This document shows, piece by piece, positions 1-64,000 of a stretch of DNA of 64,000 nt; positions within the stretch are counted from its first letter, which is position 1, and every line of letters begins with the position of its first letter. Source of the DNA: Chiloscyllium plagiosum (Eukaryota). The stretch covers positions 3,504,785-3,568,784 of the forward strand of contig NC_057756.1 of assembly GCF_004010195.1 (NCBI RefSeq), given 5' to 3'. The notes under the pieces were generated by a model. The model was given only the letters and a program-made list of their open reading frames with translations, searched no databases and was not told where the DNA came from. A program made the position numbers and the translations under genes.

Positions 1-1245
1 CAAGGATACTGGTGCCCCTTAGGTTCAGGTGTAGACCATCCTGTTTATAGAGGTTCCACCTTCCCCAGAAAGAACCCCAGTTATCCAAAAACCGGAATCC
101 CTCCCTCCTGCACCATCCCTGTAGCCACGCATTTAACTGTTCTCTCTCCCTATTCCTTGACTTTCTATCACGTGGCACGGGTAACAAACCAGAGACAACA
201 ACTCTGTTCGTTCTAACTTTGAGCTTCCAACCTAGCTCGCTGAAAGCCTGCCTAACATCCTCAGCGTTCCTTCTACCTATGTCATTGGTGCCAATGTGGA
301 CCACGACTTCGGGCTGATCTCCCTCCCACTTAAGGACCCGGAAAAGACGATCAGAGACATCACGTACCCTTGCACCTGGGAGGCAACATACCAAACGTGG
401 GTCTCTCTCGTTCCCACAAAACCGCCTATCTGTGCCCCGAACTATTGAGTCCCCAATTAGTATTGCTCTGCTCTTCTCCACCCTTCCTTTCTGAGTAACG
501 GGGACAGGCTCCGTGCCAGAGGCCTGGGCCCCGTTACTTACCCCTGGTAAGTCGTACCCCCCCCAAGTATCCAAAATGGTATACTTGTTCTTGAGGGGAA
601 CGGCTGCAGGGGGTCCCTGCACTGGTTGCTTCCTCCCAGTCCCCCTCACTGTCACCCATTTATCTGCCATCTTTGGAGTTACTACTTCCCTAAAGCTCCG
701 ATCTATGACCCCCTCTGCCTCCCGAATGATCCGAAGTTCATCCAACTCCAGCTCCAGTTCCCTAACACGGTCTTGGAGGAGCTGGAGATTGGTGCACTTC
801 CTGCAAGTGTAATCAGCAGGGACGTCCATGGCATCCCTCACCTGAAACATGTTGGAAGAGGAACATTGCACTGCCTTCACTGCCATTCTTCTGAAAGTAA
901 CCTGTTATAAAAAACACTGGGTCTAAAGAATACAACAAGCAAATTGCAGCACTTACCTCCTTACCACAACGGGTCTTATTATTTAGGTTAGAGGAGGATG
1001 GCGGGTGGGAGACACTACCTCTGTAGTGCCTCGAGTTCTTCTCCTGCGCGCTTTTAAAGGGAAAAAAAACCTACTCGGCTGCCCCTCTGGTCTTCGTCAC
1101 TTCCCCCTGCTGCTCCCGCTCTTTCTGTAAAGAGAGAAAAAAAACACCGCTGCCCGCTACCGGTAAGTAATTTTAAAACAAACTGTCTTACCTTAGCTGC
1201 TGCTCGCACTCAAAGTAGAATAGCGTTTTCCTGCTCTTCTTTTAA
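1..1245 (-). mobile_element. Young CR1-type LINE, 5' end (5'UTR + ORF1); continues beyond the window start
   Basis: Intact ORF1 (2-886) preceded on the minus strand by a GC-richer 5'UTR ending about 1245, where composition becomes AT-rich. Confidence 0.85.
2..886 (-). CDS. CR1-type LINE ORF1 protein (Zn-finger/leucine zipper + SGNH esterase), open to the window edge
   Basis: Manual translation from ATG at 886 gives 295 codons with no stop: MAVKAVQCSSSNMF...YTCRKCTNLQLLQDRVRELELELDEL...AILIGDSIVRGTD...CCLPGARV...VVVHIGTNDIG...LNAWLQGWC...KQDGLHLNLRGTSIL. It has the GDS, GxND and DxxH SGNH motifs. Confidence 0.9.
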   Translation of the reverse strand, partial: MAVKAVQCSSSNMFQVRDAMDVPADYTCRKCTNLQLLQDRVRELELELDELRIIREAEGVIDRSFREVVTPKMADKWVTVRGTGRKQPVQGPPAAVPLKNKYTILDTWGGYDLPGVSNGAQASGTEPVPVTQKGRVEKSRAILIGDSIVRGTDRRFCGNERDPRLVCCLPGARVRDVSDRLFRVLKWEGDQPEVVVHIGTNDIGRRNAEDVRQAFSELGWKLKVRTNRVVVSGLLPVPRDRKSRNREREQLNAWLQGWCRREGFRFLDNWGSFWGRWNLYKQDGLHLNLRGTSIL

Positions 1246-1474
1246 TCTGATGTTGATTGAAAAGATTGATAGGGGCCATAATGAAGCCCAGAAACGTTTG
1301 CCAAGGTCCATGGCATTTTAGGGTGGTATAGTAGTTGAATGAGGTGACAATTCCATGAAAGAATCATCTGCACCGGTTGTAACATTTGTTTGGAAAATGC
1401 TGAGAATGAATATTCAGTCTCACCTTGCATATCCAGAGACCAGTGTACCCCAGTCCAGCTATTATAAGAAAGTA

Positions 1475-3265
1475 AGAACACAAGAAGTATCAGTAGGAAT
1501 ATGTGGCATGGGCCTGCCAGAATGTAAGATCAGGCCTCTTTATTTTTCTTGGACTTCACTTACCCTCCTGTTCAACATAAACCATAATTAATTCACAGAG
1601 CAAACCGCTTAACTGCTTGGAAAATTCTAGAGATTTGCAGCCGTTTGAGTGAAAAAAAATCACCTCAAAGCAATCCTAAATCTGCTCACCCTTATTTTGA
1701 GTCGATGCCCCCTACTTGAATCATCAGTCGCCATTGGGAAATGCAACTTCCCTGCTTCTATTTTATTTATTCCCCTCATCATTTTTTTTCACGATTGTCA
1801 ATCCCATTCTTGCAAATTCCAATTCCTTTCTCATGAACGGAAAGCAGAACTGTGCAAAATACTCCAGGTAAGGCATCACCAGCACCCTATGCAGCTGGAG
1901 CACGACGTCCTACTTCGAAATAACATCTCTTGAGCATTCAAGACATTCAAGACATTCAACTTTGCAGCTGCGTGTTAGAGTTGCCAACTTTTTTGATATT
2001 CATGCAATAGGGCTCCCAGATCTCTCTACACAACTGCATGGAGTCTTTTTCCATTAAACTCATCGCCCATTTTGCTGTGATTCCTACCAAATGAATAGCC
2101 TCACGGTGTACAATATTGCACTTCATCGGTCAAACCCGTGCACAGTCACGAAACTATCTTTTTCCCACAGCAGTATTTCAGTGTCAGCTGGAAATTTTGA
2201 TTCACAACTCATTTTAGTGTCAACTGTAAATTTTGAGACACAACACTTTGTGTCCAACTTTAAATTATCTTTGTACATTTAAATGAATGCTATCAGAAGA
2301 CGAAACCCCGAGGAACACTATTAGCCACAAACTGCCCACCAGAAACAAAAGGTACAGTTGTGTCCAGTGTTTGCCTTCACTTAGGAAACCAATCTTCTCT
2401 CCTTTCACTGTAATGCTGTGCACCTTTATCTTATGTAGCAGTTTTTTGTTCTGAAAATTACCAAATCGATTCTGGAAATGCAAATACGCAACAACTGCCA
2501 ATTCCCTGTTGTCTAGCGAGCTCGTAAAATATAAATTAATTACAATAAATTAGTTTAACATGCTCTCTGTTTCCCTGATGGGAGAACTTCTATCCAGACG
2601 TTTTGTTACGCCTTCCTTAATAATAGATTCAAGAAATTTCACAAGTAATAAAGTTGAGCTAGCAGGCCAATAGCTTGATGCGTTTTCTTTCCCTCCTTTT
2701 CCAATAGTGGCATCATATTTGATGTTTCCAAACAGCCAGAGTCACCCTGGAAGTGAGAGAAATGTTATAAAATATAAAGAGCAGTCTTGCTATTTCGCCC
2801 TTCATAAGTTTTAATACACTGGAATGCATTACATCACGACTCAAAGCATGTCTACCTTTAGCCCAATTCACTTATTTAACAGTAGCTGTTTAGTGTAATG
2901 AACACACTTCGGCCTTACCTGCCATTGCCTACTCGTCAGCCTTCTCATCAGGTGGAATGTTATTTATTACTTCGCTTATAAGAACTGACAAAAAAAAACA
3001 ATACCTCGGTTATTTCCTCATTTCCCATTATTAAATCCGACTTCTGATTTTGCAAATGTCCAATGTTTATTATAGCCACACTTGTTCATTTTACATATTT
3101 ACAAGAATGTTTGCGACCAGTTTTTAGGTTATGACCTATTTGACTCGCATAATCGATTTTACTTTTCTTATGGCTTCGTCCAGATTCCCTCAAAGTATAT
3201 TACGAAAGTAGCCCAAACTGTAAATTTTCTTAATTTACATGCATATGTGGTGCGGATTTTTCAGG
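1475..3265 (-). mobile_element. Old, degenerate CR1-type LINE 3' half
   Basis: Decayed similarity to the reverse complement of ORF2/3'UTR of other CR1 copies in the window (e.g. aactgtgcaaaatactccaggt, gtgtcaactgtaaatttt). No open frame. Confidence 0.55.
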
Positions 3266-6200
3266 TGTGATGCACCCTGTCAAACATAACTTATTTAAAG
3301 ACTACAGGCGAATCACGAACAAAATGAAACAGAATTTAGAATTATTTTACTATTGGAAAACTTACCACAACCAGTAAAGCAAATTAACTAAAGAACTGTT
3401 CCAATCCATTAACATCCCATAAACATATCCCTGGGCAAAAAGATAAATTGAACGACAGATTCTTACAGGCAAGAGGGAGCAACATTCAAATAAATTCCGC
3501 AGAGAAGATCATTCATGAACCGTTTGCAGAAGTTCGCAAACTTCCTGGACTCCAGCATTTGTGACGCCCACAGCTAAACCAATTTGGAAAAAGATACTGA
3601 TCTGAGGAAACTGGCAACTTCCCTACCAATGTTAAACTGGGTCTTTGTGGACTCCTTGGCCCCTCTGCATTCATAACATTAAGCTTATTGATGATTGTTG
3701 CTTAAGCAGAACAGCATCCTCTATATCGACATCTTGCATAAGTAGATTAGCAATTCCCAGCATTTTGCCACTCATCTCGCCATGCGATACCCGTAACTTT
3801 TTCAGGTCATTTTCAATTTAGCTCTTGTATTTAACACAATTATTTATCCCATATTTGCCAACTTCCTCAGTGTTCAATTTAATTTTAGGAATGTCCAATT
3901 CAGCATTGTCATAACCATGCTTCTTCACTTTGTTTTGTTAAGAATAACACTGTTTCCTTCTGCTTTCCTTCCCTGTCAAAACAACTTTTTGATCATATTC
4001 ACATCACATACTCTTTGAGCCTGCTTTCTATCTGGAGTCCTTGCCAAATGGGTAACCTCACTCTGTGTCTTTTCGACTTGCATTTCGACTTCCAAACCTT
4101 GCATTATTCGGTTTACCTTGTTCTTAAAGTTACACTAACACATTATTTCTGACAGCCAATTTGTGCTTCCTGTTGCACTTTATGCTGAGATATTTTCAAA
4201 TGATGTTAAACCACCAGCGCCACAATTTTTAATTTTTAATCAATTTTAATCGATACCGAGAATCTATGTCATTTTCCAAATATGCTGTCTCTGAATAATG
4301 CATTACTTATGTCTCCTAAATCAGTTTTAACAGCCCTGTCATTTCATGCGCTTTCTTGAAATGAATTCAATTGGATTGAATTTGGTCAATTCAATTGTCC
4401 TACCTCTGATCGTCAAAACCTGTACTCGGAATTCGTTCACGTGGTGTGGCTATCAGACTTCAACGCAGTCTTCAATGTCTGATGCCACCTTTCTATTGTT
4501 CCTTGCGGTTCTGGTTTGTATGCAGTAGAGTCCAATTATTTTATTTCTCAGCTATCCATAACTTCCTTGAAGCATTTTCAGGTAAAATATGAGCAATGAT
4601 CTGAATACATCTCTGTGACGAGACTGTATCTCATGAAAATTCGAGAAATTCCTTTACAATGTTCTTAGCTGTGATTTTGAGAATGGAACAGACACTGGAA
4701 ATCTAGTGGACATTTTAATTAATGCTAATAAATAGTGATTCCAACTTTTAGTTTTAGGTAGGGAGCCTATGCAACCAATTAAGACTCTTCTAAAAGATTC
4801 CTCAAATGCCGGAACAAATATTAAAAGTTGAGTTTTATTAGTACCTGTGTTTTCCGAATATTTGATACATATTGCTTGTCTGGCAAAACTCAAGTACATT
4901 ATTGTTCAGTCCAGGCCAGTAATTATGTTTTTGAGTTTCATCTTGAGTATTTAATACCTCGAAATGATGCCTGGCTGGTAGTTCATGCGTTACTCACAAC
5001 ACCTGCTTTCTATAATCCACTGCCAATACGACATAACGAACCTCTGCTCATTTCTCATCTGCCTGAATAGGTGTTGGTCTCCATTTCCTCATTCAGCCAT
5101 CAATTCTGAGATAAAAGCATTTAGCCATACACAAAGATTCTTCTTTGCTGTACGGTTTTTCATACTATTAGTTTAGTTTCTCATCAATCTGCTGTAACTC
5201 AGTTAATGTATCTCAGCTGAAAAAACATCTGCGTTGACAGGCATTTGTTCCTGTAATGTGTCAAACGTGATCAAACAGAGTTTTTTTTCTGGTCACACTT
5301 CAATTTCTTAATCAAACTCTTTGATCTCCGCTCTTTCAACTGTTGACGTTGTGTCCCCCTTACCAAATATCAGTAGAAATAACACGATATGTGTATTTTC
5401 ATAGATCAGTTATCGGAGTTTCCACTGGCTTTTCAACGAGAGGCATCACACCCACCTGTGAACCAACTATATGTTTCACATTTACACGTTCTCTGCCTGG
5501 AGCTAAGAGGTTTAGGAGCACTCCTACCACAAGTTTTCCACGCACCACTGGACTGTCTAACGTCACTCTAAATAAATGTGCGCCTCTTGTCTCACCATGA
5601 ATTAACACTATTAGCACTGTTTCTGGCAACAATTCTCCTGAGGTACATATCTCACATCATTCAACACCAAAGATTGAGAGGATCATGCGTCTCTTAATAT
5701 TGTAACTTCTTTATCTGCTGCTCCTGGTTAATGCGAGTAAAATTTACATTCGCTGGTATATCATTTAAGATCTTTCACTTCCTCCTTAACCAACGTACGA
5801 TCAAGTTGTACATTTTAATGCAGTTTGTTTTTTAACCTCCACTATGCTTTCCATGACTAGTCCAACAAATTTCACTGGCTTATACTGTTTTCTTACATTT
5901 GGCTTCCCAGTGATTTTTTGAAACAACCAACACTGTGGTTTCATTCAGCTTACATTATTGCAATTAAACCTGCGGAGATTTTGAACTTCTCGCCCCTTCA
6001 AGGGTTTCATTTTTACCATGTGGTAAGTTAACCTTCTGACATTCACGGAGACCTATTTTTTTCTTTCCACGTCAGGTTTCAACTTCTCTCAAATTTCAAT
6101 TCTTCACGGATTGAAATTGATGTTGAAAGCCTATTTTTGATTTATGATTAGCCATTTCAGCTGTTAATCTTTTATTATTAATCTTTGCTCTTCCACATGA

Positions 6201-6650
6201 GGTCTCACGACCTCAGGAAGTGAACTATTGAAATCATCTCAAATAATATACTCCCTATAAGTGACAAGTTTGTTTTACTGTAATGCTCTGAGTCACCGAT
6301 CAAAATTAATTTGTTTGAAAATTTCAAACAGTATCTCTCTGGAAATAGTTGAAAAGCTATCTGTAAGCTTCTGGCAAAGTTCGTATTTACTTAATGTTCC
6401 TTTCTTTACCACTTCAAACCCCCAGATACCACCGCTGATCATAAGGCAAATACTTCACTAGCTCTAACGACAGTTTTTCTTTTGGATAAGCAAAAGTCAC
6501 ATGGTCACTAGCCAATGTATTTATTTAGCCATAGCGTCAGATTTTAAAATCGCAAATTAAGTAACAGTACAAAGGAAAATAATACAAGCCCAAGGGGAAA
6601 CCGACACGCCATGAATAGAGTCCTCAACCAAGAATCTGCACTGCAGAAAT
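3266..6650 (-). mobile_element. Degenerate Gmr1-like Ty3/gypsy LTR retrotransposon (gag-protease-integrase-[RT deleted]-LTR)
   Basis: Minus-strand remnants: capsid/SCAN-like DDFNSSLPEVVRPHVEEQ (~6240-6150); decayed CCHC knuckle (~5975-5930); protease ILRDA*SSQSLVL (~5700-5660); integrase H..HH..YWPGL..EFCQT and RRVLIGCIGSLPKTKSWNHYLL..STRFPVSVPF (~5000-4680); pre-RT linker QDVDIEDAVLLKQ (~3740-3695); LTR part 3266-3670 beginning TGTGATG. Confidence 0.8.
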
Positions 6651-8858
6651 TCAACAAAGACGCAGTGACACCACCCACCAAGCCAACAAAACGAAATTCC
6701 TTCTAGAACGGCAACAGCGTCAGATACATAGGACTACAATCATCTGAAAATCAGCTGCATGCCACTCACCATCCTGAAATGGATTACATTTACTGATACT
6801 TCGTTGTTACTGGAGCAACATTGAGCAATTCCCTCCTTTAGAGTATTGAGTGTCAACTTACATTACGTGCATTGCAGAAGTTCTAGCTAGCAGTTTACCA
6901 TCAGCTAAGCAGCTATCACCATATTCCAAAAATGAATAAAAGAAAAATAGGAAAACAATTACCTGACAAAGAAGAAAACAACATGTGTGGATTTCAGTAT
7001 AGTATCACAACAGCAATACAAAAGCAAAAACACAGTAATGATTGAAAAATGAATTGTGTGGAATTGCAACAGTCATCTCATTTACATCAGAATTTCCTTT
7101 TAATTTCAGCAACGCTCTGGAAAACGAGGAATAAAATATTCAATAAATTAACCAAAATGGCATTGTGTGATTCGTTTGCTCAATTGTGTTGCCGTTAGTT
7201 GCGATTGATCTAAATATCTATGGAAGTTTTTGAGCTAATTTGTTCCTGATGTCGATTCGTGAACAGGATGCAGTACATCATCACCTCTAATTCAATTCAC
7301 AACATGATGCTGTGTGAAAGTGGGTTCTTAAGCTGTCATTTTCATTTAAGACTTAATCACAGTTTTGCAAATGTCACTGATACAAATTTTTCACCTTCGC
7401 TCCCAAACTTGCAAACATATTTCACTTCCTTCACATTCAAGTTTCATTCAAAGTTTTGGTGAGCATGTGAGAGAAAGTGTAACAATTTAAAAATGGATAC
7501 GGATTGATAATGATAGATTGGAGATGAATCTGATACAGAGAGAGAGAGTCAGCGCTGGAGACAAAGAAGAGATTTAATAAACCAGCTGACAGCAAAATCA
7601 GAGGCACAAATGCGACTGTCTGCCTTTGTTACATAAAATGTTCCTATTATAGTTCATGCAAAATCAGGTAACAGCACTTTATGAATTTTGTTCAAGCTGT
7701 TCCTGTTAGGAGCACTGAACTTACAACATGGAAACAATATTTTTCCCGAAGCTTGTGACGAATATTGGACAATACTGCGAAGAGTATCATGTGGCTGTAC
7801 TTGCATTGTCCAATGTTGACGTTGATCCCTTTTAAATGTTTGCGATATGTTAATACAGACAGAATTTCAGACAAAACCAAATTATAAAGTACAATTTTAC
7901 TCTTGAAATGCCAAACATTTGTTTGTTTCAAAATTTACATTTTTCCGTGCAGTTTTGCCTTTATACATGTTGTTAGCAGAATTTGTTTTTTTTTATTTCC
8001 GACGTGTGCGCAGAAATGCAGTTTTGCGGTGCAAACGTATGTAGCATCAGAAATGAGTGATTGTGAAACCAAGAGTCACCTACGTCGTGCAAATGTGGAC
8101 AGAATTTGGTTCTGGTAACCATTTGCTATTATTCAGACTAGACAAGGGAATCATTATTAACTTGATGACTGTAAGACACCAAAAGTGGAAAAGATATACG
8201 CTAATTGATTGAAAGCTTCGAGATGTTCATTTCACTGACAAAACTCTATCACCCAGAATGAATTTTGCTACGCATTGCTTAGACTAACTTTTGCATGTCT
8301 TCTGGAATATTTATGTTATGCCTAATAAGAAACATTAAAACAAATGAAATGGAAACTATGTCAGAAGGTAATTTAATGTACACAACACTTCATTCCAGTA
8401 CTGAACACTGTTAGTTATTTGAGGAACACTAATAAATTTGAAAGAGAAGCAGAATGACAAGGACACAATGACGTTTGAGTAATACATTTAGGGAAATAGA
8501 AAGTGAAAAATAGAAAGAAGTCGTAAAAACATTGTGATTAATTATATGACAAGAAATTCGAAGAAATCAAAATGCTTTACTTTGACCAAATGCAATTACT
8601 CAAAGTGTCTGACACAGCAAATTCTTCATGAAGTATTGCAATTTGTTAGTATTGGACGAGTTAATTATGCATACATGATTTAAATTCAGCTGAAACGGCA
8701 GTCCATTAATTTTTGCGCACTCTCCTTCATTTTGCTGGCAGGTAAGACAATGATAAAACAACAATAATAATAATATATATTATTATTTTGACTATTATTA
8801 TTTTATCCGAGTGCACTAACAGCCACAACAAACATAAAAAAAATGAAAAAAGGACAGA

Positions 8859-8909
8859 GAAGAAGAAGAAGAAGAAGAAGAAGAAGAAGAAGAAGAAGAA
8901 GAAGAAGAA
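8859..8909 (+). repeat. (GAA)17 microsatellite
   Basis: Directly visible perfect repeat. Confidence 0.97.
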
Positions 8910-9114
8910 GATGCTGAAGAAAAAGTTAGTTTGCTGAAAGACTGCACAATCTCAAAATAAACAACATACTGGAAAGGGGTCTTATTTCTAATGTATTCCT
9001 ATGCATATGCATAGGATACAAACAATACTGACTGTGCACTGACAAAATTTCGTGAGTCCATTTATTCCAACGATCCTCGAGTTTGCCTGTGACATTGCAT
9101 GAGTTATCGATAGC

Positions 9115-9115
<1 letters not shown>

Positions 9116-9185
<70 letters not shown>
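9116..9185 (+). repeat. Compound (TG)n(AG)n microsatellite
   Basis: Directly visible. Confidence 0.97.
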
Positions 9186-9191
<6 letters not shown>

Positions 9192-10569
9192 GAGGGAGAG
9201 ACAAAGACATAACGAAAGAAACAGAGAATCAGACAGAGTCAGAGATCAAGAGGGACAGTGAAACACAAGCAGGCAGTGTGACTCACAAGCAAAGCGATTG
9301 CAAGACAAAGACCGAGATGAATCAAGATATAGACAGAGAAAGAGTGGAGAGACGAGAACGACAATAGAAGTAGCAGAGATAAATTGTCTGAAAATGAGAG
9401 TGAAATATGAGAATAAGCAAGATAACTTTTTTGATTCTTGGTCTGACAAGGAAATAGAAAAAAAAATCGATCTGCTGAATATTGAAAGCAAATTTCGTTA
9501 CAATGCAACGCCGAACGAGAGAATAATTCACAAAGGACACACACTGGCTACTGCAAAGTCACGCTAAGACATCGATGTTTACTGCTGTGTGTCTAAATGT
9601 CTGGGCGTGCTTGTAGTTTTCTTTTTATATACGGATTAATAATTGCATTTACTGTTGTTTGTACGATGTTTTCATATAAAATGATCAGGAATGTAAAATG
9701 AACTATTAAATCAGGAAGACAAGAATAATAATGGTCAGCAGTGCTCGAAAAACAAAAACGACAAACAACACTTCGAATCATTTTGGATCAGAAGTGATCT
9801 AACAGAAGAACAATGTTTTGTGTTGCACTTTATATAACACTGTCTTCTGGATATGGGAAAATTATGTCAACCATTTTGCATGAGATTAGTCTTGAACGAA
9901 CTATGCATTTTTTCAGCTTAATGCAAACAATAAAGTAGTAAGATTGTTTTGCCTTTCTTCCCATAATATACGAATGATATGTCATATTGAGACAAACATG
10001 ACAATGCATGATTTATCACTTCTGAAGCCATGTAAACTATTGATATGCAAATGATTCTGCCGTGATAATGTTTGAGAGATTTGTTTGGAAATTTTACAGA
10101 CAATTATAATGCATTGCAAAGATAAAGAATTCAGTCTTATTTGCTACTTCGAACAAAATAGTCATACAACAGTGTGGAGTGCGAAAATCCAATCAGTTTT
10201 GTCGTGAAATAAAATTAGGATTCGATTTTTAATTGTCCCAAAAAGTGCTCAAAATTAATAATGTTTGATAGTGCCTGAAAAGCAAGAAAAAATCGTTTTG
10301 GATCCAACATAATCCACAGTAAACCCACTATTTGCATGGAATTTGATACATCAACAATGTCTGATGTGGAAAGACAATAATATTATTTTGCACGAGATTA
10401 ATTGTCGTCATTTATGAGTTACAGATTTTTCAGCTTAAAACAAACGAACACAAAACAAGTTGGTTTTGCTATATTTTTGATAGCGAATGAATGATATATC
10501 TCATTTATCAAAAGTGATAACTTTCAATTTATTACTCAGCAAACATTGAAAATCAGTGATACTAGCTGA

Positions 10570-10900
10570 TCTAGAGTCATAGAGTCAGCCAACACGGGAA
10601 CAGGCACTTTGACCCAAACTTGTCCATTCCAAACAAAATGTCATCGATGCTATCCTGATTTCTCTGCACTTGGCCCAAATCATTTTAAGCCTTTTCTATC
10701 TATATATTTGACCTAATGCGTTTTGAATGTTGCTAATGTACCCGCTTCAAACACTTCTCCTGGCAGATCATTCCATATGCGTGCCACTCTCTGCACAAAA
10801 AAGTTGCCTTTCACGTTCCCTTTTAAACAGATGCCCTCAGGTCCTCGATTTCCCAACCCTTGCGAAAAGACTGAGCGCATTCAAATGTGCTTAACACAGT
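10570..10900 (-). mobile_element. CR1-type LINE 3'-end fragment (shared with duplication copy B at ~38000-38340)
   Basis: tagagtcatagagtc tail, then ctcctggcagatcattccatatgcgtgccactctctg, the reverse complement of the CR1 ORF2 C-terminus (RVVxxWNxLP). Confidence 0.65.
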
Positions 10901-11264
10901 TTTTGATAGGTCTGTCTGGCAAGTACTCACATTGCAATGACATGGAGAGCCAATCTTAAATTTTACCAAAAGCAACATTATTATATAACAGCCGAGAGTG
11001 CCTTTTTCCAATCAGCTTCAAACTGCAACAAATTTACCTTAGTTTGCATCTTGAAACAATGACGGAATGACGGCTAATGAAACACTTGTAAAATCAAATG
11101 TGACACAGTAAAAGAGATAGTTGTTCCATTGCATGCATTGTGATTTTTTTTGAGTGTAAGCTTATTTTCAAGTTTCTTTTGTGTCGTAGATTGCCTTATG
11201 CGAGGCTGCGAAATAGAATTAAAATTATGGATACGGATGTTTACATTCCTGTTGTTCCCAACAG

Positions 11265-11285
11265 AAAACAAGGAGCTAAGAAAAA
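11265..11285 (+). CDS. 21-nt phase-1 micro-exon (xNKELRK) of a putative butyrophilin/BG-like host gene
   Basis: cattcctgttgttcccaacag|AAAACAAGGAGCTAAGAAAAA|gtaagt. Splice sites and length are conserved in the paralog at 38729. Confidence 0.75.
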
Positions 11286-13499
11286 GTAAGTTTGTTCCGA
11301 ATATATTCTCCGTCCATTTGCTTTTCAATTTGACTAGTTAATGGACATATCTTCACATTCGTCTTTCTCTGTTTAAAATGTTTCCACTTTTACACGCAAT
11401 TAAGATGTCTAAACCAAACCAAACCTCTAATTGTAGTACTTGAACAAGATACTTCATGGTTTCAATTCGATTTGTTTAATTTTATTTCACTGCATTTGAT
11501 TTGTCGAACATTGTTTCGACAGGGCATACATGCTCAAATGATACATCTTGTTAGTCCAATTCTTTTAATAACGTGAATGATATTTTTTAAAGAACTAAAG
11601 TACATTCGCTAGAATTAATTGAAAAACTGTGCCAGTCGAACCCCAGGATGCAGTATTTTATTCTTTGTATATTTCATAAATGGAGCTGAACAAACCTATT
11701 GTGTCGTTCTCACTTGTTCAGTGACTATGATGGATCTGTAGCCGTGTGATTCACGGTTTAAACTCAGAGGGATCACTGCTAATTTTTTCATTGTTGATCT
11801 TACAGTGTGTACACTTTGAATGAATGGTAGAGCCAACACTAACTTAGGAAACGCGAGCTTTGCCTTGACGTTTGGATGCTCTATCGAACAGTTTTAAAAA
11901 GGCACGTGATCAGAAGCTTCACATGTTGTACTTCGAAGTACGAGGTAACAATAACATTATACCTCACATTTGCAAACAAAGTAGAATGACGATCGAGTTG
12001 CTAATGCTGTGATATTCTTTCAGACTTTGATACGTTCCAACATAACTCAATGTAGTTTCATACAGGCCATTTTTCGTACCTACTCAGCAAGTTGCCAGGG
12101 GAAGAGAACATCTTCGGGAGGACAGTGATAGTTAAAGGACAGCTGCATCACACGATAATCCAGGTACAACTTTATGAACATAAAATAAGCCGGCGTTTAC
12201 ATGATGGAACTGGAATTACCTGAACAACATTACCTACCTTTTGATATATATTTAACCTTTAATCGTGTTCAGATAAGATATCATAATTTAAAAGAGAAAC
12301 GTCAACAATTTACAATCATTCCTGATCATTAGCTGGAAAAGTTGCCGCTGGCCACATTTTCAGAAATGTGTGACAGGTTTTGTTTTGAATCTTCAACATC
12401 TGAAATGTTTCAGAGCTTCTCTCTTTTATCAAAATGACTTATTATACATCAAATATAAAAGAACGATGAGAATCAGAAATTATATCAGTCACATCCGATG
12501 TAGTATTCAGCAAGTCTGCGAAAGAGAACAGACAAATGCAGACAAAAGTGATAAATTCATGGGAAAGTAACTTTTTAAAAAGAAAATCTGGGCAGATAAG
12601 GAAACACCTGTCAGATGCATTCGCATGGGTGAATACACAGACGAAACCTACAGCGTTGAGTGATGTACGGTGGCAGAAACTTTTGTGTTGAAGTGCACAA
12701 TTAATCAATGTGCGTGGGGAATGTTCAGACAATTGTTCAGAAGGTTTATGCGATAATTGTGTTTATAAATACAGGCATGCAATATAAAAGGAAATGATGC
12801 TTCACATGGGCTATTGAAATTAATTGCCATTGGTGTTTTTTTCCCAGCATAACCTCACAAAAATGTCGTTATCTCAATCAATCTCTTATCCTAAATAGAC
12901 TTAGTGAGTGTTCAATTAAACGTTTTACTGACATGATTCACGACGACATTCATGAATTTCAATTGCCATATTAACATCCATTGAAAACGTCCTCTGAATG
13001 ATCTGAAAAATGCATTTCCATGAATCTTTGCGAGAATCAAATTGTGTGATGAGAAAGTAGAAAGAATGCACTCCCTTTGCTGAACACAGATTGTCAATCA
13101 AAATGACATGACAAACGGAGTGTACTGAATGTACATTTACTGAGTGCACTGCCCTTTCCACGATTTTTATGTGCTTCCATCAATATGACTCAGCATAACT
13201 CTTTGGAATAAAGTACTTCTTTGGTTCTGCGTCATTATTCTCCAAACGTACAATCATGCACAAAGAGCTTTTGATTTATAGGAAGATACAATGAAAGAAA
13301 AGACAATGAGAGTTGGAGACAAGGACAATGACGGAGAGATGGATAGAGAAGAAATGCATCGTTTGAAGTTTTTTTAAAAAGTGTGACAATGATAGTTATC
13401 CACATTGACGGTGAAAACAATTCAGGTATCCTCATTGACGGAAAGTGCATAAGACACGTTCTGTTTTTTTTAAGTTTTCAAAGTCTACTGGTATTTCAA

Positions 13500-15480
13500 A
13501 TTCAACCAGACTGTGGTTGCTCCTACACAGGATCCCTCACTGTGATATCATCAATTAAATCTTCAAAATTAAATCAGGTTAGGTCTATGAAAGCTGGGTT
13601 ATTCGTGGCTTCCATCACATACTGCTCATTGAAACTATTGTAGAAAAACTATTGAACTCCTCCTCAAAGTTGCCTTGATTGACATTCTTTTGTCAAGCAA
13701 TACTGAGGGAAACACAAGGTGATAATTGCCATAATATTTTATATGCATTAATTATTTCTTTGTTTATCGCTTGCTTCACCATTGTGTTGTATTATTCAAT
13801 AGCTTATAAATTATGCTTATCAGTGACGTTTTCACACTAAATACTTATATTTTAACCAACATTAATGCAAACATTTTCTCCATAAAATCTATTGTAACTC
13901 TCACGACATCCCTGATTGCATTAATTAATATCGTAGCTACAGTACCTCAATTTCCTTCCTTTCAGTCAATCTGAATATTATTATGTCCCTTAATCCCAGG
14001 CATGAACACTTCGAAACATATCTATGTAATGGACACTAAATCATTCCTACCTGAGATGATTTCTGCTGTCATTTCATTTCACAAGTATCCAGTGTTGTGA
14101 GAAATGAAGAAATTCCAGTTTGTAAGCCTTATTTTTGAATCCTCGAAACCTCCACGAAATGCACTTTTCTTCTCAGATATTCTCATTTTTTGTCACGAAC
14201 TGGTTTCCACTCATTTTCTTTTTACATTCTTAAGATGCTTTGTTTTTACTAAGGACATCTTTCGCTATTTTCTTAAGCAGTCACCAATTCTTGTTGGTTC
14301 AGAACATCCCCTCAGATTCCCAATTATTTGGCAAATTAGCTTAAACTCCGCCAAACATTGCGGGAAAAACGACTCAAAAGCTATTGGTCCATTCACTGTT
14401 TGGGGGTGAACACCATCTCTGTTGAATAAGTCCCATCTTTCCCTGAAATCATCCCAGTTATTGAGAAATCTAAAGTCTTCCCGAATTCATCACTACATGA
14501 GTCACCGTTTGAACTGCTCAGCCTAACAATTTGTAGATACACGATGACATGTTATACATAATAAACTGCAGATTGCAACTTTCAATTCCTGGTTTTAAAC
14601 TTTGGTCCCCTTCTCTCAATTCAACCTTTAGGGCCTGATCCGTCCAACTCAAATATATCCACAGTGCAATCATGCATAAGAATCACTGACTGCTTCCCTC
14701 CCCAATACCCTTTCTATTTCTGAGGCTTCGTAATCTAAAGAATCCTGGCATTTGGGGGACACCACATCACCCTGTTGTGAAAAGCATTTGTCTATGTTAC
14801 TCACAATTGCGTCTCCTATCAGGACAGCATTCATTGCCGTTTGACTCTCGGTGCAGCTGAAGTCCCCACCGTGCTGCGGGTTTTGCTTTGGCTGCAATTC
14901 CCTGACACATTATCAACGTCAGCACAACTTAGCCAGAGTACTGGTTGCTGTGGGGATGGCCAGAGGGGAAATCCAGCAATACGTGCCTCACCTTATGCTG
15001 GCCTGTAACGTTACCCATTCCCACTCCTCCTGTTCGCTTTTACACGATGCATTAACCACGTCTTGTAACAGCTACCTTCAAACACCCATTCTTCTGGATT
15101 CTTCTCATTGCCTGTATAGAAGAGGTACCTCCTGTACACATGTTGCGCATTGCTACAATGAGCATTCAAAAACTTCCATACAAAACATATTGTTTACAAA
15201 ATCTGGACTGCCATCCTTTTAATTAATCCAAAATTACCCAATATAAATAAGTAAATCTAATTCTCATTTACACACTTAACAGTTTAAATTAGTATACTTA
15301 CTAGTTAACAGGTCATTCCATTGCAATAAAAAAAGATTTATACTCACCATTCATACACGAAATCACGTCGCAGGTTGTCTCTGATTTCACTCTGGGATCT
15401 TGCTGTTCTTCACCTCAGAAGCATTTTGTGCCTGACCAGATCCAAAGTCTTTGCCTTTCAACAGCTGCCAGCTCCATGTT
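13500..15480 (-). mobile_element. Old CR1-type LINE 5' part (5'UTR, decayed ORF1 esterase, start of ORF2)
   Basis: ORF 14670-14897 contains AVLIGDAIVSNIDKCF, matching AILIGDSIVRGTDRRF of the ORF1 at 2-886. Confidence 0.7.
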
Positions 15481-15589
15481 AAACCCCTGTAAGAATTCAA
15501 TATTCCTTTTTTTTTGCTGATTAGTGGAGTTTAGAAGCATGGGACCATTTCTGGAAACCAGAATCTTCTGCCATCCACTGTTCCGTCAA

Positions 15590-16360
15590 GATGACTGATT
15601 TGAAAAGTGTGGCATTAGAAAAGCACAAAATATCAGGCATCATTCGAGGAGCAGGAGTGTCGACATTTCAGGTATAATCCCTTCATCAGGAATGTTGAGG
15701 GAAGAGAGGTCAGGTAGATAAATACGGGAGTGGATGTATGGATGTTGGTAGGTAGCTGGGAAGGTGATAGGAGGATGCAGGTGTGGCACATTTACCATAG
15801 GTCGAGCAGATAGATTGGGTAGAAGAGTGAAAACGAGGACAGAAGAGGGTCGTGTCCAGTGGTCGGGTTTAATCTTTGATGAAGTATGCGAGATGAGATT
15901 TAAATACTCGTTACGTTGAGTTTGATGCAGTGTGGATGCAAGGTCCAAACGTGGAAAATCGGGCATTCTTCCTCTTTGATGAGTGGCTTTGATTTGACGG
16001 TGGAGCAGGCCCAGGATGTATTTGTCCTTGGGGAAATGGGAAGCCTGTTAAACTGGCCTGCCACATGTCAGTTGCTTAGTTTGGTGCTTGATTGCCAGTG
16101 ATGTTCACTAAAATTCTCGATGTGTTGGTGCCTTCCCTCGTCGATGCAGAGAGGTCCACATCATGAGCAAGGGACACACAGTGGATTAGGTGGGTGGATG
16201 AGCAGAAAAGTCTCTGCCCAATTTCAAAGTGCACTTGGCGACGTTGGACTGGACTGAGTGTGCAGGTGAGGGTGCAAGTTTTGCACATCGTGCAGCTGCA
16301 AGGGAAAGTGATGGGTGTGGATGCTGGATTGGTCTCCCTGATCGACATAATCAGAACTAC
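15590..16360 (-). mobile_element. Penelope-like element 3' remnant (GIY-YIG region + pLTR with hammerhead core)
   Basis: TFPCSCTMCKTC...QRLFCSSTHLIHCV resembles the Cys-rich linker before the PLE GIY-YIG domain. Minus-strand CTGATGAagggattatacctGAAAtgtc at 15662-15689. Confidence 0.7.
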
Positions 16361-16818
16361 CAGGAAAATATCTTCATACTACACTGAAAATAAGAAAATT
16401 ATTAAGTTGAAGTTTATACATTGAAGCTTCTATTAAAAGCTACAAGATACAGTTGAAACACCAATGAATTTCAAAATTATCAGATGCATGTAACAGACAA
16501 TTATGACATATATTTCATAAATGAAGAATTAGCACTTTTTGAAAAGTAAATAATTTATATTGTTAATACCTGGTGTTAATTCTCATTCATGGCTCTATAC
16601 AATAGTTCACATTTGCACATATATGAAATGCTAAAATCATAACATATTCTGTTTTGCACATCTATGCAAAGGCGCTGGAAGCCATTGATCCAATAATTCA
16701 CATTACATGATATGACCACCTTCTTGAAATGTTTGAAACTGCAATACTGACGTCACAGTACCACAGGTGCAGTAAATGAGTGTTACATATTGACCCTGTT
16801 CCCTTGTTTCCTCAACAG

Positions 16819-16839
16819 ATCTAGCAAAGCCGACTGGAG
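16819..16839 (+). CDS. 21-nt phase-1 micro-exon (xLAKPTG)
   Basis: ttgaccctgttcccttgtttcctcaacag|ATCTAGCAAAGCCGACTGGAG|gtaaga. Strong pyrimidine tract and donor. Confidence 0.75.
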
Positions 16840-18369
16840 GTAAGATATTACAAATTAGATTCGCGTTTTCTGAGGAATACATGAATATTAAAAATTGGTG
16901 ACCATTTCGCAAAATTTCCCAACGAAAAGGCTTGCATATCTCAGTGGAATTTCTTGGCACTTAACTGCACTTTGATTAAAACTTAATCGAGGTTGTTGAA
17001 AAACAACAATGTACTAAGCAGTATTTTCCCGTTGGATGTTGAAAATGAATGCTTTGTTCGCAATTTACCGTCTGTGCAATTCATTGAACCATGAACAGTA
17101 TGTGAGTGGCATCGAGACCAGAGATGGCAAAATAATTAGACCAATCATTGGAAAGAAATACAGATTGATATACAGACACGATGGTGTGTGATAATGAAAT
17201 TGATTATCTAAGGTGAATAATAAGGAATTATATTCAAGGTGCCATTAAAAAAAATATGAGTAAGCATGTCCTACATGTGACTGTGTACATATTTATTACT
17301 CTGTGTGTTTGAGTGAATGCGTGCGTGTGTCTGTGCATGTGTGCAAGTGTATGTATGTTTTCATGATTAATTGTTAGATTAATCAGAAAATGTGAATGAG
17401 ATAATAATAATTATAATCACACAAATGGTTCATCCTATTCTCTTTAAGCACCTTGTAATATATATTAATAACCCAGAAAGAAGATAGAACTGCAATACGA
17501 ATAACGGAAGGAAAATTCTACCTCAATAGCATTGGAGTTCGAGTTTGCATTGCAACTCTCGTTAATTAATGCGAAATCGAATTGTTCCGCCAAACAATTC
17601 CTTTCTACCACCTTAACAGTCATTTGGCTTCTGACGACTCAAAGGTACAAAAATATGCTTTCTTTAAATAATTAATTAAGTGCAGAGTTATGATCAAGAA
17701 TTCTTAGACAGGAGATGGCAGAGTTTCAAGAAACTCTACACATTCATATCAGGATGATAGGAATTTGAAAACAAAACTTCAATGAAATCAGAAATTGGGG
17801 TTGGAAATATTTTCAGCACCATCACAATTTTGTAACTTTCATGTTTTTTGTTCTGCATACGTTTCTGAAAGTTTCTGCTGTTCTTTCCACAATCATTTCT
17901 TCTATTTCTTCCATTGAATTCTTTCATTTTAATGCCAAACAAAGGAGCCCTTGGCATCAACAGCAATAATAAAAGTTCACTCCGTTGACTGCAATTGATT
18001 TATGCTATTTCAGTTTAGAAATCTCTCATGTATCAAAGTATTATGGAAGATTTCAACTTTGTCAAAACATTTATTATGTAAGGTAAATCTTTTTTTAAAA
18101 GCGCATCTCTGATTAACCTGCATCAATTATCCAATTGATGGCCACGGAATCTGTATGTGTATCTAACCAATAGAAAATCAGAAATGCTCATTTGTTCTGA
18201 TATGTATCTTCCAGCGCTTATGAAGAGAGACATATCATCGCCAATGGGTCTGCGACAAATTATTAAATGTCCAAGGCTGTATTCCACTTGAACTAATAAT
18301 CCAAAATCTAATACGTAATAAAATATCTATGGAGTTGTAGTGTCTCAAATGAAATGATGATTTGTAAGT

Positions 18370-18930
18370 ACTGGTTTTTGACCTGGGTGTTGAAAGTTAA
18401 AAATCAAAGAGCACCAGGTTATAGTGCAATAGGTTTGTTTCGAAGCACTGGTCTTCGCAACGCTGCCTCTTCATCAGGTGGTTGCGGTCGACCAAATCGT
18501 AAGATACACAATTTTTCGCAAACGTTCACAGTGTGGTGTAACTGAAAGTATATCTTGAAAAAGACCTGAATTGATGTTAAATCTCTCACCTTCGATAATG
18601 ATTTGGAGATGCCAGTGTTGGACTGGGGTGCACAAAGTTAAAAATCACACACCAGGTTATAGTCCCACAAGTAAAGTTGGAAGCAGTACCTTTCGGAGCG
18701 CTCTCACAACCACCTGATGACGGAGCAGCCCACAGAAAGCTAGTGTTTCCAATTAAACCTGTTGGACTGTAACATGGTGCTGTGTGATTTTTTTTTACCC
18801 TTTTAGAACGATCGTGTTGTTTTCAGTTCTTTCATATGTAAAACCCACAAATCTTTCAAAGTTACATTCTCAACTGAAAATTAACAATACGTGTCATGTC
18901 GGCCCAGATGATGCATTGAACGTGAGAGTG
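18370..18930. mobile_element. Penelope-derived pLTR cluster with inverted arms
   Basis: aaagttaaaaatca(c)a..caccaggttatagt occurs at ~18393 and ~18634, with its reverse complement at ~18757-18795. CTGATGA cores at 18714-18720 (+) and 18471-18477 (-). Confidence 0.65.
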
Positions 18931-19508
18931 ATTCTATGGAATACCTAAAGTACACAAACCTGACATCCCACTCAGACCCATAGTATCACTACCAGGGACA
19001 CCATCATACGAACTGGCCAAAGAACTACAACAGAAACTAAAACACCTGGTCAGCGGATCCAAACACTCTATACAATCAACACAGGAATTCTTGGAAATCA
19101 TCAGAAATATACACATAGACAAAGAAGAAACCATGATATCATTCGACGTGACGGCACTGTTCACTTCGATTGACAAAACCCTAGCCAGAGAAACAATAGC
19201 CAACCTACTGGACATACAGAACAGAAAACAGGACGCTGAACCTATCAACAAAGACGGCATACTTAAACTACTGGACTTGTGCCCCACAACACACTTCACA
19301 TTCAACAACCAGATATACGAACAAATCAACAGAACACCCATGGGATCACCAATCTCGGGACTCATAGCAGAGGCACTTATGCAGTAGAAACAGTCCTACC
19401 ACAAATTCAACCCAAACTCTAGGTCAGATATGTCGATGACACGTTTGTAAACATTAAAAACACGGAAATAGAAAAAAACACACCAGATCATCAACGCCAC
19501 ACTCACAG

Positions 19509-19943
19509 NNNNNNNNNNNNNNNNNNNNNNNNNNNNNNNNNNNNNNNNNNNNNNNNNNNNNNNNNNNNNNNNNNNNNNNNNNNNNNNNNNNNNNNNNNNN
19601 NNNNNNNNNNNNNNNNNNNNNNNNNNNNNNNNNNNNNNNNNNNNNNNNNNNNNNNNNNNNNNNNNNNNNNNNNNNNNNNNNNNNNNNNNNNNNNNNNNNN
19701 NNNNNNNNNNNNNNNNNNNNNNNNNNNNNNNNNNNNNNNNNNNNNNNNNNNNNNNNNNNNNNNNNNNNNNNNNNNNNNNNNNNNNNNNNNNNNNNNNNNN
19801 NNNNNNNNNNNNNNNNNNNNNNNNNNNNNNNNNNNNNNNNNNNNNNNNNNNNNNNNNNNNNNNNNNNNNNNNNNNNNNNNNNNNNNNNNNNNNNNNNNNN
19901 NNNNNNNNNNNNNNNNNNNNNNNNNNNNNNNNNNNNNNNNNNN
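19509..19943. other. Assembly gap (435 N)
   Basis: Run of N. Confidence 1.
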
Positions 19944-20158
19944 ACACTACTATCAGAGGGCAAGCCAAACAGAGAACAGCCAGGGAATTCCTAGAGGCAT
20001 GGCATTCATCCACAAACTCCATCAACAAACACATCGACCTGGACCCAATATACCAACCACGACAGCGGACAGCTGAAACTGACAACCGGAAGCGGCAGGG
20101 ACAGACCACTATAAACACCGGAGGAAACATCAAAGAAGCGCTTGGCAGGAGGCTCCCA

Positions 20159-20200
20159 AGCACTGATGATGTCGCCTTGCCAGGGGACGAAACGTTTGCA
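20159..20200 (+). ncRNA. Minimal hammerhead ribozyme motif in Penelope pLTR
   Basis: gca-CTGATGA-t-gtcgcc..ggggac-GAAA-cgtt-tgc: conserved core, stem II, palindromic ACGT stem III, short stem I. Confidence 0.7.
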
Positions 20201-20429
20201 ACAAAAACTTCCAGCTCGGCGAACAGAACCACAACATCATACTGTAAAATTGAATGTCCATCCATAACGACATTACTTGTCTCTAAGTTATTTTGAAACA
20301 TTCCCTCATCATACTGTGATACAATTATCTAATATGTATTCACATTAAAACATCTTGACATAAGAAAACAATACAGTTTTTCTTTCTTCCACTTATTTGT
20401 GCACATTAAGTCAGAGACATGAAAGGACA

Positions 20430-21420
20430 GGAATAGAACCATCAGCCCAATTCATCCAAACGACTAAGTTTACAAATTTGAAACAGACCCATTTAGCAGT
20501 TTTGCTTCATTTACCAAAGAACCTTTCATATTCATTGACCTGAACAAATATCTTTAAATGTTTTACATGTACCTGCACGTATGTCTTCCTCTAACAGTTC
20601 AATCCACATACAAAGCGAGTGGGATTAGCTGGCAAAGAGTGGGGAGATGCAATGGCCTCGTCTTATCCCTGCCATACTGTGTATCCTGAGAGCCAGTCAA
20701 TGTTTTCGGGACCCACGTTCGAATTTTGCCACAGCAGACAGTGGCATTTGAAATCAATAAACATTTGCAATTACGATGCTAATGATGGCCATATATCTAT
20801 TGTGCATAGTCTCGAAAGTCCTTCTGGTTGACTAATTTTGCCACCTTTATCTCGTCTGGCGCCAAAGTGACTTCTGATCAACAGCAGTTTGATTAACACC
20901 GAGCTTGTCACTGGGCAAATGAGATGGAAAATATTCTCATCCTGTGAAAACATAGACCTTCTGTTTGAAAGCATTGTCCATCAGGTCCCTTTTAGATCTT
21001 TCTTTTCTCACGTTCAAGGTATGCTTTCTTTCTGTTCACTCCCCTAATGTTGTGAAAGGACTTCTGCCATTCATCTGAGCTGTGCCGTCGTCATTTCCCA
21101 AACCTCGACAACGTGATGCCTCAACATCATTGAGTGCAGTGAAGAAAGTCATACTCTTTCCTCGTTCTACACGCAACCCAAACTTTCAATGCAGGTGACG
21201 TGTTTGTAAATATTTTCTGCGCCCTCTTGATTTTGTTAATAAACATGCCATACCCGAGGTTCCAGAATCATCAACAGCACTCCAAAATGACCTCAACAGG
21301 GTCCGACTCAACAACGAGATGACGTCCCAACTGGAATATGCAATGATCTGAGAAATGAAGGCAAGTGTGTCAAAGGGTTGCTTAACCGTTCTGTCTAATA
21401 TCGGCAAAACTTTCAAATAA
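20430..21420 (-). mobile_element. Old CR1 3' fragment, interrupted at ~20610-20920 by a degenerate SINE-like sequence (possibly Deu-domain type)
   Basis: ORF 21186-21494 has KQPFDTLAFISQIIAYSSWDVISLLSRTLLRS (CR1 ORF2 C-terminal pattern). The insert has gtggcatttgaaatcaataaa...tctggttgactaat. Confidence 0.55.
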
Positions 21421-22059
21421 TTTGGAATTCGATCTATGGAGCAATCGTGATAAACAATGTTACAAGAATTTATGTATTCATTTGCATTGGACATGCAAAT
21501 GATGAATAAATTTAGGGTGAAACACTTTCTCTGCTCCTCTCCAACTACCCGATCATCGATGTAAGGTTTTTGGCACTTGTTTATTCACGCATGAAGTTAA
21601 GTAATCATTTCTGCTCTGTTTCATTTTCTCTCAATCTTACATCCGACTTCAACAGTTTCTGCATTTTTGTTTATTCTACAACAGCACACTACGTAACATT
21701 TGGTAGTTATATTCGAGATACCAGAAAAGAATGCAATCATATGTTGATTCGATTTTGAAAGTTTTTATTTATTTCGTCGCCCTTATCGATATTGCAAGTT
21801 GCTAATATCTTCCTAGACCTGAACCTCCAACCTCCCTTTTAGACATACTTACATTTTGGTGAATTATGCGTTTCAACAGCCTACAAAATATATTTATTTC
21901 TGCAGCTGTAAACCATCTGCAAGTATTTCAATTACTTTTTTTTTCAATTCCAAGCATTCACGATGAGTTTACTTGGAAGTATCGTTAGTGAAACAGGCTG
22001 AAATGCACATAAATATAAATCACGAACTTGGATCAAATTCACAACTTTTTGGTGAAATT

Positions 22060-22260
22060 CAACCATCTCGTATTCATCTGCAGGAAAAAATAAAAGTTAG
22101 CGTTTCGGGGTAGGTGACTCTTCATCACTTTTTTGTTCTTCTTCTTGCGATGAACAGTCACTTCATTTGAAAAGTTAACTCTTGGTCTCCCAACCGACGT
22201 TGCCAAACCCACCGTATTTCGTGAGCAATTCGCGTTTTTGTGTCAGATCTCAAACATACA
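22060..22260. mobile_element. Decayed fold-back Penelope-derived element
   Basis: Inverted arms gttagcgtttcggggtaggtgactcttcatc / gatgaacagtcacttcatttgaaaagttaac with degenerate hammerhead cores. Confidence 0.55.
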
Positions 22261-25200
22261 GATTTCTTTATTCTAATGCAAGGTTGTGTCATATGAATGT
22301 AACGAATCAACTTTTATTGGACTTTTTTTTCTAAACCTGTTTTTTTCTAAGCTCCAGACAGCTGAGACATTCTAAAAGTGTTAAGATTTTATTGGACATC
22401 TGCAGTAACTAGCAATATTTCATTGGTTCTCAAAATATCAATAAATAATTAGAAACCAATTAGGAATATTACTCAAACCACTAACTTCGCTGTTCGATTC
22501 TGATTAGTTGAATATTTTGAGCTCGGATTGTAAAGAATAGATTACAAATAATGATGTTGAAACTTTTTTTTCATGGCAACTATTCATCTTATTCTTTCAT
22601 CTGTCAAATTTTGAGACTCAGAAACAGACATAAAAAAAGAAGGGCAGATATAGTTAAACAAATGATGTTTGAATAAAGAGAGGCTGGTAGTTATCATTAA
22701 CGTTGTTAAGTAGTGGTGTCAAACTCCGCTGGGAACCTGCATGAAGTAAGTGAACGCTGTGTTGAATATTGCATCTCAGGTCATTCGCTTCAACTCATGG
22801 TGTGATAGTATTGTTGGAAGCAGCGTTGAAATAAATTAATTTCGTTAGTTTATATTTTGTTTTTGCAATTCCTTCTTCTCGAAATATTTGACAGATGAAA
22901 GAATGAATGAGGGAAATGTTAACGACTTCGGAGGCGAGTGGATGAATATTAAATAAGACAATGAATGCCGGGTGGATTTCATGAATTTTCCGGTGCAATA
23001 ATGAAAGAGAAGTTGAAAATATGAGGAAGAGAGACATAAAATGTGTTTAGTGAGTACCCTGAACGTCAACACCAGAAAATCAATTGTCGAGTCCCGACGC
23101 TACTCTATTTGCAGAGTGTGTTGGAAAGTAAATTTTAGATGAAAGCATTGCGCATTTGATGTGAGAGCCTGTAATTAATGTTCAAAATCTACGCTGTGGT
23201 GCCTTTCATGCAATGTCTTTTTTGGGTATGTACCGATAATATTTCATTTTCTATGCAAATTACGTACATACTAATAAGCTACTGATAGCGTTTTGCTGAT
23301 CATAGCAGGACAAGACAATGGATGTGCTTGTATGGTTCATGGACTACTTTGCAAGATATCTGACACTTATAAACTATTCCATTCTGAACTGGAATTCCAT
23401 TATCATGGCGACAAAATCAACATCTTTGCTCAAATTGTATTGCTGAAGGGTCACATACTTTGTTAATCATGACAAGGTTTCTATTCTTTCTGTTCTGAGA
23501 AGCATGCCTCTATCAGATGTCTAAACCTGATATTGGTCAAGGATCTTTTTTTTTTCTTTCATACACAATGTTTTCAACGACGAACAGTAAAGGAGTAATG
23601 GCAAGTCCATATTCAGTGTACAACCTTTTCTGATTAAACAATGCATTGTCACATTTTTGGAGGTGTGCCTTGCCTAAAACAGACACGCCACGCAGCAGTT
23701 TTTTTTTTAAGTAGGCAGTAATTCGTCAAATCAGAGTGGATTTACATTTTTATGATTGCTAATACACAGGGTTGGATGGAGTGGAGACAAAAATAAAAGA
23801 ATGAAATCAAAAAGGCACAAAACTATTCCGATTTGGTTCTTCTTGGTTTCATTTTTTTGTGTACCAAGACTCAAGTGGAAAAAATGCATATGCAAGATTC
23901 CGGTTATATGCACTGCATATTGTTGTTTAAAGGTCGAACGTGGCAATGAGAACACGTAAAGCCTATTACGGTCATCTGCTCCAAATCTCAGTTAGTTCAC
24001 ATGAAATGATGGATAAGGCTCTCATTTAAAGAAAGAAATAGAGTACACATTACTATTGTATAGTCATACAGATTGTCTGATCAAAAGAAGAAATAGCTTT
24101 TCCCGTCCGGAGACAGATATCGTGCGTAAGACCACATCATATTTTTTCAAGGTTCCGAAAAGATTCAAGGACCAATGGTCGCATTTGAAGTTGCGGCAGT
24201 GAAAAATAAGCTTCCATTAGAATTATGTTTTTATTAGCGTGATAGCCAGAAATCAAGTCCAACTGCATAAATTAAGTAAAATAATTTCATAACACGACCT
24301 AGTCAAATGCATTTTACACTTTAGCCACTGTTGCGACCTCATTAACAAGTAAAGATTTTGTACACATCCAGAATTTAAATTAAGATTTTATTGATCGCTG
24401 TAGTGTAGACATTCATTTTAAATGGCAACCGATTGTCAATGGAAAAAGAAAAGTTAGCACATCTTTCATAAAATACTTTTAAAAATGTATTTAAAATCGA
24501 TTTGATTGCTACAGTGAATAATGTAAAAAGATGGCCTGGAAGGCTTAATTGCAAAGACATTGTCGACACGCAAATCAATAGAACTGTGATATTATATAGA
24601 GTCTTTTTCGTAAGCATTGATGTTTATTGACTATTCACTAGTATCACACACTGTAAGGTTGATATTGGATTTTGCAAAGTATTTAATTTTCTTTATTCTA
24701 TGCTCCAATTAATGTTCCAACGCTATTGTACTTCCTTTTACATTGTTATTCAAAAACTTGATTCTTGAATGCCAATTTTTGTGTTACTCATTCTGATATT
24801 GAGAACAGTTGCCTGTTCATACTTTGCATGCTTTTGCTGTAAGAAAGTTTTCCCGGCTTCGCTTCAACTTCTTCTTTCACATTTATTAACTTTTGATTGC
24901 CACTTTGCTGATAATTGTCTACTTTTAAATTAAATCCTTTGTGTTCAGTCAACGCATGCTTGCTAGTCAAATGGAAAAGAATTTGGTGTGGTTCTGCGAG
25001 GAAGTTTTCAATCTTCAAAACTTCCCTTTTGGTCATGCTATTCATATTTTTAAAGAAGGAAAATGGCATGGATGAATATATTCTGACATCGCAGGAACAC
25101 AAATGAGGATATCTCTTTCACACAGTATGGTTTTAATGCAAACGCTCATAAATGTTTGCAGTTATCAATAAGTGATTTGTTTTGGGTTATGTAATTAAAC

Positions 25201-25398
25201 TTCGTAACTACAGTTTGGCATTGATGTTATTGCGCTGCTTTATGTGAATCTATGCAGTGTTGAATGGAGTAATTTAGCTAATGCCTCCAAAAATCTCCAT
25301 TAAATTCTTTGGATTTGTTACCATTGGATGCGCTTAGATGTGCATGTGGGATTTAATTTTGTCGGGGAATTTAATCTGTTACTTTTGTACATAAACAG

Positions 25399-25419
25399 AT
25401 CTGCCAAAGTGCAAACAAG
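25399..25419 (+). CDS. 21-nt phase-1 micro-exon (xLPKCKQ)
   Basis: ttacttttgtacataaacag|ATCTGCCAAAGTGCAAACAAG|gtaaga. Sequence-related to the 16819 exon. Confidence 0.72.
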
Positions 25420-26484
25420 GTAAGATTTGAAATAAAGTGTTTTCCTGCAATGTGTATACTTTGACAAAACGTTATGACAGAGAAAGCAAGTGCAATACTT
25501 TCTACATCGACTCAGAGGGATAGAAAACTCAATTATAAAATGTAATCCCTCCTATTTCAATGATTGCAATTTATGAGCTCCTATTGAAGTGTCTTTTCAA
25601 ATTGAATTATTTTTGGCTATTTCTATGCCTAAGTATAAACTTGCAAAATTTATTTTGCTTTTCTGTTGGCGATATTTACATAATTGATAGTCAATGGGTG
25701 AGAATTGGGTGGGGGCGGATGGATGGCAAGGACAGAGAGAAAGAGAGGGACAGACAGAGAGAGACAGTAAGATACAAAGAGAGCTGTTCTTATTTCTTTG
25801 AGCACGCTCGTGTCAAAGGAATACTTTTTGAAATCTATTGATATGCTGAATTCTGCATAGAGTCACAAAACACGTTGTAAATGTGTTTCTTGTTTAAACA
25901 CTATCGTCTCTCAAAAATGACCAATTTCATTTGATAGTATTTTCTGCCGAGAATTTGCAAACATTTTATAACTCGTACTTAAATAGTTCCTTCTTCTTTC
26001 TAAAATATCGCTGTAAGCTGTTTTGTTTAGAATACTCTACTTTTCATGATGAGAAAGAATTTGGCACTAAATCTGAAGTTAGTAGGTACTTACTTATGCT
26101 GTGGGACAAAACTAAATGTGCATGACCAATGCGATTCTGCAAGTGAATCGAATTTAAGAGACAGATATTTATTAGTGAGCGAAATAACTTTCCATACGTA
26201 ATGTTATGATTATGCTTAAAAATCAACATTCCTTTACTTGTTTCACCGCCCAATTTTTTTACGACTCTCTTTCAATGGAAGTCTCAAGAAAGGGGTAATG
26301 TCCTGAATAATTTGTTGCTAACCTTGACATATTTGGATAGATTTGCTTAAGACTGTTTTTCAGAAAAAAAGTGTGGAATTGTTCGAGAAATTGGTTTCAA
26401 TTATATGCATGGTGTCGGATGAAATTGCTCAGCAAGGATATAACTTGATTGCAAATTTATCCAATACTTCTTTTCCGTGTGCAG

Positions 26485-26505
26485 ACCGAAGAAAGTTACG
26501 AGAAG
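26485..26505 (+). CDS. 21-nt phase-1 micro-exon (xRRKLRE)
   Basis: tacttcttttccgtgtgcag|ACCGAAGAAAGTTACGAGAAG|gtgagc. Confidence 0.75.
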
Positions 26506-26874
26506 GTGAGCGATAGTCGCGTTTTATCCCGAAAGGTGTTTGATTGATGCACATAAAAATTATTGTCAGAAGTTATGTTAAGCAACTTCCTCCAACATGA
26601 CATAAATAACATACCCAAAAAATTGGAGACAAAAGGCTGAGGTGAGAAGGAGTAACTTAATGGATCAGTACGAGTACGAAAATGCTGTTAAGGATGTTGA
26701 ACAAATTGGAGGCTGAAATATCCCATGCCATGATGATATACATTTGAAGCATGATTTCAGAAAATAAAACAGACACGTTGATTATCTTCTTGTATTGCAT
26801 TACCTGTATTGGGACAAACAGATTGGAGAGGACTTATTGTAATGCTTTTATTATAAAAAAAAAGTAGAATATGA

Positions 26875-27835
26875 TTTAGATGTTTCAGTAAGAACAAAAA
26901 AGATGGTAAAAGAGGGGGAGGTGTGGCATTGTTGGTCAAGGATATTATTACAGGTGCAGAAAGGATGTTTGGGTACTCGTTAACTGAGGTAGTATGGACT
27001 GAGGTTAGAAACAGGAAAAGAGATGTCACCCTGTTTGGAGTTTTCTATAGGCCTCCAAATAGTTTCAGAGATGTAGCAGAAAGGATAGCAAAGATGATTC
27101 TCGATTGGAGTGAAAGAGACCGGGCAGTTGTCATGGGAGACTTCACATTTCCAAATATTGACTGGAAATATATATTACGAGTACTATAGATGGGTCAGAT
27201 TTTGTCCAGTGTGTGCAGGAGGGATTCCTGACACAGTATGTAGACACGCCACCAAGGGGCGAAGCCACATTAGATTTGGTGCTGGTTAATGAGCCCGGTC
27301 AGGTGTTAGACTTGGAAGTAGGTGAACACTTTGGTGATAGCGATCACAATTCTGTTATGTTTACTTTCGTGATAGAAAGGGATAAGTGTATACCACTGGG
27401 CACGGGTTACAGCTGGGGGAAAGGCAATTACAATGCGATTAGGCAAGATTTAGGAAGCATAGGATGGGGACGGAACCTGCAGGGGATGGGCACATTAGAA
27501 ATGTATAGATAATTCAAGGATTAGCTCCTGTGTAAGTACGTACCTGTCAGGCAGGGAGGAAGTTGTAGAGAGCGGGAGCCATGGTTTATGAAGGAAGTGG
27601 AATCTCTGGTCAAGAGGAAGATGAAGGTTTATGTTAGGATGAGATGTGAATGCTCAGTTAGGGCGCTTGAGGGATACAGGGTAGCCAGGAAAGACCTAAA
27701 GAGAGAGCTCAGAAGAGCCAGGAGGAGACATGAGAATTTGTGGACGGATAGGATCAGGCTTTCAATAGGTATTTAAGGAATAAATGGATGATGAGAGTAA
27801 GATTAGGGCCAATCAAGGGTAGTAGTGGGAACTTG
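26875..27835 (+). mobile_element. CR1 ORF2 fragment (AP endonuclease region), disrupted
   Basis: GVFYRPPNS, VVMGDFTFPNIDW, ATLDLVLVNEPG, HFGDSDHN motifs. Confidence 0.9.
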
Positions 27836-28650
27836 AGGGGACCTATTCTCTCCCTAGTTACTCTTTTGGTCTTTATGTATTTGTAAAACCTCTTTGGATT
27901 CTCTTTAATTATATTTGCCAAAGCAATCTCATGTCCCCTTTTTGTCCTCCTGATTTCGCTCTTAAGTATACTCCTACAACTTTGAAAGTCTTCCAAGGAT
28001 TCACCCGACGTATCCTGTCTCTATGCTTCTTCCTTCTTTTTTCTTAACCAAACCCTCAATTTCTTTTGTCATCCAGCATTCCCTACACCTACCAGCCTTT
28101 CCTTTCACCCTAACAGGAATATACTTTTTTTCTGGATCCTTTTCATCTCATTTCTGAAGGCTTCCCATTTTCCAGCTGACCATTTACCTGCGAACATCTG
28201 CCCTCAATCAACTTTTGAAAGTGATTGCCAAATACCGTCAAAATTGCCCTTTCTCCAATTTAAAAATTTATCTTTTAGATCTGCTCTATCCTTTTCCATC
28301 ATTGTTTTAATTCTAATAGAATTATGGTCGCTACCCCAACGTGCTCCCCCACTGCCACCTCAGTCATCTGCCCTGTTTTATTTCCCAAGAGTAAGTCAAG
28401 TTTTGCACATTCTTTCTTAGGTACATCCACATACTGAATCAAAAAAATATCTTGTACACACTAAACAAATTCCTTTGCTTCTAAAGTCTTAACACGATGG
28501 CAGTCGCAGCCTATGTTTGGAAAGCTAAAGTCCCCTACCATAAACAACTTTTTTTTCTTACAGATCACTGAGATCTCCTTACAAGTTTGTTTCCCAATTT
28601 CCCGCTAACGATTAGAGGGCCTATAATACAATCCCAATAAGTTTATCATG
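27832..28650 (-). mobile_element. Second CR1 ORF2 fragment (endonuclease region, different subfamily), inverted
   Basis: LKSEIRRTKRGHEIALANIIKENPKRFYKYIKTKRVTRERIGPLK on the minus strand, with upstream YYRP and SDHN remnants. Confidence 0.88.
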
Positions 28651-31254
28651 TGGATAATGAATTTATTGCGTTGTAATACTACATAACATGAACATCCGCA
28701 GATCTCTGCCATCACAATTAAAACACGTAACAAGGAAAATACCGTTTACACTGCAAAACCTTACTTGCAAGTAGCCATAAATTCATGCTCACATGCACAC
28801 GTCAGTGCATATTTTGTCTCAACATACGTTTACACAGGGATGTGACGATTTGTTTTTTTTTCTGTAAATACTGAAAGGGAATCAAATCATCGGAATTGTC
28901 ACACAATACGTTTTTTTTTTAAAATTAGTCCAAGTTGACATTGAACACAGTCATTGAAAAAAAATGTAAGAAAGAGGAAGTTTGCCTCTTCTCTTTTTCA
29001 GTTAAGGAAGCGTCAAAAGAATGGAAAGTTTTGGAATTGAACTCATCATCTCATATACTGGTCAGTAGTAATTGAATATAATTGCTTCTCATCCTCTGCA
29101 AACAATATATTTGTTGACAGAGAAAGAATGTGGATATCCAGTTAGTACTACTTGGAAAAATTCGCATTTATATATCTGAAATGGCCACTTTGGAATTAAA
29201 GACTGATGACATTGTTTCATCAACAGACGACATTTGTATTTTCTTTGAGTATTGCAAAGCAATTTCAACCATTATGTAATCAGTACGTCGGGATTACAGG
29301 AAGAAAAGTAAGCATTTTTGAATGCTCTGCATTTGATTTCGGGATCTTTGTTGACACCTTAGTGGTCACGAAATCAACCCCTAAGGTACCCGAACAGTTG
29401 GAAGCAAAATAAATCACATTCCCTGCTCACTTCAATTGTAACTCTACGAATACGTCTGGAACTTAGCAAATACCATGCAATACGAGCACCAGGAAACTAA
29501 TTGCTTTATCAATGCTGAGCTCAACATTATCTGTTACAATCTGTTATCTCTACCGAATTTAGAAGGCACACGCGACCACGCTAATGCGGATCTATTGCTT
29601 GATCTCCCGCCTTCTTCAGTGGTGCCAGATTAAACAACCATTACATGCATTGCTCCCAAAGACAGTTACTTTCCACAACAGTCCTCCACACCATATAATG
29701 AACAGTATGTGAAAGCTAAATGCTATCAGAATTACTATTATTACAGATGCCCCGATGAAAAATTTCAAACACGATATCCAACATCACTGGAACAAACAGG
29801 ATACACCTCGCTGATTCCGTATCAATTACTACTTTCTTATTCACAGTAACAATGTTCAAACGTCTGTATTATGAAAGAATTGTCATATTGGATGTTGGTT
29901 GCGTCATTCAGAAGAAACATTAAATGGAACTCCCCTTTTGGAAACGAGATGTTCTCATATTTGTAGAAAACGGTGGCAGACTGAAAATCTGCTGGAATTG
30001 TTATATCGTAATGAAATACCGACACATTAGACACTATCAGAAAAATGTACCAACTTATTGATATGACAAAAAAAAACTATTCCTAAATCCTCTCGATAAG
30101 GATTCCGTGCTCTTTAAATTCAAAATATATCTCCAAATTATGTAGTCTTCTATTAAGTGAATTATGCATTCCTACTTGATCTCTCTACGAGGTGAAAATG
30201 AACTCCACGTTATCGAGGTCATCTTTACACCAGAATTTTCCAAAAATGCAATATACTTGTGACTCTGCGTGACATCTTTCACGTTTAATCAGAGTAGAGG
30301 GGAATAGTAAACAAAATCCCAGCTTTCATTAATGTGTTTCACCGCTCCATCGGTACTATTGTACTCAAGGCCACCTCTCAAACCGACAAGTATGCCATGT
30401 TCCTTCTTATTCACTTACCAAACTCTCCAGTTTCTTTAGACATTTCACCATGCTTAAGAAAATACTCTGTTGCAATATAGCCATTTTAAATTAATCTGTT
30501 AGCCCTGAAATAATGTATTGTATCACAATTTTGTCAATTAAATTCCACTTCTTCTTATTCTGTCCTTTCAATTAGTTCATTTATATCCTCTAGTATTCTG
30601 ACACATTCATGCTCGTCACTTGAAACACTACCAAACGTCTTCTTAAATGCAAACGGACTTAAACATCTCCTTTCTTAATCTCTATATTCAACATGTTTTT
30701 TGCAATCATATATAACTCAAAACTATGTCTTCTAAGGCCAAGGAAAATTACACTTTGGCCATCAGCCTTTGATTGCTGCCACGAATGCAACTGTGAGTTC
30801 AGTTTGCAATCATAATCTGAAACACTTACTTTCTTTTTTGACCAACACTCATGTTAATTTGTCTTGAAATCCTTACCAAAATACTTTGAATTCTCTTTAG
30901 CATAGAACACTTATCCAGGCATCTCGTTCTACCACCCCAGAAAATCCTCCAAAAAACCTGTTAGACTTTTTTTCTTTGCAATGGACAAATACATGGTGAA
31001 TGTGTTTGATTAATCCTTGCACATATAATTCTTCCCTTTCCTTATGTGTTTCTTTTTTTACCTTTCCAGCTCTAGTCGTTTTGTTGTCATTGTGTTAAAG
31101 TCGTTGATTTATATTTTCCTGCATCTTCTTTCTCAATTCTTGAATAATGTTTCGATATTAACCATCTTGCAGTCAGATGATCGATTCTGATGTGTACAGA
31201 GACCATGTGAACATGGAAAATTTCCTGTTTCATCTGGAAAACTATACAGCTCCT

Positions 31255-31605
31255 TCGAGACCCAACAGTGTGGAAGCATGCCATTCGGCTGATCGGCTCC
31301 ACAGTGATCTTCCAAAGAGGTTCCCAAAGAACATCCCATGCCGTCACATGCTCCATGCCGCTGCCCTAACACTGGAAAGATGCAATTCCATGAGTAAACC
31401 ACATAACCTACCGTTCTTGTGCACGATGATCAATTTAGCCTGGCTAATCCACGTGATCCACAGATCATGGTACTGTAGGACCCGGAGAAACAAAAACACT
31501 GGGAGAATGTGCAAAAGCCATGCAGATAGTCACAGCTGGCTGGAAACGAACATATGCTCGTGTTACTGTAATGCAACAGCATTCAACACTTAGCCACCAT
31601 ACCAC
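31255..31605 (-). mobile_element. Degenerate HE1-type tRNA-derived SINE inside an old CR1 remnant (~30100-32300)
   Basis: caatttagcctggctaatcca and gggagaatgtgcaaa are the reverse complement of the V-SINE central domain seen in the 32766 and 55455 copies. Confidence 0.6.
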
Positions 31606-32765
31606 CCACCCATCCACTTGAGACTTTGAATATCTCATCATTCACACTTCTAATTTCTTGACGTATCTCGTACCACTTTTCCATAATGCCTGAAAAAAAC
31701 ATCTTTTTTTTCATTCTTTTCCATGAGTATCAATGCAATAGCTGTTATTTAGGGTCATTTAAAACTCGGGCTCCAGCTATACTTTGCAGTTTGGGTCCTG
31801 ATTGAGCATCCAGTTTTCCTATTAACTTTATTGTGCCAATGGAATGTGTTGGATATTAGCTTATTCTTTCTTTCATAAAATGTTAGTTTTCTTCAAACTT
31901 CTTTGGATTTACCTTCTCTGTTATTATTCATATTTTGTATACACCGCATCCCCCAATACTTCTCCGTGGATTATGGTGTTCTGAGGCCTTGACATCGACG
32001 ACATATATTTCAATATTTTGGTTATGCAAACATTTACATTCTCGATATCTAGCATTCTGCAGCCTCCTCTTTGACTGTGCTGGAGGACTGGGGACGTTCC
32101 CACTCTCCACACTTGTGGTGCCATTGCACACCTGTATGTTTTCCTATAGTAAAACGTTGCCTCCATGTAAATTTTCATTCAAGTAGATGATCTGATTCCA
32201 GTCAGCTCGGTTCGCCATTGTTTTATCAAATTTCAGATTTGAGCAGCTTGAACCCTTTGTTTCTCATACCTCATTGTCTTTTCTCATGATCATGGCTGAT
32301 ATCAATGTTACCAGTCATGAACAATTAAATGATATTAACTGAAATCGTTTTCAATTGCCTGGTACCGTTCTGCAAAATGATGGACAGTAGTTCTGCGTCT
32401 TTTGTTGAAGGTTGTGCATGCTGGTTGTATCTTTTATAAAATGTGACATGTATCACATCCGACATTGTGTTTGCCTGTTACTTCGAAAATTCATTGAGAT
32501 TTACAACTGTTTCTGTCCTGCTGTTTATTCCTGCCAGTTTCTTCTTTTAGGCGTGTGGTGGTTGGGAGAGGTGGAGTCAGTTAAGGTACAGAAGGGAAGG
32601 TCGTGGAGATATTTCAGTTCAAATTTTAAAAAAATGCAATTCTCCTTTCTCTGTTCATGTAATCGCACCAGTTAATCTCATATTGCAAGTCTGCGACATA
32701 TCAATCTCCCCTACTACAGAAACGGATTAGTTGATCAAAAATAGAACACATTCAAAACACTTTAT

Positions 32766-33080
32766 GGACAGCGCACTGACTCAGTGATTAGAATTACTGC
32801 CTCACAGAGGCTGGGACCCAGTTCGATTCCTTCCTGTGGCAAATGTCTCCGTGGGGTTTGCCCATTCTCTCTGTGTCTGCTCTGGTTTCCTCCCAGAATC
32901 TAAAAATATGCATGTCAGGTGAATTTGTCATGCTAAATGGTCCATAGTTTTAGGAGTATTAGTCAGGGATAAATATAGACTCTTTGAGTGGGTCTGGATG
33001 GGTTACTCTTAGGAGGATCAGTGTGATCATGTTGGGCCAAATGCCTTGTTTCCATACTGTAGGGAATCTAATCTAATCTT
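32766..33080 (+). mobile_element. HE1-type (V-SINE) tRNA-derived SINE
   Basis: A box tgactcagtga, B box gttcgattcc, central gtttgcccattctctctgtgtctgc/catgctaaat, CR1-like tail ending (aatct)n. Confidence 0.85.
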
Positions 33081-34534
33081 ATGGAATTGACACATGTTTC
33101 AATCGTTCCCACCATCGAATATATTGTTATGCTAGAAAAAAAGACGATTCTTTCTATTTATTAGCAACCACAACTCATTTGTTTACCTCGAAAGATGTCT
33201 TCATTTAAATTTAAAAAGTACAATTTTTCTGCTTATGATATTGATTACATTTAATGCCCGACAGACGGACTGAGCAATTTATGAATATATTTCTGCCCAT
33301 CAGCAACTACTCCACCGCCAATCCATAGTCTATTACAATTCCCAAATAATTTATACATTCAGCAACAACAGTAACCACATCAACCCTCCTTGCAGTATTC
33401 CATTCTGCTGTGATTCAACGGCAATGAGCCAGAATGAGTTAGATCACACCTTTTTCAGAAAGTGACCAATAGACCAGGCATATAAAGTTTACATATATGC
33501 ACACATTTTTCATCCAATCATGGATTCAGCCTATCATATACACAATAGTGTGCACAAACGGGACAATGAGAAGAACACAATTTTCAATTTCTAATTTCCT
33601 ATGTGCTAGATCCCTGCTGAACGTTTGAGGATCGATCAATATCTAGACCGGCAATTAGATTTTTCTTTATGTGCGTGGCAATACAGTAGAAGATATGCAC
33701 TTCCTTTCTTGTGAAAAAGACCAGAGACCTTAAAATATTTTCAGAGAGCAGCCCAGAGTGTAACATTGCTCGTCGACTTAAGCAGGTGTCCAGTGGCTAT
33801 TCCAAGAGTGCTGCAACTAGCGCAATTATTTAGTTTTCATCAAACCAGAATTTAGTTGCAAGGTTAACAAATGAGACACGAAAAAAACAGAACAAAACAT
33901 ACAACAACTTAATCTATTCGAAAGCCCAACTGATTATCCCAACGAAATGCTGGTGTTCCAAATAACTGCAAAAATCCCCTTAAGAATATGTTGGCAAAAA
34001 TGGTAAAATCAAACACAGGGTCTTAAAGAAAAGAGAGATGGTAGAGAGATTCAGCATGGAACACTTTATTCCATTTATTTTTTTTGATGGATTCCCACCA
34101 AAAAACTGACCAGCAGCTCTGAACAGCCAGAATTCTAAAACCAGAACAAACCTGAGAAAAGCTGAGCTGGTAGAACTGACCATGCCACTTTCATCGAACA
34201 ATTGTTGTGTTTTTATCTTAAAAGCTTCTTCAAGTAGATAAGCAGAGTCTGCTCGGAACCCATGGCTTTATGACCACTCTGGGAAAATAAAATAAGGACA
34301 TTATGGCCTTGTTAAAAGAATAGCATCCTACTTAAGATTTCATACCCTGACAAGAGAACGACGTCAGAAACTATTTGCTGGAACATCAGTATTTAGTTTT
34401 GTGAACTCATCAATTTTGTTTTGCTTTGTAATTGTAAACAAAAACATGAAGAAGCAAGTTGCAGCATTTATAAATGTACACCATCAACCGACAGAAATTT
34501 CAATTTGTGAGTAACTATTTTGGCTATTGAGGCT

Positions 34535-35072
34535 ATTGTATTCTGGCTATTGAGGGAGTGCAGCGTAGGTTCACGAGGTCAATTCCTGGAATGGCAGGAT
34601 TACCTGACTGAAGCGACTGGGCTTGTATACCCTTGAGTTTCGAAGACTGAGAGGAGATCTGATTGAGACGCATATGTTTATGAAAGGATTGGACACTCTG
34701 GCAGTAGGAAACTGGTTTGGCACTGATGGGTGAGTGCCAAACCAGAGGACACAACTTAAAAATATGGGGTAGACTATTTAGGACAGAGCTCAGGAGAAAC
34801 TTCTTCACCCAGAGAGTGGTGGCTGTGTGGAATGCTCTGCCGCAGAGGGCAGTGGAGGCCCACTCTCTGGATTCATTTAAGAAAGAGTTCGATCGAGCTC
34901 TCAAAGATAATGGAATCAAGGGTTATGAAGATCAGGCAGGAACAGGATACTGATTAGAAATGATCAGCCATGATTATATTGAATGGTGGTGCAGGCTCGA
35001 AGGGCTGAATGGCCTACTCCTGCACCTATTGTCTATTGTCTATTGTCTGTCTATTGTCCATTGTCTATTGTC
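34535..35072 (+). mobile_element. CR1 LINE 3' end, 5'-truncated
   Basis: TRGHNLKIWGRLFRTELRRNFFTQRVVAVWNALP, 3'UTR and (ctattgt)n tail. Confidence 0.92.
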
Positions 35073-37119
35073 ATAACTGCTCAAGAATAATTAATTGTTG
35101 CGTCTGGATCAGGTATGTGTGTCAATGTGTGCACGCAACTACGAGTGTGCATATATATGTTAACAATGTTCTCTACAAAGATGCCTTCCCGTATAATTGG
35201 TCATTGTCTACTTGGTGGGCAGTTTCTGAAATGCAGAGGCAGAAAGTCTCCAGGCGATTCATGGAAATTGATTTAGATTGCGAGTAAAGGAGGACTGAGC
35301 GTAAAGGGAGAAAAACAATCCATCTAGAAAGGCAAGAGCAGCAGATACATGGGACCCCATCACCTGCAAGTTTAGTTCTGTGTTATTCACCTATCATCGT
35401 CCCTTGACTGCGATTGTATCAACATTCAGGAATTTCTTTGCTTAGAGTATTGTCGGTCAACTTACATCACGTGGATTGCAAAAGTTTAAGATAGTAGCTT
35501 ACCATTTTCAATTGAAATTAGCAGCAGACAATAATTGTCATCTAACCAGTGACTTCTGTGTCCAACAAATGTATAAAATAAAAACGGCAATAATCCTATA
35601 TATAGAACAAAGCCAAAATGTCTGGATTTCAGTGTAGTATCACTCCAGCAAAACGAAAGCATAAGACAGTTGATAATTGGAAAACGAATTTTGTGGAATA
35701 GCAACAGTTGTCTCAGCGTTACTCCAACTTCCTTTTAATTTTTGCAAAACAGAGGGAAATGATTTTTTTTTAACCAGACCTTTGGAAACTGAAGAATAAA
35801 GTGATTAAATAAAATAACCGAAGGAACGTTGCCTTATTCCGACTTCTAAATTGTGTTGCCATTATTTGTGATTTACCTAAATATCTATTGCAGTTTTTGA
35901 ATAATCGATTGTAGTGTATTACCTCCTGAAGCCGATTCGTGAAAAGAATAAATTATATTAAGAACAGTGTTTCAATTAAGAACATGATGCTGCATGAAAA
36001 TTGGTGATCTAATATAGCAGTTTGATTTACGAGTTAATCACTGTTTTGGAAATTTCACTGGCACGAATTCTTCAACTTCCCTTTCAATCTTCCAAACATA
36101 TTTCAGTTACTTCATGATCAAGTTTCGTTGGAAATTGTGATCAACTGATGAGGGAACGTTTAAGGATTTAAAAATGACTATGGACCGATGGTGATACTGT
36201 GAGGATGACGCTGATATGTAGAGAGAGGGATAGAGTGAAACAGACAAAAATGGAGACATGGAATAGATTGAAATAATTGAACAACAGCAAAAAGAGTGGC
36301 ACAAGCTCAACTGTCCGTGCACTTATCACTAAAGGAGCTGCCAGTTTCCATGCAAAATGAAGTAATGCTAAATCATGATTTTTGCTCAAGATGTTCCTGT
36401 TAGGAGGTCGGATATTAGAATATGGAAATAACATAGTTCCCAATTGTTAACGATTTTTTGGCAGTTTTGCTCACAGTGTCTTGTGGCTGACATTGCATTG
36501 TCCGGTTAAATACTTGAAATGGTTGAGATATGTTACTGCAGACAGAATTTAAGGCAAGACCGAACATGGAAGTATTTTCGTAAATTTGTAATGTTAAACA
36601 TGCGTTTATTTGTAACTTTCCGTGAATGAATTCAGTCTTGCCTTTATCCATGTTGTTAGCAGAGTTGATTTTTCATTTCCATGGTAGGCACTGAAGTGTA
36701 GTTTTGGGCCGGAAACATCTGTAGCAGCAGAAATAACCGATTGTGAAACCTACAGCAACCAACTTTGTGAATTAAAAGGACTGATGTTGACTCTGGAAAC
36801 CAGAGGTACATATTAAGAACAAATGAGAGAATCTTGCTTCATTCTATGACTGCAAGACGAGAAGACGAGAAAATGTGCAATTGAGATAGAAAAGCGGGAA
36901 ATATCGGGACGGTTAGTTGACTGGCTGATCTCAATCTAAGGAAGGAGTTGTATCATGCACAAAATACACTAAAGCTTTAGGCTGGCTCTTGGAGTATCCA
37001 TGATATGCCTAATAAAGACATGAACACAAACAACAAGGAAGGTATTTCGGAAGGTAATTTAATGAACAGCGCACTTCATTCATATCCTCCATTTTGATTG
37101 TTCGATGAGGAAAATTAAA

Positions 37120-37930
37120 GAATTGCAAAACCTGCGCCCACACCTCCTCAGTCATCTCCATTCAAGGCCCCAAAAGAGCCTTCGACATCCATCAAACTTT
37201 AACCTGCACATCCAAAAATATAATTTATTGTATCCGTTGCTCCCGATGCAGCCTCCTCTACTTTGGGAGAGATTGGACGCCTCATAGCAGAGCACTTTAT
37301 GAAACATCTGCAGGACACTTGCACCAATCAACCCTACCGCCCTGTGGCCCAACATTTCAACTCCCCCGACCACTCAGTCAAGGACACGCAGGTCCTGGGC
37401 CTCCTCCACCTCCGCTCCCTCACCACCTGACGCCTGGAGGAAGAACGCCACAACTTCTGCCTCAGAACACTTCAACCCCCATGGCATCAATGTGGACTTC
37501 ACCGGTTTCCTCATTTCCCCTTCTCACACCTCACCCCAGTTCCAATCTTCCAGCTCAGCACCGTCCCCATGACTTGTCCTACCTGCCTATCTTTCTTTCC
37601 ACCTATCCATTCCACCCTCCTCTCTGACCTTCATTCCCACCCCATTCACCCATTGTACTCTTTGCTAACTTTTGCCACCCTCCCTTCTGACTTATCACCT
37701 CTATCCCCACCCCCAGTTACCCATTGTAATTTATGCTACTTTGTCCCCACCCCACCCCTCTCATTTGTCTCTCCACTCTGCAGGCACCCTGCCTCTATTC
37801 CTGATGACGAGTTTTTGCCCGAAACGTCGATTTTCCTGCTCCTCGGATGCTGCCTGTCTTGCTGTGTTTTTCCAGCACCACTCTAATCTATACTCTGGTT
37901 TCCAGCATCTGCAGTCTTTGTTTTTACCAT
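37120..37930 (+). mobile_element. Penelope-like element 3' remnant (GIY-YIG + pLTR with hammerhead core at 37801-37828)
   Basis: IQGPKRAFDIHQ..NLLYPLLPMQ, cctgtggcccaacatttcaactcc (PVAQHFNS), CTGATGAcgagtttttgcccGAAAcgtc. Confidence 0.85.
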
Positions 37931-38728
37931 ACTAATGACATATCTCATTTATTGAAACACGATAACTTACAATATATTCCTCAGGAAACAGTGATATAGG
38001 TTCATAGAGGCACAGAATCCGACAGCACGGGGACATTTACTTTAGCCAAACTGATTTATGTCGACCAAAATGTCTGTGTACGCTTAATCCATCACCCTAC
38101 ACTGAGCCCATATCCTTCTGACTCGTCCCTACCCATGTATTTGTCCTGATTACTTTTAAATGTTATTATTGTATCCACCTCAAATCCTTCCATTGGCATC
38201 TCATTCCAGTTGTGAAACAAAACCTGTGAAACAAAAACGTTGCCTTTGAGGTTTCCTTTCTTTGCTTACCCTCGAATATTACAGTGATGCCAACTAATCG
38301 ATGTTCCACAAACATAGGTAAAACACTGAGTGCATTCACACAATTCATACCTTGCATGACAGTTTTCCATATGTCTGTCAGGCAGAATTATGACGGAAGA
38401 AATTTCATTGCAAATATAAGGACAGCCAATCTTAAATATTACTGAGAGCAATGTAGTCATGCAACAGCGTAGGGTGCGTTTTCTCATCAATGTCATGTTA
38501 TAATAAATGTATATGCTTGTCCATCTTTAAACAATGATTGAATTAAGGCTGCTGTAACTTTCGATAAATGAATTGTGGCACAGATACAGCGATAGCTGTT
38601 TCAGTGCATGCATTTATTTTTGGCAAATGCATTTGAAAGTTGCTTAGTGGCAGATTGCATTAAGCTGTGCTGCCCATCAAAATGAAAAGTAAAGATATGG
38701 AAGTTTATATTTATGTTGTTACCAACAG

Positions 38729-38749
38729 AAAACGAGAAGTTAATAAATG
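38729..38749 (+). CDS. 21-nt phase-1 micro-exon (xNEKLIN), paralog of 11265-11285
   Basis: atttatgttgttaccaacag|AAAACGAGAAGTTAATAAATG|gtaagt. Confidence 0.75.
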
Positions 38750-41700
38750 GTAAGTTTGTTCAATTTGCATACTTCGTACTTTCGAAGATCAGTTTGACTT
38801 ATTAATTGAAATGTATTGCCACATTTAGCTTGTTCTGTTTGATTTGTTTCCATGATTTTACAAAGTTAATATTTCGAAACGTTCCTATTAATTGTAGTAT
38901 TTGAACATGAAGCTTCATGATTTGAATCCGTTTTCTTTAATTTTACTTCCATACATTCCATTCATCGGACATTGTTTCTCATGGGCAAGCATTCTCAAAT
39001 GATGAACATTTCAATTCCAAGTTTGTCAATGAGGTGAAGGCTTTCATTTTGTAAAAAAGATATACATTGTCTACAATTACATTAACAGCAACCCTAGATG
39101 AAGATCCACAAGATAAAATGCTTTATTCTTCGCGTATATCAGAATTTGAGGCTCACAAACTTATTGAGTCCTTCTCACTTGCTCAGTGAATAAAGTGGAT
39201 CTGCAAGCACTGTGGCTCATGACGCAGTCAAATGGCACATTGTTGATTTTGTTTCCATTGTCGAAACATTAAACTTGAGGTTCATGTCAGAGATGATCAT
39301 ATATTTGAATGCTCTCTCAAACAATTTTCATAAGTTTGCGTGCATAGCAACTTCACGTGTACTTTGAAGTACTATGTAGCAATACATCACTGTTGCAAAA
39401 TTAATAAAACAACGATCTATTTGCCACTACCAGGAAACTCATTAAGACTCTGATATGTGTAAACATTACTGAACATAGTTTCATACAGATCTTTTTTTTA
39501 CATGCATTTATCAAGTTGCATCGGGAACAAATAGTTAGAAATAGTTACCGTGCAACTGCATTGCATGACAATTCTTCTGCAACTTTATGTACACAACAAA
39601 TTCATAAAGTTTCATTTGCATCATAGAACTGAAATAACTAGTCAAAACGATCGCCTCTTCGATGCATACTTAACCTTTAATCTTGTATGGACAAACGGTT
39701 GTAATTTAGAAGAAGAAACTAACGAATTTACAATCATTCCTTCTCGTTAACTTGAAATGCTATCACTGGCCATGTTGCCAGAAATATGTGGCAGGCATTA
39801 TTAAAAGTAATCAGGGTCTGAAATGTTTCGTAGCTTGTTTTTGCTTTCATCAAAATGACATATTATTCTTCAACAGTCAAGGAACAATGAGGATGAGAAC
39901 TCACATCAGTATTCTCAGTTCTATAATGCATATGATCTGCGAAAGAGACCGGATAAATGCAGATATTAGTCACAAATTCACCGGAAAGGAAACATGAAAA
40001 AGTTGGGCAGATATGCAAATGCGTGACAGATGCATTCAATTGGGGAAAATACAAATGCCCAATGGTACAACTATGCAGGAAGTGCAGGAGCAGAGAACCT
40101 TGGTTAGATGTGCTTAATTTCTCAATTGAACAAGAAAGAAGGCAACATTAGGTTTGTGCACTTCTAGGTATGATACTTGCAAAAAAATAGTTGATACAAT
40201 TGTTAGAAAGGCTTAAGGGGTAATTGTGATTATAAATGCAAGCATACATTATGAAATAAAGTGAAGCTACACCTCTACACATCACTGGTCAAAACACATT
40301 TGGAGTATTAAGTTCAGATTTGGGCAGTTTATTCAGTGAGGAATGTTGAGGAATTGGACAAAGTGCAAACGTGAACAAACAAAAATGCAGGAATATGGAT
40401 TTTTCATAATAGGAACGGAGCGAGTAAATCGAGGTTTTATCATTGGATTAAATTGAGTCCTTATTGAGGTGTAAAGACGGAAGAACAACTTGTCAGCGTG
40501 AAGAGGATAAACTATTTCCACTGTTTGGCTTGCCAGTAAACATAATTTACAATTTCACGAATGTCAGCAAAACCACTGGCAGTTAAATTGAGTAAATATA
40601 AAATACTTTGCTCAGTGAGCCGTTAGGATTTATAATATACCCACCTCCTTCTGTGTTGATAAGTTATACAATTCTATGATTTAAAATGTGAAAATAACAC
40701 AGTCCTTGCAACAAGGCAGAAGTCTTGCAGAATGAAATGATATTTCAACACACGGTCTTCAGTTTCCTCTGTTGCCTCTCAGAGGAGATAGAAAGTAAAT
40801 GAATGCGCACGCGAGACAGAAAAAACAGTTGAGTGACAGAGATATTAATAGAGGGAGAGAGGGAGGAGTAAAGATTGAGAGAAAACTAGATAAATTGTTA
40901 CACCAATTTTGAAGCTTCAGTTATGATTTCATCTCCAAAAATTATTAAACCATGAGATTCAGAAACTATTCTTGTACCGAAAATGTAATGTTTATATTTT
41001 TGGTACTGATCTTTTGAAATGTTTTTTCATCGTAGTTTTCCAGCAAAATCTCACAAAAATACCGTTACTTAATCATTTTGTTATTGCCTTGAACTGCCTA
41101 GATTTTCACTCATTTATTGAGCTGACAGTGATCCATGAGTACAGTTATGTGTTTCACTTACCAGATAATCATTCATGGAAATCGTCCGATGGATTATCTG
41201 GAAAGATTTCTTGAAAATCGTATTTTCCATGAAACTTTGTACCCTGTGTTGCTAACTTCAGTGTCTTTAGAAAAAGAAGACCAATAAATTTAGAAATTCG
41301 CTGCTGAATTCTGATGAAACAATATAAGAAATATAACTTTTTTTATGTTTTATAGCATATTTGTTTTGAAGATCACCCTTTCGTTGTGCCCATTTTGCCT
41401 TTTGTTTCCTGGTTCTGAATTCTGTCTTTAGAATTGACAAGTTGCGAGAATTTGTTTTAATGCTTTTCTCTCTAACAACAAGTGTATATTATTGTTCCAG
41501 GCATCTACTCTGAATTATCTACTGCACTTGTGTTACGCACATATCTCTAACATTTAGAATCTAATCATTAGAATTAGTGTTGTTGCAGTGCTAGTTGTTT
41601 TTGACCAAAGCAATTTTTTACAGAAAAGTTATCTTGCAGCGCTGGTCTCTATCAAACTGATAAGGAATTTGCACCAAAAACGTCCCCATCTGTCTTTGCA

Positions 41701-44059
41701 GTTTGACGAACCAGTCTGCTGTTCGAATTTGTATCACACTTTGCATTAATATCTTCAACGTATCAAGGACAGACAAGTGCATAAGATGGACATCCCCACC
41801 AAACTTCGTGAGTCATAACCTGCAAACATTTTTTAAAAATGTTTTATTTGGCATACTCAATTTAACTTCGATCAGTATGTCTCAATAATGACAGACATGT
41901 GAAGAGCAAAACAAAATAAAACATGTACAGGTCACTCAGATTCGCGAAAAATAAATTGATGATGGAAAGCAAGTCAATCAGAATTGATTTCAAAAGCTGT
42001 ACTTTATTCACAGAAACAAAAACATGAAATGGTTCAGTGTTCGAAACGCAGAACAAAAATAACAATGGTTAATGGACAGGCTATGAAAGAGAGTAACTGA
42101 CACGAATATGTTTTAGATTGATGATTCAATTACATGATAGTGTTGGGAAACTGATGGAATTAAAGTCTAATAAAATACCCGTATCATAAGTATATATCTG
42201 AGTAGAGAAGGGCATGGTCGGAGAATGTATTCGTCCATTCTTTGTCAGTTTTCCTACTCTATAGACTCTGGCATAGTTTATTTTGACTGGAGTGTAACTA
42301 ATGTAACTCCACTATTGAAACTAAGTTTGTAAATATAAGACAAGAACATCTAGGCCTTGGTAAGCAGGGTACCAGCAGCTCCAGAAGTTCATTTGGATAG
42401 TTTTTCCCTTGCACTTGAAATACAGCTATCGGATCAGAAAAATTCACCAGGTTTTACAAAAGTGAAATTCTGCTAATGCTTTATAAGTTTGTATCATTGA
42501 ATAAATAATTGCACGAAATATTAAGAGCAACTATTTATGTTTAATTTACATGAACTTTAAAAAGAAGTTTGATTAGCATGTGCGACATAAACACATGTAA
42601 TTGAATGTTGTGCAATGACATGAGTAGAACATTTGTTAGGAAAATGCAGGACCGTCTGTTTAAACTTTCCATTTGAGGTCCCTTACTAATAGGTTACCGC
42701 AGCGCCTGGACACAGTGCACAGTCTGAAGACAGCACTTGGAACATTGACTTTCATCGGAATAGTATTTAAAAAGGGAAGAGATGGTGTTTTCCGAGTGCT
42801 CTGGTCTAAAACATATTCAAATAAACTTTGACATTATCGGAGCTACTGATATCCTGCGAAACAAGTCTCTATATTCTTTTGTTTCTCTATTTGCAAAAAA
42901 GGCATGCTTGACACTTCACTTGGAACATTCTAAAGGATTTTCAAAGACGAGGCTGAGCCCTGTGTTCAATAGCAACATTTGAATGCTTTTTGCAAGCATT
43001 TCCAGGGATGGCGATCTGGTAGATGTCATTGACAAAATGATGAAAAACAGCACAGGCAGGTGAAGTGTTTCTGAAAGTAAATTACAACAAAGTAGGAAGA
43101 ACATTAAATGTAGGACATAAAGCTTAAAAATATCAGCGTTACTCACAATGCCATTTTGCTGAAAGAATAATTGTTTATTAATTAATTCCATTACATGGAG
43201 GTCCAACTGCAGAAGGAGGGAGTGCTTCTGATTTCAGAATAATCGAGACCGGATCTGGGCAGCTCATGTCTGAATATGCTGGACTATTTATAGCTTCATT
43301 GGGCAACGAGTATAATCATAATAAAATGAAGTGTTGGAAAGTAAGCAAGCGTTAAAGTTAGCTGTGATGCAATGCTGTGGGAAATTCTTTATTGCTGTGC
43401 ATAAGAAAGTGCACATGGACATCCCATTGTATTTGTTTGCTTGCTTACCACCAAGTTTATAGACGGTAAGAACGACACAACGACTATTTTATGTAACATC
43501 CTGTTCATGATTCAAGGCATTTGTTCACTTGCATGCCTCTGGAATGTCTTTTACACTTACATACATTTCAAATGTTCCATTCTGAAGCGGGGACTTTTTA
43601 TTTCATATTAACCATCCTGGAATCTGAGGTACAGTCAGACTTATGGCAAAATGAAATACTTCAGTTCAACGAAAATATCATACTATTTTATCTACAGACC
43701 CATAACTCATGCTGTCACCATCAATCCAAAGGTCCTAGAAAATGACATCATTTGTGCACTGTCGAATATTCATTGATGTGCTGTGATGTATTCCATTCAC
43801 AAGTATGAGCAGGCATTGTGAATGAAGGATATGTTTTGCCAAAAGTTAAATATTTGATAAAATCCAGTATACATGGTCGTTTGCATAACAGGTGACATTC
43901 AGTTAGCATCGTGGTGTTCTGCTATTCTTAAAATCTAATGTTAATACTGAAGATTGTTCAGGACCTTAACGAAGACCAGAAATTAGTCATTAGAAATGTT
44001 GGCTTAGGTCAATGGCAATTCAATGTTTGTATAATAGCTGAATGAGGTGACAATCGCAC

Positions 44060-47000
44060 AGAAGGAACATGGTGGGGGATTCAATAGTTAGAAAGATTGA
44101 CAGGAGATTTTGTGGTCAGGAACGGGAGTCCCGAAAGTTATGTTGCGACCCTGGTCCCAGGATCTGGGATGTTCTGAATTTGGTTTACAAGATTCTATTC
44201 GGCGACGGTGACCTGCCAGAAATCATATTGGCACCAATAATGTAGCCAGGAAAGGGATTGAGGATCTGAAATGTGATTACAGAGAGCTTGGTTGGAAGCT
44301 GAAGAGGAGGACGAGTAGAGTAGTGTTCTCAGGTTTGCTACCAGTGCCACGAGATAATGAGGTAAGGAACAGGCAGCGAGTGTAGCTTAACACGTGGCTG
44401 CGCAGCTGGTAGATTACGGAGGGCTTCAGATACTTAGAACATGGGGATGCCTTCTGGGGAACGTGGGACGTGTACATGAAGGATGGGCACAAATGTCCTG
44501 GATGGGAGACTTGCTTGTGTGGTCCGGGAGGGTTTAAATTTGTTTGGTGGTGTGGTGTAGGGGTGGGGGGGGGGGAGGCACAGATACCTATCTACGACGA
44601 GATTGGATTTGGGAAGTAACAGGTTTAACTGAATTTATCAGGAAGCTTATTCATTTAATGCAACAAAGGGATCGATTAAGTGTGTCTGCTTTAACGCAAA
44701 GACTTATCGAAAAAAGAGCGATGAACTTTGAGGATGGATCAGTACTTGGGACTATGATGTTGAGGCCATAACGGAGGTGTGGGTTTCACAGGGGCAGGAA
44801 GGATTGCAAGATGTTCCAGGGTTTAGTATGTTTAAAAAGGTCAGAGAGGGTGGAAAAAGAGGAGCGGGTGTAGCATTGCTAACCAGAGGTTGCATCACTG
44901 CTACAGAAACGAAGTTTGTTGAAGAAGGTTGTCTACTGAGTCAGTATGGTTGGAAGTTAGGAAAAACGAGGGAGCAGCCACCTTATTAGGAGGCTTCTAC
45001 AGACCCACTGATAGCAGTAGGGAGATTGAGGAATTCATTGGCTGGCAGATTTTGGAAACATGCAGATGTAGCAACCTTGTTCTTTTGGGTGACTTAACTT
45101 TTCGAATATTAAATGAATCCTCCTTAGTGCAGATGGTTTGGATGAAGCCGTTTTGGTCAGGCGTGCTCAGGATGGTCTCCCTTACTCAGAGGAAGACAAG
45201 GGTAGAGGGTATTTTGGATTTAGTGCTCGGCAATGAGCCAGGACAGGTGTCAGATCTTGCAGTGGAAGAGCACTTTGGTGTCAGTGACCACAACTGATTT
45301 GACTTTACCATAGCCTTGGAGAGGGAAAGGAGCTGTTACCAAGAGAAGGTATTTAGTTGGGGTAAAGGAATTTATGAAGCTATCAGACAGGAGTTGAGAC
45401 GTACAGATTTAGAGCAATTATTCCACAGCAAGGGCATAACAGACATGTGGAGACTGTTTAAGGAGCAGTTGTTGCGCATGATATGCACATTTGTTCCTAT
45501 GTGACAGACAAGAAGGGATAAGCTTAAGGAGCCTTGGAGCATGAGAAAAGAGACCTCTCGTCAAAAGGATGAATGCAGCTTGCGTAAGGTGGAGGAAGCA
45601 AGGATCTAGCACAGTTTTAAATGTTTACAGTCTTACGAGAATGGAGCTCAGAAATGGACTGAGGAGAGCCAGGAGGGGGAACGAAAAACGTTTGGCAGGA
45701 AGCATTAGGGAGAACCCAAAGGCATTTTATTCTTACGTGAGGAATAACAGAATGATCAGGGCGAAGTTAGGGGCGAAAAATGTGTTGCTGGAAAAGCGCA
45801 GCAGGTCAGGCAGCATCAAAGGATCAGGAGAATCGACGTTTTGGGCATAAGCCCTTCTTCAGGAATCAGGCTTATGCCCGATACGTCGATTCTCCTGCTC
45901 CTTTGATGCTGCCTGACCTGCTGCGCTTTTCCAGCAACACATTTTTCAGCTCTGATCTCCAGCATCTGCAATCCTCACTTTCTCCTAGAAGGTAGGGCTG
46001 GTCAAGGATGGAGTAGAGAACTTCTGCATTGAACCTGAGCAGAAGGGAAAAGCCCTAAATGAGCTTTTCGTTTCGGTTTCACGAAGGAAAGGGACCTTGT
46101 TGTGAATGAGAACTTTGAGGATCTGGGAAACAGGCTTGAACAGATCAAGATTGATGAAGTTGATGTGATCGAAATTTTGACAAACAATAAGATTGATAAG
46201 TCCCCAGGGCCAGACCAACTTTATAATAATTTGCTCTGGGAAGCAAGAAAGGTGTTTGTTCAGTCGCTGACGAAAGTTCTTGCTTCCTCGCTTTACACGG
46301 GAGTCATACTGGGAGATTGGAAAGAGTGAATATTGTTCCCCGTTTCAAGAAGGGGAAGAGGTACTTTGCAGGAAATTATAGACATTCAGTCTTACGTTTG
46401 TGATCAGCAAGGTTTTGGAAAGAATTCTCAGGAGTAGGATTTATGACAATTTGGAAACGTATAGCGTGATTAAAGGCAGTCTTCATGGCTTTTTAAGGGG
46501 CAGGTCATGCCTCAAAAATCTTATTGAGTTCTTTGAGGAGGTTACGACATAGGTCGACGAAGGTTGACCAGTGGATGTGGACTTCAGCAAGGCATTTGAT
46601 AAGGTACCACGTGGTAGGCTCATATATAAAATCAGGAGGTATGGGATGCAGGGAGATTTGGCTGTGTGGATTCAGAATTGATTGGCTGAAAGAAGGCAGA
46701 AAGTGGTTGTATCTTGTAAGTATATCTGCCTGAATGTCAGCGGTGACTGGTGTCCTGCAGGGCTTTGTCTTGGCCTCTGCTCTTTGTCGTTTTGATAACG
46801 GACTTGATATGGAGGTTGAGGGGTTGGTTAGTAAATTTGCCGATGCCATAAAGGTTGGATGAGCCGTTGATTGCATCGAGGGCTATTGTCGGCTGCAGCG
46901 CGACATAGACATGATGCAGAGCTGGGCTGAGAAATGGCAGATGGAGTTCCACCTGTATAAATGCAAGTGATGCATTTTGCAAACTCGAACTTGAATGCTG

Positions 47001-47585
47001 AATATAAGATTAAAGAGTGTATTCTTGGCAGTGTGGACGAACAGAGGGATCTTGTTGCTCAATGCATAGATCCATTAAATTTGCTGCCCAAGTGGTTAGG
47101 TTTGTAAAGGAATCATACAGTGTTTTGGCTTTAATTCTCAGGGAGCCGTGAGGTTTTGCTGCAGTTCTACAAGACCCTGGTGAGACCACACTTGGAATAT
47201 TGTGTCCATCTCTTGTCGCTCTATTATTAGAAAGATACAGAGGCTTTAGAGAGGATGGAAAGAAAGGCTACTTGTGTGCTGCCTGGACTGGAGAGCTTGT
47301 CTTACGAAGAGAGGTTGACTCAGCTCGGATTTTTCTCATTGAGGAGAATGAGGAAGAGAGGTGACATAATCGAGGTACACAAAGAAATGAGAGGCATGGA
47401 TAGAGTCAATACCCAGAGACCTTTCCCCCGGGCAGGATTGACTGGCACGTGGGGTCATAGTTTTAAGATAATAGGAGGAAGATATAGATGAGACGTCAGA
47501 GGTATGTTCTTTACGCAGAGTTGTAAATGAATGTAATGCATTGCCAACGGTGGTGGTAGATGTAAAGTCATTAGGGACGGTTTTG
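44060..47585 (+). mobile_element. Long disrupted CR1 LINE (ORF1 esterase part, ORF2 endonuclease + RT)
   Basis: GDSIVR and HIGTNN (ORF1); GGFYRP, ILDLVLGNEPG, SDHN, KSPGPD, DFSKAFDKVP, SKFADA (ORF2). Many stops and frameshifts. Confidence 0.92.
45773..45987. mobile_element. Short fold-back Penelope-derived insertion inside CR1
   Basis: Near-perfect inverted arms gaaaaatgtgttgctggaaaagcgcagcagg... / ...cctgctgcgcttttccagcaacacatttttc. Flanking direct repeat gaag(t/g)taggg at 45763-45772 and 45988-45997. Confidence 0.88.
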
Positions 47586-48109
47586 CAATTTGTCAGAACC
47601 GCTCTTGAAAGGATAGAAGTTTTGTAAATAATGAAGAACAGTTTTGCTAGTTCACACACTATCTTTTTTCAAAACCTGGGATCTACGTTACCAGGGCTGG
47701 TAAACTTGTCAACCTTTAGCCCCATTATATTCTCTAACACTCTCTCTTTGTTAACAATGATCACTCTAGGTACTCACCTGCCACATCCTACTTATTATTA
47801 ATCATTGGCAAGTTATTTATGTCTTCCACTGTGAGGAATGACACAAAATACATGTTCAAAGCCTCGGACAATTCCTCATTTCCCATTCTGAAATCCCACT
47901 TCTCATGATGATATTTTCCAATGTTACTCTTAACCATGCTTTTTTGCTTGACGCATTTGAAGAAATGTTGGCAGTCTGTTTTCATGTTCTGAGCGACTTG
48001 ACTCTCATAATCCATTTTTATTTTGTTATGAATCAGACAAGACACGCTCAATATATTTTGTGAATTCAGCCTAGATCCGAACTTTTGTATTCATTACAAA
48101 GTATTGATA

Positions 48110-48420
48110 ATTTGGAATAGGCCATTTGGTCCAACAAGTCCACGATGATCCTTCAAAGAGTAGCCCTCCCCGATCCATTACCCTAGCCTATTACTCTGAA
48201 TTTCCCCAGACTAATGCACTTGACCCTATGTGCAACTTAGTATGGCCATTTCACCCAGTGTGCACTTCTTTAGATTATGGGAGGAAACCAGAGCACCCGA
48301 ATAAACAAAACCCATGCAGACTAGGGGAGAATGTGCAATCTCCACATAAGCAGATGCCCGAATCTAGAATCGAACCCGGGCGCTCTAATGCAGCATTGAT
48401 AACTGTTGAGCCACCATGAT
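48110..48420 (-). mobile_element. HE1-type SINE
   Basis: Reverse complement reads atggtggctcaacagttatc (A box), ggttcgattct (B box), ttgcacattctcccc..ggtttcctccca. Confidence 0.85.
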
Positions 48421-48460
48421 GACTCAAATTTAAAAGCAGATATGAAGTAAACAAGCCAGA

Positions 48461-48927
48461 TGTGATGTGGCTGGTCAAACCGAACGTATTTAACGACTTC
48501 ACTTGACTCACATATAAAAGGAAAACGAATTTAAATTTACTTTACTATTAGGAAACATAACTGATCCGGTACAGTAGTACAACCAAGGAATTGTTCCAGT
48601 CCATTAACATCCCAGAAGCACACTCCTTAACAAAAAGATAAATTAAAACACAAGTTATTTCAGGTAGGATGGAATAACGTTCAAAGAGATTCCGGAATGA
48701 CAGTAAGTCAGGAATCATTTGATACAGCTTGCAATCTTCCTGAGCTCTTGTGACTGGCAAAGCTAAAAGAAACGAGAGAGAAAAAATAAAACTGAACTTG
48801 CAAAACTGATAACTGCCCTTCCAATGTTAAACTACGTTCTTTCAATGCCCCTCAGGACGACTGCCTTTAGGAGCTCTCGTTACAATAAAGACAAAATAAC
48901 ATCGTTAAAGAGACAACATCGGCACAC
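48461..48927. mobile_element. Solo LTR related to the LTR of the gypsy element at 3266
   Basis: Starts TGTGATG and ends near ...CACA. Shares ttgttcca(a/g)tccattaacatccca and aaaaagataaatt with 3397-3450. Confidence 0.7.
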
Positions 48928-49417
48928 ATTCCTTTTGAGCTTTTTAGTGACTTTCTGTTGACCTTGAAAGATATATCACTCTCTTAGTTTGCCATGAATC
49001 TTTGATACGTTGCATGTTTACTTTCAATTTGTTACTTTCTTTTATTTGCTCAGTTATCTATAGCTGAATGCCATTTTCCACTACGTCTTCCTTTTCACAG
49101 TGATACACTATACCTTTGCACTGTTCGTAAAATCTCCAACTTTTTTTTGCATTGTTTTCACCTGTCCAATCATGTTTCCTTAACTCCAGTCTATATTAGG
49201 CACTCCTCCCTCATCCCGTTGTCGTAATCATTGACTAAACACAAGACAGCCATATTGCATTTTGACTTTTCAAACTCCACCAGCATTTTAAATTCAATTA
49301 TATTGTGTTTGCTCCTCTGAAAGGATCCCTCACTGTGAGACGAACAATTATTTTTGTATCATTACACAGAGCAAGATCTATGATAGCTTGCTCCGTCATG
49401 GGTTCCATTACATCCTG

Positions 49418-49629
49418 AAAAATGTGTTGCTGGAAAAGCGCAGCAGGTCAGGCAGATCCAAGGAGCAGGAGAATCGACGTTTCGGGCATAAGCCCTTTTA
49501 CAGATTCCTGAAGAAGGGTTTATGCCCGAAACGTCGATTCTCCTGCTCCTTGGACGCTGCCTGACCTGCTGCGCTTTTCCAGCAACACATGTTTCAGCTC
49601 TGATCTCCAGCATCTGCAGTCCTCACTTT
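49418..49629. mobile_element. Short fold-back Penelope-derived insertion, same family as 45773
   Basis: Inverted arms; hammerhead core CTGAAGAagggtttatgcccGAAAcgtc at 49508-49535; flanking direct repeat ttccattacatcctg at 49403-49417 and 49630-49644. Confidence 0.9.
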
Positions 49630-50334
49630 TTCCATTACATCCTGTTTGATGAAACTATCGCAGGTACTTTCTATGATCTGCTCCTCAGGTTTGCCTTAAC
49701 TATGCGCAGAGATACACAGACCCCATGATAATTGCATACTAATTTGCATGCATGAATTATTTATTTGGCTATTTACCACCCCACCAGGGTCATTTTATTT
49801 TTGTAGCCTATACACGACGCTTATCAGTGATATTTTCCCAACTAAATACTTCTGTTTTCCATCCATATAAATTCAACTTTTTTTATAGAACCTACTTTAA
49901 CTCTCACTACCACTCTTAAGGCATGCTTAAACATCAGAGCTACATTATCTCAATTTCATTCTCTTTGTCCTTCCTAAAATCTGATGTCCCATGACATTTA
50001 CATCCTGTTCATGACCACCTCAAAGTCATGTCTAAATAAGAGCCATGGAATGGTACACATCAACATTTTTTTGCACTGATAATACATTTTAACATATTTC
50101 AAACGTTGCAGGCATTCAAGTAAAGTTCATTAAGAACAGTTTGGAACCTTTCCTGTTCTATCATAAGACCTGTAATAGATTCACGTTTCCAGAAACATTC
50201 TCATTTTTGTCGCTTCCTGATATCAACTCATCTCATTCCTCCTCTGTTCAATGGATTCTTGGTTTTTTTTTTAACGTCGTATCATAATTTTCTTTTTCCT
50301 TAGAACCTCACTAACTCTCTACCGATCTCCTTAG

Positions 50335-51370
50335 ACCTGGAAAAGAAATTTAAAGAGGGTTGAATGGCAATAACTTTTTTCAAAGTTTGAAGCGGTTGGT
50401 CTGGCAGAAACAATTACCAGGTATGTGGAGGTTTTGTATCGTGATCGTTTTGCCGTCGACCGCATCAATGGTGTCTGGTCAAACAATTTTAATATTTTTA
50501 TTATGGAAAGTCGACAGGGCTGTCCCTTGTCACCACTTGGGAGGATATCTGGAAAAATGCAAGAGGAACTCGATTTGCAACAGTACTCATACCTTGCAAT
50601 TGAAGATTCTCCTCAAGTTACATCTGGCCCCAGACCACCTCCCTACGTTTAAAGCAGGAGCATCTCCAGTGTTACCTAAATGTAAAGTGACTATAGTCAC
50701 GTTTTCTTATCGTCTTTGGTCCTGCCACAGACAGGGGTGATGTGGTAGGCGAAATAGAGAAGGCCTTTGGAATGTAGCTGGAGATGGAACCGGTATCTAT
50801 TGTCCTTGGCTTTGTTAATTCACTTTCACGAGATGCACATAAAAAAGGTTTTTCAGTATCGACACTTTTAGTGCCAGAAAAACCTTCTATTCGGATGGAT
50901 GTTTGTAAATCCAACGTGGCTGGTGGGCTGGCATAAACTAATCATGGAGGAAATTCCTTTGGAATTGGTTAGGAGTAGGGTGCACGATATAACTGAGAAT
51001 TACGATAAGATGTAGCAGCCCTTTATGCACTGTCTCAGTAGAGATATGTCCGCCATACTAATGAGAGCCTTTATATACCCATGAAAATTCCTTGTAATGG
51101 ATATGATATCCAGATGGAAGCAACTACAAACATATAAATATGTAGAGACGTATACATTGAATGATAGAGGGCTATTGCTTTGTTTTGCTGAGCTGTGTGA
51201 TGGTTATTATCACGGTTATCATTGTTAAGATTTTCCGTTTTTGCTTAGGTACTAGTTATTACTTATTTATATAATTGATGGGTTTGCCTTTTTAATATTG
51301 GTTTGAATTGTTTGGTTTTGTATTGGATGTAAAATTCAAAACTTTTCTTTTTTAAGCAATAGTGTGTTTA
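50335..51370 (+). mobile_element. L1-clade LINE fragment, internally deleted
   Basis: ESRQGCPLSPL RT motif in ORF 50425-50652, followed by C-terminal remnants and a T-rich 3'UTR. Confidence 0.65.
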
Positions 51371-51668
51371 AAAATATTAACCTAATTCTCATTAACAAAG
51401 CTAAACTATGAGCTAGTCAGGAAAGTAATTTAAACAGGTTATTCAATTAGATTTTTTTTTAAAAACTAGTTTTACTCACCGCTCATACAACAAGTCACTT
51501 AACAGTTTGGCGCATATGTCAATCAGGCCTCTCAATAAAACTTCTTTCTCCTTTATTATTTCCCAAATCTCTGCCCTCCAACCGGCTTCAAGTCAAGCCT
51601 CCAGTCCCTCCTCTATAAGAAATCTGTCTTCTTCGTCGAGAAGGACTAAAATAAGGGAACCATTCCTG

Positions 51669-52375
51669 GACTCTGGATCAGTGGTGCTGGAAGAGCACAG
51701 CAATTCAGGCAGCATCCAACGAGCAGCGAAATCGACGTTTCGGGCAAAAGCCCTTCATCAGGAATAAAAGGAGGTTAGGTGCCGGCGCATTGCTGCAAGC
51801 GTGGAACAGAGGATATTGAAGGAGAACTGTTGTTGATGTTTATGAATCTGTAGTCTGTACGGTTTATCCTGTTCGGGTCCGAACTCTGCTGGTTTAATGG
51901 TGGTCCGGAGTCCGTGTGGGATGAGTTGGTTACGGAGGCATGCACTGAGGAAGCAAATGTGGCTGTAGTACCGAGTTTGTTTCACAACATGGTTGAAGAG
52001 CTTCAGGGCAGAGGAAATGACCTGGGAGTTGCAGTGGGAGAGAGACTCCCTGAGATTCGTGAAGAGAGAGGTGGAAAACTTCTTCAAGGCAGGCATCCTT
52101 GCAAGAGGATTCGCAGTAGGGTTAAAATCAACGAGGTAAAAACAATGACTGCAGATGCTGGAAACCAGATTCTGGATCAGTGGTGCTGGAAGAGCACAGC
52201 AATTCCTTGCAGCGCTGGTCTCTATCAAACTGATAAGGAATTTGCACCAAAAACGTCCCCATCTGTCTTTGCAGTTTGATTTCGCTGCTCGTTGGGTGCT
52301 GCCGGAATTGCTGTGCTCTTCCAGCACCACTGATCCAGAATCTGGTTTCCAGCATCTGCAGTTATTGTTTTTACC
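51669..52375. mobile_element. Composite young Penelope-like insertion (pLTR pieces, ORF N-terminus, inverted arm) with an 11-bp target-site duplication
   Basis: aaccattcctg at 51658-51668 and 52376-52386. Minus-strand RYYSHICFLSACLRNQLIPHGL. pLTR arms at 51671-51768 (-), 52135-52206 (-) and 52278-52375 (+). Confidence 0.88.
51730..51765 (-). ncRNA. Minimal hammerhead ribozyme motif (best preserved copy)
   Basis: Minus strand ttc-CTGATGA-a-gggc-tttt-gccc-GAAA-cGTC-ga: intact core, perfect stem II, GUC cleavage triplet. Confidence 0.8.
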
Positions 52376-52439
52376 AACCATTCCTGAACGCCAGGATATC
52401 CTGCAATCCACTGTTGGTCGTGGTGACACAGTTTAAAGG

Positions 52440-53935
52440 TGTGACACTGGTAGATCAGAGAACGGCACGCAGCGTCCTAGGAGCAGGAGATTCGAAGTAT
52501 CGGGTTTAAGCCCTTCATAGGGAATGTTACAAAGCTGGTCCTTTTTGTTTGTAAAAAGCTGTACCTTTTCTGAAGGATGCTGTTTTCCTTTTTTATTGTT
52601 TCAGTGGCGTCGTAAACGGCTCCCAGTTACGATTAGACTGGTTTGGTTCAGAGATAAAAGTGTATTGGAGGCCTTTTTGTTTATTGGGACTGTTGTGTAT
52701 ATTCGAAAGACCATAATTAAGTCTCGATTGAATGAACACAATTCTGTAATGTTTCTTTATTCTGTGTTTTGTGTTTCATGGTGTAATTTGGTGAGTTTTA
52801 TCCGTTTTAAAAACTGGTAGTCAACCTTGCAAAATTATTCCAGTTAGTTTCCACTGTACATGTACTGAAGCAAATTTCAAAGTTATGGTCTGGTTTTCAT
52901 GGTTAAAATGTTTTGAGGGATTTGGCCTAGTACTTGGCAGGAACATGGAGAGGGAAGGGGACAGAACGATAAACAGGGGCACGGACGTGGGAATGGAGAT
53001 ATGCTAGGTGAGATGGTGATAAGGTGGATGCAGGTGGGGTGTAATTGTAATAGGTTATTGGGAAGATGGAGCGGACTGTTTTGAAGTAAGAGGAAAAGTA
53101 TAATAGGCCAAGATGGCCAGCCTGAATTAGAGGGGTGGATCTGTGAGGAGGTGTGGGAGGGGATATTTGGAAACTATTTCAATGGATGTTGATGCTGTAT
53201 GGTTGAAACTTTCCAAGGCGGACGTTCTGGCATTCTCCTTTGGTTGTTGGGTGGTTTTGATTTGGTGGAAGAGGAGGACCAGGCGACCATGTCCTTATGT
53301 CCTTGCTGAGTTGGGGTGGGGGGGGGGGGGGGGGTTCAGGTGATTGGCCAAGGGGCATTCGGTTTGTTTGATGCATGTGTCCAAGAGATGGTTCTGAAAA
53401 TGCTCAGTGGGTTGGCATCTTGTCTCCCCGTTGCAGTGGAAATCACACGGATTGACACAGAAGGTGAAGTTGTTAAATGTGCAGGCAAATTTCTGCAAAA
53501 TGTGAAATGATCCTTTGTGCCCTTAGACTGAGGTGAGTGCAGAGGGTGGGGTGTTGGCACATATTTTATACCTCGTGTGGAGGCAAGATTAGGTGCCAGA
53601 AATGGTGGGTGTGCTAGTATGGACAAAATGAGGCAGTCATGGAGTAATATTCGCTGTGAATTGCGAATCCAAACTTCCAAATCGGCACTGCCCTCTTGAC
53701 CTGTCCAGTCTGTCCATCTTCCTTCACACTATCTGCTCCGCCCGCCTCATTGATCTATCAATTTACCCCCACCTGCATCCACCAAGTGCCTTCCCAGCTA
53801 CATTCTCCCACCTTCATTTTTTTATGAAAGGCTTATGCCAGTAACTTTGACTCAACTGGCACTCAGATGATGCCTGAACTGCTGTGCTTTTCCAGCAGCA
53901 CACTGATCAACTCTGCTTCTCCACCTTCTCCGTCG
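52440..53935. mobile_element. Older Penelope-like remnant with inverted pLTR arms; ~52525-52930 is an unrelated, possibly LTR-type insert
   Basis: Minus-strand CNGETRCQPTEHFQNHL..CPLANHLN (GIY-YIG remnant). 53690-53930 is an inverted copy of 52985-53110 and 52440-52520. Confidence 0.65.
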
Positions 53936-54739
53936 TGACTGAGCTGACATCTGCAAGAATGCACTTCACTGACATCTCTCTGCCGCCCTCTGTTTGACTT
54001 CCATTTCAGACGTGAATTCACGTTTCTTCCTCTTTAGTTTTAAATGATAGCGTGGTGTGTAAACTCGAGATATAATCCATCGTAACAACTTGATGTACAA
54101 TTCATATTGGCACAACAGACACACAGGAAATGTGTAAGTGTGGAGCCCATGTTCAAGACCTTTTATTCTAAAGATTAAAAAAACAATTCATTTCTGATGG
54201 ACAAGAGAAAGCATAATTTAAATAATTCTTAGCTTCAACTAGTAATTGTTCTTTTGACAAAGATAGCAAAATAGATGGAAATGACGGAGGATCATTGCAA
54301 TACTTTGAAGTGTGATGAAACTGTCGGATTGTAATGCAATGAGTTGTGGGGGTGTAAACAGTAGCAGTAAAATGCATTTGCCATTTTCTCCTAATTAACA
54401 GATTGGTATATATTTAAGTAGGAATTGATAGTTGAATATACTCTTAATTCTTGAGCAGTCAAAAACAACTATTTGTACAATCAGTCAACAAAATCCATAT
54501 CAGTGCACTTGTGCATTAACCTTCCCCCTATTATGATAACTGAAACACAATGATACTTGTCTACATATATACAAATGTATCCATATCCATATTTCTCTTC
54601 ATGCAGGTATAAGAGGAGATAAATTGATAATACTGACCTGTTACCACATATGCATTCTCTTCTGGTGAAGCTCTATAAGATTTAATTAGCCATTACATTT
54701 TGAGATACCAGGCCAGCTTAATTGTGAGTTTCTGCATTT

Positions 54740-57700
54740 GGGATTCGAAAGGGGAATTTTTCGGGAGTAAAGAATGCAACACCGTAAATTTTAAGATACC
54801 ATTGAACAGGGATAACAACAGTCCCTTCGAGATAGTGTTGAATTCGGGAAAGGAGAACTACCACAACATTAGGCAGAAACAGGAGAATTTTGATTGGAGG
54901 TGACTGTTTAAGTGTAAATCCCTATTGGATATGGGGGAGTATTTGAAGCGGCATTTGATCAGTTTTCAGGAGATGCAGTTTTCCGCGTTATTTAAGAATA
55001 AGTATGTCAATTTATGTCAACCATGGGTTTTCCACAAAAAGGTCTATGACCTTGTTCAAAAAGAAGAAGCAAAGATACAAAACGTTTGGAAGGGTGGGAA
55101 CCGACGAACACCTTGACCATTTTAAGCAATGAATCAAAGAACACAAAATAACAAATTAGATCAGAGAGAAGTGATCCTGACAATTTGTTACCGAACAGAA
55201 TTAAGCAGTATTCCAAGATCTTTTATACATTTATAAAACAAAAAGTCAGAATATGGACAGGGAAATGAAATGGCTGGCACACACTAGGGAAGAGTAGGGA
55301 ATCTATGTTTGGAGCCAGCAGTGGTGGCTGAGGTCCGAAATGAACATTTTGTGTTGGTATTCATCAAATACAAGGACTTTATGGAGGATGATCTGAGTGA
55401 AGGATTAATCTCCATTGTTATTAAGATTGAAAGTCGTTGAACACCTTAAAATGCATGGTGGCATGATGGCTCAGTGATTAGCACTGCGGCCATACAGCGC
55501 CAGGGACCTGAGTTTGATTTCACCTTTGGGCAACTGTCGATGTGAAGATTGCAGATTCTGCCCGTGTCTGTGTAGTTTTCCTGCCATAATTCACAGGTGT
55601 GCACATGAATTTGCCATGCTAAATTGCCCACAGTCTCGGGGATGTGTAGGTTACATGCATTATTCAGTGTTAATCGGGTAGGGGGTTGAGTATTGGTGAG
55701 ATACTGCTTGGAGGATCGGTGATGAGTCGTAGGGCCTTTTTAATCACAGTGTAGGCATTGGAATTATATTATCATAGATAGGTCCAGGATACAGAAGGAA
55801 TTTTTCCCCGAATATTGAGAGATGCAAGAGGTTACATTGTTTGAACGTTCACAGGCAAATTCATGACCTCTTTGGCCACAATTGTGTACCCATAAGACTA
55901 GAAAGTAGCTCATTATAGTTCATTGTTTAAGAAGGTGAACAGCGTTAATTCAGCAATTTAGACTCGTGTGACTCGTAGGGCAATTATTGGAGATAGGTCC
56001 TCAGGAAAATTATATGTACATGTGTATAAGCAAATAGAATTATTAACAATAAACAGAATGGTGTTTTTCAGGACAGGTTGTACCTCACCAATATTATCAC
56101 GTTTTTTGAGGAGGTGATGTCAATTTTACATGAGGTAAAAGTGTTCACTGAGGAGAGGGACCTGATGAATGTTAAGATTCGAGATAGAAGTTTGAAAACT
56201 CTGGAGCACATTGATTTAAGTAGGGAAGATGTGTTGAGTAGGCTACAGTTTATTAAGATGGACAAATCCCCAGGACTGGATGGGATCTATCCCAGGTTGC
56301 TGAGGGAGGCAAGAGAGTAAATAGTTGGGTCCCTGACAGATATATTTGTTGATCCTTAAACTTAGGTGAGATGCCAGATGACTTGAGGGTTGCTCATGTT
56401 GTCCCCTGTACAAGAAGTGTAGTTGGGATATTATGGGTAACTACATACCATTAAGCCTGATGTCAGTCGTGGGAAAGTTGCTGGAGAAGGGACTAAGTGA
56501 TTAAAATCTATTTATATTTAGAAAATAATGGGCTTATCTAAGATAGTCAAGATGGTTTTGTATGGGGTAGATGTGCCTTACCAACTTAATACAGTTCTTT
56601 GATTAAGTGACCAAGTTGATAGATGAAGGAAGGGCAGTAAATGTCAGAAGGATGGACTTTAGTAATGTATTTGATAAGGTTACCCATGGTAAAGTAATGG
56701 AGAAGGTGAAGTCACATGGTGTGAAGGGTGTTCTAGCTCGATGGATAAAGAACTGGTTGAGCAACAGGAAGTGAGTTTCTCGAAATAGAGAATGGTGACC
56801 AGTGGTATTTCACAGAGATCCGTGCTGCGGCCACTGATGTGTGTGATATCAATAAATGATCTGGAAGATTGCAATGTTAGTAAGCTCAGCAAGTTTACAG
56901 ATTATACGAAGATTGGCGGGTAGCAGGTAGGATAGCGGACTGTCAAAGAATACAGCACAATATAGAGAGATTGGAGAGGTGGACGGAGGAGTGGCAGATG
57001 GAGTTCAATCCAGACAAATGAGAAGTAATGCATTTTGGGAAGTCTCATTCCAGAGCGAATTATACAGCAAACGGAAGAGCCTTAGGGAAAGTAGATGAGC
57101 AGAGACCTGGGAGTTCAGCTCCATTGCACACTGAAAGTTGCTGTACAGGTAGATAGAGTGGTCATGAAGGCATATGGCGTGCTTTGCCTTCATCAGACGG
57201 GATATTGATTATACGAGCTGGCAGGTCGTGGTAAAATTGCACAAGACATTGTTTCGGCCGCGTTTAGAATACTGGGTCCGGTTCTGGTCGCATCATTATG
57301 AAATGGATGTCGACACTTTGGAGGGGGTGTAGAGAGGTTTTACGAGGATATTGCCTGGTATGGAATGTGCTAGCTCTGAAGAGAGGTTTAGTGGGTTAGG
57401 ATTTATTTCATTAGAATAAAACAGATTGAGCGGGGACCTGACTGAGGTCCACAAATTCATGAATGGTATAGACAGCGAAGACAGAGATAAGTTATTTCCC
57501 AGGGTGAAGAATGCAATAACTAGAGGTCTCGCTTTCAGGGTGAGAGGTGAAAAGTTTAATGGGGATACATGCAGCAAATACTTTACACAGAGAATGGAAT
57601 ACGTTGCTCACAGATGTAGTAGAGGCAGGCACTATAGATTCATTTAAGATTAATCTGGACAGATGCATGAGCAGGTGGGGAACAAAGGGGTATAGACGCA

Positions 57701-58990
57701 TTGGAATTGGGCGACAGGTTTCATCAGTGGACTTGGACCAGCTCAGGCTTGGAGGGCCGAAGGGCCTGTTCCTGAGCTGTAAGTTTTCTTTGTTCTATTT
57801 GTTCTTTTATTGAACTTGTCTATGTGTGAATAGATTTTAGTCAAGCCTTTTACAAGGGAAGTCATGGAAAAAAAAGTGAAGTCACATGATATCAGCTATG
57901 GGCTAAGAAGTCAACACAGAACTGTCTTAGTTACAGGAGGAATATAATGAACTTCGAGAGGATGCTTTCTGCAATGGATGGCTGTGGAAATACTGTTCCA
58001 CAGGAATCAGTGCTGGGACTTCTTATGTTTGTGCTCAACACAAATGATTTTTGTGTTCTAAATCATAATTTTGCAAAATCTGCAAATATTCGTGGGATTG
58101 AGGATAGTGAGGAGGATTGTCAGAGAATTCAACAGGACTGAGATCAGTTGGAGACATGGGCAGAAAGAGTGCCAATGGAGTTGAATTCGCAGAAATGTGA
58201 TTTAAGATATTTTGGAATATCAAGTACAGGTTGAAATTAAAAAGTAAATGGTAAAACTCTGAAGTATCGATATGCAGAGGAATCTGGGTATGCAGGTGCA
58301 TAAATACCAAAGGTGGCAGCACATGCGGGTAATTTCGCAACAAAGGCCTATGGCATGCTTGCCTTCATCCAAAGAGTCATTAAGTTTAAATGTAGGAAAG
58401 GTATGCTTCAGTTTTAGAACTTCCGTTAAGTAACACTTGGGATATTGTATGCAGTTCTGGTCACCACTGGATCAGAAGAAGGTGGATGCTTTGGAGAGGA
58501 TACCGAAAAGGGACTAGTGGATTTTTCTTCTTATGGGGGATTGAGTTATAAAGAAAGTTTGGGTAGATTAGGTTTAGTTTAAGTCAAACGCAAGAGGTTG
58601 AAGGATGACATCATGGAAGTTTATGAAACTGTGAATGGTATAAATAGTGCAGAACGCATGGAAGTTTATCCAGGTATGGATGCATCAATTATAAAAGGAT
58701 GCAGATTTAAAATTTGTGGAGGCATCATGATTTTAATAGTGGTCCACGACGTACATTTTTCACACAAAGTATCATGAGATCCTAGAATGCACTGTCAGAG
58801 AAAGCAGTAGAAGTAGACACAATAGCACTACTCAAAAAGTACTTGGAGGAGACATGCATAGGCGCAAAAAGAGGCATGTGGACACTGCAGTTGAAGACAG
58901 TTTTAGTTTAGAAAGGCAAAGTATATCACTGCTGTCGTGAAGGGCCGAAGGGACATTTTCTGTAATTCATTACTTTTTGTTTTGGTCTTT
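54740..58990 (+). mobile_element. Old CR1 ORF2 remnant with a nested younger CR1 (56140-57810) and a SINE
   Basis: Outer copy: VPQESVLGLLMFVLNTND...EDCQRIQQD. Inner copy: MDKSPGLDGIYPRLLREARE...ITRGLAFRVRGEKF, with 3'UTR and (ttcta)n-like tail at ~57790-57810. Confidence 0.85.
55455..55770 (+). mobile_element. HE1-type SINE
   Basis: ggtggcatgatggctcagtgattagcactgc (A box), gagtttgatttc (B box), attctgcccgtgtctg, gccatgctaaattgccc. Confidence 0.85.
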
Positions 58991-59127
58991 GAAATCATTG
59001 TCCATTAAGAATTTATTTTAAATGTTCTTTTAAGTATTATACTGTTAGCACTAACCTAAATTTATCCATGACAGACAAGCTGACAAGTACCTGAAATCAT
59101 TCAACAATTTAATTACAGTACTTCACT

Positions 59128-59350
59128 CGTTGTGGTTCTGTTCGCCGAGCTGTGAATGTGTGTTGCAGACGTTTCGTCCCGTGTCTAGGTGACATCTTCA
59201 ATGCTTGGGAGCCTCCTGTGAAGGGCTTCTGTGATGTTTCCTCCGGCATTTATAGTGGTTTGTCTCTGTCGCTTCCGGTTGTCAGTTCCAGCTGTCCGCT
59301 GCAGTGGCCGGCAAATTGGGTCTATTAAAAAACTCATCAACCTGGACCCA
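59128..59350 (-). mobile_element. Penelope pLTR fragment of the same family as 20040-20240
   Basis: Reverse complement of 20040-20235 (gttgtggttctgttcgccgagctg...); hammerhead core degenerate (tTGAAGA...GAAAcgtc). Confidence 0.88.
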
Positions 59351-60211
59351 ATGCAGTGGAACATAATCGTTTAACTATTATTGTTCACAGACTGCAAGGA
59401 AAAAAAATATTTTTGAAGTGTTTTGTCTATGTCTACTATAATTTTGACCAAGTGTCAATATTGATACAGCAGTCCTTTTCTGAGTTAGGATTGTGAATAT
59501 CATCGAAGGGTAGGAGGCCTAATTGTTTCCATGTTGTACTGGTCCTTTGAGATGGAAGTGGTTCTGGATTTATAATTGCTGTTTCATGGTTTTTTTGCAA
59601 ATTTCTTCAATGTGTCCTGAGGTGAGTTCAAAATGCTGCTGCTGAGCGTCAGTTGTGGATAGAGTGAATTCTCTTTCAACGTTGCCAACAAAGTGGGCTA
59701 CATTGCGTTGGATGGTTTCAAGTTAGTTGATCACCGTCAACATTTTACTCATTCTGGCATATGGCTCATATCCAACTTGTAATTGAATAGAAGAGATTGG
59801 TCATACTGCATTCTGAGTTATCATTAAAGATGTCGATAACGGAAGTATGTAGAGTTCATTCCTTACAGTTTGGACATCACAATATCTACAAGTGCAAAAA
59901 AAAATGTACCCGATAATATTATTTTGCTGAGTTTAAACATTTCTTGCTACCTGCAATGACTGTCATCACTTTGGAGCTGCTTTTCATCTGAAATATTAAC
60001 AATTACACATTACGGTACAGCTTCCTTTACTTTGCGATTTGTGTACAATGCCACTTGATTGCCTATGTTTCAACATAAATGCATGTACATCAGTAGCTTC
60101 GGTCACTTAATAAATCTGAGCACTTCGTATGCAATTGAAGTCATGAAACTTTGTTCTTATGTGCTTAGTAAATTGGGATGACTGTTCACTCTCGTTATGT
60201 TTTGGTAACAG

Positions 60212-60232
60212 ATGCGACGCTACGACAGCAAG
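60212..60232 (+). CDS. 21-nt phase-1 micro-exon (xATLRQQ)
   Basis: ttcactctcgttatgttttggtaacag|ATGCGACGCTACGACAGCAAG|gtaagc. Confidence 0.75.
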
Positions 60233-62044
60233 GTAAGCCAATTAAAAGGAAATATTATTAAAAGGTAAAATTACAGTTTACATGTTTTCATTTTTGTCAA
60301 ATTGAACATTTCAGAAATTTTAGAGGAGTGCAAAAAATTAATTCAACATTAAATCATGACTATTTGAAATTTCTATTCTATATAGAAAACAGCATCATCA
60401 TATTAAAACTGGATGCCTTCTAATTGGTGTGCAACCTAATATTCTTTCTCCGCAGCTATGTGTCTTTGCATGACTGAGAAATAGTGAATTAAATGAACGA
60501 CATGGAAGCTAGGTTGATAAATGAAGGGTGAGAATGGGGAGAAAAGATAAATAAAGCGACACACACACAGATCCATTTTGTCTGTGAATTATGGCGTGAA
60601 TTATGCTCATCAATAATGTGAAACAAAGGAATACGATGCAAGACACTATTATGCAGACACGTGTTTCCTTCTGTGCATGTGCCCATGTGTGTTCAGAATG
60701 CTGCTCAAATTGTGCAACAACGTGTCGGATACAATCGGATAATTGTCTCCTCATCTCATTCCCTATCAAACAATATAATTATTATGTGTCTACATTACAG
60801 AAACACAAACATAACATATCTCTGAAGACTTGTAGCAAAAGTTTAAAATGTTTTAGACGGTGAATTAGTGCTCTTTTGCTATGCAATTAGTGGATAAAAC
60901 AAATCCGGCAACAGTAATTACGATAATCCATTATTTTGAACATCACTGAGAACTCAAAGCACACACATCCTACATATTGTAATGTAGAAGCAAATTACTG
61001 CAAATGATGGAATCGGTACTGAAGTCAACGATGGTAGAAATCGCGATGATTCAGACAGCAAAATAATGTAATGAATGGGGACAAAGTATTGAATACAGCT
61101 AATCATGGGAGAAAGAAAACTGCTTTCGTGCCTGGCTGATAAAGTTAGAACACTATGAGCAAGTCACAACTGGATCATAAATATAAAGGAAATGCTCTGT
61201 CTTGCTTCTTGTTTCATGAAATCAGACTTTAAAATGGTTACAACAGCGGAAATGTATCATATTTACTGCCAAGCTACAGCTTCATGATCGATACCCAAAC
61301 TTTCTACAAAAGCTTCACATAATTTTAATTTATCATTAGCAGACTTGACCTTATGTCTGATAGCGTGATGCATTTTGTTTAGGATATCTGCTGATGATCT
61401 TGACGCCTGAAATTTGAATTATGTTAAAACTTAATTTGTCAGCACGTCAGAGAGATTTGATCATTTTCCCTTTCAGAGTTTTAGCATAGCAGTTTAGGCA
61501 GTTATATTTAATGTTGGGAATTCCGAGAAGAGCAAAGAAATCATCTCAGTTTCACGTCGGTAAGTGATTGTTTTCACCCATCTACATCAGGAATTATATC
61601 CGAATCTTGAAGTTGTTTGTAAATCCCTCGACATTATTACCTCTAATCCTGAATACGTTATGTTAGTTCATATCTCAGCGTATCGCAGACCTCATAAATC
61701 AACTAATTCCAACTCAAAATATGATCCAATACTGAAAACGACACTTTTTCATTAAGACTCAAGCAGAGTAAGATATTCCAGTGGTCGGCAAAACGAATGA
61801 AAACAAAAGCCAGACTCTAACAGGACCACATCCTCAACACAAATGCATCGAGCAAATCATAATATGTCGAGAAAACAAATATGACTGTATTTCGAGGGAG
61901 GATAAAAGGCCAAGCAGATATAAACTTCCAAGGATCAAACATATCCTGGGCAAATGTTGAAAATAAATTCGAGGTTGTTTCAGCAAGAAAATATTAATGA
62001 ACAAATACTCAGTGTAGGAAAAATGCCAACATTGGTGTGCCAAC

Positions 62045-63215
62045 AATTTAATTGAATTGAATTTAATTTATTGTCACGAGTACCGAGGAACTGTGAAACG
62101 CTTTACCTTGAGAGCAATACAGGCAGACAACAGTTAAGTAGCATAGATAAATAAATAATAGGTAAACAGCAGCAAAACAAAAACAACAGGTACATGGGAA
62201 TGTTAAGAGTTTGCTAGTCCATTCAGTATTCCAACAACGATAGGGTAGAAACTGTTCCAAAACTGGCTGGTGTGTCTGTTTAGGCTACTGGAATTTCGCC
62301 TTGATGGTAGCAGTTGCAAAAAAAAAAAATGGGAGGTTAGGATGGATCCTTGAGAATGCTGGCGGCCTTTCCTTGACCACGGACCTGTTCGATGGATTCC
62401 ATAGATGAGAGGTTGGTCCTTATGATTGTGCGGCCGAGTTCACCATTCTCTGTAAGCGTCCCTGATCATGAATGGGATGGTTGCCATTCCAGATAGTGGT
62501 ACATCCAGACAGAATGCTCTCGATGGCGCATCTGTAGAAAGTGGCAAGGCTATTTGCTGTCATGCCAGATTTCTCCAGCTGCCTGAAGAAAAAAAGATGC
62601 TGTTGAGCCTTTGTAAAAAGTGCGTCCACATGAACAGCACAAAAACGCTTGTTGTAGATGACCACTATCAGGAGTTGGCAATCTCCACTCGTTCCACCTC
62701 TGTGCTGTTAATGTGTAGGGAGGCATGAGTAACAATCCGTCGAAAGTCAATAATGAGTTCCTTGGTTTTGCTGTCGCTTAAAAGCTAGTTTGCTCTCGGT
62801 GCACCATTTTTACAGGTCTTCCACCTCCCCTCTGTAATCTATTTTGTCACCATCTGAGATGCGACTGACTATGGTGGTGTCATCAGCGAACATGTAAAAT
62901 GACATTAGTCTAGTATTTGGTGCCACAGTCATGGGTATACAGTGAGTACATTGGGGTTCTGTGTCTGCACCCCTGGAGTGGGTGCAGGGTTGAATGATAG
63001 TGAGGATGAAATATTGTCCCCGCCTTCTTTGATTGTTGCCTGTAGGTCAGAAAACTGAGGATCCAGTTGCAGAGAGTGGAGCTTAGTCCGAGATTGATAA
63101 GATTAATAATCAGTCTCAAGGAGATAATATAGCTGAAGGCTGAAATGTAGTCAATGAGCAAGATTCTTGCGTCGGTGTTCTTGGTGTTAAGATGTTCTAG
63201 GGAGGAACGACCAAA
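62045..63215 (-). mobile_element. Rex1/Babar-like LINE 3' fragment
   Basis: LEHLNTKNTDARILLIDYISAF...LGLSSTLCNWILSFLT and KAQQHLFFFRQL...TFYRCAIESILSGCTTIWNGN, with an (aattc)n-type tail at ~62045-62070. Confidence 0.8.
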
Positions 63216-63499
63216 TAAAGTGGTTATCTCACTAGTTGGTGAGTGTTCTTTAATTACTCGCTTGGCAACTATTACATATTCATTGACATGTACCACAACA
63301 AAAACAGTGGGAAGGTTTTGGCATCTAAACATTCTTGTTTTACAGATGGAAAAAAAAAACATTCAATTCAGCGGATGCTAATTGAGATATAATCTGGCCC
63401 TTCCAGCCACCTTAACAATTGATGATGTAACTTTAGATTTAGAAGCACTGTTAATACAGCAACACAGACAGTTAACGTAAAATAGTTCACGTGTATTAC

Positions 63500-64000
63500 A
63501 AACAGAGAACATTGATGTAGGAGTAGGCTATTCGGCCATTCGAGCCTGCATTACCATTCAATATAATCATGGCTGGTAATGCATTTTCAGCATGATGTTC
63601 CCCTTTTCTCGACATAGACCTTGATACTTTTTAGCCACAAGAGACATCCAGCCCCCTCTTGAACATTGCTGACTGACTGGCCCTACCACCTTTCTGTGAT
63701 ACAAAATTCCACAAGTCCAGAATTTTCTCAGTGAGTGCATGCCCAGTCGATCCAATCTTTCTTGATGCGTTTGCCATTCAATGCCAATAATCAAACTGAT
63801 GAATCCTTGCAGGACTCCCACAAGGGTAAGAGGTTCATTTCTCAGAATAGCAGACTAAAACTCTTCATTATACACAAGGTGTAGCCTCGCAAAAGCCCTA
63901 TATAACTTCAGTAAGACATCTCAACGCCTTTATTTCAATTCTCTTATTTTCAAGGCGAGCAGGCCATTAACATTTCTCACTGCCTGCTTCAACTGATTGC
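63500..64000 (-). mobile_element. CR1 3' end fragment
   Basis: gtaggagtaggctattcggccattcgagcctgca is the reverse complement of the CR1 3'UTR at 34990-35025. Confidence 0.85.

Follow-up and report, generated by a model that had tools for sequence, protein, structure and literature searches.

When 21-nt exons follow one another at kilobase distances, gene finders and standard RNA-seq aligners seldom detect them, so that a locus built in this way can escape notice even after genome annotation. Whether this stretch of 64,000 nucleotides (the window) holds such a locus, and to which gene family it would belong, was the question raised by an earlier note, which had read six short segments as the tail region of a butyrophilin (BTN)/BG-like receptor. 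The six segments were found to belong to a much larger array on the + strand with one coiled-coil heptad per exon-like unit, and the butyrophilin/BG reading received partial support. Judged from the DNA sequence, they are probably coding micro-exons of a very long + strand transcription unit, or of two neighbouring ones, on contig C47. The features of the window are given below, with scores from a position matrix trained outside the window.

11265..11285, + strand: candidate micro-exon, Asn-at-a type heptad, 21 nt, phase 1; 21.1 bits
16819..16839, + strand: candidate micro-exon, Pro-containing heptad, 21 nt, phase 1; 27.3 bits
25399..25419, + strand: candidate micro-exon, Cys-at-d type heptad, 21 nt, phase 1; 40.6 bits
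26485..26505, + strand: candidate micro-exon, Leu-at-d type heptad, 21 nt, phase 1, GTGAG donor; 24.7 bits
38729..38749, + strand: candidate micro-exon, Asn-at-a type heptad, 21 nt, phase 1; 25.3 bits, also aligned with paralogues
60212..60232, + strand: candidate micro-exon, Gln-rich heptad, 21 nt, phase 1; 18.8 bits
11286..60211, + strand: five presumed introns of 5533, 8559, 1065, 12223 and 21462 nt with retroelement remains (Pfam, read depth)

Each segment was re-read at its coordinates as the earlier note had described it. A pyrimidine-rich tract runs into CAG at all six acceptors (AACAG in five, GTGCAG in one), and the donors are GTAAG at five segments and GTGAG at 26485. The phase-1 join is free of stops, with the junction codons as claimed, and reads xNKELRK-NLAKPTG-DLPKCKQ-DRRKLRE-ENEKLIN-DATLRQQ. 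The assignment to non-repeat DNA held for units 11265, 16819, 25399 and 26485, the four compared with DNA contigs, where depth was at the unique level (~9-25). DNA contigs span units 11265, 25399 and 26485, and the contig at 25399 matches without any difference. Repeats marked by very high read depth occupy window positions 18338-20338 and 26342-28999, and the only Pfam domains in the presumed introns were pieces of reverse transcriptase and endonuclease.

Counts of AG-to-GT distances were used to ask whether the 21-nt spacing exceeds chance. Within the window alone the proposed excess was not significant, with 11 occurrences of AG-N21-GTRAG on the + strand versus 2-12 for other lengths from 6 to 99. 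The excess became large when 264 kb were sampled, where YAG-N21-GTRAG occurred 37 times on the + strand versus 6-24 times for lengths of 9-59 and 13 times on the - strand. With at least 9 of 15 pyrimidines required in addition, 314 kb yielded 29 sites at 21 nt versus 0-8 at each of 63 other lengths, and 4 at 21 nt on the - strand. The position matrix was trained on 29 units, all outside the window, a partly circular procedure since the first 20 seeds were picked partly for open frames. The six units of the window ranked first with this matrix (18.8-40.6 bits), versus 8.2 bits for the next + strand site, a - strand maximum of 9.4 and a maximum of 13.8 in 20 first-order Markov windows. With that next + strand site at only 8.2 bits, the matrix found no seventh unit in the window, and other 21-nt AG..GT spacings there (e.g. 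9917 and 18478) scored low and were taken as chance. Five new units were recovered from a held-out 50 kb at 21.9-35.8 bits, versus a - strand maximum of 3.1. Across 35 units, the phase-1 frame contained 0 stops, versus 24 and 9 in the other two frames.

The array extends on the + strand of C47 from 2,384,706 to ~3,798,333 (1.41 Mb), and the part holding the window spans 0.46 Mb. The sampled DNA amounts to 354 kb, including 20 kb 5' of the first unit, with ~1.06 Mb of the array span outside the sample. It contained 35 intact units that were inspected; seven more are pattern matches, and the total is probably about 50. Spacing between units varies from 0.4 to about 40 kb. A dense run with 0.4-3 kb spacing lies at 2.385-2.404 Mb, a block that is unique in the genome except for one short repeat. 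Three patterns were searched through the whole genome (3.56 Gb), and the + strand of C47 received 13 of 16 matches for the first (control, 1), five of six exact matches for the second and all four matches for the third, for which up to 2 mismatches were allowed. These C47 matches span 2.399 to 3.798 Mb.

Every inspected unit (n = 35) is 21 nt long and in phase 1: its first two bases complete a codon opened in the preceding unit, its last base opens another, and each unit adds exactly one heptad. The earlier proposal of frame-preserving heptad micro-exons of a host gene, hidden in long introns filled with transposable elements (TEs), is supported. The consensus of the 35 heptads is acidic (g), Leu (a), any residue, Lys (c), Leu/Cys/Tyr (d), Gln/Lys (e) and any residue. 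Hydrophobic residues occupy position a in 25 units and position d in 29, an acidic residue stands at g in 30, and 31 have Gln, Lys or Arg at e. Cys is found at d in nine of the 35. The canonical heptad pattern across units makes it likely that their predicted product forms a coiled coil. These statistics contradict the earlier doubt about a continuous coiled coil, the two Pro-containing heptads being exceptions. If spliced serially, the units would encode an alpha-helical rod that may pair as a parallel coiled coil through its a/d seam and g-e' charge pairs. Inclusion or skipping of a unit would shift the rod length by one heptad without breaking the frame, because all units share a common phase; that any subset keeps the frame is simple arithmetic. 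Since chicken BG cytoplasmic tails are built in the same way, the locus may work like a BG tail. If it is expressed, the spliceosome would face an extreme test in defining dozens of consecutive micro-exons across retroelement-rich introns of 1-40 kb. No RNA run was listed for window positions 20000-29999, and RNA reads over window positions 9000-28999 (two single-cell poly(A) runs, ~2 and 6/100 reads, and a possible RNA contig set, compared alongside one DNA run) covered repeats only; both results are blanks and give no verdict on expression. A CpG-island scan of 314 kb for an internal promoter was uninformative, with one weak 400-nt stretch at window position 144551 and a second next to an N gap.

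A quite possible origin, though one falling somewhat short of probable, is the cytoplasmic-tail region of a butyrophilin/BG-like receptor of the immunoglobulin superfamily (IgSF), with leader, Ig and transmembrane (TM) exons upstream and possibly B30.2 downstream. In butyrophilins, every heptad has a small exon of its own. The array agrees with this reading in the length and phase of its exons, in heptad chemistry and in having grown by duplication. Chicken BG tails are encoded by serial 21-nt exons whose boundaries split codons, according to the text available from PMC4046983, and heptad repeats downstream of the transmembrane domain are described for butyrophilins, a family reported in cartilaginous fishes, in the available part of PMC12841164. 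The BG-like architecture claimed by the earlier note stood, but membership in the family is not supported so far, as no V-set, C2-set, PRY or SPRY domain occurred in 427 + strand ORFs over the sampled 354 kb, 5' flank of the array included. No leader or terminal exon was found in this sample either. Phase-matched conventional exons were also sought in 30 kb around the first unit, where six acceptor-donor pairs 30-450 nt apart were found, none with an open frame, and so no transmembrane-type exon was found in this stretch; such an exon could lie further upstream. A 5' exon hunt at C47 2.3645-2.4045 Mb returned retroelement ORFs only; for the window's own gene, the DNA immediately 5' of 3.339 Mb would have been the better place to look.

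Four genome-wide searches, with V-set (best 150 of 1319 candidates), C2-set_2 (150 of 302), PRY (150 of 292) and SPRY (150 of 293), placed nothing in the 2.0-4.5 Mb interval of C47, a point against the butyrophilin/BG reading within that scope. Elsewhere on C47, the best 150 V-set candidates included one match, at 10.2 Mb, which is nectin-like, and the best 150 C2-set_2 candidates included 13, all at 5.69-10.21 Mb, of which the one inspected is nectin/PVR-like. The nectin-like exon shares 99% identity with an annotated bamboo-shark protein, which supports the cartilaginous-fish origin given in the earlier note, and the cluster was rejected as part of the heptad gene. Nor did a downstream B30.2 exon emerge nearby: among the best 150 SPRY and PRY candidates, the single C47 match lies at 4,577,660, 0.78 Mb beyond the last unit. 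This exon at 4.578 Mb was likewise rejected, its best relatives being TRIM-like and distant (27-35% identity). Should Ig-like exons be found upstream, long heptad tails of the BG type, described to date in birds, would reach back to cartilaginous fish, and the history now accepted for the butyrophilin/BG family would change.

Should the upstream exons prove not to be Ig-like, the one-heptad-per-exon design would have arisen twice. An undescribed non-immunoglobulin gene for a long coiled coil, its rod made wholly of heptad micro-exons and convergent with the BG tail, is a tentative alternative on the unlikely side. The searches that found no Ig or B30.2 exons in or near the sampled parts are consistent with it, as is the confinement of the array to one locus in the genome-wide pattern searches. 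Cys at d would fit an extracellular or secreted rod stapled by disulfides, and a cytoplasmic tail equally. Against it, Ig exons could hide in the sampling gaps, and genes other than those of the BG/butyrophilin family are not known to have serial 21-nt heptad exons; a full-text literature search by phrase found none either. A bolder version, which is unlikely, is one 1.4-Mb gene (C47 2.385-3.80 Mb), not of the BG/butyrophilin family, that for hundreds of kb would consist only of roughly 50 heptad micro-exons encoding a length-adjustable, possibly disulfide-stapled rod of ~350 residues. Were it true, the rod would be assembled through some fifty consecutive micro-exon splicings, no vertebrate gene would be known to have a longer run of micro-exons, and the BG tail design would have been invented independently.

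The duplication history of the array bears on whether the units are still in use. Blocks of several exons were duplicated in tandem as the array grew, and a trio of Asn-type, Cys-type and Leu-type units repeats about every 30-40 kb. Flanks of unit 11265, which occur at only two genomic places, are 70-74% alike to those of the units at 38729 and window -12160, and unit 25399 shares 72.5% identity over 298 nt with the unit at window -50148. Unit 26485 has paralogues at window -17198 and -49090, and the unit at -110083 is of the same type as 60212. Old duplicates have retained their exon cores and splice sites better than their flanks: in seven pairwise comparisons, identity was 82% at -20..-1, 75% in the exon and 80% at +1..+8, all gap-free, versus 60-66% with 174 gap columns in the distal flanks. 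A tandem acceptor at window -52850/-52847 allows 21 or 24 nt, and no other 24-nt units were seen. Some copies have decayed, the donor being lost at window -49090, the acceptor absent at -31244, and a copy near -40000 reduced to 18 nt with a GC donor.

These decayed copies could suggest that the whole array is a relic, its units derived from a once-functional tail and now spliced into no mRNA, a reading that we consider quite improbable. It would also fit the codon-position test for purifying selection among paralogues, in which synonymous differences were not in excess: of the 20 codons that differ, 18 encode another residue. Any selection would be on the pattern, the length and the splice sites rather than on sequence. 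The heptad profile likewise lacked a protein match: an alignment of 54 columns, with one read-through ORF as first row and the heptads beneath, shared words with 2747 candidates, none of which reached E <= 10, in a collection that includes annotated proteins of the same species. This evidence is weak, since profiles of seven columns score low. Against decay of the whole, AG, GT, 21 nt and the open frame are kept in 35 of ~41 inspected copies despite the diverged, indel-rich flanks, and the heptad pattern persists across very divergent unit types. Chance matches or a transposable-element cassette, to which the raw window count gave some room, are refuted for practical purposes by the strand- and length-specific excess in wider samples, the held-out and leave-window-out matrix tests, the genome-wide concentration of pattern matches on C47 and the two-place flank of unit 11265.

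Coding micro-exons in a very long transcription unit, the preferred reading, invite comparison with known systems. For the micro-exon genes (MEGs) of Schistosoma, whose exon skipping can generate protein variants, the likeness is one of mechanism only, with no homology implied, and the shark locus does not belong among them. In the available part of their description (bioRxiv 10.1101/2023.06.21.545858), MEGs encode small secreted proteins through exons of 3-81 bp and introns of up to about 5 kb, and they share with the shark array mostly very short symmetric coding exons, far longer introns and a frame kept on skipping. They are flatworm genes with varied exon lengths and, in that text, no heptad periodicity, whereas the shark array is a vertebrate locus of uniform 21-nt units.

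Butyrophilins are closer in having heptad repeats (PMC12841164; PMC4046983), but in the portions of these sources available only 'a few' heptads precede B30.2, whereas the shark array has dozens and, among the best 150 candidates per search, no B30.2 within 0.78 Mb of its last unit. The closest likeness is to chicken BG tails, as described in the available text of PMC4046983: tandem 21-nt exons encode one heptad of about seven residues each, with split boundary residues and a predicted alpha-helical coiled coil. There, the 57 sequence groups into which 358 exons fall are a mark of duplication, exon copy number is variable, and alternative splicing or read-through alters tail length. The shark locus differs in that Ig-V, transmembrane and 3' UTR exons were not found in the sampled DNA and that 24-nt units are absent, bar the one tandem acceptor. 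It differs above all in scale, with units 0.4 to about 40 kb apart across 0.46-1.41 Mb, and with at least 35 units, probably about 50, compared with 13-36 such exons per BG gene (PMC4046983).

Six 21-nt segments on the plus strand of the window, starting at 11265, 16819, 25399, 26485, 38729 and 60212, had been described in the earlier note as heptad-encoding micro-exons from the tail of a butyrophilin/BG-like receptor. Sequence inspection confirmed all six with the anatomy described there. A pyrimidine-rich tract ending in CAG (AACAG in five of the six) precedes each segment, and the donor that follows is GTAAG, except for GTGAG at 26485. None of the six is interrupted by a stop in phase 1, and the codons spanning the junctions yielded the residues originally given. 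Single-copy depth in a DNA run confirmed the assembly at 11265, 25399 and 26485. In the same run, window positions 18338-20338 and 26342-28999 were very high-copy retroelement pieces (summed contig depth >100,000), the first of which encloses a run of N at 19509-19943. RNA reads in window 9000-28999 fell on these two repeats only and have no bearing on expression.

The AG-to-GT distance count proposed as a check did not reveal a 21-nt excess within the window: 11 pairs were found at 21 nt, with 2-12 for each remaining length in the range 6-99, which was not significant, and 5 versus at most 4 after a pyrimidine filter was added. Because the window-only count was not significant, the sample was extended to 314 contiguous kb by adding the flanking 100 kb at both ends and then another 50 kb on the upstream side. 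In the initial 264 kb, the count of YAG-N21-GTRAG was 37 on the plus strand and 13 on the minus strand; lengths 9-59 gave 6-24. When at least 9 of 15 pyrimidines were also required, the 314 kb held 29 matches at 21 nt versus 0-8 at each of 63 other lengths, and 4 on the minus strand. With 20 units as its training set, a position matrix identified three further units (26.5-35.1 bits; minus-strand maximum, 9.3), and after retraining on 23 units it found five new ones in the previously unseen 50 kb (21.9-35.8 bits; minus-strand maximum, 3.1). When training used solely the 29 units that lie elsewhere than in the window, the original six took exactly the top ranks at 18.8-40.6 bits, versus 8.2 bits for the next site, at most 9.4 on the minus strand and at most 13.8 in 20 Markov windows. 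In total, 28 intact units were present in the 314 kb, from window position -147671 (negative positions lie upstream of the window start) to 157765. The initial observation is confirmed, and the array is far larger than was first seen.

To determine its extent, the whole 3.56-Gb assembly was searched with three IUPAC patterns built from unit subtypes, with reversed patterns as controls. Pattern 1 gave 16 matches at up to three mismatches (control, 1), 13 of which were on the plus strand of the same contig (C47, NC_057756.1) between 2,399,425 and 3,798,333; the window occupies 3504785-3568784 on this contig. Pattern 2 gave 64 at up to one mismatch (control, 46), with 14 on C47 plus, including five of the six exact matches. 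Pattern 3 was at background overall at up to three mismatches (47 versus 52), and at up to two mismatches all four of its matches were on C47 plus. As C47 constitutes 0.3% of the genome, the array is limited to one locus and one strand. A 10-kb sample at 2,394,500 contained six units spaced 0.4-3.3 kb apart, in a block unique in the genome apart from one short repeat:

G000:C47:2397384-2403335 (sampled piece L028:2885-8836), 1.1 Mb upstream of the window: dense block of six heptad units, several with Tyr at d

The adjacent upstream 10 kb held one further unit, at 2,384,706, and no units were found in the 20 kb upstream of that. Altogether 35 intact units were inspected, and seven others are known from pattern matches alone. 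Since the patterns recovered 13 of the 28 units of the 314 kb, the whole array would comprise roughly 50. None of the three patterns matched between 2,725,787 and 3,339,215; given this gap, the locus may represent two genes, at ~2.385-2.73 Mb and ~3.34-3.80 Mb, the second containing the window.

Over the 35 aligned units, phase 1 contained no stops, versus 24 and 9 in the other two frames.

Residue classes by position in 35 aligned units
Position 1 (split codon), register g: Asp or Glu, 30/35
Position 2, register a: hydrophobic, 25/35 (Leu in 20)
Position 4, register c: Lys, 20/35
Position 5, register d: hydrophobic, 29/35 (Leu 13, Cys 9, Tyr 5)
Position 6, register e: Gln, Lys or Arg, 31/35

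Together these residues make up a canonical a/d heptad, acidic at g and basic or polar at e, as is characteristic of coiled coils that pair as parallel dimers. The doubt raised earlier about a coiled coil was not upheld, as the two Pro-bearing heptads of the window are exceptions to a canonical a/d pattern over 35 units.

Chicken BG genes, members of the butyrophilin family, are described in PMC4046983 as carrying 13-36 serial 21-nt heptad exons each (358 exons in 57 groups), with split boundary residues, alternative splicing and read-through. Heptad repeats in butyrophilins are described in PMC12841164, which also reports the family in cartilaginous fishes; within the literature collection searched, no paper combined butyrophilin, shark and heptad. 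The exon architecture of the array matches this description, and by analogy it may belong to the BG/butyrophilin family, an assignment we regard as plausible, though somewhat less likely than not. Against it, the defining receptor domains were not found in 427 plus-strand ORFs from 354 kb sampled at the 1.41-Mb locus (279 of ≥75 aa, with 4 crossing locus borders dropped, and 148 of ≥70 aa), whose matches were solely to reverse transcriptase, integrase, endonuclease and GDSL-esterase. A scan of 30 kb around the first unit found no conventional phase-matched exons. Genome searches for V-set, C2-set_2, PRY and SPRY (best 150 candidates each) placed nothing on C47 at 2.0-4.5 Mb, an absence that is weak evidence. 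Thirteen of the best 150 C2-set_2 candidates were on C47, all at 5.69-10.21 Mb, and the single locus inspected, at 10.206-10.208 Mb, carried nectin/PVR-like V and C exons (sampled piece L033:45-500 and L033:1765-2199). Its V exon matched a Chiloscyllium plagiosum nectin-2-like protein at 99% identity; close orthologues occur in ~15 other sharks and rays. The sole B30.2 exon on C47 among the best 150 candidates lay 0.78 Mb beyond the last unit:

G000:C47:4577486-4578019 (sampled piece L031:187-720), plus strand: lone terminal B30.2 (PRY-SPRY) exon, 177 codons ending in a stop

Its nearest relatives, at 27-35% identity, were TRIM-like or 'bloodthirsty'-like, and no shark orthologue was among the protein-collection matches listed. 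Favoured by the failure to find receptor parts in the sampled DNA, with the BG-like exon architecture against it, an unrelated coiled-coil gene seems rather unlikely.

Another contig, C37, carried the majority of the PRY and SPRY exons among the 150 scored, at 9.08-9.46 Mb and 27.5-34.4 Mb. This is a very large B30.2 expansion, of TRIM and/or butyrophilin type, where the ordinary butyrophilins of this shark would best be sought. GDSL-esterase ORFs (E ~1e-13), adjoining endonuclease and reverse-transcriptase ORFs, presumably correspond to ORF1 of a LINE family:

Window 2-904, minus strand: GDSL-esterase ORF
Sampled piece L021:762-1496, plus strand: GDSL-esterase ORF

A heptad profile matched no protein at E <= 10 in a protein collection including the annotated proteins of this species, a seven-column profile being a poor probe; the absence hints at an unannotated gene.

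The unit types recurred in order as a set of Asn-type, Cys-type and Leu-type, which indicates duplication of multi-exon blocks.

Recurrences of the set (window positions)
-50148/-49090/-40000
-17198/-12160
11265/25399/26485/38729

Several decayed copies were also present in the 314 kb, of which the third listed could either still serve as a six-residue 'stutter' or be dead:

Window -49090: decayed copy, donor lost
Window -31244: decayed copy, acceptor lost
Window ~-40000 (sampled piece L002:1487-1640): Asn-type copy cut to 18 nt by a 3-nt deletion, with GC in place of GT in a donor whose context is otherwise consensus

Maintenance was assessed from seven pairwise alignments within three paralogue groups.

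Identity and gap columns by region
Distal flanks: 60-66%, 174 gap columns
-20..-1: 82%, 0 gap columns
Exon: 75%, 0 gap columns
+1..+8: 80%, 0 gap columns

These values fit selection on splice signals and exon length. Among differing codons, 18 of 20 altered the residue, which counts against constraint at the sequence level; the heptad pattern is kept and not the sequence. Weighed between the decayed copies and these conserved regions, a decaying relic is improbable.

The array is best read as a probably functional series of heptad micro-exons encoding a coiled-coil rod and working like a BG tail. One unit could be spliced in two lengths:

Window -52850/-52847 (sampled piece L007:7150-7176): tandem CAG-CAG acceptor, allowing a 24-nt or a 21-nt version

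This tandem acceptor recalls the chicken BG exons of '21 or sometimes 24' nucleotides.
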